The position numbers and the translations under genes are program-made. From IMG/VR virus record IMGVR_UViG_3300044712_001255, positions 62,001-126,000 of that record: a stretch of 64,000 bases of DNA; one strand, written 5' to 3'. Below are positions 1-64,000 of this stretch, piece by piece. How positions within the stretch are numbered: position 1 is the stretch's first letter; each line of letters opens with the position of its first letter. The notes beneath the pieces were generated by a model. It worked only from the letters and a program-made list of their open reading frames with translations, had not been told where the DNA came from and ran no database searches.

Positions 1-645
1 ACGTTAGGATCGAGCACTAACAGAGCTGTCATCGCGTTTTTTTGTCTTCACGGTGCAACATCATACACAATAACGCAAGCAAAATACAATAATGTCAATA
101 TGGTGTTAGCTGGTTCAGGAATTTGTCCTGCTCTTTACAGCCGAGCAATTGCTATTTACGCGTACTATTTGCTTGAGGCAAATTTACCGGCGGCAGGCAC
201 ATATACATGCACATTTCAGTCAAGTGCGGGATATGCTGGTGGTCTCTTGGTACTTGATTTGGCCGGCGTCGTTCAATCAGCCCCTAGCTACACAGCAACA
301 GGAAATAGTAGAAATCCTGATTTGACTGGCGCATACAATTATACGATAAATGCAGCAGCATCAACTACGTTGATTCTTGATGCAACATCAACTGAGATTA
401 ACAACACAAATACGCCCGATGCAGGACAAACAGACGTATTTGGTACCGTCAATGAAACTGGTAGCACATATTGTTGGGGGTCACGAAAGTTCGCCTCAGG
501 TGCTGGATCTCAAACAATGGGATGGACTCCTGGTGGTCAATATTCTCACTACGAACAATTGTTACTTGCAATAGACGCATATGCTACGCCAGCACCCCCA
601 GGAAACCCTGCGCTTGATAATGCTTGTTTCATGAGTGGCTTTTGA
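1..645 (+). CDS. 5'-truncated hypothetical protein, probably virion structural or tail accessory
   Basis: Frame 1 is open from base 1 (TLGSSTNRAV...) through the listed 100..645 ORF, so the gene starts before the window. Ala/Gly/Thr-rich, beta-like sequence; lies in the structural module. Confidence 0.6.
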   Translation, partial: TLGSSTNRAVIAFFCLHGATSYTITQAKYNNVNMVLAGSGICPALYSRAIAIYAYYLLEANLPAAGTYTCTFQSSAGYAGGLLVLDLAGVVQSAPSYTATGNSRNPDLTGAYNYTINAAASTTLILDATSTEINNTNTPDAGQTDVFGTVNETGSTYCWGSRKFASGAGSQTMGWTPGGQYSHYEQLLLAIDAYATPAPPGNPALDNACFMSGF

Positions 646-671
646 TGTAGTATACTTGCCTACATATCGTT

Positions 672-1121
672 ATGACGATTCAACAACTTCGTAACTGTAA
701 TATGGGTCGTCGGTTAGCGAATGCAACCGGGTCGAATGGTGTTGGGTACACGTTGATCAATTACGATGGAAGCACATATCAACCACGTACTGTATCGGGC
801 GTATACCAACTCGCTATTGATAGTGGAATTTATTCAGCATACATCACTTTTCCTGATCAATGGCGAGGTCAGATTTTGTGGGATACGGGGACGTTTTTTT
901 CTGGATCTGTTCCATATTTTGCGACAGAACAATACAACTACGAAGAAAATAACCCACGAGTCGATAGCATCTACAATATCGAATATGGTCGCTGGCGAAT
1001 TGTTGCAAATCAGATGATTTTTTATAAAGATGATAACGTCACAGAAGTTGCACGCTTTAACTTGTTTGATGAGAACGGTGCGCCGACGATGGACGCTGTG
1101 TTCGAGCGTCAGAAAGCTTGA
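672..1121 (+). CDS. Hypothetical protein, likely virion structural
   Basis: 149-aa ORF packed tightly between neighbours; no recognised motif. Confidence 0.65.
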   Translation: MTIQQLRNCNMGRRLANATGSNGVGYTLINYDGSTYQPRTVSGVYQLAIDSGIYSAYITFPDQWRGQILWDTGTFFSGSVPYFATEQYNYEENNPRVDSIYNIEYGRWRIVANQMIFYKDDNVTEVARFNLFDENGAPTMDAVFERQKA

Positions 1122-1124
1122 TGT

Positions 1125-1472
1125 GTGGGTATTGTTAATAAAATCATCACTAGAGGATTTGGATTTGCTCGTGATGGCATAGGAAATCGAGCGGGTCCTG
1201 TCACTCGTGGGTATGGCGGCAAGTTCATTGAACAAATAGTTGAACTTGTTCGTCACCGAGTTTTAGGCGGAAAAGCAAAGCGTCGCTATGAAGACATTGA
1301 TGAAATTATCGTGCATGCAAAACTGATTGACGTGAATGACGCTCCACCATCGCATAAAATTGAGGGATGGGTGCGAGTCAAGGTGTCAGGTGAGTACGTT
1401 CGATCGTTGGTGAAGTTGGTGACTAGCAGAGTAAAATCGTACCTAGTTAAGGCAACTCGCATCAAGCGATAG
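1125..1472 (+). CDS. Hypothetical protein (basic, ITRGFG/VTRGYG repeats)
   Basis: GTG start 3 nt after the upstream TGA; 115 aa. Confidence 0.6.
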   Translation: MGIVNKIITRGFGFARDGIGNRAGPVTRGYGGKFIEQIVELVRHRVLGGKAKRRYEDIDEIIVHAKLIDVNDAPPSHKIEGWVRVKVSGEYVRSLVKLVTSRVKSYLVKATRIKR

Positions 1473-1495
1473 GAACGACATAGTTATTGGGAGCT

Positions 1496-2113
1496 ATGCA
1501 ACCACTTAAAGAATCAATAGATCTTGATGTCGATAGCGTCAATGAGTTACTGTTCAAGGTTCAGGTTGAAGGAACTGATGTCGCGCCTGCTCGCGTAAGG
1601 TTGGCAGTTGAAGGCGATGATGTGTCATATATGTTCAAAGGACATAGCACAGAACAACCAGGAATAGTGCAATTTGACATTCCAAACATGGCAGGTCGTT
1701 TGAAGGAGGGGCTTTATTCGTCTAGGGTTGAAGTATTCATCGACAATCGATACTTTGCGCCAGTTGAATTTGACATAAACTTCAAGCAACCTCTTAAGGT
1801 ATCCGCAGAAAGCATAGTCGTCAATCGACCGCGAAAACAGGATGTATCGGTAAAGGTTACGCCTGTCATTATCGAACAGCCTGTTCAACAACGACCACAA
1901 GTTACCAGACATGTTGGCCCACAACCCGTCAAAATCGAAGAAGATACGCCAGTCAAACCACGCGTAAGCCAACAACAAAGAACTCCAGTAGTTGAAACAA
2001 AGGCTAGCGAGACAAAACCTGGGTCGTTGGCAGCACGTAAGAAAACGTCAGTGAATGATGATCTACGTGGCGTAATTGAAGGAATCACGCGCAAAACCCT
2101 TAGGGACAAGTAA
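1496..2113 (+). CDS. Hypothetical protein, likely virion-associated
   Basis: ATG at 1496 preceded by GGGAG and the TAGTTA motif; stop overlaps the next start (TAATG). Confidence 0.65.
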   Translation: MQPLKESIDLDVDSVNELLFKVQVEGTDVAPARVRLAVEGDDVSYMFKGHSTEQPGIVQFDIPNMAGRLKEGLYSSRVEVFIDNRYFAPVEFDINFKQPLKVSAESIVVNRPRKQDVSVKVTPVIIEQPVQQRPQVTRHVGPQPVKIEEDTPVKPRVSQQQRTPVVETKASETKPGSLAARKKTSVNDDLRGVIEGITRKTLRDK

Positions 2114-3318
2114 TGGCATCTTCTACGAGATTTGTTGATGTCATTCGGCCAACGCCGTTTGGATATTTTGACGGTGACACGGAATTTCAAACCGCTGCTG
2201 ATGGTATGGTAGTGTTTGTGAAGCGTCGTCTTGGCGACGACGTGTTATCAGTTGAACTTACAAATCGACAGATTTGGGCAAACTTGGAAGAGGCTACGTT
2301 AGAATATGCTCGCTTAATTCAGCAGCTTAAAATTCGTTCAGAGCTTGCGCAGGTTCTGGGACAACCGACGGGTTCTAACAACAGTTATACCAACAAGTAC
2401 CCCCAGCAAACGCTAGAGTACCTGATGCGTATGGCTGACCCGTATGCCACAGCGGCAGGTTCTGGCGGAAGTTACAACTCAGCGTTGGGATACATAACAC
2501 TCACAACGGGTAAACAAGATTATGACATCTATTCTGAATTGATGTCAACGGAACAGCCAAGCTCTGCGTTATTTGATACGCTGCCGTCTGGTTCACGTGG
2601 CAAGATGCGTATTGGTGAAGTATTTCACTTTGAACCCACCGCCGCGCAACAAACATTGTTGAATGCAAGCAATATCACAAACTTTCTTGCAACTAATTTC
2701 AACTATGAATCATACGTAAACAGCACCGTATTTTACGTACTACCAGTGTTTGAAGACGTTCTTCGTAGAGGAATGCTTGAAGAGGCGTTTCGAGTACGTA
2801 GGTCGCATTACAGCTGGAGCATCAACGGAACAAAACTTCGTATATTTCCGATTCCAACGACGTACATGAATCTTGGTAAGCTGTACATCAAGGTGATGCC
2901 AAGATTGAACCCATTGCAACCGTCGTTTGACCCGAATGATCCGTATGGTGGTGATTCATCAATTACTGGCGTTTCTGGTCCAAGCAATATGCCTCTTACG
3001 GTGATTCCATACAATTCAATCACTGAACCAGGTCGTCAATGGATTCGACAATACGCGCTTGCGTTGAGCATGGAACAACTTGGCTACATTCGTAGTAAGA
3101 TTGATACGATTCCAATTCCAAATGCTGACCTTAAGTTGAATGGCGAATCGCTTGTAACTAATGGTCGCGATGATAAGGAAAAGCTTCAAGAGCAGATGAA
3201 GGAATTCCTTGAAAATCTGACACAAGAAAAGTTGGCAGAGCAACAGGCGAACATAGCTGAACAAATCAACAAACAATTGAAGTTCGTTCCGATGCCAAAG
3301 GCCATCACCATCAGATAA
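2113..3318 (+). CDS. Neck / head-tail connector protein (T4 gp13-like)
   Basis: 401 aa; LGxxVLxVELT N-terminus and WIRQYALALxxEQLGYIRSK / LNGESL C-terminus typical of myovirus neck proteins; upstream of the sheath. Confidence 0.65.
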   Translation: MASSTRFVDVIRPTPFGYFDGDTEFQTAADGMVVFVKRRLGDDVLSVELTNRQIWANLEEATLEYARLIQQLKIRSELAQVLGQPTGSNNSYTNKYPQQTLEYLMRMADPYATAAGSGGSYNSALGYITLTTGKQDYDIYSELMSTEQPSSALFDTLPSGSRGKMRIGEVFHFEPTAAQQTLLNASNITNFLATNFNYESYVNSTVFYVLPVFEDVLRRGMLEEAFRVRRSHYSWSINGTKLRIFPIPTTYMNLGKLYIKVMPRLNPLQPSFDPNDPYGGDSSITGVSGPSNMPLTVIPYNSITEPGRQWIRQYALALSMEQLGYIRSKIDTIPIPNADLKLNGESLVTNGRDDKEKLQEQMKEFLENLTQEKLAEQQANIAEQINKQLKFVPMPKAITIR

Positions 3319-3338
3319 CGTCCTAGTTATCGTGTAGG

Positions 3339-4007
3339 ATGGCACGTCTTTTTCTTACTCAGCGAGAACTTGATTTCATTTCTGACATCACGAAAGAAGT
3401 GATCAAGGATGTCGTGGGCCAGACAATCAAATACTACCCAGTATCTGAGTTGAAGACAACTGCACACCCAGTGTATGATGAAGCTCTTCGCAAGATATAC
3501 GATAATCCAATCATCATAGAGGCGTTGGTCGACAACGTTGTGCAAACAGCAACTACGATCAACCAATTTGGTATCGATAAGAACTATCGTCTTGAAGTGT
3601 TCATTCATTATCGTGATCTTGTAGAACGTGGTATCAAGCTCAGTGTTGGAGATTATTTCACGTACAGTGATGTTATTTTTGAAGTCACTGAGGTTGTTTC
3701 TATGCGTTCTATTTACGGCATGGTAGAACAACCCGATGGTATGAAGATCGTTGGTATGCCTGCTCGTGATGGCGCGATTGATATCGCAATCAAGGGCCCG
3801 ACTGACATGTCTCTGGCAGAGCCAGATGCAGTACAACGAGTATTCGAACAACAACGAGGATTTGAATCAAATTCTCAAGGACCAACAGCTGATCACCGCG
3901 CGTTAGTAGACAAGGGTGTTTTGGACGCGCCTCTCACTGGACCAAAACAGGTCACCCCCGCTGCGGACGACAAGGGCCGCAACGCATTTTATGGCGAGGA
4001 TGATTGA
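3339..4007 (+). CDS. Neck / head completion protein (T4 gp14-like)
   Basis: KEVIKDVVGQ..KYY..HPVYDEA and FGID..LEVFIH..DL..VGDYF pattern; gene order gp13-gp14-gp15-sheath. Confidence 0.6.
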   Translation: MARLFLTQRELDFISDITKEVIKDVVGQTIKYYPVSELKTTAHPVYDEALRKIYDNPIIIEALVDNVVQTATTINQFGIDKNYRLEVFIHYRDLVERGIKLSVGDYFTYSDVIFEVTEVVSMRSIYGMVEQPDGMKIVGMPARDGAIDIAIKGPTDMSLAEPDAVQRVFEQQRGFESNSQGPTADHRALVDKGVLDAPLTGPKQVTPAADDKGRNAFYGEDD

Positions 4008-5293
4008 TGACTACGAGATTTGATGCTCGATCAACCGGGTTGAAGTCTGGTTACGACAGACACGATTATTCTACGGAATTCTCGATTCCATCGTGTGGTA
4101 TTGAGGACGTAGATGTGGCGGTTTTCAACTTGTTTAACAAGGAAATTCCGCTGCAGGTGAACAGCAAAGATGGATTAGAAAAAGTACACGTAATCTTTGC
4201 CGCTGGTGAAAAGTGGGCAGTAATCAAGAAGAAGAAGGAAATTAGAAATCGACAAGGTCGACTGATTCTTCCTCTTATTACCGTTGGCCGCACTGCAATT
4301 TTGCAGGATCCAACGAAAGATATTGCTGGTCGTGGAGTCAACCAACAAACCGGTGAAATTGTCATACAACGTCGTCTTGACTTCACAGATCGCTCACAAC
4401 AAAATCTAACGAATCGCTTGTTCATCCGTAATCAAATGAATGCTGCTGTGACATTACCACATCCTGAACAGTTATCAACGCTCAGGACCATTGGAGGTAT
4501 GTCAAACGATGCAGAGATAAATGCTGGTGCTTTGTTGAAGCCTCCGGATCTTCGAAGCAATATTTGGGAAACCATTATCGTTCCCACACCACAGTTCTTC
4601 TCAGCGAAATATGAAGTGACATTCTGGACGCAATACACGACGCACATGAATCAATTGATGGAAATGATGCTATCTGCGCAGCTGCCACAAGGAAATGCGT
4701 TCAAAATTGCCAACCCAAATAACAATGGGTACTGGTTTATTGCGACGATTGATAATAACGAATACACGCCAGAAAATAACTTTGATGACATGGTTGAAAA
4801 GGATCGCATCATCAAATACAAGTTCAATATGACAGTACCGGGATACGTGTTAGCGTCAGAAGCGCCAGGCGTTCCTGTTCCAATTAGAAAGTACGTTAGC
4901 TCAACTGCAATAGATTTCAAGACAATTGATGTTGATGTGGCGGGCGTGAATGTCTCAGCGGGAACAGAGGGAGTAAAAAATCCCTGGTTAGGCGCAGATG
5001 ATCCTACATTGCCATTTGAACATGATATGAAAGAAACCTTTCGCAGCCCAGATTTGCGTCGTGATGGGTACAGATTGTTAGACAACAGATCGGAGATCAG
5101 CCAGTCAGATCCAGCATTGCAATCATATCGTAGAGGCGTGCAACCAGATCGATATCTTAAAATTCCAGTCAAGGATGCCCTTGGAAATGTGACATATCGA
5201 TACGTGAAAGCAACAACGTACAATTCACGGCAGGGCGAGGCATCATTCAAACCGTCACTTGGCGAGTTATCGATTGTGGTCACCGATGACTGA
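4007..5293 (+). CDS. Tail completion / terminator protein (gp15-like)
   Basis: IEDVDVAVFNLF..VIFAAGEKWA..ILPLITVGR pattern; TGATG coupling to the upstream gene; directly precedes the sheath. Confidence 0.55.
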   Translation: MTTRFDARSTGLKSGYDRHDYSTEFSIPSCGIEDVDVAVFNLFNKEIPLQVNSKDGLEKVHVIFAAGEKWAVIKKKKEIRNRQGRLILPLITVGRTAILQDPTKDIAGRGVNQQTGEIVIQRRLDFTDRSQQNLTNRLFIRNQMNAAVTLPHPEQLSTLRTIGGMSNDAEINAGALLKPPDLRSNIWETIIVPTPQFFSAKYEVTFWTQYTTHMNQLMEMMLSAQLPQGNAFKIANPNNNGYWFIATIDNNEYTPENNFDDMVEKDRIIKYKFNMTVPGYVLASEAPGVPVPIRKYVSSTAIDFKTIDVDVAGVNVSAGTEGVKNPWLGADDPTLPFEHDMKETFRSPDLRRDGYRLLDNRSEISQSDPALQSYRRGVQPDRYLKIPVKDALGNVTYRYVKATTYNSRQGEASFKPSLGELSIVVTDD

Positions 5294-5354
5294 CCCGGAC
5301 TTTTGAACCTGCTACGAATACTTATCGTTTGATTCCACACCGTAGGAGAGCGGA

Positions 5355-8300
5355 ATGCCCGAGCAAACATTTAGGTCCCCAAATTTTTTCGAGCGTGAGA
5401 TTGACCTTTCGGCGCCCGCGGCCACTGGACCAGTCGGTACACCAGCTGCCGTGATCGGCACGTCAAATAAGGGGCCAGCGTTCGTCCCTGTCACTGTAGC
5501 AAACTTTGGTGAATTCATTAACGTTTTTGGTAATCTTGATCCAAAGCAATTCGGTCCGTACGCGGCGAATGAATTCTTGAAGCATAGGTCTGCATTGACG
5601 TATCTTCGAATTCTTGGTGCTGGTACCAATTCATCTTTGACGGATATCACATCGTATCAAACATCTGGTCGTGTGAAGAACGCTGGATTCAAGATGGAAG
5701 GTGTCGCAGCGGTTGATGATGCACAGGGACGTCACACAGGAGTTGTCCAATTCCTATGTGCTCGTCACCAACTTCAGAACAATGAGATGTGGGGATCTCC
5801 TGATTTCACGGATAACTCAAGTTTCAACGGAAGCGTTGCAAGCCTTGTTCGCGGCGTGATAATGACACCAGCTGGCGCAAGAGTGATGATTCTCGATGGT
5901 GACCAGAGTGCAGTTGGTGCGTTCAGCACGACGGGTCCTGATGATTACGGTTCTATCGTAGGCAACAAGTTCAAGCTGGTAATCAGTTCTACGCTTGGTA
6001 ATTCGTTCTACAATACAGACGGTAACAAGGGCATCAGAATCTTCACCGCGTCTTTAGATCCAAGCTCAGATGACTACTTTGCAAAGATCCTAAATAAGGA
6101 CCCTGACAAATTCATTGCTGAACAGCACCTGTTGTACGCGGATCTTCCCGTCGATGCAGAACTCGCCGCAGCGAGCGAGGTTGGTATCCTTTCTGGAACG
6201 ATCAATACATCAACGACTTCAGGCGAAGCGGCGACAACATTTAGAGCAGCGTACGGTGCGTTCAATACACGATACACTACACCAAAGACGACGTGGTTCA
6301 TATCGCAGCCTTACGGCACGAACGAGTATGACTTGTTCCACTTTGAAACGCTCGATGATGGTGAGTATGCCAACAGTCTTTACAAGGTGTCGATCTCTAA
6401 CCTACAACGTTCTTCTGATGATGCAAATCCATGGGGTACATTTACAGTTGAGATTCGTGACTGGAACGACACTGACTCAAATCCGAACGTAATCGAACGT
6501 TTCCCGAACTGTACACTCGACCCACAGTCATCGAATTACGTTGCAAGATTGATTGGAGATCGCAAGGTTTTCTACAACTTTGATGCAACAACTGAGGGCG
6601 ATCGCAAGGTCATTACGTCAGGGAAGTATCCGAACGTTTCTGCATACGTTCGTGTGAAGATGTCAGACGCGGTTGAAAATAGCCTCATTCCAACCGATGC
6701 GCTTCCATTTGGATTCCGCGGTGCACAGGCAATCAAGACAACTGACTCTTTGAAGTCATACGGAACGTCTGCTGATGCACACACTCGTATCAACGGATTG
6801 TTGGGCGCGGCAACTACCACAGCGCAGCAACTGACAGGATCGATTGTTCCTCCTCTACCGATGCAGTTCAAGGTCACTCGTGGCGAACGCCTTGTAGGTG
6901 GAACATATACAGGTGAACCGGGTATTTCTGAGCTTGCAACTCCTTTGTATTACTGGGGCGTTCGTTTCGAGCGTGCAAATACGCCACTCGATCCTAACAC
7001 TGTTGGTGAGAAGAATGCGTTGCTTGAGAGCTACACGAAGTTCATGGGTATCCAAAAGCTGGACACTCTTGCAACAGGCTCTGGTGCTGACGCCTTGAAC
7101 GATAACAAGTTCACGTTGGCAAAGGTAGCGCTTGGTACAACCGACATTGCGTACCTCACGGCGTCGATCAACGATCACATGAAGACAGCAGCGTACATCA
7201 GAAATGGTAAGTTGGATCCAACTACTTACACCATCTATGACGCGGGTCTAGGTAATCGTATCACGTTTGGTACGCTGCTCAGCAAAGCAACGCCAGCGCA
7301 GTTCAACAGATTCGCTCCTTATTTGAAGTTCACTAGCTTCTTCCAAGGCGGATTCAATGGTGTGAACTTCCTTGATCGCGATGCTCGTCGTATGAACGAC
7401 AAGGCGTCTTCTTTCGAGGCAGGTGGTGGTGCAAACGCGACTTACGTAAGCCCAGGCTTTAGCACCAACCAGGCTGGTGCCGGTCAAGACAACAACACTG
7501 TTTCTTCTTACAAGACGGCAGTGAAGATCATGACAAACCCGATGGCTGTCACTCACAACGTGGTGACGCTGCCAGGCATCAGAGAACCGTTCATCACTGA
7601 CCTGACGTTGAACGCGGTGAAATCATACGGATTGGCGTACTATATCCTTGATATTCCTGCGTATGATGACAACCTTGTTCGTCTGTATGACGATTCTGCC
7701 GCAAGGCCGTCTGTCGGTCGTACGATCAGCCAGTTCACTGGCCGTGTAATCGACAACAACTTTGGTGGAACATATTGGCCAGATGTTGATATCGATGATA
7801 ACACAAATGCTCGTAGAGTGGCAGTACCGGCGTCGATCGCAGCACTTGGTGCATTGGCATTCAACGATAAGGTTGGGTATCCTTGGTTTGCGCCAGCAGG
7901 ATTCAACAGAGCATCTCTTGACTTTGTGAAGAACGTAAAGGTTCGACTCAATGTGACAGATCGTGATGCGTTGTATGATGCACGCATCAACCCAATAGCA
8001 GCGTTCCCACGTCTTGGATACACAATCTGGGGTCAAAAGACCCTGCAGCTCAATAAGTCAGCGTTGGATCGTGTGAACGTTCGCCGTATGCTTCTTGAGG
8101 TAAAGCGAATCGTCATCAACATCGCTCGTAGAGTGCCTTTCGAGCAGAATACACCGACGGTGCGAAACAATTTCGTTGCCTTGACAACGGTACAGTTGGC
8201 AATGATTCAGGCGCAGGCAGGTATTGAGCAGTTCAAGGTCATCATGAATGAGACTAACAATACTCAACAGGACATTGATCTAAATCGTGTGAACGGAAAG

Positions 8301-8381
8301 ATCATTGTGGTACCGACTCGTACGATTGAATTCATCGCAATTGATTTCATCGTGACAAACAGCGGAGTAGCCTTCGTCTAG
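5355..8381 (+). CDS. Contractile tail sheath protein, copy 1
   Basis: N-terminal REIDLS..GPAFVP; C-terminal WFAPAGFNR, INPIAAFP, WGQKTLQ..SALDRVNVRR, PTRTIEFI; AGGAG RBS. Confidence 0.93.
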   Translation: MPEQTFRSPNFFEREIDLSAPAATGPVGTPAAVIGTSNKGPAFVPVTVANFGEFINVFGNLDPKQFGPYAANEFLKHRSALTYLRILGAGTNSSLTDITSYQTSGRVKNAGFKMEGVAAVDDAQGRHTGVVQFLCARHQLQNNEMWGSPDFTDNSSFNGSVASLVRGVIMTPAGARVMILDGDQSAVGAFSTTGPDDYGSIVGNKFKLVISSTLGNSFYNTDGNKGIRIFTASLDPSSDDYFAKILNKDPDKFIAEQHLLYADLPVDAELAAASEVGILSGTINTSTTSGEAATTFRAAYGAFNTRYTTPKTTWFISQPYGTNEYDLFHFETLDDGEYANSLYKVSISNLQRSSDDANPWGTFTVEIRDWNDTDSNPNVIERFPNCTLDPQSSNYVARLIGDRKVFYNFDATTEGDRKVITSGKYPNVSAYVRVKMSDAVENSLIPTDALPFGFRGAQAIKTTDSLKSYGTSADAHTRINGLLGAATTTAQQLTGSIVPPLPMQFKVTRGERLVGGTYTGEPGISELATPLYYWGVRFERANTPLDPNTVGEKNALLESYTKFMGIQKLDTLATGSGADALNDNKFTLAKVALGTTDIAYLTASINDHMKTAAYIRNGKLDPTTYTIYDAGLGNRITFGTLLSKATPAQFNRFAPYLKFTSFFQGGFNGVNFLDRDARRMNDKASSFEAGGGANATYVSPGFSTNQAGAGQDNNTVSSYKTAVKIMTNPMAVTHNVVTLPGIREPFITDLTLNAVKSYGLAYYILDIPAYDDNLVRLYDDSAARPSVGRTISQFTGRVIDNNFGGTYWPDVDIDDNTNARRVAVPASIAALGALAFNDKVGYPWFAPAGFNRASLDFVKNVKVRLNVTDRDALYDARINPIAAFPRLGYTIWGQKTLQLNKSALDRVNVRRMLLEVKRIVINIARRVPFEQNTPTVRNNFVALTTVQLAMIQAQAGIEQFKVIMNETNNTQQDIDLNRVNGKIIVVPTRTIEFIAIDFIVTNSGVAFV

Positions 8382-8395
8382 TTTGCAAAGGCGTA

Positions 8396-8402
8396 TAGTT
8401 AA
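8396..8402 (+). promoter_or_regulatory. Putative late-promoter motif TAGTTA (representative copy, before sheath 2)
   Basis: The TA[GCTA]TTA motif recurs in short intergenic gaps at 1481, 3324, 5319, 8396, 14401, 17550, 20164, 21432, 35712, 42186, 46442 and 49261. Confidence 0.55.
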
Positions 8403-8429
8403 ACATCAAGGCACCAAGGAGTTTATAGA

Positions 8430-11400
8430 ATGGGACAGCTGAGATTTGGCAGCGCAGGCGTTACGGCACGAGAGATTGACCTTTCAACACCAACAACCGC
8501 AGCACCCACGGGAGTTCCCGCGGGTATCATCGGTACGGCCAACAGAGGTCCAGCATTCGTGCCGATCACTGTTGGTACTGTCGATAACTTCTATCTTGAG
8601 TTTGGAAAGACTGATGGTAAGAAGTTCGGACCGTTAGCAGTCACCGAGTGGCTGCGAAATGCCGGTGCCGTGACCTACATGAGAGTGATGGGTGTTGGTG
8701 ATGGAAATATGCGTGTTGCCGACGGCACATACGCTGGTTCTGTCAACAAGGCGGGTTTCGTTGTTGGTGAAGATCTACCGAATAGCACGAGCGGATTCTT
8801 GAGCAGAAATCCATACGCAAACTATGGTGGTCCTTCTGGCCGAACGTTCTTCCTTGGATGCCTCATGTCTGAGTCTGCTGGATCTACTGTGTTCAGTTCA
8901 GCCGGACTACAGCAGAATGGCGTGGCTGCTCCCATCATCCGTGGCGTCATCATGGCGGCTTCTGGCGTTATCTTGCGTCTATCGTCTTCAACGGCGGCGT
9001 CTTCGAATGCCCCCGCTGCGACGCTGGTTGCATCTGACGCAAATGCGCAAGGCTCATTGACGGGTTCAGTTTCACTGTTCGCCGGAGCGACTGCGAAGCA
9101 AGAATTTGTTCTGTTACTGAATGGTCACGTCGGAAACGATTCGTTGTATCCTAATGTCATCTCTGCATCGTTCGATATGACATCGAACAACTATTTTGCA
9201 AAGATGCTCAACAAGGACCCGCTGAATATCCAAAAAGCAGGTCACTGTTTGTATGCTTACTGGGATGTCTACCCGGCAACGGCAGCTGTCACAGGATCTG
9301 GCGTCATCGCAACTAGTGTTGGCGCGGGAGCGGGGGCAGCGCTTGGTTTCGAGCTCGCAGCATTCATCACAACTGGTTCTGTGGCACGCAATACCGGCAC
9401 TGCGACCGTCCCGAATTTTGAGAACTTCCAGGATAGGTTTTCCTATGCCAAGACTCCCTGGATTATCTCGCAGCGTTTTGGTGGCACGAGATACAACCTC
9501 TTTCGCCTTCATGCCCTTGACGCCGGCGCAGGAGTTTCAAACAGCGTGAAGTTCTCGATTGAGAACATCGCCGTATCAACGGACCCTGCAAACAAGTACG
9601 GTACCTTCGACATAGTCGTAAGGTCTTGGACTGATCGCGATGATTCACCCGTAGTGTTGGAGCGTTGGAGCGCAGTGGATCTCAATCCAAGCTCTGACCG
9701 TTACATTGCTAAGGTGATCGGTGATTCTTATGCGTACTTTGACTTTGATCGTTCAGAGTCTGAGCAGAAACTTGTGGTAGAGGGACAGTACGAAAATGTC
9801 TCGCAGTACATAAGAGTAGAGGTTGATTCCAACGTCGAAAATATGAGCGTAGATCCAGTGGCATTACCAGTTGGTATCCGCGGAACACATCACCTTGTGA
9901 CATCAGGATCGGTGCCTCTTACAGCGCTAGACACTGCAACTTGGATGCACAATGCAGTGACACCACCTGTGCCATTCCGCAATGACATCACTCAAGGGTC
10001 TGGTGCGACCAAGGCAGTACACCCAACGTATTACTGGGGTTACCAATTTGAACATGTAACTTCATTAGCAACAGCAAATGCGTCAGCGTTGGCAAATGAT
10101 TCAATGAAGGCACATGTCAAGTACTTCCCTGATTTCATGACCACCACTGTAAACGTGATCGTAGGTGACAATGAGGGTGATGTTGATACAACTGAACTTG
10201 GCGTCATCGACGCCGACAGATTCAACAACAACATCTTCACTCTTGAGAACTTACAGGTTGTCACAGGTTCAGACGGCCTTGCAGATCAACAGCAGTGGGT
10301 GAACGCAACGTACGTCAGAAATGGCAATATCGTTGCAAACGATGCGAACAAGACTCGTCGACTACAGACAACAGACTTCAATCAAGGCAACAAGGCATAT
10401 CTAAAGTTCAGCTTCTTTATGCAGGGTGGCTTTGATGGAACGAATATGTTTGATGTCGACGAAGCAGCATTGAACAACAATGCTATCGTAGCTGACATTG
10501 CTGACGCAAATCGTGGTCAGGCTCTCGGCCCGAACGTAAGAGCGTATACCAAGGCAATCGATATTATGGGCAACACGGTGTCAACTGACATCCAGTTGCT
10601 TGCAACGCCAGGTATTCGTGTGCCGCTTATCACTGATTACGCTTTGAACGCCACGGCAGAACGCTTCGATGCGATGTATGTCATGGATATCGAAGAGATC
10701 GATGTGATGGGCAACTTGGTGATGTCAGGTACTCAAACTACAAGTGTCCAACTCACTGCTAATAACTTCGCTGCTCGTGGATTGAACAGCAGTTTTGGAG
10801 CTGCATACTTTCCAGACGTGCTGATGACCGATCCAAACACGAAGACAAACCTCTTTGTGCCTCCATCGGTACAGGTGATGGGGGCAATGGCGCTCAATGA
10901 TGCAGTTGGTCACCCATGGTTTGCTCCGGCTGGCTTCACTCGTGGTGCCCTGCCGACAGCCCTTGAGACAAAGATCCCAATGGACCAGAGTAACCTTGAC
11001 GCTCTTTACAACGTGAATATTAACCCACTCACAGCATTCCCGGGTAACGCATCTTCTGGTACGAACCCAACAGGTGGAGTGTTGGTATGGGGACAGCGCA
11101 CAACGTTGCAGACAGCATCTGCTCTTGATAGAGTGAATGTACGTCGTCTGCTGATCGACATTCGTCGTCAGGTGCGTGAGATTGCAAACCTCATTATCTT
11201 TGAGCCCAATCGCGAATCTACGCTTGCCAAGTTCTCTGCCGCTGTGACACCACGTCTCCAGAGAATCCAGGCACTCGCAGGCCTCGAGCGTTTCAGAGTG
11301 ATGATCGATTCTTCTACCACCACTCAAGCAGACGTTGAAAACAACACCATCCGCGGTAAGATCTACATTCAACCAACGCGAACGATCGAATTCGTCTCGC

Positions 11401-11441
11401 TCGATTTCGTTGTGTCGAACAACCTCAATCAGGTCGCGTGA
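8430..11441 (+). CDS. Contractile tail sheath protein, copy 2
   Basis: Same sheath signatures (REIDLS..GPAFVP, WFAPAGFTRG, WGQRT..SALDRVNVRR, PTRTIEFV). Confidence 0.93.
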   Translation: MGQLRFGSAGVTAREIDLSTPTTAAPTGVPAGIIGTANRGPAFVPITVGTVDNFYLEFGKTDGKKFGPLAVTEWLRNAGAVTYMRVMGVGDGNMRVADGTYAGSVNKAGFVVGEDLPNSTSGFLSRNPYANYGGPSGRTFFLGCLMSESAGSTVFSSAGLQQNGVAAPIIRGVIMAASGVILRLSSSTAASSNAPAATLVASDANAQGSLTGSVSLFAGATAKQEFVLLLNGHVGNDSLYPNVISASFDMTSNNYFAKMLNKDPLNIQKAGHCLYAYWDVYPATAAVTGSGVIATSVGAGAGAALGFELAAFITTGSVARNTGTATVPNFENFQDRFSYAKTPWIISQRFGGTRYNLFRLHALDAGAGVSNSVKFSIENIAVSTDPANKYGTFDIVVRSWTDRDDSPVVLERWSAVDLNPSSDRYIAKVIGDSYAYFDFDRSESEQKLVVEGQYENVSQYIRVEVDSNVENMSVDPVALPVGIRGTHHLVTSGSVPLTALDTATWMHNAVTPPVPFRNDITQGSGATKAVHPTYYWGYQFEHVTSLATANASALANDSMKAHVKYFPDFMTTTVNVIVGDNEGDVDTTELGVIDADRFNNNIFTLENLQVVTGSDGLADQQQWVNATYVRNGNIVANDANKTRRLQTTDFNQGNKAYLKFSFFMQGGFDGTNMFDVDEAALNNNAIVADIADANRGQALGPNVRAYTKAIDIMGNTVSTDIQLLATPGIRVPLITDYALNATAERFDAMYVMDIEEIDVMGNLVMSGTQTTSVQLTANNFAARGLNSSFGAAYFPDVLMTDPNTKTNLFVPPSVQVMGAMALNDAVGHPWFAPAGFTRGALPTALETKIPMDQSNLDALYNVNINPLTAFPGNASSGTNPTGGVLVWGQRTTLQTASALDRVNVRRLLIDIRRQVREIANLIIFEPNRESTLAKFSAAVTPRLQRIQALAGLERFRVMIDSSTTTQADVENNTIRGKIYIQPTRTIEFVSLDFVVSNNLNQVA

Positions 11442-11458
11442 CCTAGAAAGACAACGTG

Positions 11459-12064
11459 ATGAAACGTACACAGGTAATCAAGCCAACATCTAAGCAGCTT
11501 CGTTCTTTCATTGTTGAAACTGCAACAGTTGCGCAGGAAAAGCTTGAAGAACAACGCCTTGCAAAGCTCGCAAAAGGTGTCCGTTTGAACGAAGCGGCGG
11601 TGCGGCGGATCATCAAGGAAGAAGTAAGGCGAGCAAATCTTATTAATCGTCTTAGGGCTGTGTTGAAGGAGTCTAAGCTTTTGGGCGAAGGCGATGCGTT
11701 CGCATCAGCATTTGACAAGGTGATGGCTGGAAAAGCATTTCAAGATTTGTCAAATGATGAGATCGAAGCGGCAGTTGGTCAGTTGGCTGATAGATTCAAT
11801 GCATCTGACGATGATATTGATGCAGCGCTTGATAAGCTCGGAATTACTGCGGCGTCCTCAGCAGGTGAAGATAATTTAGGAACCAGTGGAGCAACAAGCA
11901 CTTCAAAGGGGAAGGGCAATCTTGAAGATTCTCCAGACGCTGCGGCGCTAGAGGCGGGATCAACGCTTCAAGACCAGGGATTTCGTAAAGAGCCCACAAG
12001 ATGGGGCGGTCCTAACAAGGCGGCAAATCCTGGACAAGTTAAAAAAACACGTGCAGCAGGTTGA
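11459..12064 (+). CDS. Hypothetical protein, putative internal head protein (LNE/IIKEE/LKE motifs)
   Basis: About 201 aa; basic N-terminus with repeated [ILV]xE sites followed by an acidic domain. Confidence 0.6.
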   Translation: MKRTQVIKPTSKQLRSFIVETATVAQEKLEEQRLAKLAKGVRLNEAAVRRIIKEEVRRANLINRLRAVLKESKLLGEGDAFASAFDKVMAGKAFQDLSNDEIEAAVGQLADRFNASDDDIDAALDKLGITAASSAGEDNLGTSGATSTSKGKGNLEDSPDAAALEAGSTLQDQGFRKEPTRWGGPNKAANPGQVKKTRAAG

Positions 12065-12720
12065 GCGTGTCAAATCTCAGCACAGTCACAAAACACCTAA
12101 AGCGTCAGGTTGCTCTTGAATGTGTCATTGCAGTGTGCGTTGGCATCCTGCGTGAAGAGGGCAACCTGATCAAAGAGGCGTTGTCTCGCGCCGAGTCCAA
12201 TGTTGTCGATGCAGTCATGCACTATGCGCAAAAGTATGTGTATGATAATGCAACACAACCGCATCGATCTCACCTACCAGACGTACCTGTGCCAGTCCCA
12301 GGTCGGCGAGCAGAAGAACTAGACCCTGCAACTGCTCACTTCTTTCAAGGCAAGATTATAGATTACCTTGAAAGATTCAAGAACTGGGTCGATCACCCAG
12401 AGTACATTCAGCAGATTGAAGAAGAGGATCCACAGTTCATCAAGAACTTTGCTACAAAGATGTTGATGTATATCTCGGCAATCAATGATGAAGAAGATTA
12501 TGATACGTTGATGAGCACATTACCACGTGATCAACGCGAAGTGCTACAGGCGATTTACATGTCTGTGTATGGGTCAACCCCTACTGACGTTGAAGAACCG
12601 CTGCCGTCATTTGACATTGATGATGAGCCTGATACAGAACCAGACGTCTCATTTGAACGTGAAAAAACCGCGCCGCGTACCCAAAGGTCTCTGCCTTATG
12701 GGCATGCAAAAAATCAGTGA
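12061..12720 (+). CDS. Hypothetical acidic protein (ILREE/LIKE motifs)
   Basis: 219 aa; 4-nt overlap with the upstream gene. Confidence 0.6.
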   Translation: MSVSNLSTVTKHLKRQVALECVIAVCVGILREEGNLIKEALSRAESNVVDAVMHYAQKYVYDNATQPHRSHLPDVPVPVPGRRAEELDPATAHFFQGKIIDYLERFKNWVDHPEYIQQIEEEDPQFIKNFATKMLMYISAINDEEDYDTLMSTLPRDQREVLQAIYMSVYGSTPTDVEEPLPSFDIDDEPDTEPDVSFEREKTAPRTQRSLPYGHAKNQ

Positions 12721-12731
12721 GCCCTCGAGGG

Positions 12732-14336
12732 TCACAGGGCCAGCTCGTACAGTTGGTTGCCACACCCCCATATCTTGACCACGCCGGCTTCGTCGGCTAC
12801 CTGCTGCTCGGTCATCCCACGGGAACTGTCTGCTTTGAACTTGAAGCGGTTGAATCTTTGTTGTCCGTTCGTCCACCAGAAGCGTGGCATCGTGGAACTA
12901 ATAAGAGAAAACCCTGCTTGTTGGTACGCAGTACCATCACCACCGAGCCTTTCGTCTACGTACGATAATAGACGCTTCTTACCAGACGATTTAGCATACT
13001 CAATGGCACATGTCATAAGACGACTCGTACCGCCAGGAACAATTGTATTGAGCTTGTTTGCTGAACGAGCAATTTCAATTGCGTCCTTGTGCAATTTGTG
13101 AAATGGCGTTCTTACAGATAACGCAGCTACGATTTCACCTTCATAAATCAACCCCCACGCGGCAGATGCTAAGGTGTCTCCATCAAGGTGATTTGTTGCA
13201 AAAAATGCAATACGTTCCTTGTAATCAAGTTGCTTGATTGAACACTTTCGAGCCATTACCTTGTTCGTAATTGCGTTCAAACGAGCGCAGATCATTGATT
13301 TGACAATGTCTTGTTTATGATCCCACTCATCATCAAAAATGTGCATTAGCTTGATTCCCACAGCGCGGCAAGCATTTGTTTTTCCTTGATGATATTTGTT
13401 ATCTCTACGTGATTCGTTGTGCCAATAGATTCCGTTGAGTTCTATGGCGAGCTGATGTGACGGTATGTAAATGTCAAGCTCTCTTTTGTGAATCACGCCA
13501 CGAACATTGCGACCTACGTCAACGCCGATTATCGATTCAATCCAATCAGCAATTTGAAGTTGTGCCTTGCTGCCCACTGGATCACATGATTTGCACCTGT
13601 CATTTCTTGCAAATGCAAGGCTAACGACAGATTGCTCATTGCACTTGACACAACGCACGGTTATAGATTCGCTAAGACAATTTTTGTAGTTGCCTATTGA
13701 TTCAAGACGTAACACGTTGTTTTGTTGAAGTACTTCAACAATCTTATCATCTGTGAATCTGTTGTATCTTACCAACGTACCGGCTTCTATTGAACGCTTC
13801 AAACCGGCAGACGTGTGTTCACCACGTATTTTAATACGTTCATCAGTTTCCTTTGTAAGTCCCTTTGCCCATGATTCACGCCCAGTCAAACTTTCGCGAC
13901 GTTTTTGTGCAATTGATTGAGCAACCTCGGTGGCGTATGACGTGTAGATGTTGCCGTTGTGTCCAATTCTAAACGTCGAATAACCGCTCCACCAATTCAC
14001 CCATTTGGTTTGCTCACCACACCCACATTGGCATAACGTTGGTGATTGATTGTGTTTCTTCAACCACAACTCTTCAAGAGACATACCATGTAATGCGGCG
14101 TGTTTATCTCCTTCGGTTGAGTCGTTGAACTGCAATCGAATAACTTCATTGCAAATTGGGCAAGAGTCAGTCATTGCGTGTTTCTTGCCGATCGCAGATC
14201 TACTACAGGTTACGCACACCTTTTGTAGGCGCTCGGCATACATGCACTTGGCACGATTTTTATGATCAACATTGTTATTGCATTGTGGACAGATGCGTCT
14301 CCAGACGATTTGCCCTCCATCGTTTACTTCTATCAT
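12732..14336 (-). CDS. Homing-endonuclease-like protein: Zn-finger/CxCGCG DNA-binding modules + PD-(D/E)XK (Vsr/DUF559-like) nuclease + GNAT-like C-terminus
   Basis: ELDIYIPSHQLAIELNGIYWH nuclease motif; CQCGCG..GH and WAKGLTKETDERI modules. ATG at 14336 lies 7 nt after TAGAAT on the minus strand. Only substantial minus-strand gene in the window. Confidence 0.75.
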   Translation of the reverse strand: MIEVNDGGQIVWRRICPQCNNNVDHKNRAKCMYAERLQKVCVTCSRSAIGKKHAMTDSCPICNEVIRLQFNDSTEGDKHAALHGMSLEELWLKKHNQSPTLCQCGCGEQTKWVNWWSGYSTFRIGHNGNIYTSYATEVAQSIAQKRRESLTGRESWAKGLTKETDERIKIRGEHTSAGLKRSIEAGTLVRYNRFTDDKIVEVLQQNNVLRLESIGNYKNCLSESITVRCVKCNEQSVVSLAFARNDRCKSCDPVGSKAQLQIADWIESIIGVDVGRNVRGVIHKRELDIYIPSHQLAIELNGIYWHNESRRDNKYHQGKTNACRAVGIKLMHIFDDEWDHKQDIVKSMICARLNAITNKVMARKCSIKQLDYKERIAFFATNHLDGDTLASAAWGLIYEGEIVAALSVRTPFHKLHKDAIEIARSANKLNTIVPGGTSRLMTCAIEYAKSSGKKRLLSYVDERLGGDGTAYQQAGFSLISSTMPRFWWTNGQQRFNRFKFKADSSRGMTEQQVADEAGVVKIWGCGNQLYELAL

Positions 14337-14436
14337 ATTTGCTATTCTAAAATATAGCATGCACATCGACACAAAGTAAACGATTTTGAGATCAATACCG
14401 TAATTAACTTGTTACCCACTCAATAGGAGATGACAC

Positions 14437-14928
14437 ATGGCAGCAGAAACACTTGATGTAACGTCTATGTTACCAAATCGATTTGAACCCAAGCGAAAGA
14501 ATCGTTGGATTCTTATGGTAGAGGGAATTGACGCCTACATCGTAAAGACCACCGCACGTCCCACATACGCAACTGACGAAGTTGAAGTTCCATTCGTCAA
14601 CAGCCGCCGCTACCTGGCGGGTCTCACCAAGTTTGAGACGATGGCTGTTACTCTACACGACCCGATCGCGCCGTCGGGCGCGCAGCAGATCATGGAGTGG
14701 ATTCGTCTCCATTTCGAGTCTGTGTCAGGTCGTGCAGGATACGCAGACTTCTACAAGCGTGACGTTCAGTTGAAACTCCTTGACCCGATCGGTACTGTTA
14801 TCGAACTTTGGGATATAAAAGGTGCATTCATCACAAATGCCACTTTCGGTGAACTTACGTATGAAGACGGAGGGCTTACTGAGATTTCTCTAACTCTCAG
14901 ATATGATAACGCGGTTTTGCAATTTTAA
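14437..14928 (+). CDS. Tail tube protein (T4 gp19-like)
   Basis: FEPKRKNRW..GIDAYIVK..RP, LHDPIAPSGAQQIMEW, YKRDVQLKLLDP.G.VIE.W.IKGAF..LTLRYD; AGGAG RBS. Confidence 0.9.
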   Translation: MAAETLDVTSMLPNRFEPKRKNRWILMVEGIDAYIVKTTARPTYATDEVEVPFVNSRRYLAGLTKFETMAVTLHDPIAPSGAQQIMEWIRLHFESVSGRAGYADFYKRDVQLKLLDPIGTVIELWDIKGAFITNATFGELTYEDGGLTEISLTLRYDNAVLQF

Positions 14929-14958
14929 ATCAACTGCGATTACGCAAGTAATTGTTTT

Positions 14959-14982
14959 GAAAGGCCTTTTACGAGGCCTTTC
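14959..14982 (+). terminator. Hairpin after the tail tube gene (putative terminator)
   Basis: GAAAGGCCT-TTTACG-AGGCCTTTC, 9-bp stem; the U-tract is weak. Confidence 0.55.
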
Positions 14983-15036
14983 GGCATTTAAGACGTTGGC
15001 AGTACACATTGCTTTATCATATGATAGAGTGAGTTT

Positions 15037-15825
15037 ATGTGTAAATGTCCAATGTGTGATTATGAAAATGAAAATCTAACGTCATTATCTGTTCATTATC
15101 GAAAAAAACATAAGGGAACAGCTAAACAACTTTGTATTGAATTGTTTCATGATGGTATACAACCAACATGTAAATGTGGATGTGGTAAAGCTACTAAATT
15201 CTGGACATTGCAATTGGGATTTGCTAAATATCTTCGAGGACATGTAGCTCGAGTGCATAACAATTGGGGTCATAACGAAGATGCCCAGAAGAAAAGTCAG
15301 GACGTACGTCGTGACATGCATAAAAGAGGGGAGATTTTCATTTGGAATAAGGGTCTTTCTATTGAAACTGATGATCGTGTAGCGGCATATGGTAGATCTG
15401 GATCTCATACTCTCAAAACTGACGCCGCGTGTCAAAAACAACGATCTGAACACATGTCTACGCAATGGAAATTGGGTTGTATCGTTCCCCTTCGCGGTGC
15501 TGATCATTCTCAATGGCGAGGTGGCACTTCGGCGCTGCAGCCAGTCGTCAGATCTCGGCTTCATTATGCATGGGCATATCCCAAGCTCGCAGCATCAGGA
15601 TTTAAGTGTTCGTCTTGTGGCAGATCAGATACGCTTGAGGTACACCACGACGGTGAACGTTTTGCTGATATCCTGCACAAAGCGATTATTGAGTTAGGAG
15701 AATCAGGGGATGATTTTGAAAAGAAGTCTATTATAGCTGATTGGGTCGTCAAATATCATGTTGAAAATGATATTTCTGGCGTTGTATTGTGTCAGCATTG
15801 TCATGATAGTGCACATAACTCGTAG
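15037..15825 (+). CDS. HNH homing endonuclease with C2H2 Zn finger and CxCGCG / WNKGL modules
   Basis: CPMC..H..KH finger, CKCGCG..RGH, WNKGLSIETDDRV, and C-terminal CSSC..LEVHH..LCQHCH HNH signature. Confidence 0.8.
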   Translation: MCKCPMCDYENENLTSLSVHYRKKHKGTAKQLCIELFHDGIQPTCKCGCGKATKFWTLQLGFAKYLRGHVARVHNNWGHNEDAQKKSQDVRRDMHKRGEIFIWNKGLSIETDDRVAAYGRSGSHTLKTDAACQKQRSEHMSTQWKLGCIVPLRGADHSQWRGGTSALQPVVRSRLHYAWAYPKLAASGFKCSSCGRSDTLEVHHDGERFADILHKAIIELGESGDDFEKKSIIADWVVKYHVENDISGVVLCQHCHDSAHNS

Positions 15826-15846
15826 TATAGCATAAAGATAATATGC

Positions 15847-17499
15847 ATGTCTTATGATCGTATCAAGTGCCCGATATGTAACGTAGATTTTGGGCAAGAA
15901 AAGCGATTTGTTGCTCATTGCAATGATGTCCATGGTATCGTTGCAGATGAAGCATATTATGTGCAAATTGTGTGTAATGGTACAGCTCCAACGTGTGCAT
16001 GTGGTTGTGGAAAGACAACCATGTGGAATGGTTGGAAGAAGGGATACACATCACAATACTTGCGCGGTCATAATGCTGCTGTTGATAACGTATTCTCAGA
16101 CCCAGAGCGTATGAAACGCATGGTTGAGAAGCGCGTTGACGGGTACAGATCTGGAAGAATTTCTGTGTGGAACGCCGGTCTTACAAAAGAAACCGACGAA
16201 AGAGTCGCTCGGCAGTCGGTTGCTGTTTCTAATACGTTGTCGCAAGCTTATCGATCTGGTGATCTTGTTGATTGGCGCAAGACAGATCCAGAAAAAGCAA
16301 TCGAACAAGCGAAAAAGTCATCCAATACAAAGAAGCGTAAATTTGCGTCTGGAGAATCAAAGATTTGGAACGAAGGACTTACGAAGGAAACTTCGTCATC
16401 TATCGCGTCAGCTGCAGAAAAGATTTCTGCAGCTTTTCGTAATCGCCCGGATATGGGCGCTCGAATAAAACTATCGAAAGTGAAACAACGTATCGATAAG
16501 TTCTCAGACAAATTTACGTTGGTATCTAACATTAATGAATACAAACATCATGATATTACGAGATTTGTGTTTCGTTGTAATACATGTGGTGAAGAGACAT
16601 TGAAATCATTAAATATGTTAGAATCAACTCCTATTTGTTTTCATTGTCATCCTAAGGAATCTAAGGGACAACTTGAGGTACTTGATTACATTCGTTCTCT
16701 TGGGATTAATGACGTTGTATCAAATGATCGTGCTGCTATTTCTCCAAAAGAACTAGACATTTACGTGCCATCTAAGAAGTTTGCAGTTGAATACAACGGG
16801 TTATACTGGCACAGCGAACAATTTCTTGGTAAGCATTATCATGACGAAAAGCTCTCAGCGGCAGAAAATGCTGGATTGTCATTGTTGATGATCTATGAGG
16901 ACGAATGGCGTGATCGTAGACATGTGATTGAAGGTATGATCAAACATCGTCTTAACCTTGATATTGTTCGCGTTCATGCGAGAAAATGTGTCGTGAAAGA
17001 AGTACCCGTAGAACAGCGCATTGCTTTTTTTGATTCTGCGCACCTTGAGGGTGACGTTAGAAGCGTTGTTGCATTTGGATTGTATTTTGAAGATCGACTT
17101 GTTGCGTGTATGTCGTTGCGCAGGCCTTTTCATAAAAAGTATGAAGATTATCTTGAGGTTGGAAGAAGTGCTTGTTTACCAACATACGCCATTTCTGGGT
17201 GGATTGGAAAGCTCACGAAGGCATGTAAAGAATTCGTGCGTTCTAAGGGTAAGATTGGTTTGGTGACATATGTTGATTCTCGAGTGGGCAAGGGAGAGTC
17301 GTATGCAGCTGCCGGATTCAAGCTTGTTAGCAATAACACGGGTTCACGTTTGTTTTGGACAGACTACGTGAAACGGTATAATCGATTCGCGGTACGTGCA
17401 AATAAGGCAGAAGGTATCACACAAAAGCAAGCTAGTGAAGACGCAGGCGTGGTTCCCATTTGGGGGCCCGGAAATCGTCTTTTCAAATTAGACATTTGA
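15847..17499 (+). CDS. Homing-endonuclease-like protein, paralog of 12732..14336 (PD-(D/E)XK + GNAT-like)
   Basis: ELDIYVPSKKFAVEYNGLYWHSE; CACGCG..RGH; two WNxGLTKET repeats; C-terminus alignable with the minus-strand copy (RFNRFKFKAD vs RYNRFAVRAN). Confidence 0.75.
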   Translation: MSYDRIKCPICNVDFGQEKRFVAHCNDVHGIVADEAYYVQIVCNGTAPTCACGCGKTTMWNGWKKGYTSQYLRGHNAAVDNVFSDPERMKRMVEKRVDGYRSGRISVWNAGLTKETDERVARQSVAVSNTLSQAYRSGDLVDWRKTDPEKAIEQAKKSSNTKKRKFASGESKIWNEGLTKETSSSIASAAEKISAAFRNRPDMGARIKLSKVKQRIDKFSDKFTLVSNINEYKHHDITRFVFRCNTCGEETLKSLNMLESTPICFHCHPKESKGQLEVLDYIRSLGINDVVSNDRAAISPKELDIYVPSKKFAVEYNGLYWHSEQFLGKHYHDEKLSAAENAGLSLLMIYEDEWRDRRHVIEGMIKHRLNLDIVRVHARKCVVKEVPVEQRIAFFDSAHLEGDVRSVVAFGLYFEDRLVACMSLRRPFHKKYEDYLEVGRSACLPTYAISGWIGKLTKACKEFVRSKGKIGLVTYVDSRVGKGESYAAAGFKLVSNNTGSRLFWTDYVKRYNRFAVRANKAEGITQKQASEDAGVVPIWGPGNRLFKLDI

Positions 17500-17614
17500 C
17501 AGTGCAAACAATTTCTTTCCATGGTATACATCTGTCAACCTGCGGCTGATAGTTAACCACAGGTCAACAAGATCGCACAGAGCGTTCAAGTTTGACTAGG
17601 ACACGGAGAGTGAC

Positions 17615-18649
17615 ATGAAAAAGAAAATTGGCGTATTCATTGGTCGTTTGCAGCCTGTACACAATGCTCACCTCGCCGCCATCAATATGGCGCTTTCGGA
17701 GGTTGATCACCTGATCATAGTGCTTGGTTCTGACTGCACGGCAAAGACAATCAAGAATCCTTGGACGTCTACGGAACGTAGGAAGATGTTGTTTGCGTCT
17801 TTGAATAAAAAGTTCGTTAGCAAGATTACGTTTGTTTCGGCGAAGGATTACCTCTACAACGACAACATGTGGCTCACAGCGCTGCAGTGTTCGATGAACG
17901 TTGTATATGTTGGCGATAAACCTTACAACATAGAAGATTGCGATGTAACGTTGTATGGTCATGACAAAGATCGCAGCACGTTCTACTTGCACCTCTTCCC
18001 AAAGTGGAGCTTCAAGGAGACGGGCGACCTCGGCAACGTCAGCGCAACTATGGTGAGGGAGTGCTATTTCCGCAAGGACCTGCTCACCCTGAAGCGACTC
18101 GTTCCTGAGCCGGTGTGGAACATCATGAAGGAAGACATGAAGACAGACGAATACAATCGTCTTCATGACGAGTGGAATCACGTCATCAGCTACAAGGAAC
18201 TCTGGAAGGATGCACCGTTTCCTCCCACGTTCGTCACTGTCGATGCTGTGGTAATCAAGAGCGGTCACGTGTTGGTTGTCCGGCGCGGTGCCCAACCGGG
18301 TAAGGGGCTTGTCGCTCTTCCTGGTGGATTTCTCAATACTGGCGAGAAGATCGTTGATGGTTGTGTGAGGGAACTCAAGGAAGAGACTCGAATCTCTGTC
18401 AACAAGGATGAGCTATACAAGCGAATCGTAGACCAACGCGTCTTCGATCACCCAGACAGGTCTCTTCGTGGTCGCACAATCACCCATGCATTTTGCATCG
18501 ACCTTGGGTCTGGTCCGCTGCCGAAGGTGCAGGGAGATGACGACGCCGACAAGGCGTGGTGGATGCCGCTTCGAGATGTCCTTCGACAGGAGGAACAGTT
18601 CTTCGAGGATCACTGGCACATCGTTCAGTTTTTTGTGAGCAAGTTCTAA
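17615..18649 (+). CDS. nadM: Bifunctional NMN adenylyltransferase / ADP-ribose pyrophosphatase (NadM-Nudix)
   Basis: FIGRLQPVHNAH HxGH-type motif, SATMVRE, and Nudix box GGFLNTGEKIVDGCVRELKEETRI; RSLRGRTIT and FFEDH motifs. Confidence 0.93.
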   Translation: MKKKIGVFIGRLQPVHNAHLAAINMALSEVDHLIIVLGSDCTAKTIKNPWTSTERRKMLFASLNKKFVSKITFVSAKDYLYNDNMWLTALQCSMNVVYVGDKPYNIEDCDVTLYGHDKDRSTFYLHLFPKWSFKETGDLGNVSATMVRECYFRKDLLTLKRLVPEPVWNIMKEDMKTDEYNRLHDEWNHVISYKELWKDAPFPPTFVTVDAVVIKSGHVLVVRRGAQPGKGLVALPGGFLNTGEKIVDGCVRELKEETRISVNKDELYKRIVDQRVFDHPDRSLRGRTITHAFCIDLGSGPLPKVQGDDDADKAWWMPLRDVLRQEEQFFEDHWHIVQFFVSKF

Positions 18650-18672
18650 GCGTAAAGAGAGGAGAATAGACA

Positions 18673-20085
18673 ATGACTACTAACAACATCATTCTTGATA
18701 CCGATTCGTACAAGGCAAGCCATTGGAAGCAGTACCCGCCAAACACCACGTCGATGTTCAGCTACATCGAGTCGCGTGGCGGAAAGTTTGACACCACAGT
18801 ATTTTTCGGGCTGCAGTATTACATCAACAAGTACCTCACCACCCGCGTCACTGTCGACATGGTTGAGGAAGCCAAGGAATTCTACGCTGCTCACGGTGAG
18901 CCCTTCAACTACGAAGGGTGGATGCGAATTGCCACTGAGCTTGGTGGTAAGCTGCCTGTGCGAATCAGGGCAGTTCGAGAGGGCACTGTCGTTGAGACGT
19001 CGAATGTGCTTGTGAGCATTGAGAGCACCGATCCCCAGACGTTTTGGGTCGCTTCGTGGTTGGAGACCATGCTTGTTAGGTTGTGGTACCCGATCAACGT
19101 TGCAACGCTCAGTTACCACACTCGTAAGGTATTTGAACGATTCTTTGATGCGACAAGCGATGACGTCGCTCCTGGTCGTGCCATGTTCAAGCTGCATGAT
19201 TTCGGTAGCCGCGGCGTATCGAGCCAGGAATCGGCTGCGATTGGTGGGGCGGCCCACTTGATCAACTTCCTTGGAAGCGACACTGTCGTGGGAATCTATA
19301 CAGCAAACAAGTTCTATGACATTCCCATGGCTGCATTCTCGATTCCCGCGGCAGAGCACAGCACGATGACATCGTGGGGCAAGGCTCGAGAATCGGCAGC
19401 GTATGAAAACATGATCAATCAGTACGGTGGACCCGGCAAGCTCTTTGCTGTTGTGTCGGACAGCTACGACATCTACAACGCAGTGAAGAACATCTGGGGT
19501 GATGAACTGAAGCAGAAGGTGATCAACATGGGTGGTACGCTAGTCGTGCGACCTGATAGCGGTCACCCACCCACAGTCGTTGTGAATATCTTGAACATCC
19601 TCGGCGACAAGTTTGGTTTCACCACCAACAGCAAGGGATACAAGGTGCTGCCGCCGTGCATCAGGGTAATTCAGGGTGACGGAGTCAATTATGATTCGAT
19701 CTATGAGATTCTCGAGGTAATGCAGCAAGCCGGATGGAGCATTGACAATGTTGCGTTCGGAATGGGTGGAGCTCTGTTGCAGGGACACAACAGGGACACT
19801 CAGAAGTTTGCAATGAAGTGCTCGAGCGTCACTGTCGACGGTGAAGAAGTGGATGTCTACAAGGATCCTGTCACTGATGACGTGAAGCGCAGCAAGCGTG
19901 GTCGCCTAGACCTTATCAAGGTGACAATTCAAGGTAGCCACGGCAAGATTGATGTGCTTCGAACGGTGAAGTTGGCTCCTGGTGAGTTGGCACATCCCGA
20001 CACTGTTATGCAGACTGTGTACGAAAACGGCGAGGTACTGGTGCGTCAAAAGTTTGATGACATCAGAAAGAATGCGTGGGGATGA
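18673..20085 (+). CDS. nadV: Nicotinamide phosphoribosyltransferase (NAMPT)
   Basis: TDSYKASH, LHDFGSRG, SIPAAEHS, VVSDSYD, VVRPDSG, VIQGDG, FGMGGALLQ, KRSKRGRL; GAGGAG RBS. Confidence 0.95.
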   Translation: MTTNNIILDTDSYKASHWKQYPPNTTSMFSYIESRGGKFDTTVFFGLQYYINKYLTTRVTVDMVEEAKEFYAAHGEPFNYEGWMRIATELGGKLPVRIRAVREGTVVETSNVLVSIESTDPQTFWVASWLETMLVRLWYPINVATLSYHTRKVFERFFDATSDDVAPGRAMFKLHDFGSRGVSSQESAAIGGAAHLINFLGSDTVVGIYTANKFYDIPMAAFSIPAAEHSTMTSWGKARESAAYENMINQYGGPGKLFAVVSDSYDIYNAVKNIWGDELKQKVINMGGTLVVRPDSGHPPTVVVNILNILGDKFGFTTNSKGYKVLPPCIRVIQGDGVNYDSIYEILEVMQQAGWSIDNVAFGMGGALLQGHNRDTQKFAMKCSSVTVDGEEVDVYKDPVTDDVKRSKRGRLDLIKVTIQGSHGKIDVLRTVKLAPGELAHPDTVMQTVYENGEVLVRQKFDDIRKNAWG

Positions 20086-20105
20086 TCTCACGTCTGTGAG
20101 ATAGA

Positions 20106-20137
20106 GATGGGCAGGTAAATCCTGCCCATCGCGCTTT
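20106..20137 (+). terminator. Intrinsic terminator-like hairpin after the NAD salvage operon
   Basis: GATGGGCAGG-TAAAT-CCTGCCCATC, perfect 10-bp stem, then GCGCTTT. Confidence 0.7.
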
Positions 20138-20217
20138 AATGGTTGTCATGTGTCACCGCTGCGTATTTACGCTCTGTCCACGGAGTTTACTGTATACCAC
20201 AAGGACATAGGAGACAG

Positions 20218-21156
20218 ATGACATCAAGAACAGAGAACAAGGTTTTTTCGGGAGACGCACCCGCAGTCCCAGAGGCACTTCGCCAACACATGGAGGCTGT
20301 AGGTATGGAAACTACGTCTTCTGGTCGTCCAGCGGCAGCGGCAAATCTACAACCGGGTATGTCTGAGTCGATCAATGACATGCTTGCTCGTGATTTTGGC
20401 GTAGACATCCCAGTAGAACTTGTACCGCTCCCGTCAAGGGGAATTCTGTACCCGCAAGAGCACCCATATCACGGTCGAGATCTTGTTGAGATCAGAGCAA
20501 TGACCGCTCGTGAGGAGGACATCCTTACGTCGCAGGCTCTCATCAAGAAGGGTACTGTCATTTCTGAACTCATTCGTTCGTGCGTCATTGATCGTTCTGT
20601 GAATACACAGGACCTGTTGATTGGTGATCGAAATGCGTTGATGGTTGCCATTCGAATCACAGGATACGGCCCGCAGTACGATGGCGAAGTAACGTGTTCT
20701 GAGTGTGGCGCCAAGGGAGCTCGCCAGTTTGATCTTTCGCAGCTTACAATTCGACAGTTGACATTGAATCCTGTCTCTCCCGGCGCGAATGAGTTTGAGT
20801 TTACGCTGCCACGTTTGAAGTTGCCTGTACGCTTCAGGTTCCTCACCGGCCGCGATGAGGATGAGATTTCAAAGACTGCAGAACGACAGAAGAAATTGGG
20901 TCTCTCAAGTGATTCTCTTGTCACGACCAATCTGTTGTTCAGCATTATCTCTGCGAATGGGATAACTGATAAGTCAAAACTTGCGCATCTTATCAAGATG
21001 ATGCCAGCGCAGGATTCAAACGCTCTGCGAGTCTACATGCGTCAGAATGAGCCGGGCCTTGATATGAAGCAGGAGTGCGCATGCCCAGCATGTGGTCACA
21101 CCGAGGAGGTGTCGATTCCGATCGGCATCAAGTTTCTTTGGCCTAACGCCGAGTGA
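20218..21156 (+). CDS. Baseplate hub / tail assembly chaperone (T4 gp26-like), short product
   Basis: LPSRGILY..IRAMTAREEDIL..LLIGDRNALMVAIRITGYG..C.EC and C-terminal CPACG..PIG.KFLWP; AGGAG RBS before ATG 20218. Confidence 0.75.
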   Translation: MTSRTENKVFSGDAPAVPEALRQHMEAVGMETTSSGRPAAAANLQPGMSESINDMLARDFGVDIPVELVPLPSRGILYPQEHPYHGRDLVEIRAMTAREEDILTSQALIKKGTVISELIRSCVIDRSVNTQDLLIGDRNALMVAIRITGYGPQYDGEVTCSECGAKGARQFDLSQLTIRQLTLNPVSPGANEFEFTLPRLKLPVRFRFLTGRDEDEISKTAERQKKLGLSSDSLVTTNLLFSIISANGITDKSKLAHLIKMMPAQDSNALRVYMRQNEPGLDMKQECACPACGHTEEVSIPIGIKFLWPNAE

Positions 21157-21409
21157 TCGAGAAGCAGTCCTACTTGAACCTGCTTTCAATATGATCTATT
21201 ACGGTGGGTGGACGTGGTCTGAGTACTATCGTCTTCCCACCGCGTATAAGACGTGGTTTATTGAAAGAATTCACAAGGAAATATCTCGGTCATCTTCTGG
21301 AGACGGTGGAACACAGTCACGCGGTGTGCAACACAACACCCCTGATTTACGACAATTACAAAACAGAGCACATCCGAACGCTCCTGCGCGTTTGAGGAGG
21401 TTCTCATAG
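21133..21409 (+). CDS. Overlapping +1-frame extension of the tail chaperone (probable programmed frameshift product, G/GT-type)
   Basis: At TTT CTT TGG the +1 frame reads FFGLTPSDRE..YGGWTWSEYYRLP..WFIERI; no RBS for an independent start; upstream of the tape measure gene. Confidence 0.6.
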
Positions 21410-21453
21410 GGACCTGGCGTATAGCAGTTGATAGTTACAACAGGTCCCTATGA
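21404..21453 (+). promoter_or_regulatory. 13-bp inverted repeat occluding ATG 21450, with the TAGTTA motif in the loop
   Basis: TCATAGGGACCTG...CAGGTCCCTATGA, perfect complement. Confidence 0.7.
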
Positions 21454-21722
21454 AAGAACAGTCTAGTAGGCTCAATGTTCGTTCCCGTTTATTACACGCA
21501 GCAGTGGGCGCTTGGTTGTTTTCCGGTGCCCATGCGCCAAAACTTAAGGGAACGTCGACACAAGTTGCAGCAGCGGCTGCCGTAGCAAGTGCGACAAAAG
21601 CTTTCAAAGAATCACTTGAAAGAGAAGATGTTTCTTTGGTGGAAGTATCAGAACTTCTGCAGAAGAAACATCTTGCTGCTGAGAAATTCAAGCAAGAATT
21701 TGGCATTGATTGGTTGCTGTGA
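21450..21722 (+). CDS. Hypothetical protein
   Basis: 90 aa; ATG lies in the 3' arm of a 13-bp inverted repeat. Confidence 0.65.
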   Translation: MKEQSSRLNVRSRLLHAAVGAWLFSGAHAPKLKGTSTQVAAAAAVASATKAFKESLEREDVSLVEVSELLQKKHLAAEKFKQEFGIDWLL

Positions 21723-21736
21723 TTGGGTTGTAGCAG

Positions 21737-24700
21737 ATGGCTGATAACATCGAAGAGCTTAAAAAGCTTACTAAAGCTGCCAATGAAGCAGCTGGGGCTA
21801 TCAATGAAGCATCAACTGCATTTGAAGGTCAGGCAAAGGTCATAGAACAATTGACTGTCGCCTTCAAGGCATATTCCACGGGCAACTTCGTCAAAGATAT
21901 TCAGACAGTGTCTCAAGAGCTTCAGGTAGCTCAACAGGCAGTAAAAGCATTCTCTGATCAAGGAAAGCAACTTGAAGATCAGCTTACTAGCATTGGTAAG
22001 CAAATGACTTCCAATGATCAGAACTATCAGTCACTTGTCGAGAAACTAACCAAGATCTCAGAGACGTTTGAAAAGATGAAGAAGACGGGCGAAAAGAACC
22101 CGTTGCATGATGAAAAAGAAGGCAAAAAGGTCAACGATAACATCAAGACAATGAATCAACAGATCAAGGACCAAGTGAAAACTATTGGTCTGTTGGGCGG
22201 CGCTTTCATAGGACTCAAGGACGGGTGGAAGTCAACGCTAGCAATGGGCGGCGGCGTCATAGGCTTGTTTACTAATTTAGCTGGATGGGCAATGAAGCTT
22301 TCAATGGCTATCATTTCTATACCAGTGAATTTCTTGGGAACATTAGTACGTTGGGCTGCACAAATGCAGGGCTCAACAGAATACATGCAAAAGATCGAAG
22401 AGGTACGTGAAAAATTCGGTAACTTCCAAGAGGGCCAATCAAAAGCCATTATGGAAATGCAAAAGTCATTTGCGCGTGTGACTGAGACTGGTCTAAACGC
22501 ATGGCGCATCTACGGCGATTTAGCAGAACGTCTTGGTATGATTACCAAGATGATCGAGGGCCTTGGCGCAGCGTGGAACGTCTTTGCAGATGAATTTGCG
22601 CAAGACGGTTATCTGCAGGCAAAACGAATAAATGAATTTCAGTTAGGTCTTGGATTATCTGAGGAACAACTAAAGACTACATTGACATTGACAAAGGCAA
22701 TGGGCCAATCTGCAGGCAAAACATTGACTGACCTCACAAAGCATGTCAAGGGTTACGCAGCAGCGTATCACATCAGCCACAAGGTGATTTCACGTGATGT
22801 CGCTGAAGCAATCAAGGACGCTGGCAGATTTGGTGGTGCAACTGTAGACTCAATAACAAGAGCTTCTGTGTACGCTCAAAAATTGGGACACAACCTTAAA
22901 GATATTGCTGGAGTGATGACTGCGTTTGAGACGTTCGACACTGCGGCTGAAGGCGCAGCGAAACTATCTCAGACATTCGGCGCGACGGTTGATGCATTCA
23001 AACTTGTCAAGGCGCAAAATCCTGACGAGATGATTCAGCACTTGCGAGATGCAATGTTTGCAGCTGGTAAGTCTGCTGAAAAGATGAGCAGACAAGAATT
23101 GAAGTTGCTTTCTCAACAGTCTGGATTGACTGAAGAGGTGGCGCGTTCGGTGTTTTCAATGAACAACGCTGGCGTGTCTGTTGATGAATTGCGCAAGAAA
23201 CAAGAGGCTCAGGAAGATTCTGCTGTCACTCAAGCAAAGGCGTTGAAGTCGCTATCTGAAGACATCAAACGTATGGTGAAGCAGCAACAGCAGCAGGCTG
23301 AAACATACGTGAAGCAATTTCTTGCTGGCATGATGATGGGCATCAGGATGTCTGAAGACTTCCGTAAGTTGATGATGAACATCAAGAAGGGATTGCACCT
23401 TGTTTGGTTGGAAGGACGACAGTTCGGTATTCAATTAATGACTCAGGTGCCGCTTGTCAAGCAAATGATGAAAGCCCTGCAGGACTTCTTTGCGCCTGGC
23501 AAATATCAGAAACTTGCGCAGCAAGTACGTCACATCTTGATGAGCTTGATAACTGGCAACGAAGGCGTGCCAAATATCATGCACAAGATGTCAGCTGCGT
23601 TTATGCAGTTCTTTGATTCCAACAACCCAGCCATCAGACAAATGCTCGCTAGTGCCAAGGGAATAATGGTACGAGTGTCCAAAATAATTGGAGAGAGCAT
23701 TCTGTGGGTCACAGATCAGATAGGTGATGGTATTAAAGCACTTGTAGATATCATCTCTGGAAAGAAGCGTACTGGCGCTATTTCATTTGGGTCAGCTGCG
23801 ACGCAATTTGTTTGGGATATCATCAAACCAATTTTTGATGCGTTGTACGTTGCAGTACCCAAATTAGGGATGGCGCTTTTTGAATTATTGCAACAAGGAA
23901 TTTCGGCGTTATATACGCGTGCAACTACTGACCCTCAGATATCGTCCGTGTTGAAGAAGGTTGCTCTTGCGATTGCTGGTATTTTTGTTGTCAATATTGC
24001 GTCAAGAGCAATAATGGGCGCTATCACAGCTGGTATCACTAATGCTGTTATTGGAGGAATTGGTGGGTTAGCGTCTGGCGGCGGTATGGCAAAAATTGCC
24101 GCTGCTGGTAAAGAAGTTGCTGCTCAATCGGCAAAAACTAGTGCAGCAATGGGTAAGGAAGGTGCCACTGCTTCTGGCGCAACAACTCGTGTTGCAAATG
24201 GATGGGCGCAAGCCGCGCTTGCGCTAAAGAGAGTTTCAATTACAGATATCGGTAAAATGTTCTTGATTTTAACTGCGATCGCCGCAGGTCTCGCCGTAGG
24301 CGGGATCGCCTTTGCGGGCGCTGTAAAATTGATGGCCGAAGAATTGAAAGATACAAAGAGTGAGGATGTCGCGAAGGCAGTACTTTCGATGACTGGACTG
24401 GTGCTCAACATCGCAATATTAGCTGGTACTGTAAAATTGCTTGGAAACATCGATTTTAAGTCGCTTGGTATGGGTGCCCTTGTTATTCTTGCAATGGGTG
24501 GTGTTCTTGGTGGATTGATGTGGTTAATGGGCGCCCTTACAAAGAGTATGAAAGAGGCACACATCACAGGTTCTGAACTTGCCGCGACTGCAGGCGTATT
24601 GAAAACGCTCGCTTTAACAATGCTCATTATGGTTCCCGTGATAACGGCAGCTGCGATATTTGGTTCAGCGATTATTGCAACGTCTGGTGCGTTAGCATTA

Positions 24701-26806
24701 GCCGCAGCAGCCGGTCTCACTGCGATCACAGCGGCTATGGGAGGTCTTGTTGGCGTAACGATTGGTATTATGGAGCAATTGCGTAAGATGCCAAAGGATG
24801 ATTCGCTGCCTGAGAAAACAAAGTCATTCACAAATATCTTTGACGCAATCACAAAGATGATTTCAGTTTTAGGTAAGACGTTGGCTGATACTGCGCCGTC
24901 GATAGCTGACTTTTTGACTGGTACAAGTGTTGTGAAACGTATGCAACAATCCGTTGCGTTGATCGATGAGATCAGGGGCACAGTGACGCAGATGATCGAT
25001 AAGATCATGGTGATCGTCAATCTTTACAAGGACAATCCAACACTCGTCAAGGGCGCGGCAGCAGTTGGCGGGTTAATATCATCAGTTACAGGTTTGATGT
25101 TAGCGTTAAAGGTTCCAAAGGAACTTGCAAGTGGCAGTTTTGATCTTGGGTGGAGTGGAATCAGTTTGAAAAAGCCGTCAGAAGACGCTGCCATGGTAAT
25201 GTTCCAGATGCAACAAAGCGCGTCATCATTGATTGGTGGTGTCATTGGATTGATGAAGTCTGTTGGTGGATTGAATCTGAACGATCAAGCTCTAAAAAGC
25301 ATACCAGTCATTAGCGAATTGCTTAAGGTGATGGGTACAATTCTTGGGGAACTCACGCCATCAGCTGACATGCTTGCGCAATTCCAGAAGATCAAGACGA
25401 CGTCTGGTTCTGCAAAGGGCGGTTTATCGCTAACAGAGATTTCTCAAACAGTAACAACATCGCTTAAAGAACAAGAGCTCGATAGTGATGCGCTGATGAA
25501 GATGATGCAGTTTGCTCGTGAAAATCTCACTAAGATTTTCGAGCTATTGTCAAGTGATACTTTCAAAAAAGTTGTTGACATGACAAAGGATTGGTCTCCG
25601 AAACAACTTGATGGTATCAAGGCAATTGCGTCAATTATGTCTGCGATTGGATCAATCATGAGCGCAATGAATCAATCATTTGCAAAGGTACCAAAAGTTG
25701 AGGTCCAAGCCGCACAAGGTGCAAATGTTACTAACATCCTCAAAATTCCATTTGTTGATATCAATGAAACGTTATCAAAACTTACTGGCGATAAGGGTGG
25801 TATTAAACAATTGTTCAACACGATAATTGGACTTGCAACTGATCTTGGTAAAACAGCTGGTGGAGGGGCTGTTGTTACGTCTAGCTTGAAATCTGTAATG
25901 GGCGTGTTTGAAGGTATTAAGGGAATCATAGCATTCTTGTCTAATACGGCTGGAATGGCAACAAAGGCTTATCGTGGTGGAGTTGGTGTAGATGCCACAA
26001 CTACTGCCCTTGCTTTGACGATGCCCCTTGAGGCAATGATCATGTTGCTGCGAGGACTTAATCAACCTGCAAAAGATTCTAAATCTGGTGGTTCATTGAT
26101 GAATGAAATTGTGAACCAACTCGCTGCGGTATCAGCAGCAGGCACGATGTCAGCTGCGGAAGTGAAGAACGTTGGATCTTTAGTCCAAACGTTCAAAGAA
26201 CTACAAAAGATTCAGGCAGCATTAGGCGAAGTTGGCGCGTCATTTTCTGGAAGTAACGTTGGTGCACTTTACTCAACTTTCCCATTATTGACTGGATTCG
26301 TTGCTGGATTAGCTGCGAATATCTCGCCATTCTCTACGCAGCTGTCTGCGCTCACTCAAGAGCTCACAAAGATGGGCGTTGCTTTCAAACCAGAGATTGT
26401 CAATAAGAGCGTATTGCCGATGCTTGAAGCATTCTCGAAGGTGGTGAGTGCCGTAAGAGAAGTTCACAACAGTTTGAATGATATCAATCTTGGCAAAAAA
26501 CCAATTGCCGCTACGCTGAATTCAATCGCGGGCCAGTTAGGCATTGGTGGTAAGGTACAATTCACGCCAATTGAGAACAAAGCTGTTCAAATTCACCTTA
26601 CAGTTGAAGTATCAATGAGAGCAGCAGACGTCGAGAAGGCGATGGTCTGCAGATCAACCAGCATCATTAGAGATCAGATCAACTGGATCAGAAAGTCTGG
26701 ATCTAGCGCTGGTAAGAATGAAGAAGCATTCAAGATGGGCAATCATGATATCCCAGGTGATTTGAAGTCTGAGTACATGCCAGTTGATGCGCCAGCAGCT
26801 ACATAA
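21737..26806 (+). CDS. Tape measure protein
   Basis: 1689 aa; alpha-helical, Ala/Gly/Leu-rich, with hydrophobic central segments; follows tube and chaperone. Confidence 0.88.
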   Translation: MADNIEELKKLTKAANEAAGAINEASTAFEGQAKVIEQLTVAFKAYSTGNFVKDIQTVSQELQVAQQAVKAFSDQGKQLEDQLTSIGKQMTSNDQNYQSLVEKLTKISETFEKMKKTGEKNPLHDEKEGKKVNDNIKTMNQQIKDQVKTIGLLGGAFIGLKDGWKSTLAMGGGVIGLFTNLAGWAMKLSMAIISIPVNFLGTLVRWAAQMQGSTEYMQKIEEVREKFGNFQEGQSKAIMEMQKSFARVTETGLNAWRIYGDLAERLGMITKMIEGLGAAWNVFADEFAQDGYLQAKRINEFQLGLGLSEEQLKTTLTLTKAMGQSAGKTLTDLTKHVKGYAAAYHISHKVISRDVAEAIKDAGRFGGATVDSITRASVYAQKLGHNLKDIAGVMTAFETFDTAAEGAAKLSQTFGATVDAFKLVKAQNPDEMIQHLRDAMFAAGKSAEKMSRQELKLLSQQSGLTEEVARSVFSMNNAGVSVDELRKKQEAQEDSAVTQAKALKSLSEDIKRMVKQQQQQAETYVKQFLAGMMMGIRMSEDFRKLMMNIKKGLHLVWLEGRQFGIQLMTQVPLVKQMMKALQDFFAPGKYQKLAQQVRHILMSLITGNEGVPNIMHKMSAAFMQFFDSNNPAIRQMLASAKGIMVRVSKIIGESILWVTDQIGDGIKALVDIISGKKRTGAISFGSAATQFVWDIIKPIFDALYVAVPKLGMALFELLQQGISALYTRATTDPQISSVLKKVALAIAGIFVVNIASRAIMGAITAGITNAVIGGIGGLASGGGMAKIAAAGKEVAAQSAKTSAAMGKEGATASGATTRVANGWAQAALALKRVSITDIGKMFLILTAIAAGLAVGGIAFAGAVKLMAEELKDTKSEDVAKAVLSMTGLVLNIAILAGTVKLLGNIDFKSLGMGALVILAMGGVLGGLMWLMGALTKSMKEAHITGSELAATAGVLKTLALTMLIMVPVITAAAIFGSAIIATSGALALAAAAGLTAITAAMGGLVGVTIGIMEQLRKMPKDDSLPEKTKSFTNIFDAITKMISVLGKTLADTAPSIADFLTGTSVVKRMQQSVALIDEIRGTVTQMIDKIMVIVNLYKDNPTLVKGAAAVGGLISSVTGLMLALKVPKELASGSFDLGWSGISLKKPSEDAAMVMFQMQQSASSLIGGVIGLMKSVGGLNLNDQALKSIPVISELLKVMGTILGELTPSADMLAQFQKIKTTSGSAKGGLSLTEISQTVTTSLKEQELDSDALMKMMQFARENLTKIFELLSSDTFKKVVDMTKDWSPKQLDGIKAIASIMSAIGSIMSAMNQSFAKVPKVEVQAAQGANVTNILKIPFVDINETLSKLTGDKGGIKQLFNTIIGLATDLGKTAGGGAVVTSSLKSVMGVFEGIKGIIAFLSNTAGMATKAYRGGVGVDATTTALALTMPLEAMIMLLRGLNQPAKDSKSGGSLMNEIVNQLAAVSAAGTMSAAEVKNVGSLVQTFKELQKIQAALGEVGASFSGSNVGALYSTFPLLTGFVAGLAANISPFSTQLSALTQELTKMGVAFKPEIVNKSVLPMLEAFSKVVSAVREVHNSLNDINLGKKPIAATLNSIAGQLGIGGKVQFTPIENKAVQIHLTVEVSMRAADVEKAMVCRSTSIIRDQINWIRKSGSSAGKNEEAFKMGNHDIPGDLKSEYMPVDAPAAT

Positions 26807-26813
26807 GGATTTT

Positions 26814-27068
26814 ATGTTCGACCATGATGAAGTGATCAAAATGATACGATCGAATCCTCTGTATCGCCAAGCCCTTGGCAAGCTTGATGATGAAGAGAGA
26901 CAAAAGGTTGACGCTAACGCTGAACGCATGATATCTCAGTTGTTTGGCGCTCTTGCGCCTGTAATCAGCAAGGCGCAACAGGAACAGGCTGATATCGACA
27001 TTGCTAAGGTAGTTAAGGAGAGCACCGGTAAAGTAGAAGGAACGCAGGTTGCAGATGTCAACGAATAA
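26814..27068 (+). CDS. Hypothetical protein
   Basis: ATG 26814 after an AAGGA RBS; 84 aa. Confidence 0.65.
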   Translation: MFDHDEVIKMIRSNPLYRQALGKLDDEERQKVDANAERMISQLFGALAPVISKAQQEQADIDIAKVVKESTGKVEGTQVADVNE

Positions 27069-30000
27069 CAGCAATGTTAACGCGCCAATTGAACACCTTG
27101 CTGATCAAGGTGGTTTCTCTTTGCCACCTACGCCTGGTGAGCCTAACAATGAACGCATAACTTTCATTAATGAACCAGACTCTCCTTATGATATTCAAGC
27201 GCCGACGCTTGTAAAGATCGGCAGCTACCTCAGTAATTTATCGCAGCAAAACAAATACGCAGTTGATGCAAATGAAAAACTTGTATTGACAAAGTTTGAC
27301 GATTCTCGACCGTCACCTGTTTCAACTACAAATACAAAGGCATACGCACCAGACAAGTCAAAGTGGCCAACATCAGTCGGCTTTCCTGTTGGAAATGGTA
27401 AGACTGCTCAAGACATGAGCAATAACGCGACGCTCGTAAAGTCAATTGCAGTAGCACCAGCGTCTAGCAAATACGGTGATTCGCAACCACTCGAGAATAC
27501 AGAGGGTACGCCTGCAAACGCCTATGCCAATGCAGTGTTGTCGTACAATCGTTTTACGTCCAGCAATAAGCTGAACCCAACGATCGCAGCAGGAAATTAT
27601 TACGCTCAACCTGATTCTAATTTCAATCCAACAGTGCGTCTACAAACTGGTGGTGGCGAAAGCTTAGGTAAGTACGCAGAACCAAATACGTACAAGGACG
27701 AGAATTTCAATCACATGGCGCTGATTGGTTACATGATGTCGCTTCGTGGAACGGGCGAGGTCGGGTCTGGTAATCAAGGGTATGATCCATTAGATGGTGG
27801 TAGAGAAGCAGAGGCGCTTCTACCCTCTGGTGATCAGTTAATGATTGAGCGTCCTAACGTAAACAACTTCAACGCTCGCCGAGTGCTGTCAGAAATGACG
27901 CCTGTTCGAGGCGCAACCAAAAGCCTTGTTAGCATATACGCGAAGGGCTCTAGCGATGAGGGGGATAATTCTTGGGGTGTGATGAATAACATCTACGACC
28001 AATTCTCAGGAATTACCGCGATTGGTATGGTCGCCCTCTCGATAGCACTTGTGTTGGCGACGACGGCGCTAACGGGTATTCTTGGGTCTGTATTCGGTCT
28101 CATCTCAAGCAATCCCAACGCAACGACAAAACACAAAGATGGAACGTTCGTTTTTGGTAAGTCTCGAGCAAATCTCGAGTCCGCAGCGGGCTTTGACATA
28201 TTTCAAGCTGTTGGTACTGGAATAGCTGATTTAATTGGAATTCACGCAACAACAAGCAATTTTCAAGCCGCGTTGATGAGGGGAATTGGTGTATTCTTTG
28301 GTCTTGACGTCGGCGTAAGCGATCTTCTGAATCCCACTGGTGCATTAGGCGCAGTTGCAACGGCAATTGAATCCCCTGGGTTCAAAGCAGTAACATGTCG
28401 ATCAATTATGCGTTCTACCATGATATTCATCAATAAATTGAAGGGTTTAGCTGACAGCCCGTCTATCATGGCAGGCGTGAAGAATTTCCTATCACTATTT
28501 GAAATACTGAAGGAAAGCAAGTTGATGTCTGCGATCAACTTATTTGCAACGCTTGGTGACATGGCGATATTGAAAATGAATGAGGACACGCTTGTTGAAA
28601 AGCAAGGTGGAGTTGTCTATCATTCAACAATCGATGCGCAAAAGCAAGGGTTACCAGGTGAATCTGTCACAAAGCATCGGCTACAGTACAAGGCGGGCGA
28701 AAGTAGCTTCAAGATTGCGTGGGCAAACAATCGTACGCCCTCATCGCTACTTTTGCCTGTAAACGTGCAAGGATTAGCTGCATTAGAAGCAGCTACTGCA
28801 ACAACTCAACACACTTCACCACGTGCCGCGACAGGTCAAAAAAATGACGCGGAGTGGTCAAAATCATACAATTACATCTCAAAGGAAAATAGAATTCCAC
28901 AAAACGTAGATGATAATTCGGTGTCAGTCGCTAACATTGAAACAATGCTTGACGCTGAGTACGTGCCATTCTATTTTCATGATCTTCGTACCAATGAAAT
29001 CATAAGCTTCCAGGCATTTTTGGGATCACTTAAAGATGATTACACGCCACAATGGGAAAATAGCGATGCGTTTGGACGTGTAGACAAAGTCAAAATCTAC
29101 AAGTCAACTGACAGACGCATATCATTTGATTTTTGGGTTGTTGCGCTTGATCGCAAAGACTTCGATGATATGTGGGTTAAGATCAATAAATTGGTCACTA
29201 TGGTTTACCCACAGTACTCAGCAGGAAGAAAGCTAATTGCCGACGGCGGCAAAACTACTATTACAATGCCGTTTAGCCAGGTGATGACATCTTCACCTAT
29301 CGTACGCTTACGTATTGGCGACGTAATTCGCTCAAACTATTCACGGTTCAATTTATCAAGAGTATTTGGGTTAGCTGACACTGATGCGAAAATTAATGGC
29401 GTGTCTCTAGATACGTCAAGCATTACATCAACCTTACAAACGGCAAAGAAAGAGCTCGATGTCTTGTTACGCAACCCAGAAACAGCAGGCGACAACTATA
29501 CATTCTACCTGACGTCTCCAACGCCAGCATTGATGGCAAAAGCTAGTTCTGGAATACAAATTTCATTGCCCATTATTGGAAAATCTTCAAACGATCGACC
29601 TACGCAAAATGCTATGATTCCTCTTGAAATGTTGCCTTATTTCAAGATGAGGGCTGAATCTTCTTCAATGATGGGCGGCCAAGGCACATTTGTCATTAGC
29701 GCTATGACGCCAGATGAACTAAAACAGAACTGGAGATTGAACGCAAGCATGATAAAACTTGTAGACGAGCAAACAAAAGTCATTGCTGAAAAATACAAGT
29801 TTGATTCTACGAAGTTTCAAATTCCATTATCATCAATATCACTTACGCCAGAAAGTATGAGACAATTTTGGGCAGCATATTCAGAATCTCCAGAAGAAAT
29901 GATGAAATTCATGGATAAAAATTCAAATGCAATCGTCAAGTCATTCCAGGAAATGGGAGGTAAAGGACTTGCCGGAACGATTGACCAAATGAACTTTGAA

Positions 30001-30180
30001 TGGCTAGACGCTAATCACATGCGTTGGGAGACTGAACAGCGTTCACGAGCACCACAACGTACGAAGGTCACTATGACGTTTAGCCCAATTCACGATATCT
30101 CTCCCGGTATTGATCACATGGGATACAATCGAGCTCCAATATACCCAGTTGGTTCTATGTTTTCTGAAATCGACAGGTAA
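27055..30180 (+). CDS. Large baseplate / tail-tube initiator-like protein
   Basis: C-terminal YFHDLRTNEIISFQAF..YTPQW..FGRVD..YKSTDRRISFDF..PIVRLRIGD region resembles tube-initiator folds; follows the tape measure. Confidence 0.6.
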   Translation: MSTNNSNVNAPIEHLADQGGFSLPPTPGEPNNERITFINEPDSPYDIQAPTLVKIGSYLSNLSQQNKYAVDANEKLVLTKFDDSRPSPVSTTNTKAYAPDKSKWPTSVGFPVGNGKTAQDMSNNATLVKSIAVAPASSKYGDSQPLENTEGTPANAYANAVLSYNRFTSSNKLNPTIAAGNYYAQPDSNFNPTVRLQTGGGESLGKYAEPNTYKDENFNHMALIGYMMSLRGTGEVGSGNQGYDPLDGGREAEALLPSGDQLMIERPNVNNFNARRVLSEMTPVRGATKSLVSIYAKGSSDEGDNSWGVMNNIYDQFSGITAIGMVALSIALVLATTALTGILGSVFGLISSNPNATTKHKDGTFVFGKSRANLESAAGFDIFQAVGTGIADLIGIHATTSNFQAALMRGIGVFFGLDVGVSDLLNPTGALGAVATAIESPGFKAVTCRSIMRSTMIFINKLKGLADSPSIMAGVKNFLSLFEILKESKLMSAINLFATLGDMAILKMNEDTLVEKQGGVVYHSTIDAQKQGLPGESVTKHRLQYKAGESSFKIAWANNRTPSSLLLPVNVQGLAALEAATATTQHTSPRAATGQKNDAEWSKSYNYISKENRIPQNVDDNSVSVANIETMLDAEYVPFYFHDLRTNEIISFQAFLGSLKDDYTPQWENSDAFGRVDKVKIYKSTDRRISFDFWVVALDRKDFDDMWVKINKLVTMVYPQYSAGRKLIADGGKTTITMPFSQVMTSSPIVRLRIGDVIRSNYSRFNLSRVFGLADTDAKINGVSLDTSSITSTLQTAKKELDVLLRNPETAGDNYTFYLTSPTPALMAKASSGIQISLPIIGKSSNDRPTQNAMIPLEMLPYFKMRAESSSMMGGQGTFVISAMTPDELKQNWRLNASMIKLVDEQTKVIAEKYKFDSTKFQIPLSSISLTPESMRQFWAAYSESPEEMMKFMDKNSNAIVKSFQEMGGKGLAGTIDQMNFEWLDANHMRWETEQRSRAPQRTKVTMTFSPIHDISPGIDHMGYNRAPIYPVGSMFSEIDR

Positions 30181-30188
30181 GGATTCGT

Positions 30189-30482
30189 ATGGCAATCAGT
30201 CGTTACATAGCTGCACCAATCATTGGGTTTGGAACACAATTTGGTACGTCATACGCTGCTGCAAGCTTGCGTCATGCAGTGATTGATGGTACTTTACCGT
30301 GTAAGCAGATCATTGTTCGTGGTAAGGAACGCCTTGATACAATAGCTGGCGTTGAATACGGTGATGCGAAATATTGGTGGGTGTTGGCGGCAACGAGTGG
30401 AATTGGATGGGGATTGCAGGTCCCAACAGACACGGTAGTGTACGTTCCAAATCTGCAGGACGCGTTGTCATACGTGGTATAA
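30189..30482 (+). CDS. LysM-like baseplate wedge protein (gp53 / tail X-like)
   Basis: ERLDTIAGVEYGDAKYWWVLA..G..VYVP signature. Confidence 0.8.
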   Translation: MAISRYIAAPIIGFGTQFGTSYAAASLRHAVIDGTLPCKQIIVRGKERLDTIAGVEYGDAKYWWVLAATSGIGWGLQVPTDTVVYVPNLQDALSYVV

Positions 30483-30483
30483 C

Positions 30484-33400
30484 ATGGCAGACATAAATTC
30501 AGAAGAAGCGTTAATGAAATACTACCAAATGGTCGAGATGATCGACTCATTTGGCGCACGTACAATACTGTCATCTACGCTCGACTCCGCGGCTCGCAAT
30601 TCTGGTGGGTCTGACGTTCCGACAAACGCAAATTTCTATAAGGCGTTGATGAGGTTACTGCTTGAGGTGGACTCTAGGGGTGCATACAGCATCACCAAGT
30701 TGGTTGAAAAGCTAAAGGAGCTGTGCAAAGATGGCTCATTGAAATCAGCTGAATCAGACGAGTTACACAAGAAAATCATTCGGCACATTATTCGTGTGTA
30801 CTCTACGAAAGGCGAAAAGATTGACCTCTTAGATGACGGCAAACCATATCAAAACATGTACTACAAAGAGGAAAAAAACTCTGGCGTTGACTACATGGAC
30901 TCATTGCTACAAATCTTCCCGAAGGAAACACAAAGCCAATTAAAGAAATCCAACACGTCATTGTCGGCTGTGCTGTGTACTGCGCCTATTCTACTGCCAC
31001 AAAATCGTAATGTAAGCAAGATAGAATTCTGGTTGAATCATATGCCATCAATCGTGGTATCTCGGATGGTACCATTTGTTGATGTGAAATTCACATTTGA
31101 ACGATTCGATAACGAAAATAACAAAACAGCAAATTCAACGTTTAGTTTGATAAAATTTCTTGAAGGCGCCAAGATGACGTTTGAAGGCGCAAACAAGACA
31201 TTGCATGAAGCAAATTTTTACGATGCTGGACAAAGCAATGAAGATCCTACTATGCGTCGATTCTATCATCGAGCTGGTATGGAGGTGTTTCTTTCCCCAC
31301 AAACGATGGTAAATCCAAACAAGGAAGCATCAGATTCTCGTTACGTGAGTATCACAGATAAGATGCGTCCCTATGCGTCATTGAAGAGCATCGATATCAG
31401 CATTCAACCCACATTTGGGTTTATGACGTACAAGAACGGATCATTGTCATTTACGTTGCATGATCGTTCTAGACTCACAGAGATTTCAGACCTAATTCGT
31501 CCACAACTTTTCAAGGGCGCAACAATTTGGATCACGTATGGGTGGCGTCATCCACCAGAACCGGGAAATGCATACGCAAATTTCATCAACAATAACATGA
31601 TGATGAGAGAAGCGTTTATGGTCGTCAATACAGAACTCAGCTTTGACAACGTCGGTCAGGTGAATATCAAACTTCACATTGCAACAAAGGGGGCAATTCA
31701 AGGTGAGACAAATTCACTAGCGTCTAACGTAGGTAAGGACATAAACAACATCCTTAATGAATTGTCAACTATCACCAAAAATATCATGAAGGCTCGCGCT
31801 GCCATGGGCGGTGGAGTGTCTGGATTTAAGGAAGAAGTCCGTGCATTTCAAGTCATTGATCAAGCCGCACGTGGTACTGCCCTAAAGTACGATGAAGTCG
31901 TCAAAGGAATGGACCAGATTAAAAAGCTGCTTTCTAATAAGAAGTTGAACAATCCTGAACTAAAACAAGCGTTAACTGATGTATCAAAAGAACTGTCTAA
32001 GTTGTATGGCAATGGACAAGGTAACAAATCATTATTGATCTCATCTAAGGGTCTTTTCAGCAAGATACAAAACACTTACGAACAAGCAGTGAAACAAAAG
32101 TTTGAAGCCATGCAAGAGGGACCAGATCCCTGGTTGTTGTCAAACGTTCACGCAAACAAAAAGGGAGTAAAAGACGCATTAGCAAGTAAGATACCAGATT
32201 GGGCAATCAATCCTGAAATTGCTAACTTGTTGCAAGGCGCGTCATTTGATTACCAAAGCGATAAATCAGCGTCAACGAAATTGAAGCACACCACAAGAAT
32301 TGTTTCATTCGGTAAGCTGTTCATGAATTTTGTAGGTGAATCGTTTGCTGGCATAGACGGTATTGATGAAGTGCAAGTTTGGTTCTATCGATTGAACGAC
32401 AGCTGCGGTCCTGCGAGTGGAATGAACATCGCTGAATTCCCAATTGAAGTCAATACAATCTACACAAAATACAGCGATTACGTGTATAAGAAGCGAGTAC
32501 AAAACATCTCTGTTCAGGAGTTCCTGAGCTTAGTGATAAACACGCAATTCACAGATCCACGTGCAATACCGTATGGCTTACGAATGTATTACAAGCCGTA
32601 CAACGTCTCAGCACCAGATCCTGCTGAGCGTACAGGCATACCCACAACATTGCAAAACGGAATTTTAGAGCGTCAATCAAAGTACGGTGTTTTCAAGTAT
32701 CCTGCGCTTGAGATCATGATTGAAACTGTACACGCTAATAACACAAATGCCAATCAACCCGTGGACTTACTTACGTTATACGAATATCTTGAAGCACCTG
32801 AAGCGAAAAAATTTGGATCAATGAAATTAGCATCTGGCGCGGACGGTGATCGACGTATCATGCGAGTTCATGTTTACGATAAGTCAGTTGATCCTTACCC
32901 CACAGAATCAAGCATGCTGCGTGATAAGCAAGGGTTCATTTACGAAATTCCTGCTTCACCAGCAAGCAAAAAATACTTTTCTGAGCAACAGGAAATTGTA
33001 CGTAAGGGATACGCAAAAGATCAAAGTGACAAGCGTCAACAAGACGCGTTGTCGAAGGCGCTTCGAGGTCAGCAAGGTATTCGAATGTATAAGTCGGATG
33101 CGCAAGCCGTAAGCACGGAAGGCGCATTTGAAAAGATGGCAGAATTCGTCGCGCGTGGCGTTCCCACAATTACGTATGGGTCAAACGGCACAACGATCAA
33201 AAATTGCAACGTGTCTTCAAAGGCTGATCCATTACTATCAACTGCAAACATGATTCGTCCAGAAGGCGATCCCAACAGCGTACAACCTAATGGCGCAGGA
33301 TTTGGTAATATGCCAATTCGCGTTGTGCCTGCTACGATGACAATGTCATCATTGGGTTGTCCGTTGGCGAACCCGGCGCAATTGTATTTCTTCAATTTTG

Positions 33401-33621
33401 GCACAGGCACAACCATCGATAACTTCTACATTTTGACGCACATAACTCATCAATTCGGTCCTGGAAAGTTTGAAACGAACTGGACGTTTGGATATTCTGA
33501 CGCGTATGCTCGAATTGAAGGCGCACCAATCTTTGTCGATAGTTTGAAGAAGTTCCTAGAAGATGAAGAAGATGATCAGACTAACGACAATATCAACGAT
33601 GCGTTCATGAATGAATACTAG
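30484..33621 (+). CDS. Baseplate hub-like protein (gp27 / late-control-D-like)
   Basis: 1045 aa; C-terminal LGCP..YF.NFGTGTTIDNFY.LTHITH.F.PGKFET pattern; follows the LysM protein. Confidence 0.6.
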   Translation: MADINSEEALMKYYQMVEMIDSFGARTILSSTLDSAARNSGGSDVPTNANFYKALMRLLLEVDSRGAYSITKLVEKLKELCKDGSLKSAESDELHKKIIRHIIRVYSTKGEKIDLLDDGKPYQNMYYKEEKNSGVDYMDSLLQIFPKETQSQLKKSNTSLSAVLCTAPILLPQNRNVSKIEFWLNHMPSIVVSRMVPFVDVKFTFERFDNENNKTANSTFSLIKFLEGAKMTFEGANKTLHEANFYDAGQSNEDPTMRRFYHRAGMEVFLSPQTMVNPNKEASDSRYVSITDKMRPYASLKSIDISIQPTFGFMTYKNGSLSFTLHDRSRLTEISDLIRPQLFKGATIWITYGWRHPPEPGNAYANFINNNMMMREAFMVVNTELSFDNVGQVNIKLHIATKGAIQGETNSLASNVGKDINNILNELSTITKNIMKARAAMGGGVSGFKEEVRAFQVIDQAARGTALKYDEVVKGMDQIKKLLSNKKLNNPELKQALTDVSKELSKLYGNGQGNKSLLISSKGLFSKIQNTYEQAVKQKFEAMQEGPDPWLLSNVHANKKGVKDALASKIPDWAINPEIANLLQGASFDYQSDKSASTKLKHTTRIVSFGKLFMNFVGESFAGIDGIDEVQVWFYRLNDSCGPASGMNIAEFPIEVNTIYTKYSDYVYKKRVQNISVQEFLSLVINTQFTDPRAIPYGLRMYYKPYNVSAPDPAERTGIPTTLQNGILERQSKYGVFKYPALEIMIETVHANNTNANQPVDLLTLYEYLEAPEAKKFGSMKLASGADGDRRIMRVHVYDKSVDPYPTESSMLRDKQGFIYEIPASPASKKYFSEQQEIVRKGYAKDQSDKRQQDALSKALRGQQGIRMYKSDAQAVSTEGAFEKMAEFVARGVPTITYGSNGTTIKNCNVSSKADPLLSTANMIRPEGDPNSVQPNGAGFGNMPIRVVPATMTMSSLGCPLANPAQLYFFNFGTGTTIDNFYILTHITHQFGPGKFETNWTFGYSDAYARIEGAPIFVDSLKKFLEDEEDDQTNDNINDAFMNEY

Positions 33622-33630
33622 ACACACGTA

Positions 33631-33639
33631 TGGTAACAT
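33631..33639 (+). promoter_or_regulatory. Extended -10 promoter (TG-G-TAACAT) giving a leaderless DNA polymerase mRNA
   Basis: -10 box ends at 33639, ATG at 33646; no SD. Confidence 0.6.
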
Positions 33640-33645
33640 TGAGCC

Positions 33646-34911
33646 ATGCGTGTTGCGCTCTCTGCGTCGCTGTTGATGACAGACAAAACGTTGTTGATCA
33701 ATGATGACAAAACGCTAAGTTGGGTTGATGATATTCCACAAGATGCGTGGGTGTTCAGCGGTGCCCCAAAACCTGGCAAGTGCTTTGATACGTTGTTGAA
33801 GCTCAATCACTTGTCAGTTGATGCAACAATTGATTCTCGCTATGAAAGCGTTGCACGTACCGTGTTGTCTGGTTCTATGTTCGCAACGCCTCCTTATGCA
33901 TTGTTGATGTCTCAAGGCCACATCAAGGAGCGAATTAGAAAAATCGTACATCAGGTTGTGGGTTACCTTGGTTCAATAGACACCAATTATTTTGATAGCA
34001 CGTGGGTGCCCGCGACAAGGGTTTTTGACCGCCTGAGGCCTGCAAAAATAGACACAACGTCCTGGCATGGGTGGATGTTACGTGAAGTCGGCAACAAACC
34101 AATCATCAAAACGTTCGCGCCAGGAACTGATGATTTCGCCGAGCCTGTTGAATACGACAGATTTGGCACTCGTACAGGTCGATTGACTGTAAAGTCTGGC
34201 CCAAACATCTTGACATTGCGCAAAGACGCAAGGAACATGATAACTTCTCGTTATCAAAATGGTTCAATCATCTTTTATGACTTTTCTGGTCAGGAAGCTC
34301 GTGTAGTGTTGTATGAGGCTGGTCGGCGATGCGAAGAACTTGATCTCTACGGTATGATGACACGGCAGCTGTTTGACAACCAGATTGAACGTAATGTTGT
34401 GAAGCAGGCTGTGTTGTCAGAGTTGTACGGTCAAGGCCACGCGGCGCTCGGCAAGCGTTTGGGAATTGCCGGTGAAGCTCTCACTGCATTCATTAAACGT
34501 ATTAGAACGTACTTTCACTTCGGGAAGCTACAACGTCATGTGAAGGGTGGCTTCATTGCTAACGGATATGTCACCAATCGATTTGGGCGCAAGATCACAA
34601 TTGACGAACCGCTCGATAACATCATTTTTAATTCATACGTGCAATCAACGGCGGCTGATGTAGCCTTGCTTGGGTTTGATTGCTTGTGTGAATCTGTGTT
34701 ACCTCAATATACAAATTTTACGCCGTTGTTTTTGCTACATGATGCATTGATCATCGACGTTGAAGACGCAAGCAAGCTACCAGAAGTTGCGTGGATCAAG
34801 GTACCAGGTTATGTTCAGCGATGGCCGGTAAAGCTTGAACACATGACCAAGGTAGAAGTACAGTCTGGTGAAGAGGAACAAGAAGATGAAATCACAAGAT
34901 CTGCGACCTGA
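33646..34911 (+). CDS. Family A DNA polymerase, polymerase domain only
   Basis: TRTGRL; motif A YDFSGQEARV; motif B R.VVKQAVLSELYG; NSYVQSTAAD; motif C LLHDALI. Only 421 aa, with no DxE exonuclease motif seen. Confidence 0.85.
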   Translation: MRVALSASLLMTDKTLLINDDKTLSWVDDIPQDAWVFSGAPKPGKCFDTLLKLNHLSVDATIDSRYESVARTVLSGSMFATPPYALLMSQGHIKERIRKIVHQVVGYLGSIDTNYFDSTWVPATRVFDRLRPAKIDTTSWHGWMLREVGNKPIIKTFAPGTDDFAEPVEYDRFGTRTGRLTVKSGPNILTLRKDARNMITSRYQNGSIIFYDFSGQEARVVLYEAGRRCEELDLYGMMTRQLFDNQIERNVVKQAVLSELYGQGHAALGKRLGIAGEALTAFIKRIRTYFHFGKLQRHVKGGFIANGYVTNRFGRKITIDEPLDNIIFNSYVQSTAADVALLGFDCLCESVLPQYTNFTPLFLLHDALIIDVEDASKLPEVAWIKVPGYVQRWPVKLEHMTKVEVQSGEEEQEDEITRSAT

Positions 34912-35506
34912 AGACGTTGAGGCAAACTTCAACAAATATGTTGAGTACCTGAAGAAAATTCAGGATCCAAGTCGTCAGGCAGCAGCATTGTCTGTGACAG
35001 AACTTTTGGGAGAGCGCCTTGCCTTGTGTCCCGCTTCAGGTCGTACAGAACATCATAATTGTTTTGTTGGCGGGCTTGTTGATCATTCAATTCGAGTGCT
35101 GCGTAACGCCCTGGTGTTGCGAAAGACATTCGATATGGTGAATGATGTTCCACTTGATTCTGTTGTAATCGCAGCACTGTTTCATGACTTGGGTAAGGTC
35201 GGTGATTACGATGTTGATTATTACGTCCCTCAGGACAGCGACTGGCACAGGGAAAAGCTGGGTGAGCTGTACACTTTTAACAAGAATCTACCATTCATGA
35301 CTGTGCCGCATCGTAGTCTGTGGTTGCTTCAGAAGGCAGGACTTGCGCTCACTCAGGATGAGTTCCTGGCAATCATGTTGCATGATGGGCAATATGCGGA
35401 AGGTAACAAGCAATATGCCATGAAGGAACGTACGCTTGTTGATTTGATTCACATGGCTGATTTCATGGCATGTAAGCAAGAAAAGAATGGAAATGGAGAA
35501 AAGTGA
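34886..35506 (+). CDS. HD-domain hydrolase (YhaM-like)
   Basis: HH..GGLVDHS, ALFHDLGKVG, HDGQY, IHMAD; GAGGA RBS; overlaps the polymerase 3' end by 26 nt. Confidence 0.85.
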   Translation: MKSQDLRPEDVEANFNKYVEYLKKIQDPSRQAAALSVTELLGERLALCPASGRTEHHNCFVGGLVDHSIRVLRNALVLRKTFDMVNDVPLDSVVIAALFHDLGKVGDYDVDYYVPQDSDWHREKLGELYTFNKNLPFMTVPHRSLWLLQKAGLALTQDEFLAIMLHDGQYAEGNKQYAMKERTLVDLIHMADFMACKQEKNGNGEK

Positions 35507-35718
35507 TGCAAAGTGATGCCGTACCTTTTGTGAAGATCGTTTTGGATGGTTCGCAGAATCCTCGAACTATTGAGAATGTCTTGCTAGAATCTGGCGCTGA
35601 CGTTGCTCGCACAGCTGATCCAGATCTATACTTTGCGTATGATGCTTCAAAATCTATGCTCGATAGTCTTGTTGGTGATGGTATTGCTGCATACCATGTC
35701 ATCGAAGTGAATACTTAA
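35506..35718 (+). CDS. Hypothetical protein
   Basis: TGATG coupling; 70 aa. Confidence 0.55.
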   Translation: MQSDAVPFVKIVLDGSQNPRTIENVLLESGADVARTADPDLYFAYDASKSMLDSLVGDGIAAYHVIEVNT

Positions 35719-35725
35719 TATCGCG

Positions 35726-36025
35726 ATGGCGTCTTCAGCAAAAAGATTACTGGAACAATACGTAAGAGCGTTGATCGCCGAATCTGACGTATCAGAGACA
35801 GCGGCGGGTGCTCCTGGAGAACATGATATCATTGAGCCTGGTTCAGAGGGCGACATCAGCGGGCAAGAAGAAACAGAAGGTTGCTCAGCAGGAATGGCAG
35901 ATGAATGTGGTGGAGCCGGTGCGGGTGGCGGAATCTCTGTCGCCAGCACTGGTCTTCCTGGCGCTCCTGGCATGGGCATGAAAAGAAACACAAGGTCAAA
36001 TTCAAGATCTAGAACTGAAAGATAG
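35726..36025 (+). CDS. Small acidic/Gly-rich protein, putative internal head protein
   Basis: LLEQYVRALIAE N-terminus; TACTTA motif 8 nt upstream. Confidence 0.55.
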   Translation: MASSAKRLLEQYVRALIAESDVSETAAGAPGEHDIIEPGSEGDISGQEETEGCSAGMADECGGAGAGGGISVASTGLPGAPGMGMKRNTRSNSRSRTER

Positions 36026-36031
36026 AAACGC

Positions 36032-36067
36032 TGTCACGATTTACACTCGTGACACACTGTGTATAGT
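36032..36067 (+). promoter_or_regulatory. Promoter (TTTACA-16 nt-TATAGT) with an 8-bp inverted-repeat operator over the -35 box
   Basis: TGTCACGA-TTTACAC-TCGTGACA; ATG 36074 is 6 nt after the -10 box. Confidence 0.55.
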
Positions 36068-36073
36068 TTAGGC

Positions 36074-36694
36074 ATGGCAAGAGCTATAAAGAACAAACCG
36101 TACGATCCCGAGAAAGAGCGTACCGTATACGATGATGAGTATTATCATAATCATGTAAAGTACTATCAACGTGGTATTCCTCATTTTGAGCAATTCCTAC
36201 GTGATGAATTCAAGTTCGAAAGCATCGCAGACATTGGATGTGGAACCGGTGCATTCTCTGCGCCATTCCAGACAGACAAAAAGGTTTATGGGTTTGACTT
36301 CTCGGTTGGATCTGAGGGTGTAAGTTTTCTTGATCCCAAGAATTACTACTCTGCAGACCTAACGGTTCCAAACTCAACTTCTGTCGCCAAGGGCGTTGAT
36401 ATTGCGATGTCGTTGGAAGTGTATGAGCATCTGCTTCCTGAATTTGAGATGACGTATCTGGATAACGTATTTGGTCTTGGATCAAAGTGGGTTATCATAT
36501 CATGCGCCCCTCCAGGACAGTGGGGTCGCCACCACGTAAATTGTAAGTCTTTGGCAGACGTTGAAGCTACGGTGACAGGAAGATTCCCACAGTATGTGGT
36601 GAACCCTGACATCACTGATCGTTTCAAGAAAATCAAGCTTCTAGCATCATTCTATCGTAAGAACACTTTGGTATTCGAACGACGTGATGTTTGA
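36074..36694 (+). CDS. Class I SAM-dependent methyltransferase
   Basis: IADIGCGTG motif I, YGFDFS, SLEVYEHL. Confidence 0.85.
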   Translation: MARAIKNKPYDPEKERTVYDDEYYHNHVKYYQRGIPHFEQFLRDEFKFESIADIGCGTGAFSAPFQTDKKVYGFDFSVGSEGVSFLDPKNYYSADLTVPNSTSVAKGVDIAMSLEVYEHLLPEFEMTYLDNVFGLGSKWVIISCAPPGQWGRHHVNCKSLADVEATVTGRFPQYVVNPDITDRFKKIKLLASFYRKNTLVFERRDV

Positions 36695-36766
36695 AAACAA
36701 GGGAAACAAGTGATACAAGAATAGAACGTTCGTTGGACGTTCGTGAAAGGTAAAAAGGAAAACAAT

Positions 36767-37687
36767 ATGGCAATCAATCTTGACGCAATTCGTAGGAAGA
36801 TGGAGCAGCTTAACTCTAAGGGGGGTGGAGGTGGATCTTACTCCAAGCTCTGGCGTCCCAAGGAGATCGGTGAGTACAAGGTTCGTGCCCTTCCATGGCC
36901 GGATGGCAAGACTGCCGAAGGCGTTCCGTTCGTAGAGAGATACTTCTACTGGATCGGTGACACAAGCCTTCTTGCACCAAAGCAGTTCGGCGAAGACGAT
37001 CCGATCAATGACGTCATCACTGCACTCTTCAGAACGAAGAAGGAAGATGACAAGGAGACGGCGAAGAAGCTTCTGCCGAAGATGAAGGCGTACTTGCCTA
37101 TCGTCGTAAAGGGCGAAGAGGACAAGGGAGTTCAGGTTTGGGCATTTGCAAGAGACACGTATCTTCGACTGTTGGGATTTTTCACCAACGAGGAGATTGG
37201 TGATTTCACCAATCCTCAAGAGGGATTCGATCTCATTGTTACGGTGTCTGATTCCGGAAAGAAGTGGAATGGAAAGCCGGTGTTGAATCAGACGATTGAC
37301 GCAGCCCGCCGCTCATCATCTTTCGCAAAGTGGTTTGGTGATGATGACGCCAAGGTAGACGCACTGCTTGCGAAGATTCCTGACATCGACGCAATGAACG
37401 CCGACTATCGCAAGACCCCGTCGCAGGCGAAGGCGATCCTTGATCGTTGGCTCGATAGTGGTCGAACTGACACAAAGTCAGAGGGGACAGCTCGCGGTCC
37501 TGCAAGCCCAGATAAGCTCGATCAGCTTGCTGAGGAAGTGTCTTCTGGAAAGGCAGCTGAGGTTGCTGTGACAAAGGCAAAGGCTGAAAAGCCTGCAAAG
37601 GGTAAGAAGACCACGACAGTTGACGACGATGTATCAACTAAGGTGGATGCTGATCTCGACTCAGCTCTCGATGAGCTGATGGAGTAA
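36767..37687 (+). CDS. Single-stranded DNA-binding protein (T4 gp32-like)
   Basis: MAINLDAIRRK..LWRPKE.GEYKVR.LP..DDPI..LLPK..Y..IVVKGEEDKGVQVW.F..GFDLIV; acidic C-terminus; AAGGA RBS. Confidence 0.8.
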   Translation: MAINLDAIRRKMEQLNSKGGGGGSYSKLWRPKEIGEYKVRALPWPDGKTAEGVPFVERYFYWIGDTSLLAPKQFGEDDPINDVITALFRTKKEDDKETAKKLLPKMKAYLPIVVKGEEDKGVQVWAFARDTYLRLLGFFTNEEIGDFTNPQEGFDLIVTVSDSGKKWNGKPVLNQTIDAARRSSSFAKWFGDDDAKVDALLAKIPDIDAMNADYRKTPSQAKAILDRWLDSGRTDTKSEGTARGPASPDKLDQLAEEVSSGKAAEVAVTKAKAEKPAKGKKTTTVDDDVSTKVDADLDSALDELME

Positions 37688-37710
37688 TCCTCACACAAAA
37701 CATTGCATCG

Positions 37711-37758
37711 CTTAGGTACGAGTTTCTGATTCGTCATGATGCTCGTACCTGAGTTTTA
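37711..37758 (+). terminator. Intrinsic terminator between ssb and recA
   Basis: CTTAGGTACGAG...CTCGTACCTGAG, 12-bp stem (one G-U), followed by TTTTA. Confidence 0.7.
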
Positions 37759-37782
37759 TGTTGAACATGAAAGGAAAACAAA

Positions 37783-39012
37783 ATGGCCGCAGGACGTAAA
37801 AAGAAGGACGCGTCGGAAGATACATCGAGTTCAGCGATTTCTGATCAGCTGACTGAAGAGCTTATCTCTGACATCAACAAGGAATTTGGTACTCGAGTTG
37901 CGTATAACTTGAGCGAAGCTAACGCACCAACAATCGTCAAGTCGTGGATCGGTAGCAGATCATTGCTTCTCGATTATGCGATCTCAAACAAGAGAAACGG
38001 TGGGTATCCAGTAGGTCGTGTGATAGAGGTGTCTGGTTTGCCATCGACTGGAAAGTCGCACCTTGCGTACGAGGCTGCGCGAACCGTGCAAGAGCAAGGT
38101 GGGCTTGTTGTGTACGTTGATACTGAGAACGCTACACCGGTCGAGAAGCTTGCTACGATGGGAATCGATGTTCGTAAGCGGTTTGTGTATGTTGATACAC
38201 ACTGCACGGAAGAGGTGTTTTCTATCATTGATTCCATCATTCGCAAGACGAAGCCATACACAGACAAGGGGCTGCCTGTGTTAGCTATCTGGGATTCTGT
38301 TGCTGGCACCTCTCCGAAGGCAGAGCTAGAGGGCGACTACGACACGAGCACGGTCGGTCTTCAGGCGCGTATGCTATCAAAGGGTATGCGCAAGATCACA
38401 GGTGTGATTGCGCAAATGGGTGTTACGCTGTTTTGCATCAATCAGCTACGGCAGAAGATTGGCGTGAACTTTGGTGATCCATACGTCACCCCGGGCGGCG
38501 CAGCGATTCCGTACCACTCGTCAGTGCGAGTGCGCTTAACAGGAGAAGGCACTGCACTCAAGGATAAGTTCGGTAACGTAATTGGCATCAAGGTGCCACT
38601 GCGTATCATCAAGAACAAGGTTGCTCCGCCATTCAGATCATTCTCACTTGAGATTCATTTCGGTCGTGGTATAGTGGAGACTGATTCACTCATCGACGCC
38701 GGCATTGAGTACTGCGAAAAGCACAAGTACGTGCTACGCGGGGACAAGCAGTTCAGCATCACAGGTAAGGGAAAGGCGTGGAAGACGTTCCTTGTCGCTG
38801 ACAACAAGTCGGGTGAAGTGCTGTATGAGAAGAAGTTCCAAAAGGACGACTTTGATGACTTGCTTCACAAGGATGACGTGTGTAGCCCGCTAATGAAGGA
38901 GTTCTATGATGGAGCTCTAACTGTGGTGTTTGGTGAGCCAGAAGGCGAACACGATATCAATCCAGTGTCTGATGAAGACGATATGGGAGATCAAGATGCA
39001 GATGAATCCTGA
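37783..39012 (+). CDS. recA: RecA/UvsX recombinase
   Basis: GYPVGRVIEVSGLPSTGKS Walker A, YVDTEN, IWDSVAG, VGLQARMLSKGMRK, INQLRQKIG..TPGG, KNKVAPPF. Confidence 0.95.
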   Translation: MAAGRKKKDASEDTSSSAISDQLTEELISDINKEFGTRVAYNLSEANAPTIVKSWIGSRSLLLDYAISNKRNGGYPVGRVIEVSGLPSTGKSHLAYEAARTVQEQGGLVVYVDTENATPVEKLATMGIDVRKRFVYVDTHCTEEVFSIIDSIIRKTKPYTDKGLPVLAIWDSVAGTSPKAELEGDYDTSTVGLQARMLSKGMRKITGVIAQMGVTLFCINQLRQKIGVNFGDPYVTPGGAAIPYHSSVRVRLTGEGTALKDKFGNVIGIKVPLRIIKNKVAPPFRSFSLEIHFGRGIVETDSLIDAGIEYCEKHKYVLRGDKQFSITGKGKAWKTFLVADNKSGEVLYEKKFQKDDFDDLLHKDDVCSPLMKEFYDGALTVVFGEPEGEHDINPVSDEDDMGDQDADES

Positions 39013-39478
39013 GATTGGAAAGTGCCGTGTGTTTTTGGAGGAAGGCGCACAGCTTCCTTCAATTCAAACTCCCGGTGCTGCTGGATATGATCTGACAGCC
39101 CTAGAAGATATCGTGCTCGTGGAAGGGGTAACCACATTTGCCCGCACGGGAGTTTTTCTAGAGCTGCCGGAGGGCGTAGAAGCCCAAATCAGGCCGCGGT
39201 CTGGACTGTCGGCCAAGGGCGTCATTATTCTAAATGCGCCAGGCACGATCGATTGCGATTATCGTGGTGAAGTGAAAATTATCATGACGTGTTTGCCATA
39301 CGGACAACCTACAGCCCCCGCAGGTTCAAAGCGCATGTACAGCATCAAGGCGGGAGAACGTATCGCTCAAATGGTATTTGCTCCTGTGTTACGTATGCAA
39401 TTTGACACTGTCAACTCGTACGTAGAACTCACAGAAACCACACGTGGTGCCGGTGGATTTGGCAGTACGGGAAAGTAG
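38996..39478 (+). CDS. dut: Trimeric dUTPase
   Basis: AAGYDL, IRPRSGL, PGTIDCDYRGE, GERIAQ, RGAGGFGSTG. Confidence 0.95.
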   Translation: MQMNPEIGKCRVFLEEGAQLPSIQTPGAAGYDLTALEDIVLVEGVTTFARTGVFLELPEGVEAQIRPRSGLSAKGVIILNAPGTIDCDYRGEVKIIMTCLPYGQPTAPAGSKRMYSIKAGERIAQMVFAPVLRMQFDTVNSYVELTETTRGAGGFGSTGK

Positions 39479-39508
39479 TTGATAGACCGGGCACGGGTTT
39501 GTTATGAT
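39479..39508 (+). promoter_or_regulatory. Sigma70-like promoter giving a leaderless mRNA for the 5'-3' exonuclease
   Basis: TTGATA-18 nt-TATGAT with an extended TG; ATG 39515 lies 6 nt after the -10 box. Confidence 0.65.
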
Positions 39509-39514
39509 GGCTGC

Positions 39515-40477
39515 ATGTCATCTGATAGACCCGTGCTTCTGGTAGATGCTTACTCTCTTTTCATCAGAAGTTTTCTTGCGTATCCGTCAATGTCAGCCCA
39601 TGGTTACCAGATGGGTGGCACGATTGGTTTCTTAAAAACGTTGCAACGCGTTTGTTCTGAATTGAACCCACGCGCGGTGTATATCGCTTGGGAAGGTGGT
39701 GGTTCATCAAAACGTCGTGCTATTTTCTCTGAGTACAAACTTGGTCGTTTACCAGAAAAGCTGAATCGATTTTACGATGATGATATTCCAGAGTCTGATG
39801 AGAATCGCAAACATCAAATGTTGGTGTTAATCGGGCTATTAAAACATACACCTGCTTGTCAATTGTACGCCGCTGACTGCGAAGGCGATGATGTTATTGC
39901 GTTTCTTTGTAGAGGAAGATTTCGTGGTCAAAATAAGGTAATTGTGTCATCAGACAAAGACATGTACCAATTGCTCGACGATACAACTCGAGTGTATAGC
40001 CTCTATCGAAAGATCTACGTTACAAAGGAAGATGTGCTTCGAGATTATCAGGTGACTGCAAAGAATTTTGCTCTTGCAAAGGCTCTTTGTGGAGACGCTA
40101 GCGACAATATCCCAGGCGTACCAGGAATGGGTTATAAGACGCTTGTGAAGCGCTTACCGTTTGTAGGCCTCGAGGAGGACATCATTCTGCAACAGGTATT
40201 TGATTACTGTGAAGCTCACAAGAAAGAGTCAATTCACTATCGTCGTATCTTAGAATCTCAATCTGATGTCAAACGTAACTGGCGCTTAATCTATCTTGAC
40301 GACCATACGTTGACAAACGCTCAGGCACAAAAGATTGACTACGTGATTGATACATTTGAGCCCCGGATTGGGAAGATAGAGTTCATGCGTTTGCTTGCAA
40401 AGGAAGGGCTGAATGACTTTGACGTCAATTGGTTCTACTATGCAATGAATGGTGTTGAAGGATTGAATGATACGTAA
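39515..40477 (+). CDS. 5'-3' exonuclease / flap nuclease (PolI N-terminal / T4 RNase H family)
   Basis: LLVDAYSLFIR, WEGGG..RR..YK..R, EGDDVIA, SSDKDMYQL, LCGDASDNIPGVPGMGYKT. Confidence 0.92.
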   Translation: MSSDRPVLLVDAYSLFIRSFLAYPSMSAHGYQMGGTIGFLKTLQRVCSELNPRAVYIAWEGGGSSKRRAIFSEYKLGRLPEKLNRFYDDDIPESDENRKHQMLVLIGLLKHTPACQLYAADCEGDDVIAFLCRGRFRGQNKVIVSSDKDMYQLLDDTTRVYSLYRKIYVTKEDVLRDYQVTAKNFALAKALCGDASDNIPGVPGMGYKTLVKRLPFVGLEEDIILQQVFDYCEAHKKESIHYRRILESQSDVKRNWRLIYLDDHTLTNAQAQKIDYVIDTFEPRIGKIEFMRLLAKEGLNDFDVNWFYYAMNGVEGLNDT

Positions 40478-40485
40478 GGAAAAAT

Positions 40486-40746
40486 ATGAAGACAAGAGGC
40501 GGATTTGTATCAAATTCATCAAGTTGTTCATTTGTTATCAGAGGCACAAAGTTGAATGCTACGCAACGTGCCGTTGTTGAGCATTATGAAGATGTGTTTA
40601 AGTCACATGAAGATGCTGATTGTTTGAATACGTGGCGCATGACGTATGACAATGGTGATTATCACTTTAGTACGTTCATAGACAACATTAAATTGCAAGA
40701 GCTGTTTCCTGAGATTGGAATTCCCGTGGAGGATGTTGCAGAATGA
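40486..40746 (+). CDS. Small conserved phage protein (KxRxGFVSNSSSCSF motif)
   Basis: Recurrent phage N-terminal motif; AAGGA RBS. Confidence 0.7.
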   Translation: MKTRGGFVSNSSSCSFVIRGTKLNATQRAVVEHYEDVFKSHEDADCLNTWRMTYDNGDYHFSTFIDNIKLQELFPEIGIPVEDVAE

Positions 40747-42173
40747 CTGAAGCTTCTACAAATTCAACTACGTTTGCGTCATATGGGAAAGTATTTCAAG
40801 AAAAAGTTCTCCAGTCGATGTTGATGGATCACATCTGGGCAGAGCAGTTGCTCGAGGTCATTCGCCCAGAATACTTTGAGTTGAAGTACTTGCAGTACCT
40901 TGCGCAGGCATACTTCAAATACGCAGTGAAGTACAAGGCATTCCCAACGCTTCAACTACTTGTGACGATCATTCGAGATGACCTGAAGCAGGGGTCTGAT
41001 AAGCTGCTTGCCGACCAGATCGTGGATTATTTGATGCGAGTGCGATCAAATCCAGATCCTGGTGACCTTGAGTTTGTCAAGGACAAGTCATTGGACTTTT
41101 GTCGAAAGCAGGCGCTGAAGGAGGCGATGGAGAAGTCTATCGACCTGATGCAGGATGAAAAGTATGAAACCATTGTTGATGTCATTAAGAAGGCAGTGAC
41201 TGTTGGCACAACGCCATCATTGGGACACGATTTTCTCGTAGATTACGAGCAGAGGTTTTTGACTGAGACGCGACATTGTGTCGCTACTGGAATTGTTGAG
41301 CTTGACGAAAAGGACATACTTGGTGGTGGTCTTGGCTCTGGTGAGCTTGGAATCGTCGTAGCAGCTACTGGCGTTGGTAAGTCACACTTGCTAGTAGACT
41401 TCGGCGCAGCTGCTCTTGTACGTGGTGTTAATGTCGTTCACTACACTCTCGAGTTGTCAGAAACTCAGGTTGCAAAACGATATGACAGTCGAATTTGCGA
41501 AGTAGATTTCAACGAAATTCCAGACAATAAGGAACACATCCTCAAGAAGTACGATTCATTGAAGGACTCAATGGGTAGACTTGTTGTGAAGCATTACCCA
41601 ACTGGTACTGCGTCCATATACACGCTGCGAGCTCACCTTGAGAGAGCGTCAACTCGTGGTTTTAAGCCTGGATTGATGATCATTGACTACGCAGATATCA
41701 TGCGTTCCTCGCGGCAATTTGATTCTTTGCGCCATGAGCTAAAATTGGTATATGAAGAGTTGCGTGGCCTTGCTGACGAGTTACGCATTCCAATTTGGTC
41801 TGCGTCGCAAAGCAATAAGGAAGGATCAAATAGCGATATTGTTGATTTGACAAACATGAGCGAAGCGTATGGTAAGGCGATGGTTGCTGACGTCGTCCTG
41901 TCAATTTCGCGCAAGCCGCAGGAAAAAGCTGCTGGACTGGGACGCTTTTACATGGCAAAGAACCGAGCGGGCCGTGACGGCATTGTTTGGCCTGTTCGCA
42001 TCAATACTGCTCAATCTCGCTTCACAGTTTTGGGCCAAGCGAATACTTTGGAAGATGAAAATCGAGACAACGAAGTGCAGATTAAAAACAACATTCGTAA
42101 GAAGTTGAAGGAGCTCGAAGATGACCCCTCTCTGCGCATCAAGGGCGCAGCGAAGGACGATGACGCAACTTGA
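40743..42173 (+). CDS. Replicative DNA helicase (DnaB / T4 gp41 family)
   Basis: AATGVGKS Walker A, YTLELSE, IIDYADIM, WSASQSN, KNRAGRDG. Confidence 0.93.
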   Translation: MTEASTNSTTFASYGKVFQEKVLQSMLMDHIWAEQLLEVIRPEYFELKYLQYLAQAYFKYAVKYKAFPTLQLLVTIIRDDLKQGSDKLLADQIVDYLMRVRSNPDPGDLEFVKDKSLDFCRKQALKEAMEKSIDLMQDEKYETIVDVIKKAVTVGTTPSLGHDFLVDYEQRFLTETRHCVATGIVELDEKDILGGGLGSGELGIVVAATGVGKSHLLVDFGAAALVRGVNVVHYTLELSETQVAKRYDSRICEVDFNEIPDNKEHILKKYDSLKDSMGRLVVKHYPTGTASIYTLRAHLERASTRGFKPGLMIIDYADIMRSSRQFDSLRHELKLVYEELRGLADELRIPIWSASQSNKEGSNSDIVDLTNMSEAYGKAMVADVVLSISRKPQEKAAGLGRFYMAKNRAGRDGIVWPVRINTAQSRFTVLGQANTLEDENRDNEVQIKNNIRKKLKELEDDPSLRIKGAAKDDDAT

Positions 42174-42250
42174 GCTTGGGCCTGATAGTTAAGAAAGCGC
42201 ACGATGCTCATGAACTTACGTGCAAAATTAGACAATTTTAGGAGAAACTG

Positions 42251-45200
42251 ATGCAGCGGACGTATAGCCGCGACGAGGTTCGAAAGGCCTCGCTCGCCTT
42301 TTTTTCTGGTGATGAACTTGCTACTGACGTCTATGTCAACAAATATGCGTTGAAAGACCATGAAGGAAACTACTATGAATTGTCCCCAGCGTATAGCGGG
42401 ATGCGCCTCGCAAAGGAATTTGCGAAGGCGGAGCTAAAGTACGCGAACCCAATGTCTGTAGAAGAAATCTACAGATTGTTGATGAATGTTGATACGCAAG
42501 AGCCACTTGAGGGTCTTGCGCTAGTGGAAGCAGCGTCAGGCTTTGGCCCAATAGTTCCACAAGGTTCTCCGCAATCTGCGATGGGCAACTTCTTACAGAT
42601 TCAATCATTGTCAAACTGCTTTGTGATTGATCCACCGCATGATTCTTATGGTGGCATTCTACACGCTGACCAGGAGCAGGCGCAAATAATGAAGCGTCGT
42701 GGAGGCGTGGGTATGGATCTTTCTACGATTCGTCCAAGGGGATTGCCTACGTCAAACGCTGCTATGACTACCGATGGTATCGGCGTGTTTATGCAACGTT
42801 TTTCGAATACATGTCGTGAAGTTGCGCAGGGCGGTCGTCGTGGCGCATTGATGTTGACTATTTCAATTAATCATCCTGAGATTGAGACGTTCATCAATAT
42901 CAAACGTGACAAGACGGCAGTGACGGGCGCAAACATATCAATTCGTTACACTGATGAATTCATGAGAGCTGTTGAGTCTGACTCAGAATACACGTTGCGA
43001 TGGCCGTGTGACGTGGACCCAGAAAATGCGAAGATAGTTCGAGTCGTTAGGGCTCGTGATATCTGGGACCAGGTGATCGATGCTGCCTGGTTCTCTGCCG
43101 AGCCAGGCGTTCTGTTTTGGGATGCTGCTCAGAAGTACACGCCCTCTGAGCGTTACGCATCAAAGGGATTTGCTGCAAAGTCAACCAATCCGTGCTTGAC
43201 GTACGATACAAAGCTTGCCGTTGCTGATGGTCGAGGGTATGTTGAAATTGGCGAATTAGCAAAAACCGGGTTTGATGTACCAGTCTACGCTGTAGATGAA
43301 TGTGGGAAGATTGTTGTTAAAATGATGCGCCACCCACGTTTGACAGGTGAAAAAATGCCTGTGTTTAAGGTGACTATCGAAGGAGGACACTCATTCAAGG
43401 CGACCGGTAATCATAAAATGATTATGCGTGATGGTACTCGAATTGAAGTGAAAGATCTTAAGACGGGCGATCAGCTTTGGTCAGGATTTAGAGCTAGTGG
43501 AAAATTTCATGAAGCCATAAAGGGATTACGTGCAACACAATCGCAAGACTATTATTGGATTAACGATTGTGAAAATGCGTCAAAACACTGGAAATCAGAA
43601 CATCGATTGATATGGGAATATCACAATCAAAGATCGTTGGAACAACATGAAGTAATTCATCACATTGACTTCAATGCACAAAACAATCATATTGACAACC
43701 TTCGTTGCATGTTGAAAGAAGATCATGACGCCTTACATACTGAACGTATGTGTGGAAACAACAATCCTATCTTTAAAATCAAGGCAAATCCTGTAAGATT
43801 TGCTGAATATTCTAAAACGTTAAGTGATGCAGTAAGCGGGTTGAATAATCCAATGGCGTATGCTGTGTCATCTACAGACGTCTATGCAGCAATTCTATCA
43901 TTAACAAAGCGATTGAATCGTCGACCGAGTTTGATAGAGTGGCAAAATGAAGCAAAGCAACTTGGAATGCCAATTAATTTGACAAAATTTCGTTGTAATG
44001 AGTTGGGTGGGTCATTTGCTGAACTTTGCCGTCGAGCCGCTACAGAGGTCGGTGTGTCAAATCCAGACGTCGACCCCAGAATGCAGAGAACATTGTGTGA
44101 AGCTGAGGCGATGGGATACATCGCAGATGTTATTGACAATGACGTTTATGTTGAAAGAACGTGTGAATGGTGCAAACAAGAATTTTTGTCACGTTTCTCT
44201 AGGAGAGAAATCGCATTTTGTTCACATTCTTGTTCAAATTTACATGCAAATCGCATCGCTGGAAAGAATACTAAAAGAACAGCGACTCTTCAAAAAATTC
44301 ATGCGAAGAAATCTGAAGAAACACGAAAAAAGATTTTAGACAAGTATACAAGCTTACGCTTTGAATTGGGACGTATGCCAAATCAGCCAGAACTTGTTCA
44401 GGCGTGTCGATCAAGTAACATACCATTTCGTTATGGATTGAAGAATGGGTTTAAAGATTGGCAAGATGTCACTCAAACTGCTCAATTGCACAATCATCGA
44501 ATTGTGTCTGTTGAGCCATGTGGATTTGAAGATGTCTATAACGGGACAGTTGATGATGAACATACATTGTGTATCGCCGTGGGTGATGAAAAGATAGAGC
44601 GTTTTGCAAAAAATGTAATGATATTATTGGGTTGCACACAATGCGGCGAAATTGTGTTATCTGCCTACGATAGTTGTCGTTTGCAGGTAGTTGATCTGCG
44701 TTGGTTCGTAAAGAACAAGTGGATGCCAGACGCAAAGTTTGATTTTGCGTATTTTGACAAGACTGTTCAAATCGCACAGCGATTGATGGACGATCTTGTG
44801 GACCTTGAAATTGAGGCAGTTGAACGCATCATCGCAAAGATAAACGCAGATCCAGAACCTGAATACATCAAGGCTCAGGAATTGTCGTTGTGGTCGAAGA
44901 TCAAAAACGCCGCTGCGCAAGGCCGCCGTACTGGTCTTGGTATCACTGCGCTCGGTGATACGCTTGCGATGTTGGGATTGAAGTATGGTTCACCCGAGTC
45001 GATCGCAATGACAGACGCGATTTACAGGGCACTTGCGCTTGCGTCATACAGATCGTCAGTGAAGATGGCGCAAGATCGTGGCGCGTTTCCAGCGTATGAC
45101 TATGAGCTAGAGAAGGATGATGAGTTCATCAATCGTATCATGAATTTGGACGATGATCTGCGCGCAGATTGGAAGAAGTTTGGGCGTCGTAACATCGCAA

Positions 45201-46441
45201 ATACGACTACCGCTCCAGTAGGCAGCATGTCAACGCAGCTTGCGTCAACGTCAGGTATTGAAAATGTGCCAGGACTAAAGTCGAAGCGTCGTAGGAAGAT
45301 TAATCCAAGCGATCCAGATGCACGCGTTGATTACACAGATGCATTGGGCGATAAGTGGCAATGGTACGATGTGCATCACAGAGGCCTACAACAGTGGATT
45401 GATGCAACTGGTGAGACAGACATCACAAAGTCTCCGTATTGGGGAACTACGATCAATGATGTTGATTGGGTGTCTGGCGTAAAGCTTCAGGCAGCTGCAC
45501 AGAAGTGGGTGTGCCACTCAATCTCTCGAACAGCGAATTTGCCCAAGGACGCTACTCATGAGCTCGTATCGCAGGTGTACTTAGAAGCCTGGCGCCACGG
45601 CTGCAAGGGCTTCACGGTGTATCGAGATGGCTCACGAGCAAATGTTCTGCTTGTTGGTGAAGAAGCCAAGGTATGGTTTGAAGGAATTCCTGACGATGAA
45701 CTGGTCGTCATGTTGAAGATCGCAGATCGATTCAAGCAACACATGCCTGACAAGTACCTGCAGACCGTTGAAGAGGCGAAGGTCGAGTTGCAAAGGCGTC
45801 AGCATGTTTCTGAAAGCCTACATGCTAACATGATTGATGACATCATCCCAACGTGGGTTCAGGCGTCATCTCAGGGACAGTTGAGCGCACCACGACGCCC
45901 CAAGCGTTTGCCTTGTCACATTCATCGTGTGAAGGTGATGGTGAACGGAGAAAGCGAAACGTATCTTGCGTTGGTAGGTCTCATGGAAGACAAACCATAC
46001 GAAATTTTCTGTGGGTTGTCAAAGCACGTTGATTTACCACGAAAGTTTGATAAGGGAACGTTGGTGAAGAATGGACGTAAAAAGCCAGGCAACATCGCAA
46101 CGTATAACCTCATCATTCCAACTGACGATGGTGAAGAGATTGTTTTCAAGGATGTAGTTGAACTGTTCGACAATCCAAATTACGGCTCTTTCTCTCGGGT
46201 GTTGTCGCTCGTATTGCGTCATCAAATTCCATTGCACTTCCTCGTTGAGCAGCTGCAGAAGGACAAGTACAGCGATATCTCTTCATGGGCTCGAGCAATT
46301 GCAAGAGTTTTGAAGCAGTACATTCCTGATGGCACGAAGGCTTCACTTGATAAGGTGTGCCCACAGTGCAATTCGGATTCGCTCATTTACCAAAGTGGAT
46401 GCCCGTCTTGCTCGAGTTGTGGGTGGACGAAGTGTGCGTAA
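42251..46441 (+). CDS. nrdJ: Class II (adenosylcobalamin-dependent) ribonucleotide reductase with an intein; C-terminal TSCPD-like and Zn-ribbon regions
   Basis: LSNC, RRGGVGMDLSTIRP, QGGRRGALM, TNP|CGE finger loop split by an intein, RRTGLG, TTAPVGS, SISRTANL, GCKGFTVYRDGSR; C-terminal CPQC..GCPSCSSCGWTKC. Confidence 0.9.
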   Translation: MQRTYSRDEVRKASLAFFSGDELATDVYVNKYALKDHEGNYYELSPAYSGMRLAKEFAKAELKYANPMSVEEIYRLLMNVDTQEPLEGLALVEAASGFGPIVPQGSPQSAMGNFLQIQSLSNCFVIDPPHDSYGGILHADQEQAQIMKRRGGVGMDLSTIRPRGLPTSNAAMTTDGIGVFMQRFSNTCREVAQGGRRGALMLTISINHPEIETFINIKRDKTAVTGANISIRYTDEFMRAVESDSEYTLRWPCDVDPENAKIVRVVRARDIWDQVIDAAWFSAEPGVLFWDAAQKYTPSERYASKGFAAKSTNPCLTYDTKLAVADGRGYVEIGELAKTGFDVPVYAVDECGKIVVKMMRHPRLTGEKMPVFKVTIEGGHSFKATGNHKMIMRDGTRIEVKDLKTGDQLWSGFRASGKFHEAIKGLRATQSQDYYWINDCENASKHWKSEHRLIWEYHNQRSLEQHEVIHHIDFNAQNNHIDNLRCMLKEDHDALHTERMCGNNNPIFKIKANPVRFAEYSKTLSDAVSGLNNPMAYAVSSTDVYAAILSLTKRLNRRPSLIEWQNEAKQLGMPINLTKFRCNELGGSFAELCRRAATEVGVSNPDVDPRMQRTLCEAEAMGYIADVIDNDVYVERTCEWCKQEFLSRFSRREIAFCSHSCSNLHANRIAGKNTKRTATLQKIHAKKSEETRKKILDKYTSLRFELGRMPNQPELVQACRSSNIPFRYGLKNGFKDWQDVTQTAQLHNHRIVSVEPCGFEDVYNGTVDDEHTLCIAVGDEKIERFAKNVMILLGCTQCGEIVLSAYDSCRLQVVDLRWFVKNKWMPDAKFDFAYFDKTVQIAQRLMDDLVDLEIEAVERIIAKINADPEPEYIKAQELSLWSKIKNAAAQGRRTGLGITALGDTLAMLGLKYGSPESIAMTDAIYRALALASYRSSVKMAQDRGAFPAYDYELEKDDEFINRIMNLDDDLRADWKKFGRRNIANTTTAPVGSMSTQLASTSGIENVPGLKSKRRRKINPSDPDARVDYTDALGDKWQWYDVHHRGLQQWIDATGETDITKSPYWGTTINDVDWVSGVKLQAAAQKWVCHSISRTANLPKDATHELVSQVYLEAWRHGCKGFTVYRDGSRANVLLVGEEAKVWFEGIPDDELVVMLKIADRFKQHMPDKYLQTVEEAKVELQRRQHVSESLHANMIDDIIPTWVQASSQGQLSAPRRPKRLPCHIHRVKVMVNGESETYLALVGLMEDKPYEIFCGLSKHVDLPRKFDKGTLVKNGRKKPGNIATYNLIIPTDDGEEIVFKDVVELFDNPNYGSFSRVLSLVLRHQIPLHFLVEQLQKDKYSDISSWARAIARVLKQYIPDGTKASLDKVCPQCNSDSLIYQSGCPSCSSCGWTKCA
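43193..44641 (+). mobile_element. Intein (483 aa) with an HNH endonuclease, inserted between Pro and the catalytic Cys of RNR NPCGE
   Basis: Begins CLTYDTKL (block A); block B ATGNHKMI; HNH EHRLIW..HHIDFN..NN..NL; block F VSVEPCGFEDVYNGTVDDEHT; ends TQ before Cys-Gly-Glu. Confidence 0.9.
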
Positions 46442-46453
46442 TATTTACAAGCC

Positions 46454-46744
46454 ATGAAGCACAAACAAAAGATGATTCGCGTCACAGCGAAACAACTGCG
46501 TGAGATGATCTTACGCGAAGAGGTGCTTCGTGGCATCCCTGATTTTGTTCTTGTTGACGAAATCTCAAAAATGGTAGAAGCAATGCGAAATGCATTGTTG
46601 AAGTACGCAGAGGAAGAGAAAGCTGGCGACGAGAAGACTATCAATGACACAATAGCGCACATCGATGAATTTGTTCAAGAAGTGTCTGTTGGTTGTAAGG
46701 CAGTGCTTGAAGAGAAGCTCTCTGATTTGATACAGAAATTGTAA
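46454..46744 (+). CDS. Hypothetical protein, putative internal head protein (LREMILREE)
   Basis: TATTTA motif 6 nt upstream; 96 aa. Confidence 0.65.
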   Translation: MKHKQKMIRVTAKQLREMILREEVLRGIPDFVLVDEISKMVEAMRNALLKYAEEEKAGDEKTINDTIAHIDEFVQEVSVGCKAVLEEKLSDLIQKL

Positions 46745-46781
46745 CACTGAACATTACCATCTTGTGTGTTACAGTTGAGAC

Positions 46782-47456
46782 ATGCAAGATGGTTTGCCAA
46801 TTGGGTGTGACAATACTGTAGAACTTTTAGGCGTGTACGGCGGAGATGATTCTCATGCCTTGAGCGCGTGGACATCGACGTCTCGAGAGCTTAGCGACAC
46901 AAAGCGTCAACGCATTCCTGCGTTGTTGAAGATGCTGGCTGATAATGGCCATCACACGCCTTTCGAGAAGAGCTCAATTCATTTTCTGGTATCCACTGAG
47001 ATTGCTTCTCATGTGCATTTAATTAAACACCGCATCGGTGTTTCAGTCAATGCGGAATCTGCGCGCTACAAAGAATTGCTGGATGACAAGTACTACATCC
47101 CCAACGATTGGCATGCAAAAGAAGTTGAGGAGTACGTTGCGTTTATGCATATTGCATTTGCAAAGTATCACGAAGTCCTTGAACGTTTGGTTGCTCGTGG
47201 AGTGCCTCGTGGTCGAGCAAAGGAATCTGCAAGGTTTTATTTGCCTTACGGCAATCAAATCAAAAGTGATGTGATGTTCAATTTTAGAAGCTTCATGCAC
47301 TTTTGTGGATTACGATACTCGCTCCATGCGCAAAAAGAGATTCGAGACATTGCACGCAAGATGTTGCAATTTGTGCTTGACACAGGACAATTTAATCAAT
47401 CATTGCAAGCATTTGGGTATTTGAATGAAAATGGATCTCTACGAGATCCCACGTGA
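46782..47456 (+). CDS. thyX: Flavin-dependent thymidylate synthase
   Basis: GHHTPFEK, KHRIGVSVNAESARY, ESARFYLP, NFRSFMHF..LR..HAQKEIR. Confidence 0.93.
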   Translation: MQDGLPIGCDNTVELLGVYGGDDSHALSAWTSTSRELSDTKRQRIPALLKMLADNGHHTPFEKSSIHFLVSTEIASHVHLIKHRIGVSVNAESARYKELLDDKYYIPNDWHAKEVEEYVAFMHIAFAKYHEVLERLVARGVPRGRAKESARFYLPYGNQIKSDVMFNFRSFMHFCGLRYSLHAQKEIRDIARKMLQFVLDTGQFNQSLQAFGYLNENGSLRDPT

Positions 47457-47462
47457 GGACAA

Positions 47463-48074
47463 ATGAACGCAAAAACTCCGCACCAAAGAACTCAGCTAAT
47501 TGTCATTGATGGTCCTGACCGCGTAGGAAAAGAAACGCAGTCAAAAATGCTCACAGAACACTTACGAGCTCGTGGGTATAAGGTTGCGTTGATTGAGGTT
47601 CCATACCACGACGGTCTTACATATAATGTCATTTACTGGATGCTAAGAAATGGTTTGGCAAAGCAGTGGAAGAACACTTTTCAGGCAGTACACTTTTTGA
47701 ACAAGTGGGTTTTTCAGACATTTGCGCTCAAGCGACTTGAGTGGGACTATGATTTTGTGATCATGGACCGCTGGCAGCTATCTTCAGAGGTTTATGGAGA
47801 AGCAACCGGCATAGATCAACATGCCAATGATTTTCTTGGACAGTTTTTGACTCGAGTTGATGTAACGTTTGTCTTGCTGGGACCTGCGTGGGCAAAAGAA
47901 GGACGTGACGTCTACGAAAAGGACAAAAAGCTGCAGGATGAAGTTCGACGTCTCTACAAAGAAAAAGCATCACAGGACGCAAGCCTCGTTGAGATCGCGG
48001 CAAATCAGTCAGCACAAGATGTGCATGACATCATCACCGGGTATCTTTTGCTCACAAAAAGAATAACTGAGTGA
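47463..48074 (+). CDS. tmk: Thymidylate kinase
   Basis: IDGPDRVGKETQ P-loop, MDRWQLS..VYG, RDVYE. Confidence 0.85.
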   Translation: MNAKTPHQRTQLIVIDGPDRVGKETQSKMLTEHLRARGYKVALIEVPYHDGLTYNVIYWMLRNGLAKQWKNTFQAVHFLNKWVFQTFALKRLEWDYDFVIMDRWQLSSEVYGEATGIDQHANDFLGQFLTRVDVTFVLLGPAWAKEGRDVYEKDKKLQDEVRRLYKEKASQDASLVEIAANQSAQDVHDIITGYLLLTKRITE

Positions 48075-48116
48075 TGTAATCCGAAACGTATTTCAATAAG
48101 CGATGTAGAATGCTGA

Positions 48117-48425
48117 ATGGAGGCTATCCGAAAGATGTCAACGAATAAGAAGTTTAAGATTGGTGATGGAGTTTGGCACCGCGTTGTGCAGATCGTGCAA
48201 GAGGCAATGCTGATGGGCGTAGATTGTGTAGATCTTATGCGTCAGGTTGAGGTGTGTGAAGATCCTGAGAACGCTGGCGAGCTTGCTCTTACGCCAGAGT
48301 ATGCAAATCAAGTTGAAAAGATGCACGCAGCATGGTTGGTAAAGGCTGAGCAGTTGCAGAAGGAACTTGAAGTTGCTGGTGATGTTTCTACAGCAAAGAT
48401 CAATTTTGATTCTGGCGTTAATTGA
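48117..48425 (+). CDS. Conserved hypothetical phage protein
   Basis: 102 aa; TAGAAT 5 nt upstream of the ATG. Confidence 0.65.
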   Translation: MEAIRKMSTNKKFKIGDGVWHRVVQIVQEAMLMGVDCVDLMRQVEVCEDPENAGELALTPEYANQVEKMHAAWLVKAEQLQKELEVAGDVSTAKINFDSGVN

Positions 48426-48437
48426 GAGATCTTCAAT

Positions 48438-48812
48438 ATGTCGCAGCAAGACAATTGGCACACCATGTGGGAACAGCAAGAGCGTTTTATGCGCCTCTTG
48501 CAAAATGAACGTGGGTTTCCGTCATTCCCAGTTGACATAGAGGCAAAAGCTGGTCAACGAATCATCAAAGAAATGGCGTATGAATGCGTTCAAGAGTTGA
48601 TAGAAGCAATTCAGCTTTTGAAAAATTCAAAATCGCACAGGATTACTGATGTACCTGAGATCAATCGTGCCCATTATCTTGAAGAGATCGCAGACGTTTT
48701 TCATTATCTCATAGAGGTTGCAATACTTTCTGGATTGTCTCGTGAAGAGGTATTGGAAGCATACCTTGCAAAGGGCGAGAAAAACGCCAAGCGCATCAAT
48801 GAAGGGTATTAA
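48438..48812 (+). CDS. All-alpha NTP pyrophosphohydrolase (MazG / dimeric dUTPase-like)
   Basis: ECVQELIEA..LKN.K.HR and EEIADVFHY..AY..K..N..R pattern. Confidence 0.75.
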   Translation: MSQQDNWHTMWEQQERFMRLLQNERGFPSFPVDIEAKAGQRIIKEMAYECVQELIEAIQLLKNSKSHRITDVPEINRAHYLEEIADVFHYLIEVAILSGLSREEVLEAYLAKGEKNAKRINEGY

Positions 48813-48887
48813 AAAGCGTTGAAGGGGGTGTACTTCTAACGAGCTGACATTATCATCTTTCTACCCTCACAAGGAAAGGAGAAACAG

Positions 48888-49199
48888 ATGATGTGGTACT
48901 TTGAAGAATACGCCCCAACAACACAATTGCCTTCTTACGTAAAGGACGATACGCTTTTTATTGACGTTGAAATTCCTGGCATTAAACGTGAAAATCTCAC
49001 TGTTTCAACTGAGAAAAGAAAAGTTGAACTGTCATGGAAACAAACGTCAAAGTCGGGAGCTGACGTTTCAGGTCGCAAGACGATTTTAGTGGGCAAGGAA
49101 TGGGACACTGATAAATTGACTGCACACCTTGAAGACGGCGTGCTCACCCTGTCAGCCCCTAGGGGCGCATCAACTCGTCGATCTGTGGCAGTTACTTAG
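48888..49199 (+). CDS. Small heat shock protein (Hsp20 / alpha-crystallin)
   Basis: VEIPGIKRENLTV..A.LEDGVLTL.AP; AAGGAG RBS. Confidence 0.85.
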   Translation: MMWYFEEYAPTTQLPSYVKDDTLFIDVEIPGIKRENLTVSTEKRKVELSWKQTSKSGADVSGRKTILVGKEWDTDKLTAHLEDGVLTLSAPRGASTRRSVAVT

Positions 49200-49227
49200 A
49201 GTCATTCATTGTTGGAAATGAGTAGAT

Positions 49228-49260
49228 CGAAGAGGGACACAATGTCCCTCTTCGTGTTTA
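49228..49260 (+). terminator. Intrinsic terminator after Hsp20
   Basis: CGAAGGGGGACA-CAA-TGTCCCTCTTCG stem, then TGTTTA. Confidence 0.7.
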
Positions 49261-49271
49261 TACTTACTTGC

Positions 49272-50462
49272 ATGGTCAGGCGTCATCTTGTGTTAGAGGG
49301 CAATGTCGTTGATTTTGCTGCAAAGAAGGCCGCGAGTATTTTGCAAGCATATGCAGAAACTGGCGAGATGCCTTCGTTCGCAAACGCAAAGGAAGTAACA
49401 AACGTTGCCATTGCTCTACAACGAACGCCAGCGTGGGAGTCGCTAAAGCCCATATATTCTCGTATGCATACTGAATGGTTGAAGAACGCTGTTGATAGTG
49501 GGCTGCAATCTATGAAAGATGCTGACAAGAACATCACAAGTGCAGTTCAGCAATTACAACAGCAACACATGGACGCGTCTCGTAAGTTTACGAACATGCC
49601 GCTGCTCCGAGCTTACAACCTTGACTACAAACAAGTCACAGGTATTGAAGTGGCAGCGTACGCAGCACAGGACAACTTGTTTGGGTATTCTGAAACGCCT
49701 ATTGCAACACAAGAGTTTACTCGTAAGTGGTTGATTGACAACATTGATGAGATGCTACAACTAGCAGATCAGTTTGTTGATGACTGGCGTGGAATTATCA
49801 AAATGTATTGGGATAATCCATCAAGAAATGCGTTGAGTGGTCTTAAGGCTGCTGAACGTCTTGCATTTGAAGTAGAACGGCAACGTGACTCGCTCAGAGA
49901 TTTTAAGCGTAAGTTTGCGCAGGTAAGGGAATCACGACGAGCAGACACAAAGTTCGTAAATACTGTTGATCCCGGTGGCGTTGATCAAACGCCCGGCATG
50001 TGTGGTCCCGCTAGCCTAAAGTCAGTGTTTGATCGTTACGGCGTAGAAGTTGAACTTAAAAAGATTGCAAAAGCAGCAAAATCTACGGCAGAACGTGGTA
50101 CGTCACCTGAAAATATGGTCGCCGCAGCACGAAAATTTGGATTTGATGCTTCTGTTGAAGAAGATTCTGATGTAGGTCGTCTTAGAGAATTGCTTGATGA
50201 CGGCGTAACGCCAATCGTTGATTGGTGGAAGGATGACGACGGTCACTACAGTGTGGTCTCAGATATCAATGACTCAGAGATTGAGATTATGGATCCTGAG
50301 ACGGGTGATAAAAAGTGGACCACCCTCGAAGAATTTGAGCCGCTATGGTTTGACTTTGAGGCTGGAGACGCAGACCACAAGAAACCAAAGAATAAGGTGA
50401 TCATCATCGTAAGAGACGGTGGAGACACGCAAGAATTCAAGGCTAACGTTACGTTCGTCTAG
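49272..50462 (+). CDS. Helical N-terminal domain + C-terminal C39-family cysteine peptidase
   Basis: QTPGMCGPASL (catalytic Cys), GTS, HYSVV (His), MDP (Asp); TACTTA motif 5 nt before ATG 49272. Confidence 0.75.
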   Translation: MVRRHLVLEGNVVDFAAKKAASILQAYAETGEMPSFANAKEVTNVAIALQRTPAWESLKPIYSRMHTEWLKNAVDSGLQSMKDADKNITSAVQQLQQQHMDASRKFTNMPLLRAYNLDYKQVTGIEVAAYAAQDNLFGYSETPIATQEFTRKWLIDNIDEMLQLADQFVDDWRGIIKMYWDNPSRNALSGLKAAERLAFEVERQRDSLRDFKRKFAQVRESRRADTKFVNTVDPGGVDQTPGMCGPASLKSVFDRYGVEVELKKIAKAAKSTAERGTSPENMVAAARKFGFDASVEEDSDVGRLRELLDDGVTPIVDWWKDDDGHYSVVSDINDSEIEIMDPETGDKKWTTLEEFEPLWFDFEAGDADHKKPKNKVIIIVRDGGDTQEFKANVTFV

Positions 50463-50483
50463 TGTGTAGATCACGTTCGTGTA

Positions 50484-50498
50484 GGGTACATTGTACCC
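50484..50498 (+). promoter_or_regulatory. -10 box TACATT inside the palindrome GGGTAC-ATT-GTACCC; leaderless pseT
   Basis: -10 box 50487-50492, ATG at 50499. Confidence 0.55.
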
Positions 50499-51455
50499 AT
50501 GAGAACTGTATTAATGTTGATGGGTCTTCCGGCCGCGGGTAAGTCAACCTTTGCTAAGGAGCTCCTGCGTAAGGAGCCGAAGCGTTGGAAGCGAGTCAAT
50601 CGAGATGACTTGCGTATTTTGCTTGATGGCGATAACTTCATCAAGGAAAATGAGGAGTTTGTGCGCAATGCACAGGAAGTCCTTATCAAGGAGGCCTTGC
50701 GTCAGGGGTTCGACGTTGTCGTTGACAACACTCATCTCATCTCATCCACCGTGAACAAGCTTCACAAGCTGCTTGAGTCTATTGGAGACGTGAAGGTCAT
50801 TCACAAGGCATTCAATGTATCGGTTGATGAGTGTATCGCTCGCAATGCAAAGCGAGAGGGACGTGCGAAGGTACCCGATAGCGTAATCTTGGGTATGGCA
50901 AAGGGAGCAGGCCTCAATAAGGGACGCAAGCTTCAGGACAAGGAGTTCTATTACCCGCCGCGCGGTTCCGAAGTCTCAGTTGTCACAAATGATCCAGCGC
51001 TGCCCAAGGCGATCATTTGTGACCTTGACGGAACTCTTGCGATCATGGGAGATCGTTCGCCATACGATGCATCTCAGTGTGATGTCAAGGACCATCCAAA
51101 TTGGCCCGTGATTGAGTGCGTCAAGGCAATGTATCGCAGGGGCGTGCATATCATCTTCATGTCTGGACGTGAAGTAAAGGATCGTGCGCCAACAATGCGA
51201 TTCATTGATCAGTGGGTTCAATGTGAACTGTCAAATCCTGATGGCGCTTCTGACTTGTTTCCAATTTCGTATGAGCTTCACATGCGCCAGACTGGTGATC
51301 AGCGAAAGGACGCAATCATCAAGCGCGAGCTATTCCAGGCTAACGTTGAAGGAAAGTATCATGTGATGTTCATTCTTGATGATCGCAATCAGGTCGTGGA
51401 GAATTGGCGTGCCATGGGACTGACAACTTTTCAGGTCGCAGAGGGAAATTTTTGA
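50499..51455 (+). CDS. pseT: Polynucleotide 5'-kinase / 3'-phosphatase (T4 PseT/Pnkp-like)
   Basis: GLPAAGKST, NRDDLR, VVVDNT; HAD domain CDLDGTL, SGR, MRQTGDQRKD, LDDRNQVV. Confidence 0.92.
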   Translation: MRTVLMLMGLPAAGKSTFAKELLRKEPKRWKRVNRDDLRILLDGDNFIKENEEFVRNAQEVLIKEALRQGFDVVVDNTHLISSTVNKLHKLLESIGDVKVIHKAFNVSVDECIARNAKREGRAKVPDSVILGMAKGAGLNKGRKLQDKEFYYPPRGSEVSVVTNDPALPKAIICDLDGTLAIMGDRSPYDASQCDVKDHPNWPVIECVKAMYRRGVHIIFMSGREVKDRAPTMRFIDQWVQCELSNPDGASDLFPISYELHMRQTGDQRKDAIIKRELFQANVEGKYHVMFILDDRNQVVENWRAMGLTTFQVAEGNF

Positions 51456-51748
51456 TGGAAACGCTAGATGCTGAATATCTCAAGACACTTCATACTCGAG
51501 TACTCCTACCCATCTATCAGAGGGCCCGTGGATACTTGTGGACTCGATGGCACGAAGGTGAGCCATACGATCCCGAAAAGCCCACGTACGTAAACGCACA
51601 GTTCTTTGGGTATGAACCATATGGCGTCATTTCCAATATCACGTTGGAACAGATGCGAGCTGAACTTGCCACTCGAGAACATGTGCCCAACAAGGTAGAG
51701 GCAAAGAAGATCAGGCAAGAAAAGGCAAAGGCAAAAAGGAATCGGTGA
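51455..51748 (+). CDS. Hypothetical protein
   Basis: TGATG coupling; basic C-terminus. Confidence 0.6.
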   Translation: METLDAEYLKTLHTRVLLPIYQRARGYLWTRWHEGEPYDPEKPTYVNAQFFGYEPYGVISNITLEQMRAELATREHVPNKVEAKKIRQEKAKAKRNR

Positions 51749-52053
51749 TGTCAGACATTCGTACTTACAATTATCACAATTGGTCACAGTACATTGTGCT
51801 CAAGCAAGAGCAGGTGCCAAAGTCTAGACATTTTGCCGCTATTTTGTTTGATAAATACACGCCGTGTTCAGGCTATGAAAATGAAGGTTACCAAGCAGAC
51901 CCACGCCCTATGACCGTGTATTTTGCCTTCCCAACGAAGGAGCTATTGTCACAATGGGTCCTAGAGGCTACGCAAGACAAAAAGCAGTTCTTCTTCTTTG
52001 AAGTCCCGAAGATGGGCGAGGTAAAGATCAGCGTCAACCTGGAGATAACGTGA
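51748..52053 (+). CDS. Hypothetical protein
   Basis: TGATG coupling. Confidence 0.6.
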   Translation: MSDIRTYNYHNWSQYIVLKQEQVPKSRHFAAILFDKYTPCSGYENEGYQADPRPMTVYFAFPTKELLSQWVLEATQDKKQFFFFEVPKMGEVKISVNLEIT

Positions 52054-52316
52054 TGAGTGAAAGTAAGAATCGTATCACGATTGAGCGCTACAACCAAGTC
52101 CTGTGGTCTCGGGTGTGCCCAGGATGTGGCGAATATACAGTGATTGATGTCATACGACGTAGTAAATCTGACGCTATGTCGAGAGACTCCAAGTTCTTAG
52201 GTAAGTTCCATTGCTGCGGTGGGCCGAATGGACATAAGTGCTGGCACATGAGTTGTCAGTCAGGTGATAAGCCATTGTATGAAATGTTCGGATCAGAATC
52301 ATTGATCAAGACGTGA
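52053..52316 (+). CDS. Small Cys/His-rich protein, possibly Zn-binding
   Basis: CPGC and HCC..HKCWHMSC; TGATG coupling. Confidence 0.55.
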   Translation: MSESKNRITIERYNQVLWSRVCPGCGEYTVIDVIRRSKSDAMSRDSKFLGKFHCCGGPNGHKCWHMSCQSGDKPLYEMFGSESLIKT

Positions 52317-52338
52317 TGATTGTGTATAAATCATAATC

Positions 52339-52524
52339 ATGACAAAACACACGTGGAGCGCCGAAGAGATCATTGGTTACACGCCGCCAGTACCGCGTCC
52401 GATTGGCACTGGATTCAAGACACCGATAATCAAAGTTGAGTGTCTTGAGTGTGGTAAAGTGGTGGCAGGTGATAAGGGATCTGCTAAGCTTGAAAGCGAC
52501 TTGCTCGAAGAAACATGTGTTTGA
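52339..52524 (+). CDS. Small hypothetical protein
   Basis: 61 aa; CLEC motif. Confidence 0.5.
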   Translation: MTKHTWSAEEIIGYTPPVPRPIGTGFKTPIIKVECLECGKVVAGDKGSAKLESDLLEETCV

Positions 52525-52539
52525 CTGGAATGATGCGCA

Positions 52540-53166
52540 ATGACTAAACGCGATCTGTTGTGTATGCGATGGGAAAAGACGCTCTCTTTGTTCCCGAAAT
52601 ATCCAACAAAATCGTACAAGTTGTTTGATGAAATTGTTGTTGCGTATGAAGACAAGCATCGAGTGTACCATTCGACAGATCACCTGTTGCATGTGTTCGC
52701 AACGCTTGATATGTTCTTTCACGATGAGGAATTCCAACTAGAAATTGAACTTGCGTTGTGGTACCATGATTTTGTGTACGTTATCGGGTCCCAACATAAC
52801 GAAAAGAAATCAGCCAACATTGCTGGTGATAGGTTGTGTGGGTTGCTACCGCATACGTTGCATGTAGAACAGTTCATACTAAAAACGCAGCACGCTTACG
52901 AACCCACGGATAGACCTTCTAAGATTGTAGCTGACGTTGATCTTGCAATTTTGGGTGAATCACCAGAAATTTACGAGCACTACGAGCAGGCAGTTCGCAA
53001 GGAATACGCAATGTTTCACGATTATGCGTACAATCGTGGTCGTCGACAAGTTTTGCTTGACTTCTACAATCGTCCAAAAATCTTTCACACCCAAGAGATG
53101 ATCAATTTTGGGTATGAAGATCGTGCACGCATAAACCTTGCAAGAGTTCTCGGTAAGGCGGCGTAA
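52540..53166 (+). CDS. HD-superfamily phosphohydrolase (COG4339-like)
   Basis: HRVYHSTDH, LWYHDFVY, NE..SA, DVDLAILG..Y..YE..VRKEY..GRRQVL..F..R..IF..AR.NL. Confidence 0.85.
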   Translation: MTKRDLLCMRWEKTLSLFPKYPTKSYKLFDEIVVAYEDKHRVYHSTDHLLHVFATLDMFFHDEEFQLEIELALWYHDFVYVIGSQHNEKKSANIAGDRLCGLLPHTLHVEQFILKTQHAYEPTDRPSKIVADVDLAILGESPEIYEHYEQAVRKEYAMFHDYAYNRGRRQVLLDFYNRPKIFHTQEMINFGYEDRARINLARVLGKAA

Positions 53167-53175
53167 GCCACAAAC

Positions 53176-53254
53176 GGAATGTTAGGCGTAGCAGCCCAAA
53201 GCTGCGCTGGGTCAGCCGTAGTCATTCGGCGCAGTTCAACTCTGCGACATTCCG
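53176..53254 (+). ncRNA. tRNA-like element with a canonical acceptor stem and T-arm but a non-canonical D/anticodon region
   Basis: GGAATGT/ACATTCC 7-bp acceptor (8 bp with the flanking C-G), T8-A9, T-arm CGCAG-TTCAACT-CTGCG stacked on the acceptor, G discriminator then CTA. No canonical anticodon loop or D-loop GG. Confidence 0.55.
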
Positions 53255-53256
53255 CT

Positions 53257-54045
53257 ATGAAAGAGATTAGGAAATACGACCGTACACCACACATTCGTGG
53301 GTCACGTTTCCAAAATGGAGACCACGACATGGAGGCTGTGCCATGGGAGTTTCTACGCGGTAAGAACCTCGTAGTCGAAGAGAAGATCGATGGGTCAAAT
53401 TGCGGTATTTCTTTCGATAATGGGCAACTTCTGCTTCAGTCTCGTGGGCACTATCTGCAGGGAGGCCCACGCGAGAAGCAATTCACTATTCTAAAACAGT
53501 GGGCCAATTCAAAGCAAGAGGAATTGTACTGCGTCGCTGGCGAGCGTTACATCATCTACGGTGAGAACATGTACGCAAAGCACACTGTGTTCTACGATGC
53601 ATTGCCTCACTACTTCATGGAATTCGATGTCTATGATATGCAGGAGGGTGTCTTCTTAAGCACCCAGGCTCGACGACAATTGTTGTCTGCGATCAATGTA
53701 AGTTCAGTGCTCGTGCTCGCTGAGCGAAAATTTGACAAGCTCGATGAGCTACGAGCGCTCATAGGTCGCAGTAACTTCATCACTCCGGCGCGGTTACAAA
53801 ATTTGCGTATGGCGAGTGTGTTGGCAGGAGTAGCATTTGAAGATGCTTTGACGCACACAGACATGAATGAAAATATGGAAGGTCTCTACGTCAAGTGGGA
53901 GGAAGACGGGATCGTTAAGGGCCGTTATAAGTTTGTTCGTGATTCATTTACGAACGCAATTTTAGAGCAGGAGACTCACTGGCACGATCGACCCATCATC
54001 CAGAACATGCTGGTGCCGGGTGCATTTGAGAAGATGTTTGAGTAG
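53257..54045 (+). CDS. ATP-dependent RNA ligase (Rnl2-like nucleotidyltransferase)
   Basis: KY.RTPHI, motif I EEKIDGSN, IIYGEN..AKH, MEFDVYD, EGLYVK, RYKFVR. An in-frame ATG also exists at 53179. Confidence 0.88.
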   Translation: MKEIRKYDRTPHIRGSRFQNGDHDMEAVPWEFLRGKNLVVEEKIDGSNCGISFDNGQLLLQSRGHYLQGGPREKQFTILKQWANSKQEELYCVAGERYIIYGENMYAKHTVFYDALPHYFMEFDVYDMQEGVFLSTQARRQLLSAINVSSVLVLAERKFDKLDELRALIGRSNFITPARLQNLRMASVLAGVAFEDALTHTDMNENMEGLYVKWEEDGIVKGRYKFVRDSFTNAILEQETHWHDRPIIQNMLVPGAFEKMFE

Positions 54046-54051
54046 AATGGA

Positions 54052-54894
54052 ATGACTATGGGAAATTATGCTTGGCTAACTGACATTCACCTTGATGCAA
54101 TCGATGACAATCGATTGATGCGACTCGTTGAAGATATCAAGGCGACTCGTCCTGATGGCGTCATCATCTCTGGCGATGTTTCGAATGCTCGTCAGGTTGT
54201 GTATCACCTCTCTGCTCTCGAAAGAGGCGTTCAGCTTCCGATTTACTTTGTGTTGGGTAATCACGATTACTACGGTGGAAGCATTGAAACTGTGCGTAAG
54301 TCGATGAAGGACCTTGCACGGTTGTCGCCATACCTGAAGTACTTGCCCAATTCTGGGTACGAGATGCTCAATGAATCGACTGCAATTGTTGGACACGATT
54401 GTTGGTATGATGCAAATTGGGGTGATGCAAAGGGATCGTCAATGATCTTAAATGATTGGCACCTCATTCATGAGTACAGACAATTCGCGGGGCCGTCGAT
54501 GTATGGGCGTGGTGATAGTAGACCAAGTCGACAGAAGACGATTGAAATCTCGCAGCAGCTTGCTCGAGAAGGAGTCGTGCACCTGCAGGATTCGATTAAG
54601 AAGGCGATGCGCTACGCTAGGAACGTTGTTGTAGTGAGCCACGTGCCACCCTTCAGGGAGTCACACATCTACAATGGCAAGATTGGAGATAACAACGCTC
54701 ATCCGTGGTTCACTTGCAAGATGCTTGGTGACATGCTGACAGACGCTGCAAAGGCGTTTCCAGATAGAAACATCATTTCGTTGTCTGGACACACTCACGG
54801 TAGGTACCAGGGTAAGTTTGCCAACAACCTAGAGGTATTTGTGGGTGAAGCAGCGTACAGCAACCCCAAGGTGGAGCGCAACTTTCAGCTATGA
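54052..54894 (+). CDS. Calcineurin-like metallophosphoesterase (CpdA/Icc-like)
   Basis: TDIH, SGDVS, LGNHD, SHVPP, SGHTH. Confidence 0.9.
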   Translation: MTMGNYAWLTDIHLDAIDDNRLMRLVEDIKATRPDGVIISGDVSNARQVVYHLSALERGVQLPIYFVLGNHDYYGGSIETVRKSMKDLARLSPYLKYLPNSGYEMLNESTAIVGHDCWYDANWGDAKGSSMILNDWHLIHEYRQFAGPSMYGRGDSRPSRQKTIEISQQLAREGVVHLQDSIKKAMRYARNVVVVSHVPPFRESHIYNGKIGDNNAHPWFTCKMLGDMLTDAAKAFPDRNIISLSGHTHGRYQGKFANNLEVFVGEAAYSNPKVERNFQL

Positions 54895-55658
54895 CAGTCG
54901 TAGAATTCCCTGATGGGTACGCTATTCTTGGTGATGGAACGTCACCAACGACAGTATCTCAAGCCATGGCGTGGGTCGGTGATGGACAGTTCATTGTGCA
55001 CACTGATCCGCCCTATGGTGGCATCTTAAAAGAGGATTGGGATAGGCAGTTTCCTGAAGTTCAGCATGCTGCGTGGATGTTGGATTGGACAGTTCTTTGG
55101 ACAGATCATTTACCCATTGGAGGTACGGCGTACGTGTGGGGAGGCGTAGGAACGTATCGCAATCGACCATTCTTTCGCTACCTGTGTGACGTCGAGTTCA
55201 GAGCGAGCGTGAAGATTCAGAACTTTATCACATGGGGAAAGAAGAGGGGCATCGGGACCGCGTACAATTATCTCTTCACTCGAGAAGAATTGGCCTTCAT
55301 GGTGAAGGGAGGAAAAAACGCCAAGCCCTCCGTGTTCAATGTGCCGCTGCTTGACGAGCTGCGGGGTTACGAGGGATACAATAAGCAGTATCCTGCAAAG
55401 AGCGCTTACAAACGTCGTACAAATGTGTGGACTGACATCACTGAAAAGTTGCGTAACAAGGTGCACGTTGCTGAGAAGCCCGTGTCGCTTTGCAAGGTAC
55501 CCATCGGCGCAAGCACGAATCCTGGACATTGGGTGATCGATCCGTTCGCTGGATCTGGTGCCACGGCGCTAGCTGCAAGAGAACTTGGTCGTCGATTCAT
55601 TGTGGTTGAAAATGATCCTGAAGCGTTCGCAGTGTTGGTGAAGCGACTTGGAAAATGA
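54891..55658 (+). CDS. DNA N6-adenine / N4-cytosine methyltransferase (beta class)
   Basis: DPPY catalytic motif before H..EKP and DPFAGSG SAM motif. Confidence 0.9.
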   Translation: MTVVEFPDGYAILGDGTSPTTVSQAMAWVGDGQFIVHTDPPYGGILKEDWDRQFPEVQHAAWMLDWTVLWTDHLPIGGTAYVWGGVGTYRNRPFFRYLCDVEFRASVKIQNFITWGKKRGIGTAYNYLFTREELAFMVKGGKNAKPSVFNVPLLDELRGYEGYNKQYPAKSAYKRRTNVWTDITEKLRNKVHVAEKPVSLCKVPIGASTNPGHWVIDPFAGSGATALAARELGRRFIVVENDPEAFAVLVKRLGK

Positions 55659-56583
55659 TCAAATGTCAATAGAAGAAGTGAAGTTTCAACATTATGCGTG
55701 GTCTCCCGAACAACGAGATGCGTTGAGGGATATTTTTCGTAATTGTTTGTCTTCTCATGAGGCTAAGACATTGTCAATTGCATTTGAAGCTGGTGGGATG
55801 ATTTGTGGTGGTGCAGCGAGGCGTATAGCTGCATCGCTGTTCAAGATCAATGCACGACCACGCACAAATCATGTTGATTACGTTTCATCATATTTTCGCG
55901 ACGGTCGTCATGACTCTTTCAATAAACCTGGCGATATTGACGTATTCTTCCCAACAGATGAGTCAGTGACGCGATTTTGGCGCAACTTCTCGGTGTCGAG
56001 CATTCCAAGCGTTGCGCATGTCTCTGAATCTGTGTTGGGATATGCACGAAACATTCGCATCAACACAGGTGTGAACATTCAGGTAGTAAAACCTGTGTGT
56101 GGGTCTACTGTTGAACATCAGTTGGCGTCATTTGACATCTACAATGCAATGATTGGGTTGAATGCGCATAAGGCGATCATTCCTGACGAGTGGCATTACC
56201 TTGAACAACATTCAATGTTGCATGTTCACAGATTTCAGACTGATTATCAGCTGAAACGCATCATCAAGTGGATGACGCGGCAACAATACGAGTCGCTTTC
56301 TCCCAAAACGGCGTCAGAAGTTGGCACCTATGCGTTTGAGTTGATGGAACGTATCAAGGAGGCTGATGGTCTTCCAACTCCTTGGAAGGACGTAAAAATT
56401 ACTGTCGATACAGTACGTCATGCGCTTTATCCGTTGCTTACGCACCTCACGAATGACCAGTTACTTTTGTTGTCAACCGTCATGATGACTCGAGATAGCT
56501 ACGGCAATATCGGCGCCAACCCGGCAATGGATATAATTCAGGATCGATCAAAGCAAACAATTTGTAGTGCAAATAGTGACTAA
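55648..56583 (+). CDS. Nucleotidyltransferase-like protein (CCA-adding / poly(A) polymerase head-like)
   Basis: GGAARR, GDIDVFF, IQVV, SFDIYNAM (compare RRDFTINAM), R..KW..R. Confidence 0.5.
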   Translation: MENDQMSIEEVKFQHYAWSPEQRDALRDIFRNCLSSHEAKTLSIAFEAGGMICGGAARRIAASLFKINARPRTNHVDYVSSYFRDGRHDSFNKPGDIDVFFPTDESVTRFWRNFSVSSIPSVAHVSESVLGYARNIRINTGVNIQVVKPVCGSTVEHQLASFDIYNAMIGLNAHKAIIPDEWHYLEQHSMLHVHRFQTDYQLKRIIKWMTRQQYESLSPKTASEVGTYAFELMERIKEADGLPTPWKDVKITVDTVRHALYPLLTHLTNDQLLLLSTVMMTRDSYGNIGANPAMDIIQDRSKQTICSANSD

Positions 56584-56601
56584 GAAAGGTATAGTAACCA
56601 C

Positions 56602-56901
56602 ATGTTGAAGCAAACGCTTGGAAAGCAGCTCACTGAGCAAGAGAAAAGTCAGCAGATCATCGATAACCTTGAGTCTCATCTCAAGGAAGCGAAACGACAG
56701 CTTGCGTATCTTCAGGATCGCGCAAACAGGTATGATGATCTTCGAAATCGTAAGACTTTCTTGAAGAAGAAGTCTGAGCGTCAGTTCAAGATCACTAAGC
56801 GCTTTATCATGGCTGATCGCGCCGCAGCGCAGACGATTCAGTTCATCGATAAGCTCGAGAGTGAGATCAAGTCGGTGAGGGACACTGCCCAGAAAACCTA
56901 G
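56602..56901 (+). CDS. Basic coiled-coil protein
   Basis: 99 aa; TATAGT 6 nt upstream. Confidence 0.65.
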   Translation: MLKQTLGKQLTEQEKSQQIIDNLESHLKEAKRQLAYLQDRANRYDDLRNRKTFLKKKSERQFKITKRFIMADRAAAQTIQFIDKLESEIKSVRDTAQKT

Positions 56902-56984
56902 TGCAACAAGGCTCGAAAAGTAGTAGATATAGAGATGTGGGCCACCGAGTGTGGCCCGACTCGTAGGAGAAAGAGGAAAATCAA

Positions 56985-57515
56985 ATGAAGCGTGCGCTTC
57001 TGCTTAATGCTGACTGGACTCCGATGCACTTTGTTGATGAAGACGAAGCGATATACCTTTTGTACCTCAACAAGGCAGAAATGGTCATTATCACCGATGG
57101 CCAGCAATCAAAGTGGCCAAAGGGTCATGGACTTGCAAATGGCGGAGAGTTCCCAGCAGGTGCTACACTTCGTTTGCTTGAGCACGTGAAGAAGCGTTGG
57201 AAGCCTCCACAGTTTCGTAAGCGTGTCATGTTCAATCGTGACAATTGGCAGTGCCAGTACTGTGGTGCTGCTGTGAATTCGTCTACTGCGACAATTGAAC
57301 ACATTGTTCCTGAATCACGTGGTGGACCAAAGTCTTGGTTGAATTGCGTCACTGCGTGCACACATTGCAACAGGCGCAAGATGAACAGGACTCCTGATGA
57401 GGCAGGTATGACTCTTCGCAGTGTTCCTAAGGTGCCTGCGCCGATCCACTATTGGGACATTCAACGTTCTTCTGAGTGGCATCCCGACTGGGATTATCTG
57501 TTGGGCAAGCAATAG
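56985..57515 (+). CDS. HNH endonuclease (McrA/HNH_5-like)
   Basis: LLLNADWTP N-terminus; RDNWQCQYCG..TIEHIVP.SRGG..W.NCVTAC..CNRRK; GAGGA RBS. Confidence 0.9.
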   Translation: MKRALLLNADWTPMHFVDEDEAIYLLYLNKAEMVIITDGQQSKWPKGHGLANGGEFPAGATLRLLEHVKKRWKPPQFRKRVMFNRDNWQCQYCGAAVNSSTATIEHIVPESRGGPKSWLNCVTACTHCNRRKMNRTPDEAGMTLRSVPKVPAPIHYWDIQRSSEWHPDWDYLLGKQ

Positions 57516-57520
57516 ATAGA

Positions 57521-57751
57521 ATGATGAGGATAAGGGTTGGGCGTTTACGTCAAATCATCAAAGAAGAACTTCAATGTTCTTATAAGGGATTGGGCCAACG
57601 CCAACCCGTCCGCAACGTCTCCGGGCCGTTTTCTAGCTTTCTAGCAGACGATGAATCCCTAGACGACAATGATTCATTATGGATTGAGCCTAAGTCAAAG
57701 GCAAAAATTCGTAGTTGGATGCACGACATGGGCCTTGCTGAAGATGCGTAG
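57521..57751 (+). CDS. Small protein, putative internal head protein (RLRQIIKEE)
   Basis: ATGATG after TAGATA. Confidence 0.6.
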   Translation: MMRIRVGRLRQIIKEELQCSYKGLGQRQPVRNVSGPFSSFLADDESLDDNDSLWIEPKSKAKIRSWMHDMGLAEDA

Positions 57752-57794
57752 CGCACGTAACGTATTGGCTCCATAGATATAGCGAGGAGTTTCC

Positions 57795-58949
57795 ATGGAG
57801 TTGAAGCTGAAATTACGCCAGCTACAGGACGTTGCACGGACGACCTTAAATGAAGACAAGGCTATCCAAACACTGCGCGAGGAGGCTCGTAAGGTGTTTG
57901 GCCCTACGATGCGTGTCGATGGTACGCCAGTTGCTCTTGCGACTCGTATCAATGATCACCTTTCGTACCTTGAACACACCGGAGCTGATGTTGACGTACG
58001 AGTCAAGACGTCTGTTTTGACTGCGTTGATGAAGCATCCAGTAGCCGAAGTACGCAAAGTGGCTGCTCGGTTGTTGCCTGAAAAGCTTGCGTTGAACATG
58101 ACTCAGGACAGGGATGCTGGCGTAAGAGCTACAATTGCCCGCCGCATGCCTGCGCAGATCGTTAAGGAAATGTGCAAACGTTATCCGAACGATGATCAAC
58201 TTCACACCATCTTGTCTGAAGCTGTTGAAGAATTTGATATTCATGGCGATAAACGACTTGGAGATTCTGCAAAAACAAAGACTATTGAGTTGTCTGAGGC
58301 GTGGTACGAGCAACAGGCTCAACGCATCCTCGAAGATTACAATGAATTCAGCAGCGCAATGCCTCGTCAAATTGACAGGCACTGGAACCCGCTTGCTGTA
58401 AGGCGATACGTTGATAGCGTAAGGGCAACGTCTGGCGTCACAATCGACGTTGAGCGTTTACAAAAGGCTGTTGATAAGTTGCTTGAGGACCTTGATGATC
58501 GTAGGGAAGAGAACTACGAATACCGCACTATGCGCGAGGTCAAGGCCTCATTGAAACAACTTGTCAATGAAGACGTCTCAGGCGCTCGTCAAGTGATGCC
58601 AGTTATTTCTGAGGCAGAAGAAGACGTTGTTAAAAATCTTTTGAACTCGCAGATGTCTTCGCATGAATATATGCGTTTCTTCGAGTCAATCTTCAGAGTT
58701 CGTAAGGCAAATGTGCCAGCAGCGATTCGCAAGTATCGTTTGGGTGAAGGAATCTCTCACGATACGTTGGTTCCCATGAAGGCATACTTGCCTCACGGTC
58801 GCCTCGACGAAGTTACTGAACACGCTATTGATCGATACGTTACTGCGTGGTCTGACGCCCAAAAATTGGTGGGCGAGCCACTGCAACTTGGGTGGAACGC
58901 AGACCCAGGTGACACTTCTGTCATTGGATTCGATCTTGCTCTGTTTTGA
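57795..58949 (+). CDS. Hypothetical protein with a short HEAT/LRV-like repeat and many [LI]xE sites; putative internal head or core protein
   Basis: HPVAEVRKVAARLL / DRDAGVRATIARRM repeats; GAGGAG RBS. Confidence 0.6.
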   Translation: MELKLKLRQLQDVARTTLNEDKAIQTLREEARKVFGPTMRVDGTPVALATRINDHLSYLEHTGADVDVRVKTSVLTALMKHPVAEVRKVAARLLPEKLALNMTQDRDAGVRATIARRMPAQIVKEMCKRYPNDDQLHTILSEAVEEFDIHGDKRLGDSAKTKTIELSEAWYEQQAQRILEDYNEFSSAMPRQIDRHWNPLAVRRYVDSVRATSGVTIDVERLQKAVDKLLEDLDDRREENYEYRTMREVKASLKQLVNEDVSGARQVMPVISEAEEDVVKNLLNSQMSSHEYMRFFESIFRVRKANVPAAIRKYRLGEGISHDTLVPMKAYLPHGRLDEVTEHAIDRYVTAWSDAQKLVGEPLQLGWNADPGDTSVIGFDLALF

Positions 58950-58955
58950 GGTAAA

Positions 58956-59540
58956 ATGCGCAGACTAAGAGAATTCACAAATGACGTTGTGTCTGGTGAC
59001 GTAGTACCAGTGTCAGCAACTGATACAAACAACACTGAGGTGCGTCAAAATATTCGAATGGATAACAACCTTGGAGTGTGGAACAGCGTTCATTATGGTG
59101 CACTTTCTGCGCTTCTTGCGCATCTGCGTTTTGTGTACTTTGTGCACCAGTTTTATCACTGGACCGCGGGTGGTACGGCGTTTTACGGCGATCATCTGAT
59201 GTTCCAGCGTATGTACGAAAAAACTCTTGAAGAGATCGATGATCTTGCTGAGAGGGCGATTGGCTTGGGAAGTAACGATAACGTTGATTTGCTAATGCAA
59301 TTTCAAACAATCGTTCCCTTGATCAAGGGATTTGGTCAATCTGTAACGCACGGTCGTGATTCAAATGCCGCTAAAAGAGCGCTAGAACTTGAATGCGAAT
59401 TGCTTATGATGATTGACAAAACCATCGAACATTTGGAGATGGATGGCCTAATGACAGTTGGTCTTGATGATCTTCTACCAAATATCAAGGCAAATCATGA
59501 GGGCCATGTTTACCTGTTGAAGCAAAGGTGTGGACAATGA
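58956..59540 (+). CDS. Dps / ferritin-like protein
   Basis: HQFYHW..G..FYGDH..F..MY..IDDLAERAIGLG ferroxidase-type motif. Confidence 0.8.
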   Translation: MRRLREFTNDVVSGDVVPVSATDTNNTEVRQNIRMDNNLGVWNSVHYGALSALLAHLRFVYFVHQFYHWTAGGTAFYGDHLMFQRMYEKTLEEIDDLAERAIGLGSNDNVDLLMQFQTIVPLIKGFGQSVTHGRDSNAAKRALELECELLMMIDKTIEHLEMDGLMTVGLDDLLPNIKANHEGHVYLLKQRCGQ

Positions 59541-60247
59541 ACCAACAGACGCCATTTGACCCTGAGGGCGAAGTAGCAGAAGAAGTTACAGATATCAAAT
59601 ATGATCGTTGGCGTGATTTGGCAATTCGCTTTCGTCAAGACGGTAGAGTTGATGCAAATCCATCACAGATTGAATCAGCAATTAATGCGTTACACAAAGC
59701 ATTAGAATTTGCTGGTGAACGTGGCATGTCTCAAGGTGAGATAGAGAAATTCTTCGTTGAAGACGTTGGATTACGACTTACGCCAACGCAAGTCAACACG
59801 CTTATTGATATCATGGCGTTTGATTTTGGTCTTGTATATGATGATGGGGGAGATAAGATATTTCTTGACGTTATTGATGAAGCGTTCGGTCATGTTGTGA
59901 AATCTCCTGAGGGACACGTCGGTATCGAAGACGAAGGTCCAGGTGGCAAGACAACTTACGACGAAGATGCAAAAGAGGGTTTCTGGTCAGCGCCAGAAGT
60001 TTTCTCAGAGGCAAAGAAAAAGGGTCCGTCAAAGAAAGCAGCAAAAGGCTGGGTAAAGGGCACAAAGACCTTCAAACAAAAGGTGAATAAGGCAAAGAAG
60101 ATTCCAGGCATCGACAATCCTGAGGGATTTGCTGCTTCCACGGAACACAAGGCCACCGGTAAGTGGCCAAAGCACGGCAAGAAAAATGAGTCTGTGCTTC
60201 AACAGTTCATAATGAATGTGTTGGCTGAACAAATGAAGGACAAGTGA
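59537..60247 (+). CDS. Hypothetical protein with an acidic N-half and a Lys-rich C-half
   Basis: ATGA overlap with the Dps-like gene; FSE and KNE sites. Confidence 0.6.
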   Translation: MNQQTPFDPEGEVAEEVTDIKYDRWRDLAIRFRQDGRVDANPSQIESAINALHKALEFAGERGMSQGEIEKFFVEDVGLRLTPTQVNTLIDIMAFDFGLVYDDGGDKIFLDVIDEAFGHVVKSPEGHVGIEDEGPGGKTTYDEDAKEGFWSAPEVFSEAKKKGPSKKAAKGWVKGTKTFKQKVNKAKKIPGIDNPEGFAASTEHKATGKWPKHGKKNESVLQQFIMNVLAEQMKDK

Positions 60248-60260
60248 TATTATCGCAAGC

Positions 60261-60575
60261 ATGCAGCACCTTGCTGAGATGCTTGTAGAGTTTACCACAG
60301 TATTGTTTAGATTTGATCCAATGAATCTTGGATCGTCTAATCCACTTGAATATGACAAGGAAGCTTTGTCAATTTTGTCTCGTTTTGTCGAGAGCGGAGT
60401 TCACAAGGCAGATTATGTAGAAGCGTTGAAAATCGTCATACAAACGTTCAAGTTTTGGTTTGAAAAAGATTCAAGCCCTGAACAACTTGCCAAATTGGGG
60501 GAGCTTGCGACGGAACTCTATGATCTGATGAAGAAAAGATACGTGTTGGTCGATATTTCGGAGACATTGGGATGA
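60261..60575 (+). CDS. Hypothetical protein
   Basis: TG-A-TATTAT box 7 nt upstream; 104 aa. Confidence 0.6.
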   Translation: MQHLAEMLVEFTTVLFRFDPMNLGSSNPLEYDKEALSILSRFVESGVHKADYVEALKIVIQTFKFWFEKDSSPEQLAKLGELATELYDLMKKRYVLVDISETLG

Positions 60576-61552
60576 AGACAGTCGTTATTACTGGCGCAGC
60601 TGGGTTTCTTGGTAGTCATCTTTCGAATCGATTTCTCAACGCTGGATGGCGTGTAATTGGAATAGATGATTTTTCAACTGCGCTGGGACGCTCAGCGCCG
60701 CATTTTGTTGAACTGTCGTTACGTAATAATTTCATTTTTTACGCAGAAGATATTTGTGAGTTGCAACCAGCGCTTTTTGGGATGCGTGGTGTTGGTAAGA
60801 TCGATCTTATTTTGAATTTTGCATGTCCCGCGTCACCTCCTCGTTATCAAGCAATACCCATCAAGACAATGATGACATGTGTTTGGGGTGTTGACAAAAT
60901 GTTGAGGCTCGCTCACCAACATAAATGTCCCATTGTCCATGCCTCAACTTCTGAGGTGTACGGAGATCCTGAGATTTCACCTCAAGCCGAGGAGTACAGA
61001 GGCGTAGTAAATTCGTATGGGCCACGAGCATGCTATGATGAAGGTAAGCGTGCAGCAGAAGCACTGTGTTATGACTGGACGACAAAGTTTGGCGTAGACG
61101 CAAGATTGGTAAGAATTTTCAATACTTACGGGCCTCACATGGATCCAAATGATGGACGAGTTGTGAGCAATTTCATAACTCAAGCGCTGAACGATGATCC
61201 TCTTACGATCTACGGGAGTGGCGAACAAACACGATCATTCTGCTACGTAGATGATCTTGTGGAAGGCATCTATCGTGTATCGCAACTGCCGGCTGGGCGT
61301 CTAAATGGACCCGTCAATCTTGGTAATCCACATGAATTTACAATCATCCAACTCGCTAATGTTGTTGCTGCAGTTTTGAATAAGAAACACCTCATTACAT
61401 TTGAAGCACTTCCTGTGGATGATCCACGTCAACGAAAGCCCGATATTACAAAGGCTCGTCTGTTGCTTGACGGGTGGGAACCTCAAGTTGAACTTCGATA
61501 TGGAATCGAGAAGAGTGTTGACTGGTTCAAGCGAGTGTTGCACATCAAGTGA
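60572..61552 (+). CDS. UDP-glucuronate decarboxylase (UDP-xylose synthase family SDR)
   Basis: GAAGFLGS, ACPASPPRYQ, ASTSEVYGDP, YDEGKRAAE, RIFNTYGP, DGRVVSNF, NLGNP.EF, DDP..RKPDI. Confidence 0.9.
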   Translation: MKTVVITGAAGFLGSHLSNRFLNAGWRVIGIDDFSTALGRSAPHFVELSLRNNFIFYAEDICELQPALFGMRGVGKIDLILNFACPASPPRYQAIPIKTMMTCVWGVDKMLRLAHQHKCPIVHASTSEVYGDPEISPQAEEYRGVVNSYGPRACYDEGKRAAEALCYDWTTKFGVDARLVRIFNTYGPHMDPNDGRVVSNFITQALNDDPLTIYGSGEQTRSFCYVDDLVEGIYRVSQLPAGRLNGPVNLGNPHEFTIIQLANVVAAVLNKKHLITFEALPVDDPRQRKPDITKARLLLDGWEPQVELRYGIEKSVDWFKRVLHIK

Positions 61553-61569
61553 TGTGGTAACATGTCTTT

Positions 61570-62400
61570 ATGCTAAGAGACTGCTTGTTCATGGCGGGCG
61601 AATTCAGCCTAACCATGAAATTGACCTTTAGACGTGATCGTTGGTGGCATACGTGTTCTGCGTCTCGATTGCAACATGTCACTCATGGCGTAGTTCGTCG
61701 TGAAAAGTTTTTGCGTGAAGAACTGCGTGGAATTATCTTCTACGCAGACGTTGATGATAAACAATTGGAATCTGAATCTTTGCAGGCAATCATTGCTAGT
61801 GAAGTTCCATGTTGGCCTGACCCAAATACGCTGCTGCGCATGATCGACAGACACTGCGTCATGTCGAAGCTCATTGAACTTGGTCTTGTTGATCATGATG
61901 TTTGGCAAGGAATGCATCATGCTCGTACACACCACGGGCTCACGAATTATCCCTTGGTATTGAAGGTTGGGAACAACCATCGTGGGCAAGGAAAATATCT
62001 CGTGCCAACGTGGGATGACCTGAACCAATTTCCAGAGTGGCAGGGTATCGCTACTCTTGAACCATTCTTCTCAGGGGACTCGTACAGGGTATTGTTGGTC
62101 GGCGAAGACGCATTCGGAATTCGTGTTGCAAATGGGCAAAGCTGGATCAAGAACTCCGTTGGAGCTGATGCATCATTTGATACGCCATGCAATGAAATTG
62201 TTGCGCATGCTCGCAAAGTTGCCAATGAGTTTGCGCTCGATGTTGCAGGAGTGGATTACGTTGTAAACCCTCGACACCCAGAAGATTTTCACTTCCTTGA
62301 GGTAAATCAGTTCCCTGGTATACCGCTCGACCTGCCAGGTATTGAGCGTGTTGAGCATTTCATAGATTCACGTATGCAGTGGGTAGAAAATGAAATTTGA
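61570..62400 (+). CDS. ATP-grasp fold protein (RimK-like)
   Basis: PLVLKVG..HRGQGK, EPF..G..YRV, W.KN, GVDYV, FLEVNQFPG. Confidence 0.8.
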   Translation: MLRDCLFMAGEFSLTMKLTFRRDRWWHTCSASRLQHVTHGVVRREKFLREELRGIIFYADVDDKQLESESLQAIIASEVPCWPDPNTLLRMIDRHCVMSKLIELGLVDHDVWQGMHHARTHHGLTNYPLVLKVGNNHRGQGKYLVPTWDDLNQFPEWQGIATLEPFFSGDSYRVLLVGEDAFGIRVANGQSWIKNSVGADASFDTPCNEIVAHARKVANEFALDVAGVDYVVNPRHPEDFHFLEVNQFPGIPLDLPGIERVEHFIDSRMQWVENEI

Positions 62401-62656
62401 TATCGTCCCAGGCGATATGATCGAATGGGTATACAATTCAAATAAACGGCGTGTTGACGTAAATGAACAACTTTATTCGACTGTAATGAAACAATGGGTG
62501 TCTATCGGACGTCCAGCTTTGTTGATCCACATCGATGAACACACGTATTCGTGGCTTTCCCCGACGGGGTTGTTCCACGCGCGTGTGGATGATACGCAGC
62601 CGGTCGGTTGGGGTGGCACCCTCCTCCACCCTGTTGTTCCACACTTGTGCGGATGA
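62390..62656 (+). CDS. Small protein whose C-terminus is encoded by a repeat-spacer-repeat unit
   Basis: 88 aa; start overlaps the end of the ATP-grasp gene; stop TGA lies within repeat 2. Confidence 0.65.
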   Translation: MKFDIVPGDMIEWVYNSNKRRVDVNEQLYSTVMKQWVSIGRPALLIHIDEHTYSWLSPTGLFHARVDDTQPVGWGGTLLHPVVPHLCG

Positions 62657-62705
62657 TACATACAACACCACAGTGATTAGTGAAGTTCACGCTCGTGTTA
62701 TGACG
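62569..62705 (+). CRISPR. Degenerate CRISPR-like mini-array (two 27-nt repeats plus a third remnant); no cas genes in the window
   Basis: GTTGTTCCACGCGCGTGTGGATGATAC (62569-62595) and GTTGTTCCACACTTGTGCGGATGATAC (62633-62659), 23/27 identical and both hairpin-forming; 37-nt spacer; remnant GTTCACGCTCGTGTTATGACG at 62685-62705. Confidence 0.5.
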
Positions 62706-62813
62706 TAAATAAGCTCACCAGTGGTGTAACAAATGCGCGCGCGAGGTAATTTATCTATGGGCAGCAATGCTGCGCCAAGTTTGACAAGTAATTCAAGTTG
62801 AAAGGTAGAAAAG

Positions 62814-63926
62814 ATGACAATTCAGGCTATTGATTTGGCAATTTCGTTCGATACGACTGGTTCAATGTATCCGTGTCTCACCCAGGTACGTCGTAACGTT
62901 GCAAACCTCGTCAAGAAGATGATCGCGACTGTACAAGGTATTCGAATCGCAATCATTGCTCACGGTGACTACTGCGACGAGGGACACTCATACGTTACGA
63001 AGATTCTTGACTTCACCTCTGATGAAAAGAAGATCAGCGATTTCATTCAGGGCGTTGAACCCACTGGTGGTGGTGACGCTCCAGAGTGCTATGAGCTTGT
63101 GCTGCATCAGGCTCGTTCGTTGTCGTGGAAGTCAGGCAAGTCCAAGGTGCTTGTCATGATTGGCGACGACGTTCCTCATGCTCCCAACTACCCACTGAAC
63201 AAGGGACGAATCGACTGGCGCAATGAGCTCGGGCTTCTTACCGAGGCAGGCATCAGCGTTCACGGAGTCCACGCTCTTCCGGGATGTCGTCGACACTCAA
63301 AGTCATTCTATGATGAGATTGCACGAAAGACCGGCGGGTTTTATCTCACCCTCGATCAGTTCTCAACCGTCGAGGACCTGTTGATGGCGGTTGCCACAAA
63401 GCAGGATGGAGATGAGACGCTCAACAGCTATGTTGAGACTGTGAAGGCAGCAGGTCGCGCGACTCGTAACTTCATCAATATCGTGGGAACTCTCACTGGC
63501 AAGGCGATTGCTTGGGCAGGTCCAAAGGTCACCACGTCTGACGGCAAGGAACTCGTGCCTGTTCCTACTGGACGTTTCCAGGTGATGAAGGTGGATGAGA
63601 CTACGGTGATTGCAAACTTTGTGCAGGCACAGGGCGCAAGCTTCAAGCCGGGTCGTGGCTTCTATGAGCTGACGAAGTCCGAGAAGGTGCAGGGATACAA
63701 GGAGATCATCCTGCAGGACAAGGTCTCTGGTGATCTCTTCAATGGTTCGCAGGTACGTGATCTGTTGGGACTTCCGCATCATGAAGACGGACGCCTGTCC
63801 AGCAAGTCTTTGCTCGACAAGTACCGCATTTTTGTGCAGAGCACTTCCTACAATCGTAAGCTTGTAGGTGATACATACTTCTTGTACGAAACACCGGATT
63901 GGGAGCGGCTAGACGACGCCGCGTAA
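62814..63926 (+). CDS. von Willebrand factor A domain protein with a conserved C-terminal domain
   Basis: MIDAS-like FDTTGSM, GDY, GGGDAPECYE, IGDDVPH; C-terminal GRGFYE..VQSTSYNRKL. Confidence 0.85.
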   Translation: MTIQAIDLAISFDTTGSMYPCLTQVRRNVANLVKKMIATVQGIRIAIIAHGDYCDEGHSYVTKILDFTSDEKKISDFIQGVEPTGGGDAPECYELVLHQARSLSWKSGKSKVLVMIGDDVPHAPNYPLNKGRIDWRNELGLLTEAGISVHGVHALPGCRRHSKSFYDEIARKTGGFYLTLDQFSTVEDLLMAVATKQDGDETLNSYVETVKAAGRATRNFINIVGTLTGKAIAWAGPKVTTSDGKELVPVPTGRFQVMKVDETTVIANFVQAQGASFKPGRGFYELTKSEKVQGYKEIILQDKVSGDLFNGSQVRDLLGLPHHEDGRLSSKSLLDKYRIFVQSTSYNRKLVGDTYFLYETPDWERLDDAA

Positions 63927-63948
63927 TCCAAGACGCTTTCTTGGAATT

Positions 63949-63981
63949 GATCAGGCCTCCTCGCGGGGCCTGATCTGTTTG
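63949..63981 (+). terminator. Intrinsic terminator after the vWA gene
   Basis: GATCAGGCC...GGCCTGATC stem followed by TGTTTG. Confidence 0.75.
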
Positions 63982-64000
63982 TACTGCACGTTGTTTTGGA

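What the first reader, a model, noticed from the sequence alone, without database searches (positions are those of the whole stretch)
15022..61572. Pervasive leaderless gene expression: -10 hexamer exactly 6 nt before the ATG with no SD
Seen, with identical 6-nt spacing: TAGAGT-15037, TAACAT-33646 (pol), TATAGT-36074, TATGAT-39515, TACAGT-46782 (thyX), TACATT-50499 (pseT), TATAGT-56602 and TAACAT-61570 (ATP-grasp). One base off: 48117, 60261 and minus-strand 14336. Five of the eight exact cases have an extended TG. This spacing places +1 on the A of ATG, and these genes lack SD sequences while sheath, tube, nadV, ssb and Hsp20 have clear ones. Inference: early and middle genes are translated as leaderless mRNAs. 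This hints at a host with strong leaderless translation, or a way to keep translating when canonical initiation is inhibited.
Basis: seen in the sequence. Interest (0 to 1): 0.65.

Follow-up and report, generated by a model that had tools for sequence, protein, structure and literature searches.

The report
Leaderless promoter-ATG genes in huge phage
In this 324-kb uncultured soil phage about 65-75 genes, including one 25-kb run of about 50 small genes, have a promoter -10 box ending exactly 6 bases before the ATG and no ribosome-binding site, so they are most likely transcribed as leaderless mRNAs, one promoter per gene; no RNA data exist yet to prove it.

Summary
All eight exact sites and the three near-misses are in the sequence as described. 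Across the genome, TAnnnT ends exactly 6 nt before the first ATG of 38 of 326 called genes, against about 5.6 at every other spacing (p about 2e-19). A pattern count that uses no gene calls gives 45 at spacer 6 against 0-10 at other spacings.

The sites carry the rest of a sigma-70-type promoter in the correct register:
- TG at -34/-33, usually as GTG.
- G at -14.
- C at -1 and A at +1.
- ATG only, never GTG or TTG.
- No Shine-Dalgarno signal.

Structural genes and several other genes (sheath, nadV, RNR) have GGAG at the usual distance instead.

The window holds only the edge of the phenomenon. At 221.7-245.6 kb of the phage, 47 mostly unrelated small genes each carry the same element, GTG-N17-GrGG-TAtAnT-rAGACC-ATGg. 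Related uncultured phages hold the same arrays.

The phage has no RNA polymerase of its own that I could find. It encodes an RpoD-like sigma without the -35-reading helix, and an IF1.

Transcription start sites could not be checked because no RNA runs exist. The host is unresolved. I read this as a new variant of a known kind, leaderless "TA-led" genes.

The parts
15001..15039 (+). Promoter-ATG unit for ORF 15037-15825 (262 aa). TGA then TAGAGT at 15025-15030, 6-nt spacer, ATG.
   Evidence: (PWM 13.9).
33610..33648 (+). Promoter-ATG unit for the split family-A DNA polymerase gene 33646-34911. TGG then TAACAT at 33634-33639, 6 nt, ATG. It begins 24 nt after the stop of the upstream 1045-aa gene.
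   Evidence: (PWM 14.1). The N-terminus aligns with homologues.
36038..36076 (+). Promoter-ATG unit for the methyltransferase-like gene 36074-36694. TTTACA at 36040-36045, 16 nt, TATAGT at 36062-36067, 6 nt, ATG.
   Evidence: The N-terminus (MARAIK...) aligns residue for residue with homologues.
39479..39517 (+). Promoter-ATG unit for the 5'-3' exonuclease (FEN) gene 39515-40477. TTGATA at 39479-39484, 18 nt, TGT then TATGAT at 39503-39508, 6 nt, ATG.
   Evidence: The N-terminus aligns with the L002 homologue.
46746..46784 (+). Promoter-ATG unit for thyX 46782-47456. TGT then TACAGT at 46770-46775, 6 nt, ATG.
   Evidence: (PWM 19.1).
50463..50501 (+). Promoter-ATG unit for the polynucleotide kinase-phosphatase gene 50499-51455. 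GTGTAGA box at 50464-50470, 16 nt, TACATT at 50487-50492, 6 nt, ATG.
   Evidence: (PWM 21.7).
56566..56604 (+). Promoter-ATG unit for the 99-aa ORF 56602-56901. GTGCAAAT box at -35, TATAGT at 56590-56595, 6 nt, ATG.
   Evidence: The box resembles the GTGCAAAGT box of related phages.
61534..61572 (+). Promoter-ATG unit for the 276-aa ORF 61570-62400. GTGTTGCA at -35, TGG then TAACAT at 61558-61563, 6 nt, ATG.
   Evidence: (PWM 14.7). Pfam found no family for this ORF, so 'ATP-grasp' was not confirmed.
14334..14372 (-). Weaker candidate on the minus strand. TAGAAT at 14349-14344, 7-nt spacer, ATG at 14336. A second candidate 30 nt upstream has TACTTT, 6 nt, ATG at 14366. Both are in frame with the 546-aa ORF that carries a weak Mom-like match.
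   Evidence: (PWM 10.6).
48106..48119 (+). Weak candidate. TAGAAT at 48106-48111, 5-nt spacer, ATG at 48117 (102-aa ORF). There is no -35-like element and the PWM score is below 8.
60248..60323 (+). Ambiguous candidates for one ORF. TATTAT at 60248-60253 with 7 nt to ATG 60261, or TAGATT at 60308-60313 with 7 nt to the in-frame ATG 60321.
8393..8432 (+). Contrast case, an SD-led gene. TATAGTTAA at 8393-8401, then a leader with GGAG 8 nt before ATG 8430 of the tail sheath gene.
18653..18675 (+). Contrast case. nadV (18673-20085) has GGAG at the usual distance from its ATG and no TAnnnT at -12.

Best explanation
These are sigma-70-type promoters fused to start codons. The -10 hexamer lies at -12 to -7 relative to the A of ATG, so RNA polymerase starts at that A. 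The mRNA then has no 5' leader and no Shine-Dalgarno sequence, and is presumably initiated on its 5'-terminal AUG.

A leaderless message can only serve its first cistron this way, so each such gene carries its own promoter, often embedded in the end of the upstream gene.

Two sequence classes share the layout:
- Class I is GTGTAGA or TGTAcA at about -35, with TGn-TAnnnT. It precedes DNA-metabolism and other genes scattered through the genome, including the window's eight sites.
- Class II is GTG at -35 to -33, then GrGG-TAtAnT-rAGACC-ATGg. It precedes nearly every small gene of a 25-kb, 55% GC array at 221.7-245.6 kb.

The sheath and neighbouring genes instead have leaders with GGAG. The phage encodes no RNA polymerase that I could find, so host core enzyme is used, with the host sigma and/or the phage's RpoD-like sigma.

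Shown: the motif, its spacing, its statistics, and its conservation in relatives. Inferred: the start site, the leaderless translation, the timing, and which sigma reads which class.
For: 1. Exact spacing. TAnnnT at spacer 6 occurs in 38 genes against 5.6 expected. A PWM scan gives 59 ATGs at spacer 6 against about 2 at other spacers. A count free of gene calls gives 45 against 0-10.

2. Two-block promoter geometry. T-34 and G-33 occur in 28 and 26 of 38 sites, with G-14 in 24 of 38. In class II, G-35/T-34/G-33 occur in 39/45/44 of 47 sites and are separated from the -10 block by about 16 unconserved positions.

3. Start-site signature. C at -1 occurs in 27 of 38 sites against 87 of 287 other genes, p = 2e-6, and a pyrimidine in 35 of 38.

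4. ATG only. GTG and TTG are not enriched at spacer 6.

5. No SD. The first 36 nt of the ORFs are unstructured: class II averages -2.9 against -7.4 kcal/mol inside the genes, p = 1e-10.

6. The ATGs are the true starts. The N-termini of the methyltransferase, FEN and PolA proteins align with homologues whose starts were called independently.

7. The 47 class II proteins are almost all unrelated, so the shared upstream element is not a by-product of gene duplication.

8. Related IMG/VR phages hold the same arrays. In L090, L092 and L093, 35 of 35 sites have spacer 6 and T at -7, with a GTGCAAAGT box. G001 has 25 pattern hits against 3 in the control. An orthologous gene pair, G000 230,222 and L091 6,686, keeps the element while the spacer sequence differs.

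9. No phage RNA polymerase was found. There is one RpoD-like sigma with an intact -10-reading region 2.4.

10. Published TSS maps tie TAnnnT a few bases before an ORF to leaderless mRNAs in C. glutamicum (PMC3890552) and Deinococcus (PMC12340547). A survey of 953 bacterial genomes drew the same conclusion (PMC3160421).
Against: - No transcription start site, ribosome profiling or proteomic data exist. No RNA run holds the phage.
- The -35-like element is GTG-type, not TTGACA. A plain E. coli consensus scan of 19 kb of the window is not enriched: 31 hits against 27.4 in shuffles.
- In class II, 20 of 47 sites have C or A instead of T at -7. That is unusual for a sigma-70 -10 box.
- Class II also carries a GAGG-like run at -16 to -13. 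It could act as a distant SD (12-nt spacing) on read-through transcripts.
- No terminators separate the units, so internal copies of each AUG must also exist on longer RNAs, and their fate is unknown.
- Orthologues of the window genes in more distant relatives (L002-L004) are often SD-led. Only about 4 of 43 called starts there have the motif.
Confidence: 0.75

Rival explanations
1. The conserved block just upstream of the ATG works at the RNA level. It would be a phage-specific translation-initiation or regulator-binding site on polycistronic mRNAs, for example a distant GAGG Shine-Dalgarno at -16 to -13 plus a conserved spacer, or a RegA-like repressor site or a processing site. It would not be a promoter.
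For: Class II has G-rich -16 to -13 (GrGG) and an unusually conserved -5 to -1 (AGACC) and +4 G. A sigma factor would not obviously need these. T at -7 is replaced in 20 of 47 sites. No terminators separate the genes.
Against: A second conserved block, GTG at -35 to -33 in 39-45 of 47 sites, sits at promoter distance across an unconserved spacer. Relatives have a 9-nt box there with T at -7 invariant. Class I sites have TGn rather than GGG and no purine run. This phage's own SD-led genes place GGAG at -12 to -7, not at -16 to -13. The C-1/A+1 preference fits a start site.
Confidence: 0.1
2. The sites are real promoters, but transcription starts a few bases away from the A. The mRNAs would then have very short leaders, or starts inside the codon, and translation would depend on something other than a 5'-terminal AUG.
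For: Start-site choice varies by 1-2 nt at many promoters. In C. glutamicum the distance from TAnnnT to the TSS ranges from 3 to 11 nt (PMC3890552). A minority of sites here have spacers of 5, 7 or 8 nt.
Against: The spacing distribution is extremely sharp: 59 at 6 nt, 8 at 7 nt and 3 at 5 nt. C-1/A+1 marks the preferred start dinucleotide. A selection for exactly 6 nt is hard to explain unless +1 and the AUG coincide.
Confidence: 0.1
3. The repeated upstream element is mainly a recombination cassette, like the PeSL elements of T4-type phages. Its sequence would be kept uniform by gene shuffling rather than by selection for leaderless expression.
For: The array consists of unrelated small ORFs, each flanked by the same element. 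It lies in a compositionally distinct region and recurs in related phages with different gene content. PeSLs in T4-like phages are described in this way (PMC2839356, PMC4122927).
Against: This does not exclude promoter function, since PeSLs are themselves promoters. It does not explain the exact 6-nt register with the ATG or the scattered class I sites. The stem-loop or terminator part of a PeSL is absent.
Confidence: 0.05

Closest known systems
Leaderless ('TA-led') genes of Actinobacteria and Deinococcus-Thermus
   Same: A TAnnnT -10 hexamer lies a few bases before the ORF, there is no SD, and an AUG sits at the 5' end. These make up 20-46% of genes in those phyla (PMC3160421). It is 33% by TSS mapping in C. 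glutamicum (PMC3890552), and the arrangement was tested experimentally in D. radiodurans (PMC12340547).
   Different: Here it is a phage with 46% GC. The promoters carry a strong, phage-specific upstream box (GTGTAGA, GTG, and GTGCAAAGT in relatives) and a conserved -5 to -1. The start is ATG only, whereas C. glutamicum uses GUG in 21% of cases.
Thermus phage phiYS40
   Same: A large lytic phage in which a whole temporal class of mRNAs is leaderless (review PMC3594737).
   Different: In phiYS40 the middle and late transcripts are leaderless and the host IF2/IF3 balance is shifted. Here the sheath and neighbouring genes are SD-led, and the leaderless set consists of DNA-metabolism genes and small unknown genes. 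I could not read the primary paper.
SigA-like leaderless promoters predicted in Cluster O mycobacteriophages
   Same: Promoters were predicted from sequence with +1 on the first base of the start codon (PMC4351075).
   Different: There are about three such promoters per genome there, against about 65-75 here, and no tandem array.
PeSL (promoter-early stem-loop) cassettes of T4-type phages
   Same: A repeated early-promoter element lies before each small ORF of a hyperplastic region in T4-like myoviruses (PMC2839356, PMC4122927). This phage's sheath is distantly T4- or cyanophage-like.
   Different: Here there is no stem-loop or terminator part, and the promoter abuts the ATG instead of leaving a leader with an SD.
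Jumbo phages phiKZ and AR9
   Same: Giant genomes with many promoters of a conserved phage-specific sequence.
   Different: Those phages use their own multisubunit RNA polymerases. phiKZ showed no leaderless transcripts (PMC8244752), and AR9 has 5' UTRs of 26-491 nt (PMC5312081). No phage RNA polymerase was found here.

Membership tests
Leaderless (TA-led) genes | A -10 hexamer TAnnnT ends about 6-7 nt before the start codon, above background. | tested here: met
   38 genes against 5.6 expected. 59 against about 2. 45 against 0-10 without gene calls.
Leaderless (TA-led) genes | No Shine-Dalgarno sequence upstream. | tested here: met
   Anti-SD duplex energy is close to that of random sites. 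Class II has a GrGG run at -16 to -13, which is too far upstream for this phage's usual SD position.
Leaderless (TA-led) genes | The mapped TSS coincides with the start codon (5' UTR of 0 to a few nt). | not testable with these tools
   No RNA run holds the phage. Indirect support comes from C-1/A+1.
Leaderless (TA-led) genes | Translation begins at the 5'-terminal AUG. | tested here: inconclusive
   Start positions agree with homologue N-termini for three genes. Starts are ATG only. The 5' ends are unstructured. There are no ribosome or proteome data.
Sigma-70-type (group 1/2 sigma) promoter | A -10 TAnnnT with conserved A-11 and T-7. | tested here: inconclusive
   Met for class I and for the relatives, where T-7 is 35 of 35. 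In class II, T-7 is present in only 27 of 47 sites.
Sigma-70-type (group 1/2 sigma) promoter | A -35 TTGACA element 16-18 nt upstream. | tested here: not met
   Only the TG at -34/-33 is kept, as GTG, GTGTAGA or GTGCAAAGT. A consensus scan is not enriched.
Sigma-70-type (group 1/2 sigma) promoter | An extended -10 TG at -15/-14. | tested here: inconclusive
   G-14 occurs in 24 of 38 sites and T-15 in 16 of 38. Five of the eight window sites have TGn. Class II has G-14 in 39 of 47 sites but rarely T-15.
PeSL cassettes of T4-type phages | A repeated promoter before each small ORF of a variable region. | tested here: met
   47 sites in 25 kb before unrelated ORFs.
PeSL cassettes of T4-type phages | A stem-loop or terminator joined to the promoter. 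| tested here: not met
   Only 3 of 74 sites have a terminator-like hairpin within 120 nt upstream. Upstream folding energy is only slightly lower than random, -13.2 against -11.0.
phiYS40-type leaderless programme | Middle and late (structural) transcripts are leaderless. | tested here: not met
   The sheath and neighbouring genes have leaders with GGAG.

The most novel reading that the evidence does not exclude
A clade of uncultured huge soil phages runs a whole host-takeover module as about 50 monocistronic leaderless units, with one high-information promoter fused to each ATG. The promoters would be read by host core polymerase reprogrammed by phage factors: an RpoD-like sigma that has lost its -35-reading helix, plus an unknown protein that binds the GTG box. 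Early expression would then bypass SD/30S-dependent initiation altogether. The phage-encoded IF1 might belong to this programme.
Probability: 0.3. Interest if true: 0.75.

Novelty: new variant of a known kind. Interest (0 to 1): 0.6.

Why it matters
Leaderless translation is usually treated as a trait of certain bacterial phyla and of a few phage genes. Here a T4-like huge phage seems to use it for roughly one gene in six, and for essentially every gene of one 25-kb module. That forces a "one promoter, one gene" layout.

If confirmed, three things follow:
- It gives a natural, compact set of about 70 promoter-ATG fusions of graded sequence for studying start-site selection and 70S initiation.
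- Gene callers and annotators need to handle this rule. My own caller and SD-based start prediction missed many of these small genes.
- It gives a sequence handle, the conserved cassette, for finding this phage clade and its early genes in metagenomes.

Tried and rejected
- **RNA evidence.** The single run search found only three DNA metagenomes and no RNA. I used the one read-laying run only to check that an independent run (X2, 99+% identity) tiles the boundary of the GC-rich array. It does so with short contigs, so this is weak support for contiguity.
- **Stop-codon artefact.** Rejected, because in-frame spacers 0, 3, 9 and 12 are not enriched.
- **Paralogy as the cause of the shared upstream element.** Rejected, because only two related pairs occur among 47 proteins.
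- **A phage-encoded RNA polymerase.** I found no Rpb2_6 match, no beta' DFDGD-type motif and no T7-like polymerase. Very divergent enzymes could still be missed. The three large ORFs at 21737-33621 have no Pfam match.
- **Generic E. coli promoter scan.** Not enriched, so it is uninformative here.
- **Terminators between units.** None found.
- **Close relatives among cultured phages.** None by megablast. The PolA fragment has no tblastn hit. A PNKP-based locus search found nothing.
- **Relatives in metagenomes and IMG/VR.** These were found through the protein word search and an 18-nt motif scan.
- **Host identification.** The clues conflict:
  - IF1 is nearest to Chloroflexota, Actinomycetota and Gemmatimonadota at 56-64% identity.
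  - PNKP is nearest to actinophages at 37%.
  - The sheath is nearest to Microcystis, Rhodothermus and Flavobacterium phages.
  - The tmRNA tag begins ANDN, which from memory resembles proteobacterial tags.
- **Other translation factors.** No IF3, S1 or S21 homologues.

Full report
**What the window is.** The window is bases 62,001-126,000 of a single 324,468-bp IMG/VR virus record. CheckV puts it at 86% complete, with linear ends. The same DNA occurs in rhizosphere metagenomes, and no RNA run holds it.

The window carries the following:
- a tail sheath gene and nadV;
- three very large ORFs without Pfam matches;
- a split family-A DNA polymerase, a methyltransferase-like gene and a FEN exonuclease;
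- a DnaB-like helicase;
- an intein-bearing ribonucleotide reductase;
- thyX and a polynucleotide kinase-phosphatase.

No cultured phage is close. The sheath is distantly like those of Microcystis, Rhodothermus, Flavobacterium and T4-type phages.

**Checking the observation.** Five of the eight exact sites have TGn before the hexamer.

To test chance I built a simple gene caller: dicodon scores, greedy tiling, first ATG. I then counted TAnnnT at every distance from the start.
- At a 6-nt spacer there are 38 genes of 326. At the thirty other spacers from 0 to 30 the mean is 5.6 and the maximum 9, giving Poisson p = 2e-19.
- The window alone gives 8 of 57 against 0-3.
- In-frame spacers are not enriched, so the TA of upstream stop codons is not the cause.
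- A count that needs no gene calls, TG-N20-TAnnnT-N5-CATG, gives 45 at spacer 6, 0-10 at spacers 2-10, and 2 for the reversed pattern.

**Anatomy.** I aligned the 38 sites on the ATG. The alignment shows a complete promoter in register:
- T-34 and G-33, usually as GTG, often GTGTAGA or TGTAcA;
- T-15 and G-14;
- TA..aT at -12 to -7;
- C at -1 in 27 of 38 sites, followed by the A of ATG.

The C-1 preference is specific to these genes. It occurs in 87 of 287 other genes, Fisher p = 2e-6, and 35 of the 38 have a pyrimidine at -1. This matches the pyrimidine-purine start dinucleotide preferred by bacterial RNA polymerase, which is established knowledge.

GTGTAGA starts exactly 35 nt before the ATG at nine or more sites.

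I built a weight matrix from positions -36 to -7. It finds 304 sites scoring 8 or more, against 215 in a shuffled genome, and 70 against 12 at a score of 12. Among the sites scoring 8 or more, an ORF-opening ATG follows at spacer 6 in 59 cases, at 7 in 8, at 5 in 3, and at about 2 for any other spacer. GTG and TTG are not enriched.

Allowing spacers of 5-8 gives 74 candidates, of which about 8 are expected by chance. The matrix was trained on the 38 sites, so only the 21 additional spacer-6 hits and the pattern count are independent.

**No SD, and true starts.** The anti-SD duplex energy of the 38 genes averages -3.2 kcal/mol. That is near random positions (-2.2) and weaker than other genes (-4.4). 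The figure for other genes is diluted by my crude start calls. In the window, sheath, nadV, RNR, DnaB and others show GGAG or GAGG at -12 to -6.

For three window genes the ATG 6 nt after the hexamer is the real start. The methyltransferase, FEN and PolA N-termini align with homologues from three metagenomic relatives whose starts were called independently.

**The centre of the phenomenon lies outside the window.** Between 221.7 and 245.6 kb the GC content is 55%, against 43-47% elsewhere. Here 47 ATGs that open ORFs of 45-320 aa carry one element: G-35/T-34/G-33 (39/45/44 of 47), about 16 unconserved positions, then G-16, r, G-14, G-13, TAtAnT, rAGACC, ATGg.

Other points about this array:
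- Almost every small gene in it has its own copy.
- The stop codon TGA of the preceding gene is often built into the GTGA, but the GTG is kept when the stop lies elsewhere.
- The proteins are unrelated to each other apart from two pairs.
- No intrinsic terminators lie between the units.
- The first 36 nt of these ORFs are much less structured than their interiors, -2.9 against -7.4 kcal/mol.
- An independent metagenome (X2) tiles the left boundary of the array at 99+% identity.

**Conservation elsewhere.** An exact 18-nt version of the cassette occurs in five other IMG/VR records.
- In three of them (L090, L092, L093; L090 and L093 are near-identical), 35 of 35 sites have T at -7, a 6-nt spacer and C-1. 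They also carry an invariant GTGCAAAGT box at -36 to -28, before ORFs of 43-240 aa.
- A 190.7-kb record (G001) has 25 hits of the gene-free pattern against 3 in the control. Most lie in one 17-kb array and a few are scattered.
- These records share genes with this phage. One orthologous pair keeps the cassette while the spacer differs.
- More distant relatives of the replication module (about 50% protein identity) have the motif at about 4 of 43 called starts. They often have an SD where this phage has a leaderless site. This fits the reported evolutionary lability of initiation mode (PMC3160421).

**Which polymerase.** I found no Rpb2-type domain, no beta' catalytic motif and no T7-like polymerase.

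The phage encodes one sigma of the RpoD/RpoS type (81 bits to Sigma70_r2). Region 2.4 is nearly identical to primary sigmas. The C-terminus diverges after region 4.1 and ends in a short acidic tail where the basic -35-recognition helix should be.

Host core enzyme is therefore the likely polymerase. Which sigma reads which class, and what reads the GTG-type box, is unknown. The sigma gene itself follows TAGGAT plus 8 nt.

The phage also encodes an IF1 homologue (72 bits), but no IF3, S1 or S21. I draw no conclusion from the IF1.

**Mechanism.** The best reading (confidence 0.75) is that +1 is the A of ATG. The transcripts would then be leaderless, each gene would need its own promoter, and the phage would split its genes into leaderless ones and SD-led ones. 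The leaderless set contains DNA-metabolism genes and small unknown genes, presumably early or middle. The SD-led set contains the sheath and neighbouring genes but also nadV, RNR and DnaB.

The timing is inferred from gene content only. Because the sheath and other genes depend on SD, the idea that the phage abolishes canonical initiation is unlikely.

Open problems are the non-T -7 in 20 of 47 class II sites, the GrGG run at -16 to -13, and the fate of internal AUGs on read-through RNAs.

The rivals are an RNA-level element (0.1), starts a few bases off the A (0.1), and a recombination cassette as the main reason for conservation (0.05).

**Comparison with what is known.**
- TAnnnT a few bases before an ORF is the accepted signature of leaderless genes (PMC3160421). 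It is backed by TSS maps in C. glutamicum, where 33% of mRNAs are leaderless (PMC3890552), and by experiments in Deinococcus (PMC12340547).
- Among phages, leaderless classes are described for Thermus phage phiYS40 (PMC3594737, a review) and predicted for a few promoters of Cluster O mycobacteriophages (PMC4351075).
- The giant phages with mapped starts differ. phiKZ has no leaderless transcript (PMC8244752), and AR9 has leaders of 26-491 nt (PMC5312081).
- Repeated early promoters before each small ORF are known in T4-type phages as PeSLs (PMC2839356, PMC4122927). Those include a stem-loop, which is absent here, and they do not abut the ATG.

The mechanism is therefore of a known kind. Its scale, the tandem one-promoter-per-gene array and the phage-specific upstream box make it a new variant.

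**Host.** The host remains unresolved. IF1 is nearest to Chloroflexota, Actinomycetota and Gemmatimonadota at 56-64% identity, and PNKP to actinophages at 37%. The phage tmRNA tag begins ANDN, which from memory resembles proteobacterial tags.

**Limits.** Everything rests on sequence. The gene calls are my own and crude, and E. coli-type energy rules were used for the SD test.

Noticed in passing
G000 221,700-245,600 (outside the window; loci L096, L097): A 25-kb region of 55% GC in a genome otherwise 43-47% GC. It is packed with about 50-60 small plus-strand ORFs, nearly all preceded by the same 35-nt promoter-ATG cassette. My dicodon gene caller, trained on the rest of the genome, missed many of them.
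   Followed up: yes
G000 263,717-264,532 (L001:1342-2157; protein P0125): A phage-encoded RpoD/RpoS-like sigma factor with conserved regions 2-3 and 4.1. It has a short acidic C-terminal tail in place of the -35-recognition helix of region 4.2.
   Followed up: partly
G000 194,660-194,884 (L006:1474-1698): A phage-encoded translation initiation factor IF1 homologue (74 aa, 72 bits to PF01176). It is preceded by a promoter-like site with a 25-nt leader. Its nearest bacterial IF1s are from Chloroflexota, Actinomycetota and Gemmatimonadota (56-64% identity).
   Followed up: partly
G000 49,473-49,828 (L098) and 257,900-283,300: A phage tmRNA (Rfam RF00023, 97 bits; tag peptide ANDNATVLRAAA) and 46 tRNA genes in two blocks. 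Several GTGTAGA-type promoters start directly after tRNA 3' ends, for example at 276,940 and 277,494.
   Followed up: partly
G000 313,007-313,079, minus strand (L099): A tRNA with anticodon TTA, which would read the stop codon UAA (ARAGORN; Rfam tRNA, 63 bits). I did not test whether any genes carry in-frame TAA.
   Followed up: no
window 8393-8401, 1457-1463, 3319-3325, 5319-5325 and others: A second enriched motif, TA(G/C)TTA(A/T), often as (G)TATAGTTAA. It lies 10-65 nt upstream of SD-led structural genes such as the sheath. ATAGTTA is seen upstream of 10 genes against 0.5 expected. It may be the late promoter, and it recalls the T4 late TATAAATA box.
   Followed up: partly
window 21737-33621: Three giant ORFs (1689, 1043 and 1045 aa) without any Pfam match. 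Two conserved ORFs of about 97 aa lie among them, before the second and third giant ORFs, and the set sits directly upstream of the split PolA. The same order is kept in three metagenomic relatives (L002-L004).
   Followed up: no
window 42251-46441: The ribonucleotide reductase large subunit is interrupted by an intein with an HNH endonuclease domain. One relative (L003) has the same arrangement.
   Followed up: no
G000 248,769-248,787: An inverted repeat (7-nt arms TGTAGAA/TTCTACA around a 5-nt loop) lies over the -35 box of one leaderless promoter. It looks like an operator.
   Followed up: no
window 12732-14372, minus strand: The only long minus-strand gene in this part of the window. It has a weak Mom-family match (24 bits, below the cut-off) and two alternative leaderless-type starts 30 nt apart.
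   Followed up: no

What the first reader, a model, noticed from the sequence alone, without database searches (positions are those of the whole stretch)
53175..53259. tRNA-like RNA fused directly to the RNA ligase start codon
Seen: a perfect 7-8-bp acceptor stem and a textbook T-arm (CGCAG-TTCAACT-CTGCG), but a non-canonical core (alternative hairpins GCAGC-CCAAA-GCTGC, GCTG-GGT-CAGC, GCCG..CGGC) and no standard anticodon loop. The 3' end is G-CTA, and that A is the A of the ligase ATG (53257); there is no SD between them. Established: tRNA-like domains occur in bacterial Y RNAs linked to RNA repair, and phage Pnkp/Rnl pairs reverse anticodon-nuclease damage. Inference: the element could be a decoy or substrate for host tRNA-targeting defence nucleases. 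It could also be a processing signal whose 3' cleavage releases a near-leaderless ligase mRNA, coupling ligase synthesis to tRNA processing.
Basis: partly seen in the sequence, partly recalled or inferred. Interest (0 to 1): 0.75.

Follow-up and report, generated by a model that had tools for sequence, protein, structure and literature searches.

The report
Degenerate tRNA abutting RNA ligase start
An 80-base, serine-tRNA-like remnant in a jumbo phage's RNA-repair operon ends one base before the RNA ligase start codon; host tRNA-processing enzymes probably cut the ligase message free there, but this is untested and no other phage searched has the element.

Summary
Window 53176-53255 has a perfect 7-8 bp acceptor stem, a 5-bp T-stem with loop TTCAACT, and a 3' end G73-C74. 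T53256 follows, then the ATG at 53257.

It is not chance. An acceptor plus T-arm scan of the 324-kb genome hits only 34 tRNAs and this element (0.05 expected). A model built from the phage's four tRNA-Ser genes ranks it first in the window (22 bits).

It is not a working canonical tRNA. ARAGORN at default settings and the Rfam tRNA model both miss it. The D-loop GG, U33 and a 7-nt anticodon loop are absent.

The ligase starts at 53257. About 30 homologues begin at that position, and the 26 upstream codons do not look coding.

The element is an orphan: it is absent upstream of all ligase homologues searched and from five related jumbo phage records.

In this phage and three tRNA-rich relatives, real genes repeatedly start -1 to +7 nt after genuine tRNA 3' ends.

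Best reading (about 0.45): a tRNA-derived processing element that releases a near-leaderless ligase mRNA. The main rival (about 0.33) is an inert tRNA relic. The decoy, Y-RNA and N-terminal-extension ideas have no support. No RNA data could be obtained.

The parts
53176..53255 (+). Whole tRNA-like element: 80 nt, from acceptor position 1 to C74
   Evidence: Top hit of the tRNA-Ser covariance model R1 (22.2 bits, E about 4e-4, full length) and of the Leu/Tyr model R2 (14.9 bits). It is the only hit of the top-half scan that is not a tRNA.
53175..53182 (+). Acceptor 5' strand. Positions 53176-53182 are tRNA positions 1-7; C53175 (position -1) can pair with G73 to give an 8th pair.
   Evidence: Sequence; pairing probabilities 0.98-1.0.
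53185..53208 (+). Inner hairpin 1 (8 bp, 8-nt loop) in the place of the D arm. It lacks the G18-G19 motif.
   Evidence: Minimum-energy fold.
53215..53230 (+). Inner hairpin 2 (4 bp, 8-nt loop TAGTCATT), collinear with the long variable arm of tRNA-Ser.
53230..53246 (+). T-arm: 5-bp stem with a 7-nt loop TTCAACT, which fits TTCRANN.
53247..53255 (+). Acceptor 3' strand (53247-53253), then G73 (53254) and C74 (53255).
   Evidence: N74 is C in 33 of 35 top-half hits of this genome, and none encodes CCA. G73 also occurs in all four tRNA-Ser genes of the phage.
53257..54045 (+). RNA ligase gene (262 aa, PF09414). Its start codon lies 1 nt after C74.
   Evidence: Pfam E = 7e-33. Homologues of 260-277 aa start at the equivalent position. 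Coding score 0.33 bits/codon.
53179..53256 (+). Open 26-codon stretch in frame with the ligase; judged not translated.
   Evidence: Absent from all homologues. Codon score -0.31 bits/codon, lower than 99.94% of 26-codon windows in real genes.
52540..53166 (+). Upstream gene: phosphohydrolase (208 aa). Its TAA stop lies 9 nt before the element.
   Evidence: phrog_19425, E = 1e-26.
50514..51455 (+). Polynucleotide kinase-phosphatase, the first recognisable gene of the RNA-repair cluster.
   Evidence: PF25109 HAD_PNKP E = 2e-47 and AAA_33.
54052..54894 (+). Metallophosphoesterase immediately downstream of the ligase.
   Evidence: PF00149; phrog_1649.

Best explanation
The element is a solitary, degenerate copy of a class-II (serine-type) tRNA gene embedded in the phage's RNA-repair operon.

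It has kept the parts that tRNA-end-processing enzymes read: the acceptor/T-arm minihelix, a T-loop of consensus sequence, and the G73-C74 3' end typical of this phage's tRNA genes. It has lost the parts needed for decoding: the D-loop GG, U33 and a 7-nt anticodon loop.

Shown:
- its tRNA ancestry;
- its position in the largest gap (90 nt) between the kinase-phosphatase gene and the methylase gene;
- the ligase start 1 nt after C74;
- the same kind of junction (start codon -1 to +7 nt after a genuine tRNA) at other genes in this phage and three related jumbo phages.

Inferred: the operon transcript is cut here by host RNase P at the 5' side. At the 3' side it is cut by RNase Z or another 3'-end activity, as for the phage's CCA-less tRNAs. 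This would detach the ligase and downstream genes from the kinase/phosphohydrolase genes. The ligase mRNA would then begin 1-2 nt before its AUG, so it would be translated as a near-leaderless message. On uncut RNA the -34 kcal/mol fold 2 nt upstream of the AUG should hinder 30S binding.
For: - Top-half scan: 35 hits in the genome, 34 tRNAs plus this element, against 0.05 expected.
- The tRNA-Ser model gives 22.2 bits, the best hit in 64 kb. Genuine tRNA-Ser genes of another phage score about the same, 23.8 and 20.1 bits.
- The best pairwise match is tRNA-Ser(GCU): score 56, against 44.5 +/- 3.3 for shuffles.
- The element shares the acceptor start GGAA.../...TTCC with G73-C74.
- C74 without CCA occurs in 33 of 35 top-half hits.
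- Positions invariant in tRNA-Ser are kept at 12 of 14 sites in the top half but 11 of 22 in the bottom half (p = 0.04).
- Ligase start at 53257.
- Homology-supported genes abut tRNA 3' ends: HNH at +3 and +7 in this genome. In relatives: a cytidylyltransferase at +0, a zinc-finger-HNH at +3, a weak Pol-beta NTase match (below Pfam's cut-off) at +1, and a YAcAr SLOG protein at -1.
- ORF starts within 9 nt of a tRNA end: 15 of 171 downstream of tRNAs against 5 of 171 in the antisense control (p = 0.036).
- tRNA-like t-elements processed by RNase P and RNase Z are established elsewhere (PMC1920247, PMC4946936).
Against: - There is no transcript data. No RNA run was listed, so no processing site has been seen.
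- The element is found in one phage only. It is absent upstream of about 45 ligase homologues and from five related jumbo phage records. Selection on it therefore cannot be tested by covariation.
- The loss of the D-loop/T-loop elbow may weaken recognition by RNase P and RNase Z.
- The exact-abutment bin is not clearly above the antisense control (7 vs 4).
- One abutting HNH gene has a GGAGG inside the tRNA 3' strand, so leaderless initiation is not forced even there.
- About half of this phage's genes lack an SD anyway.
- The host, and so its tolerance of leaderless mRNAs, is unknown.
Confidence: 0.45

Rival explanations
1. Inert relic. The element is a tRNA-Ser pseudogene left between two genes by a rearrangement, for example when a ligase gene that once sat behind a tRNA in the array was moved. 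It has no role. The ligase is translated without an SD from the unprocessed operon mRNA, as are many genes of this phage.
For: - It is an orphan with no homologue anywhere.
- The genome holds other decayed tRNA-like sequences scoring 17.8-24.3 bits, below the Rfam cut-off, inside the arrays.
- SD-less starts are common.
- An HNH ORF that matches the N-terminal domain of HNH-ligase fusions sits directly behind a tRNA 168 kb away, which hints at past shuffling of this module.
Against: - All 12-13 pairs of the top half are perfect Watson-Crick and the T-loop fits the consensus, while the decoding half is wrecked. Uniform neutral decay at this divergence would not be expected to spare them.
- A stable fold 2 nt from the AUG should impede initiation if it is never removed.
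- With an intact minihelix it would be hard to escape RNase P even if it were 'inert'.
Confidence: 0.33
2. tRNA mimic acting on proteins. The element is either a decoy or substrate for host anticodon nucleases, or an operator bound by the ligase or other repair enzymes to autoregulate translation, in the way thrS mRNA mimics tRNA-Thr.
For: - It lies inside a kinase-phosphatase / phosphohydrolase / ligase / phosphoesterase cluster.
- It abuts the start codon, so a bound protein would block initiation (inference).
- Jumbo phage RNA-repair systems and Ro with a tRNA-like partner are known (PMC7824862).
Against: - No loop resembles a canonical anticodon loop: U33 is absent and the loops are 8 nt.
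- No TROVE/Ro protein in the genome.
- No Rfam Y-RNA or other family match.
- Not conserved next to any homologous ligase.
Confidence: 0.08
3. An unusual but functional tRNA-type molecule. It would be matured, given CCA and perhaps serylated, because seryl-tRNA synthetase reads the acceptor, G73 and the long variable arm rather than the anticodon. It would not decode normally.
For: G2-C71, A3-U70 and G73 are retained, and a hairpin sits in the variable-arm position. That these are serine identity elements is from my own knowledge.
Against: - Rfam tRNA and ARAGORN at default settings both reject it.
- The C11-G24 pair and the D-loop GG are missing.
- The predicted fold replaces the D and anticodon arms with a different 8-bp hairpin: -33.8 against -19.3 kcal/mol for the cloverleaf.
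Confidence: 0.05
4. The stretch is coding. It would be either an N-terminal extension of the ligase from ATG 53179, or a linker in a phosphohydrolase-ligase fusion made by read-through of the in-frame TAA at 53164. The genome does carry a tRNA with anticodon UUA.
For: The frame is open from the TAA to the ligase. A well-formed tRNA(UUA) exists at genome c313007-313079.
Against: - No homologue has the extension.
- The codon score of -0.31 bits/codon is lower than in 99.94% of real-gene windows.
- Thirty open codons are expected by chance about one time in four.
- TAA ends 71 of 227 long ORFs, so it is an ordinary stop here.
- ATG 53179 is buried in the acceptor stem.
Confidence: 0.03

Closest known systems
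t-elements: tRNA-like processing signals in plant mitochondrial transcripts and in Haloferax volcanii
   Same: They are tRNA-derived folds without decoding function, embedded next to mRNAs. They are recognised through the acceptor/T-arm by RNase P and RNase Z, which define mRNA ends (PMC1920247; PMC4946936 and its ref. 38).
   Different: Those are experimentally mapped and recur in their genomes. This element is a single unmapped copy in a bacteriophage, and it sits directly against a start codon.
Mitochondrial tRNA punctuation with leaderless mRNAs
   Same: Genes abut tRNA ends, so excision of the tRNA creates an mRNA that starts at or next to its AUG. The same junction geometry is seen here at the ligase and behind genuine tRNAs in four jumbo phages.
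   Different: The setting here is a bacterial host and phage, where leaderless translation is a minority route. Only a few per cent of the tRNAs are followed this way, and no ends have been mapped.
Ordinary phage tRNA genes and tRNA pseudogenes in jumbo-phage tRNA arrays
   Same: Shared features are the acceptor sequence type, the T-loop, the G73-C74 end without CCA, and the best similarity to tRNA-Ser.
   Different: The element lies about 100 kb from the nearest tRNA gene and over 140 kb from the main arrays, and fails ARAGORN at default settings and the Rfam tRNA model. Its inner half is refolded into non-tRNA hairpins.
Bacterial Y RNA (YrlA) tRNA-like module with Ro/Rsr
   Same: Both are tRNA-like folds linked to RNA repair or quality control (PMC7824862).
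   Different: No Ro/TROVE gene in the genome, no Rfam match, no Ro-binding helix, and the element is only 80 nt long.
T4 Pnkp/Rnl tRNA-repair pathway
   Same: The neighbouring genes are of that kind: kinase-phosphatase, ATP-dependent RNA ligase and phosphoesterases.
   Different: T4 is not known to carry a tRNA-like element in front of its ligase genes (my own knowledge). This ligase is a 262-aa PF09414 protein of the family that elsewhere occurs fused to HNH domains.

Membership tests
Canonical tRNA (Rfam RF00005 / ARAGORN) | 7-bp acceptor stem closed by a discriminator base | tested here: met
   53176-53182 pairs with 53247-53253, all Watson-Crick, followed by G73.
Canonical tRNA (Rfam RF00005 / ARAGORN) | 5-bp T stem with a 7-nt T-loop UUCRANY, adjacent to the acceptor 3' strand | tested here: met
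   CGCAG-TTCAACT-CTGCG at 53230-53246.
Canonical tRNA (Rfam RF00005 / ARAGORN) | D arm with A14, G18-G19 and A21 | tested here: not met
   There is no GG in any D-loop register, and T stands at position 14.
Canonical tRNA (Rfam RF00005 / ARAGORN) | Anticodon arm: 5-bp stem and 7-nt loop with U33 and a purine at position 37 | tested here: not met
   The only collinear arm has 4 bp and an 8-nt loop with G at position 33.
Canonical tRNA (Rfam RF00005 / ARAGORN) | Score above the detection thresholds of standard tools | tested here: not met
   ARAGORN at default settings finds 0 genes in the window. Rfam tRNA gives no hit at E <= 10 in the region or the genome, while 48 other loci pass the cut-off.
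tRNA-Ser lineage (class II) | GGAA.../...TTCC acceptor, G73, long variable arm; significant match to a tRNA-Ser profile | tested here: met
   R1 gives 22.2 bits with E about 4e-4, against 14.9 bits for the Leu/Tyr model. Pairwise z is about 3.5. The variable-arm hairpin has only 4 bp.
tRNA-like processing element (t-element) | Intact acceptor/T-arm minihelix without decoding capacity | tested here: met
tRNA-like processing element (t-element) | Sits at a cistron boundary or at the end of an mRNA | tested here: met
   It fills the 90-nt gap between the phosphohydrolase stop (53166) and the ligase ATG (53257).
tRNA-like processing element (t-element) | Cleavage by RNase P / RNase Z, with discrete RNA ends in vivo | not testable with these tools
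   No RNA run was listed. The DNA runs only confirm the sequence.
Bacterial Y RNA (YrlA-like) | Ro60/Rsr (TROVE) partner encoded, and a match to the Y-RNA family | tested here: not met
   No PF05731 match in the genome. No Rfam hit other than a chance snoRNA match.
tRNA-Sec | 8/5 acceptor/T helices plus a 6-bp D stem, UCA anticodon loop and long variable arm | tested here: not met
   An 8+5 geometry is possible, but there is no UCA in a 7-nt loop and no Rfam tRNA-Sec hit.
Leaderless mRNA | The mRNA 5' end lies at or within a few nt of the AUG | not testable with these tools
   This is inferred only from the 1-nt spacing between C74 and the ATG.

The most novel reading that the evidence does not exclude
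A group of tRNA-rich jumbo phages uses tRNA punctuation in the mitochondrial manner. Excision of tRNAs by host RNase P and 3'-end enzymes would create leaderless or near-leaderless mRNAs for genes placed flush against tRNA 3' ends. In this phage a decayed tRNA-Ser has been kept outside the array purely as such a punctuation mark, so that RNA ligase synthesis depends on working host tRNA-processing machinery.
Probability: 0.25. Interest if true: 0.75.

Novelty: new variant of a known kind. Interest (0 to 1): 0.45.

Why it matters
If the element is cut as proposed, it would be a phage example of a tRNA fossil kept only as an RNA-processing signal. It would also tie expression of a tRNA-repair ligase to the host's tRNA-maturation enzymes.

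Genuine tRNA genes in four jumbo phages are followed flush by real genes. This hints that tRNA excision may be a general way for these phages to make short-leader mRNAs. My literature searches did not turn up any description of that.

There is a practical point too. Automatic gene calling truncated the ligase to a downstream ATG at 53329. Junctions of this kind are therefore likely to be mis-annotated.

Tried and rejected
- Relaxed ARAGORN calls: rejected as evidence. The same setting gave 14 calls in 16.8 kb of unrelated upstream regions.
- Rfam scan of 52900-53500 at E <= 10: only a chance snoRNA match.
- Repeats: the element has no other copy in the genome.
- Terminator or promoter role: no T-run follows the element. 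A sigma-70-like site at 53043-53070 is no more than shuffles give.
- Near-identical strains for covariation: both DNA runs carry the identical sequence.
- Exact and degenerate pattern scans of viral and metagenome contigs for a T-loop followed by the ligase N-terminus: 23 and 14 hits, none of those examined with a T stem or acceptor. The script that checked the 23 viral hits stopped on an error after 15 of them.
- Homologues of the upstream phosphohydrolase in IMG/VR: none.
- Phage collection by DNA: no match. By protein: only relatives at or below 30% identity for the ligase. The kinase-phosphatase gave no host clue.
- PDB sequence search with the ligase: no hit.
- CCA-adding enzyme in the phage: none found.
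- tRNA-Gly reading from ARAGORN's mitochondrial mode: rejected, because it needs mismatched stems and gives only -13.5 kcal/mol.
- Minus-strand ORF 53330-53085: weak coding score of 0.095 bits/codon, antisense to the ligase; not pursued further.
- The inner half alone is only modestly more stable than shuffles (z = -1.8).

Full report
**What is there**

The window is part of a 324,468-bp IMG/VR virus record (window = positions 62001-126000), a jumbo phage from a rhizosphere metagenome.
- an 8-bp perfect stem (53175-53182 with 53247-53254);
- a 5-bp stem with loop TTCAACT (53230-53246), stacked directly on it;
- inner hairpins that do not form a normal D or anticodon arm;
- then G53254, C53255, T53256 and the ATG at 53257.

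The minimum-energy fold is a four-way junction at -35.6 kcal/mol, z = -3.1 against shuffles. The acceptor and T pairs have probabilities of 0.84-1.0.

**Is it more than chance?**

Yes. I scanned the whole genome, both strands, for a 7-bp acceptor stem, a directly adjacent 5-bp T stem and a TTCRANN loop. This gave 35 hits. Thirty-three are tRNAs called by ARAGORN, one is a tRNA by the Rfam model (32.5 bits), and the last is this element. Sixty simulated genomes with the same dinucleotide content gave 0.05 hits each, under criteria laxer than what the element achieves.

By contrast, the relaxed-threshold ARAGORN call is worthless as evidence. The same setting produced 14 calls in 16.8 kb of unrelated sequence.

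**What kind of tRNA-like thing is it?**

It is not a canonical tRNA.
- ARAGORN at default settings finds nothing in the window.
- The Rfam tRNA model, which finds 48 tRNAs above its cut-off in this genome, reports nothing here even at E <= 10.
- The D-loop GG, A14 and U33 are missing, and the only collinear anticodon arm has a 4-bp stem and an 8-nt loop.

It does look derived from a class-II, serine-type tRNA.
- A covariance model built from the phage's four tRNA-Ser genes ranks the element first in the 64-kb window. The match is full length: 22.2 bits, E about 4e-4, next hit 15.5 bits.
- Genuine tRNA-Ser genes from a distant phage score about the same with that model, 23.8 and 20.1 bits.
- A Leu/Tyr model gives only 14.9 bits, from the top half alone.
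- The best pairwise match among 47 tRNAs is tRNA-Ser(GCU): score 56, against 44.5 +/- 3.3 for shuffles.
- The acceptor begins GGAA and ends TTCC-G-C, as in the phage's tRNA-Ser genes.
- The 3' end follows the house style of this phage's tRNA genes. C74 is encoded in 33 of 35 top-half hits and CCA in none.
- Positions invariant among the tRNA-Ser genes are retained at 12 of 14 sites in the top half but 11 of 22 in the bottom half (p = 0.04).

Thermodynamically, the inner half prefers a new 8-bp hairpin plus a 4-bp hairpin (-33.8 kcal/mol) over any cloverleaf (-19.3 kcal/mol or weaker).

**Where does the ligase start?**

At 53257.
- The product is a PF09414 RNA ligase (E = 7e-33).
- The 16 closest homologues aligned (63-69% identity, most 260-277 aa) and 17 further IMG/VR loci all start 2-7 residues before the conserved K-Y-x-R-T-x-H motif. 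None has the 26-residue extension that ATG 53179 would add.
- Those 26 codons score -0.31 bits/codon in a codon-usage model trained on the phage's long genes. That is lower than 99.94% of equal-sized windows in real genes. The ligase itself scores +0.33.
- An automatic gene call had instead chosen ATG 53329, behind an SD-like GGAG. That start would delete residues that are invariant in the family.
- There is no SD before 53257. However, only 29-47% of long ORFs in this genome have one (background 8%), so this alone is unremarkable.

**Context**

The genes from 50514 to 55658 lie on one strand, mostly overlapping or 4-22 nt apart. In order they are:
- a kinase-phosphatase;
- four small ORFs;
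- a phosphohydrolase (phrog_19425);
- the element;
- the ligase;
- a metallophosphoesterase;
- a DNA methylase.

The 90-nt gap that holds the element is the largest between the kinase-phosphatase gene and the methylase gene. The genome has about 50 tRNAs and a tmRNA. Apart from one tRNA-Met about 100 kb away, they lie more than 140 kb from this site, and the tmRNA about 65 kb upstream. It has no CCA-adding enzyme and no Ro/TROVE protein.

**Conservation**

None was found, but no close relative of this phage exists in the collections.
- The best non-self ligase is 69% identical.
- The only other copies are the same phage in two rhizosphere runs, with identical sequence.
- In relatives the ligase is usually packed against or overlaps its upstream gene, with no tRNA-like fold.
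- Pattern scans of viral and metagenome contigs for a T-loop just upstream of the ligase N-terminus returned only chance matches among the hits examined; my checking script stopped after 15 of the 23 viral hits.
- A single-sequence model of the element finds itself (115 bits) and nothing in five related jumbo phage records.
- One distant relative has two real tRNA-Ser genes 1.1 and 2.3 kb upstream of its ligase.

**A lead from the rest of the genome**

Genuine tRNA genes in this phage are sometimes followed flush by ORF starts:
- an HNH endonuclease 3 nt after tRNA-Leu(UAA);
- another HNH 7 nt after tRNA-Leu(UAG);
- ORFs with coding-like codon usage 2 nt after tRNA-Ser(GCU) and 3 nt after a tRNA-Met.

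Three related jumbo phages with 48-57 tRNAs show the same pattern, and three of these five ORFs pass Pfam's own cut-off:
- a cytidylyltransferase at +0;
- a zinc-finger-HNH at +3;
- an ORF with a weak Pol-beta nucleotidyltransferase match (below Pfam's cut-off) at +1;
- a YAcAr SLOG protein whose ATG shares the A of the encoded CCA;
- an ORF with HNH-like motifs (no Pfam match at E <= 0.001) at +1.

Over 171 tRNAs, ATG-ORFs start within 9 nt downstream in 15 cases, against 5 in a strand-swapped control (p = 0.036). The exact-abutment bin alone (7 vs 4) is not convincing. One of the HNH cases also has a GGAGG inside the tRNA's 3' strand.

Because these tRNAs must be excised to function, the RNA downstream of them necessarily begins within a few bases of those start codons. 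That is the same geometry as at the ligase.

**Mechanism and rivals**

The best-supported reading (about 0.45) is a tRNA-derived punctuation element. Under it:
- RNase P cuts at the 5' side.
- The activity that makes the N73-C74 ends of the phage's CCA-less tRNAs cuts at the 3' side.
- The ligase message is released with a 1-2 nt leader. Uncut RNA keeps a stable fold 2 nt from the AUG.

The tRNA ancestry, the junction and the in-group parallels are shown. The cleavage and the leaderless translation are inferred.

The main rival (about 0.33) is an inert pseudogene left by rearrangement. In its favour:
- the element is an orphan;
- the arrays contain other decayed tRNAs;
- an HNH ORF 48% identical to the N-terminal domain of HNH-ligase fusions sits behind a tRNA 168 kb away.

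Against it stands the perfect top half next to a ruined bottom half.

The remaining ideas rank lower:
- Decoy, Y-RNA-like or autoregulatory mimicry (about 0.08) has no positive evidence.
- A chargeable non-decoding tRNA (about 0.05) is speculative.
- Coding or read-through readings (about 0.03) are contradicted.

**Comparison with known systems, and verdict**

The element works most like the t-elements of plant mitochondria and Haloferax, and like mitochondrial tRNA punctuation (PMC1920247, PMC4946936). It fails membership of canonical tRNA, tRNA-Sec and Y RNA. The surrounding repair genes are the usual jumbo-phage set (PMC7824862).

My four literature searches found no description of phage genes expressed through tRNA punctuation, nor of a tRNA-like element in front of a phage RNA ligase. 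That is weak evidence of novelty.

I rate it a new variant of a known kind. It is of moderate interest because function rests on one genome and no transcript data.

Noticed in passing
Genome G000:C1 275007-275557, 283308-283632, 281467-281712, 275721-276042; relatives L088:1005-1499, L091:2496-2942, L095:428-781, L098:457-876, L106:2179-2673: Start codons of ORFs, several of them homology-supported genes (HNH endonucleases, cytidylyltransferase, YAcAr SLOG), lie -1 to +7 nt after genuine tRNA 3' ends in this and three related tRNA-rich jumbo phages. A Pol-beta NTase match among them is below Pfam's cut-off.
   Followed up: partly
Genome G000:C1 313007-313079, minus strand (L038): A well-formed tRNA with anticodon UUA (Rfam 63 bits, canonical CU-UUA-AA loop), i.e. 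an ochre-suppressor-like tRNA. TAA nevertheless terminates 71 of 227 long ORFs, so there is no sign of wholesale recoding.
   Followed up: partly
Genome G000:C1 283312-283632 (L077:113-433): A 106-aa HNH ORF directly behind tRNA-Leu(UAA) matches the N-terminal part of phrog_24030 'RNA ligase'. It is 48% identical over 62 aa to the HNH domain of an HNH-ligase fusion (P0081). In this phage the HNH and ligase parts are separate genes 168 kb apart.
   Followed up: partly
Genome-wide tRNA genes (e.g. G000:C1 258596-258739, 274766-275007, 282966-283111): None of the tRNA genes encodes CCA, yet 33 of 35 have C at position 74. Many tRNAs abut the next tRNA with no spacer, so the 3' end of one would be made by RNase P cutting the next. 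No CCA-adding enzyme (PF01743) was found in the phage.
   Followed up: partly
Window 53329-54045: The public gene call for the ligase (238 aa) starts at an internal ATG behind an SD-like GGAG (53318-53321). It drops 24 residues that include family-invariant positions, so it is a likely mis-annotation.
   Followed up: yes
Genome G000:C1 49473-49828: A phage-encoded tmRNA with predicted tag ANDNATVLRAAA (ARAGORN). The ANDN start resembles proteobacterial tags (my own knowledge), the only hint at the host.
   Followed up: no
Genome G000:C1 273934-274030, 261086-261157, 272694-272770, 280444-280517: Sub-threshold or weak tRNA-model hits (17.8-32.5 bits) inside the tRNA arrays. They may be decaying or unusual tRNAs.
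   Followed up: no
Window 57888-57967 (+): Second-best hit of the tRNA-Ser model (15.5 bits, E about 0.03). It lies inside a called 384-aa ORF and is probably chance.
   Followed up: no
Window 55663-56583 (+): The 306-aa product after the DNA methylase has no Pfam or PHROG hit in my scans. It carries a 'faint' precomputed Gad2 (anti-Gabija) Pfam flag in the contig table.
   Followed up: no
Window 53043-53070 (+): A sigma-70-like site (TCGACA, 16-nt spacer, TACAAT; 10 of 12 matches) inside the end of the phosphohydrolase gene, about 100 nt upstream of the element. The number of such sites in the region equals the shuffle expectation.
   Followed up: no
L027:158-241 and L027:1321-1405: A distant relative (ligase 41% identical) has two genuine tRNA-Ser genes (UGA, GCU) 2.3 and 1.1 kb upstream of its ligase gene.
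   Followed up: partly
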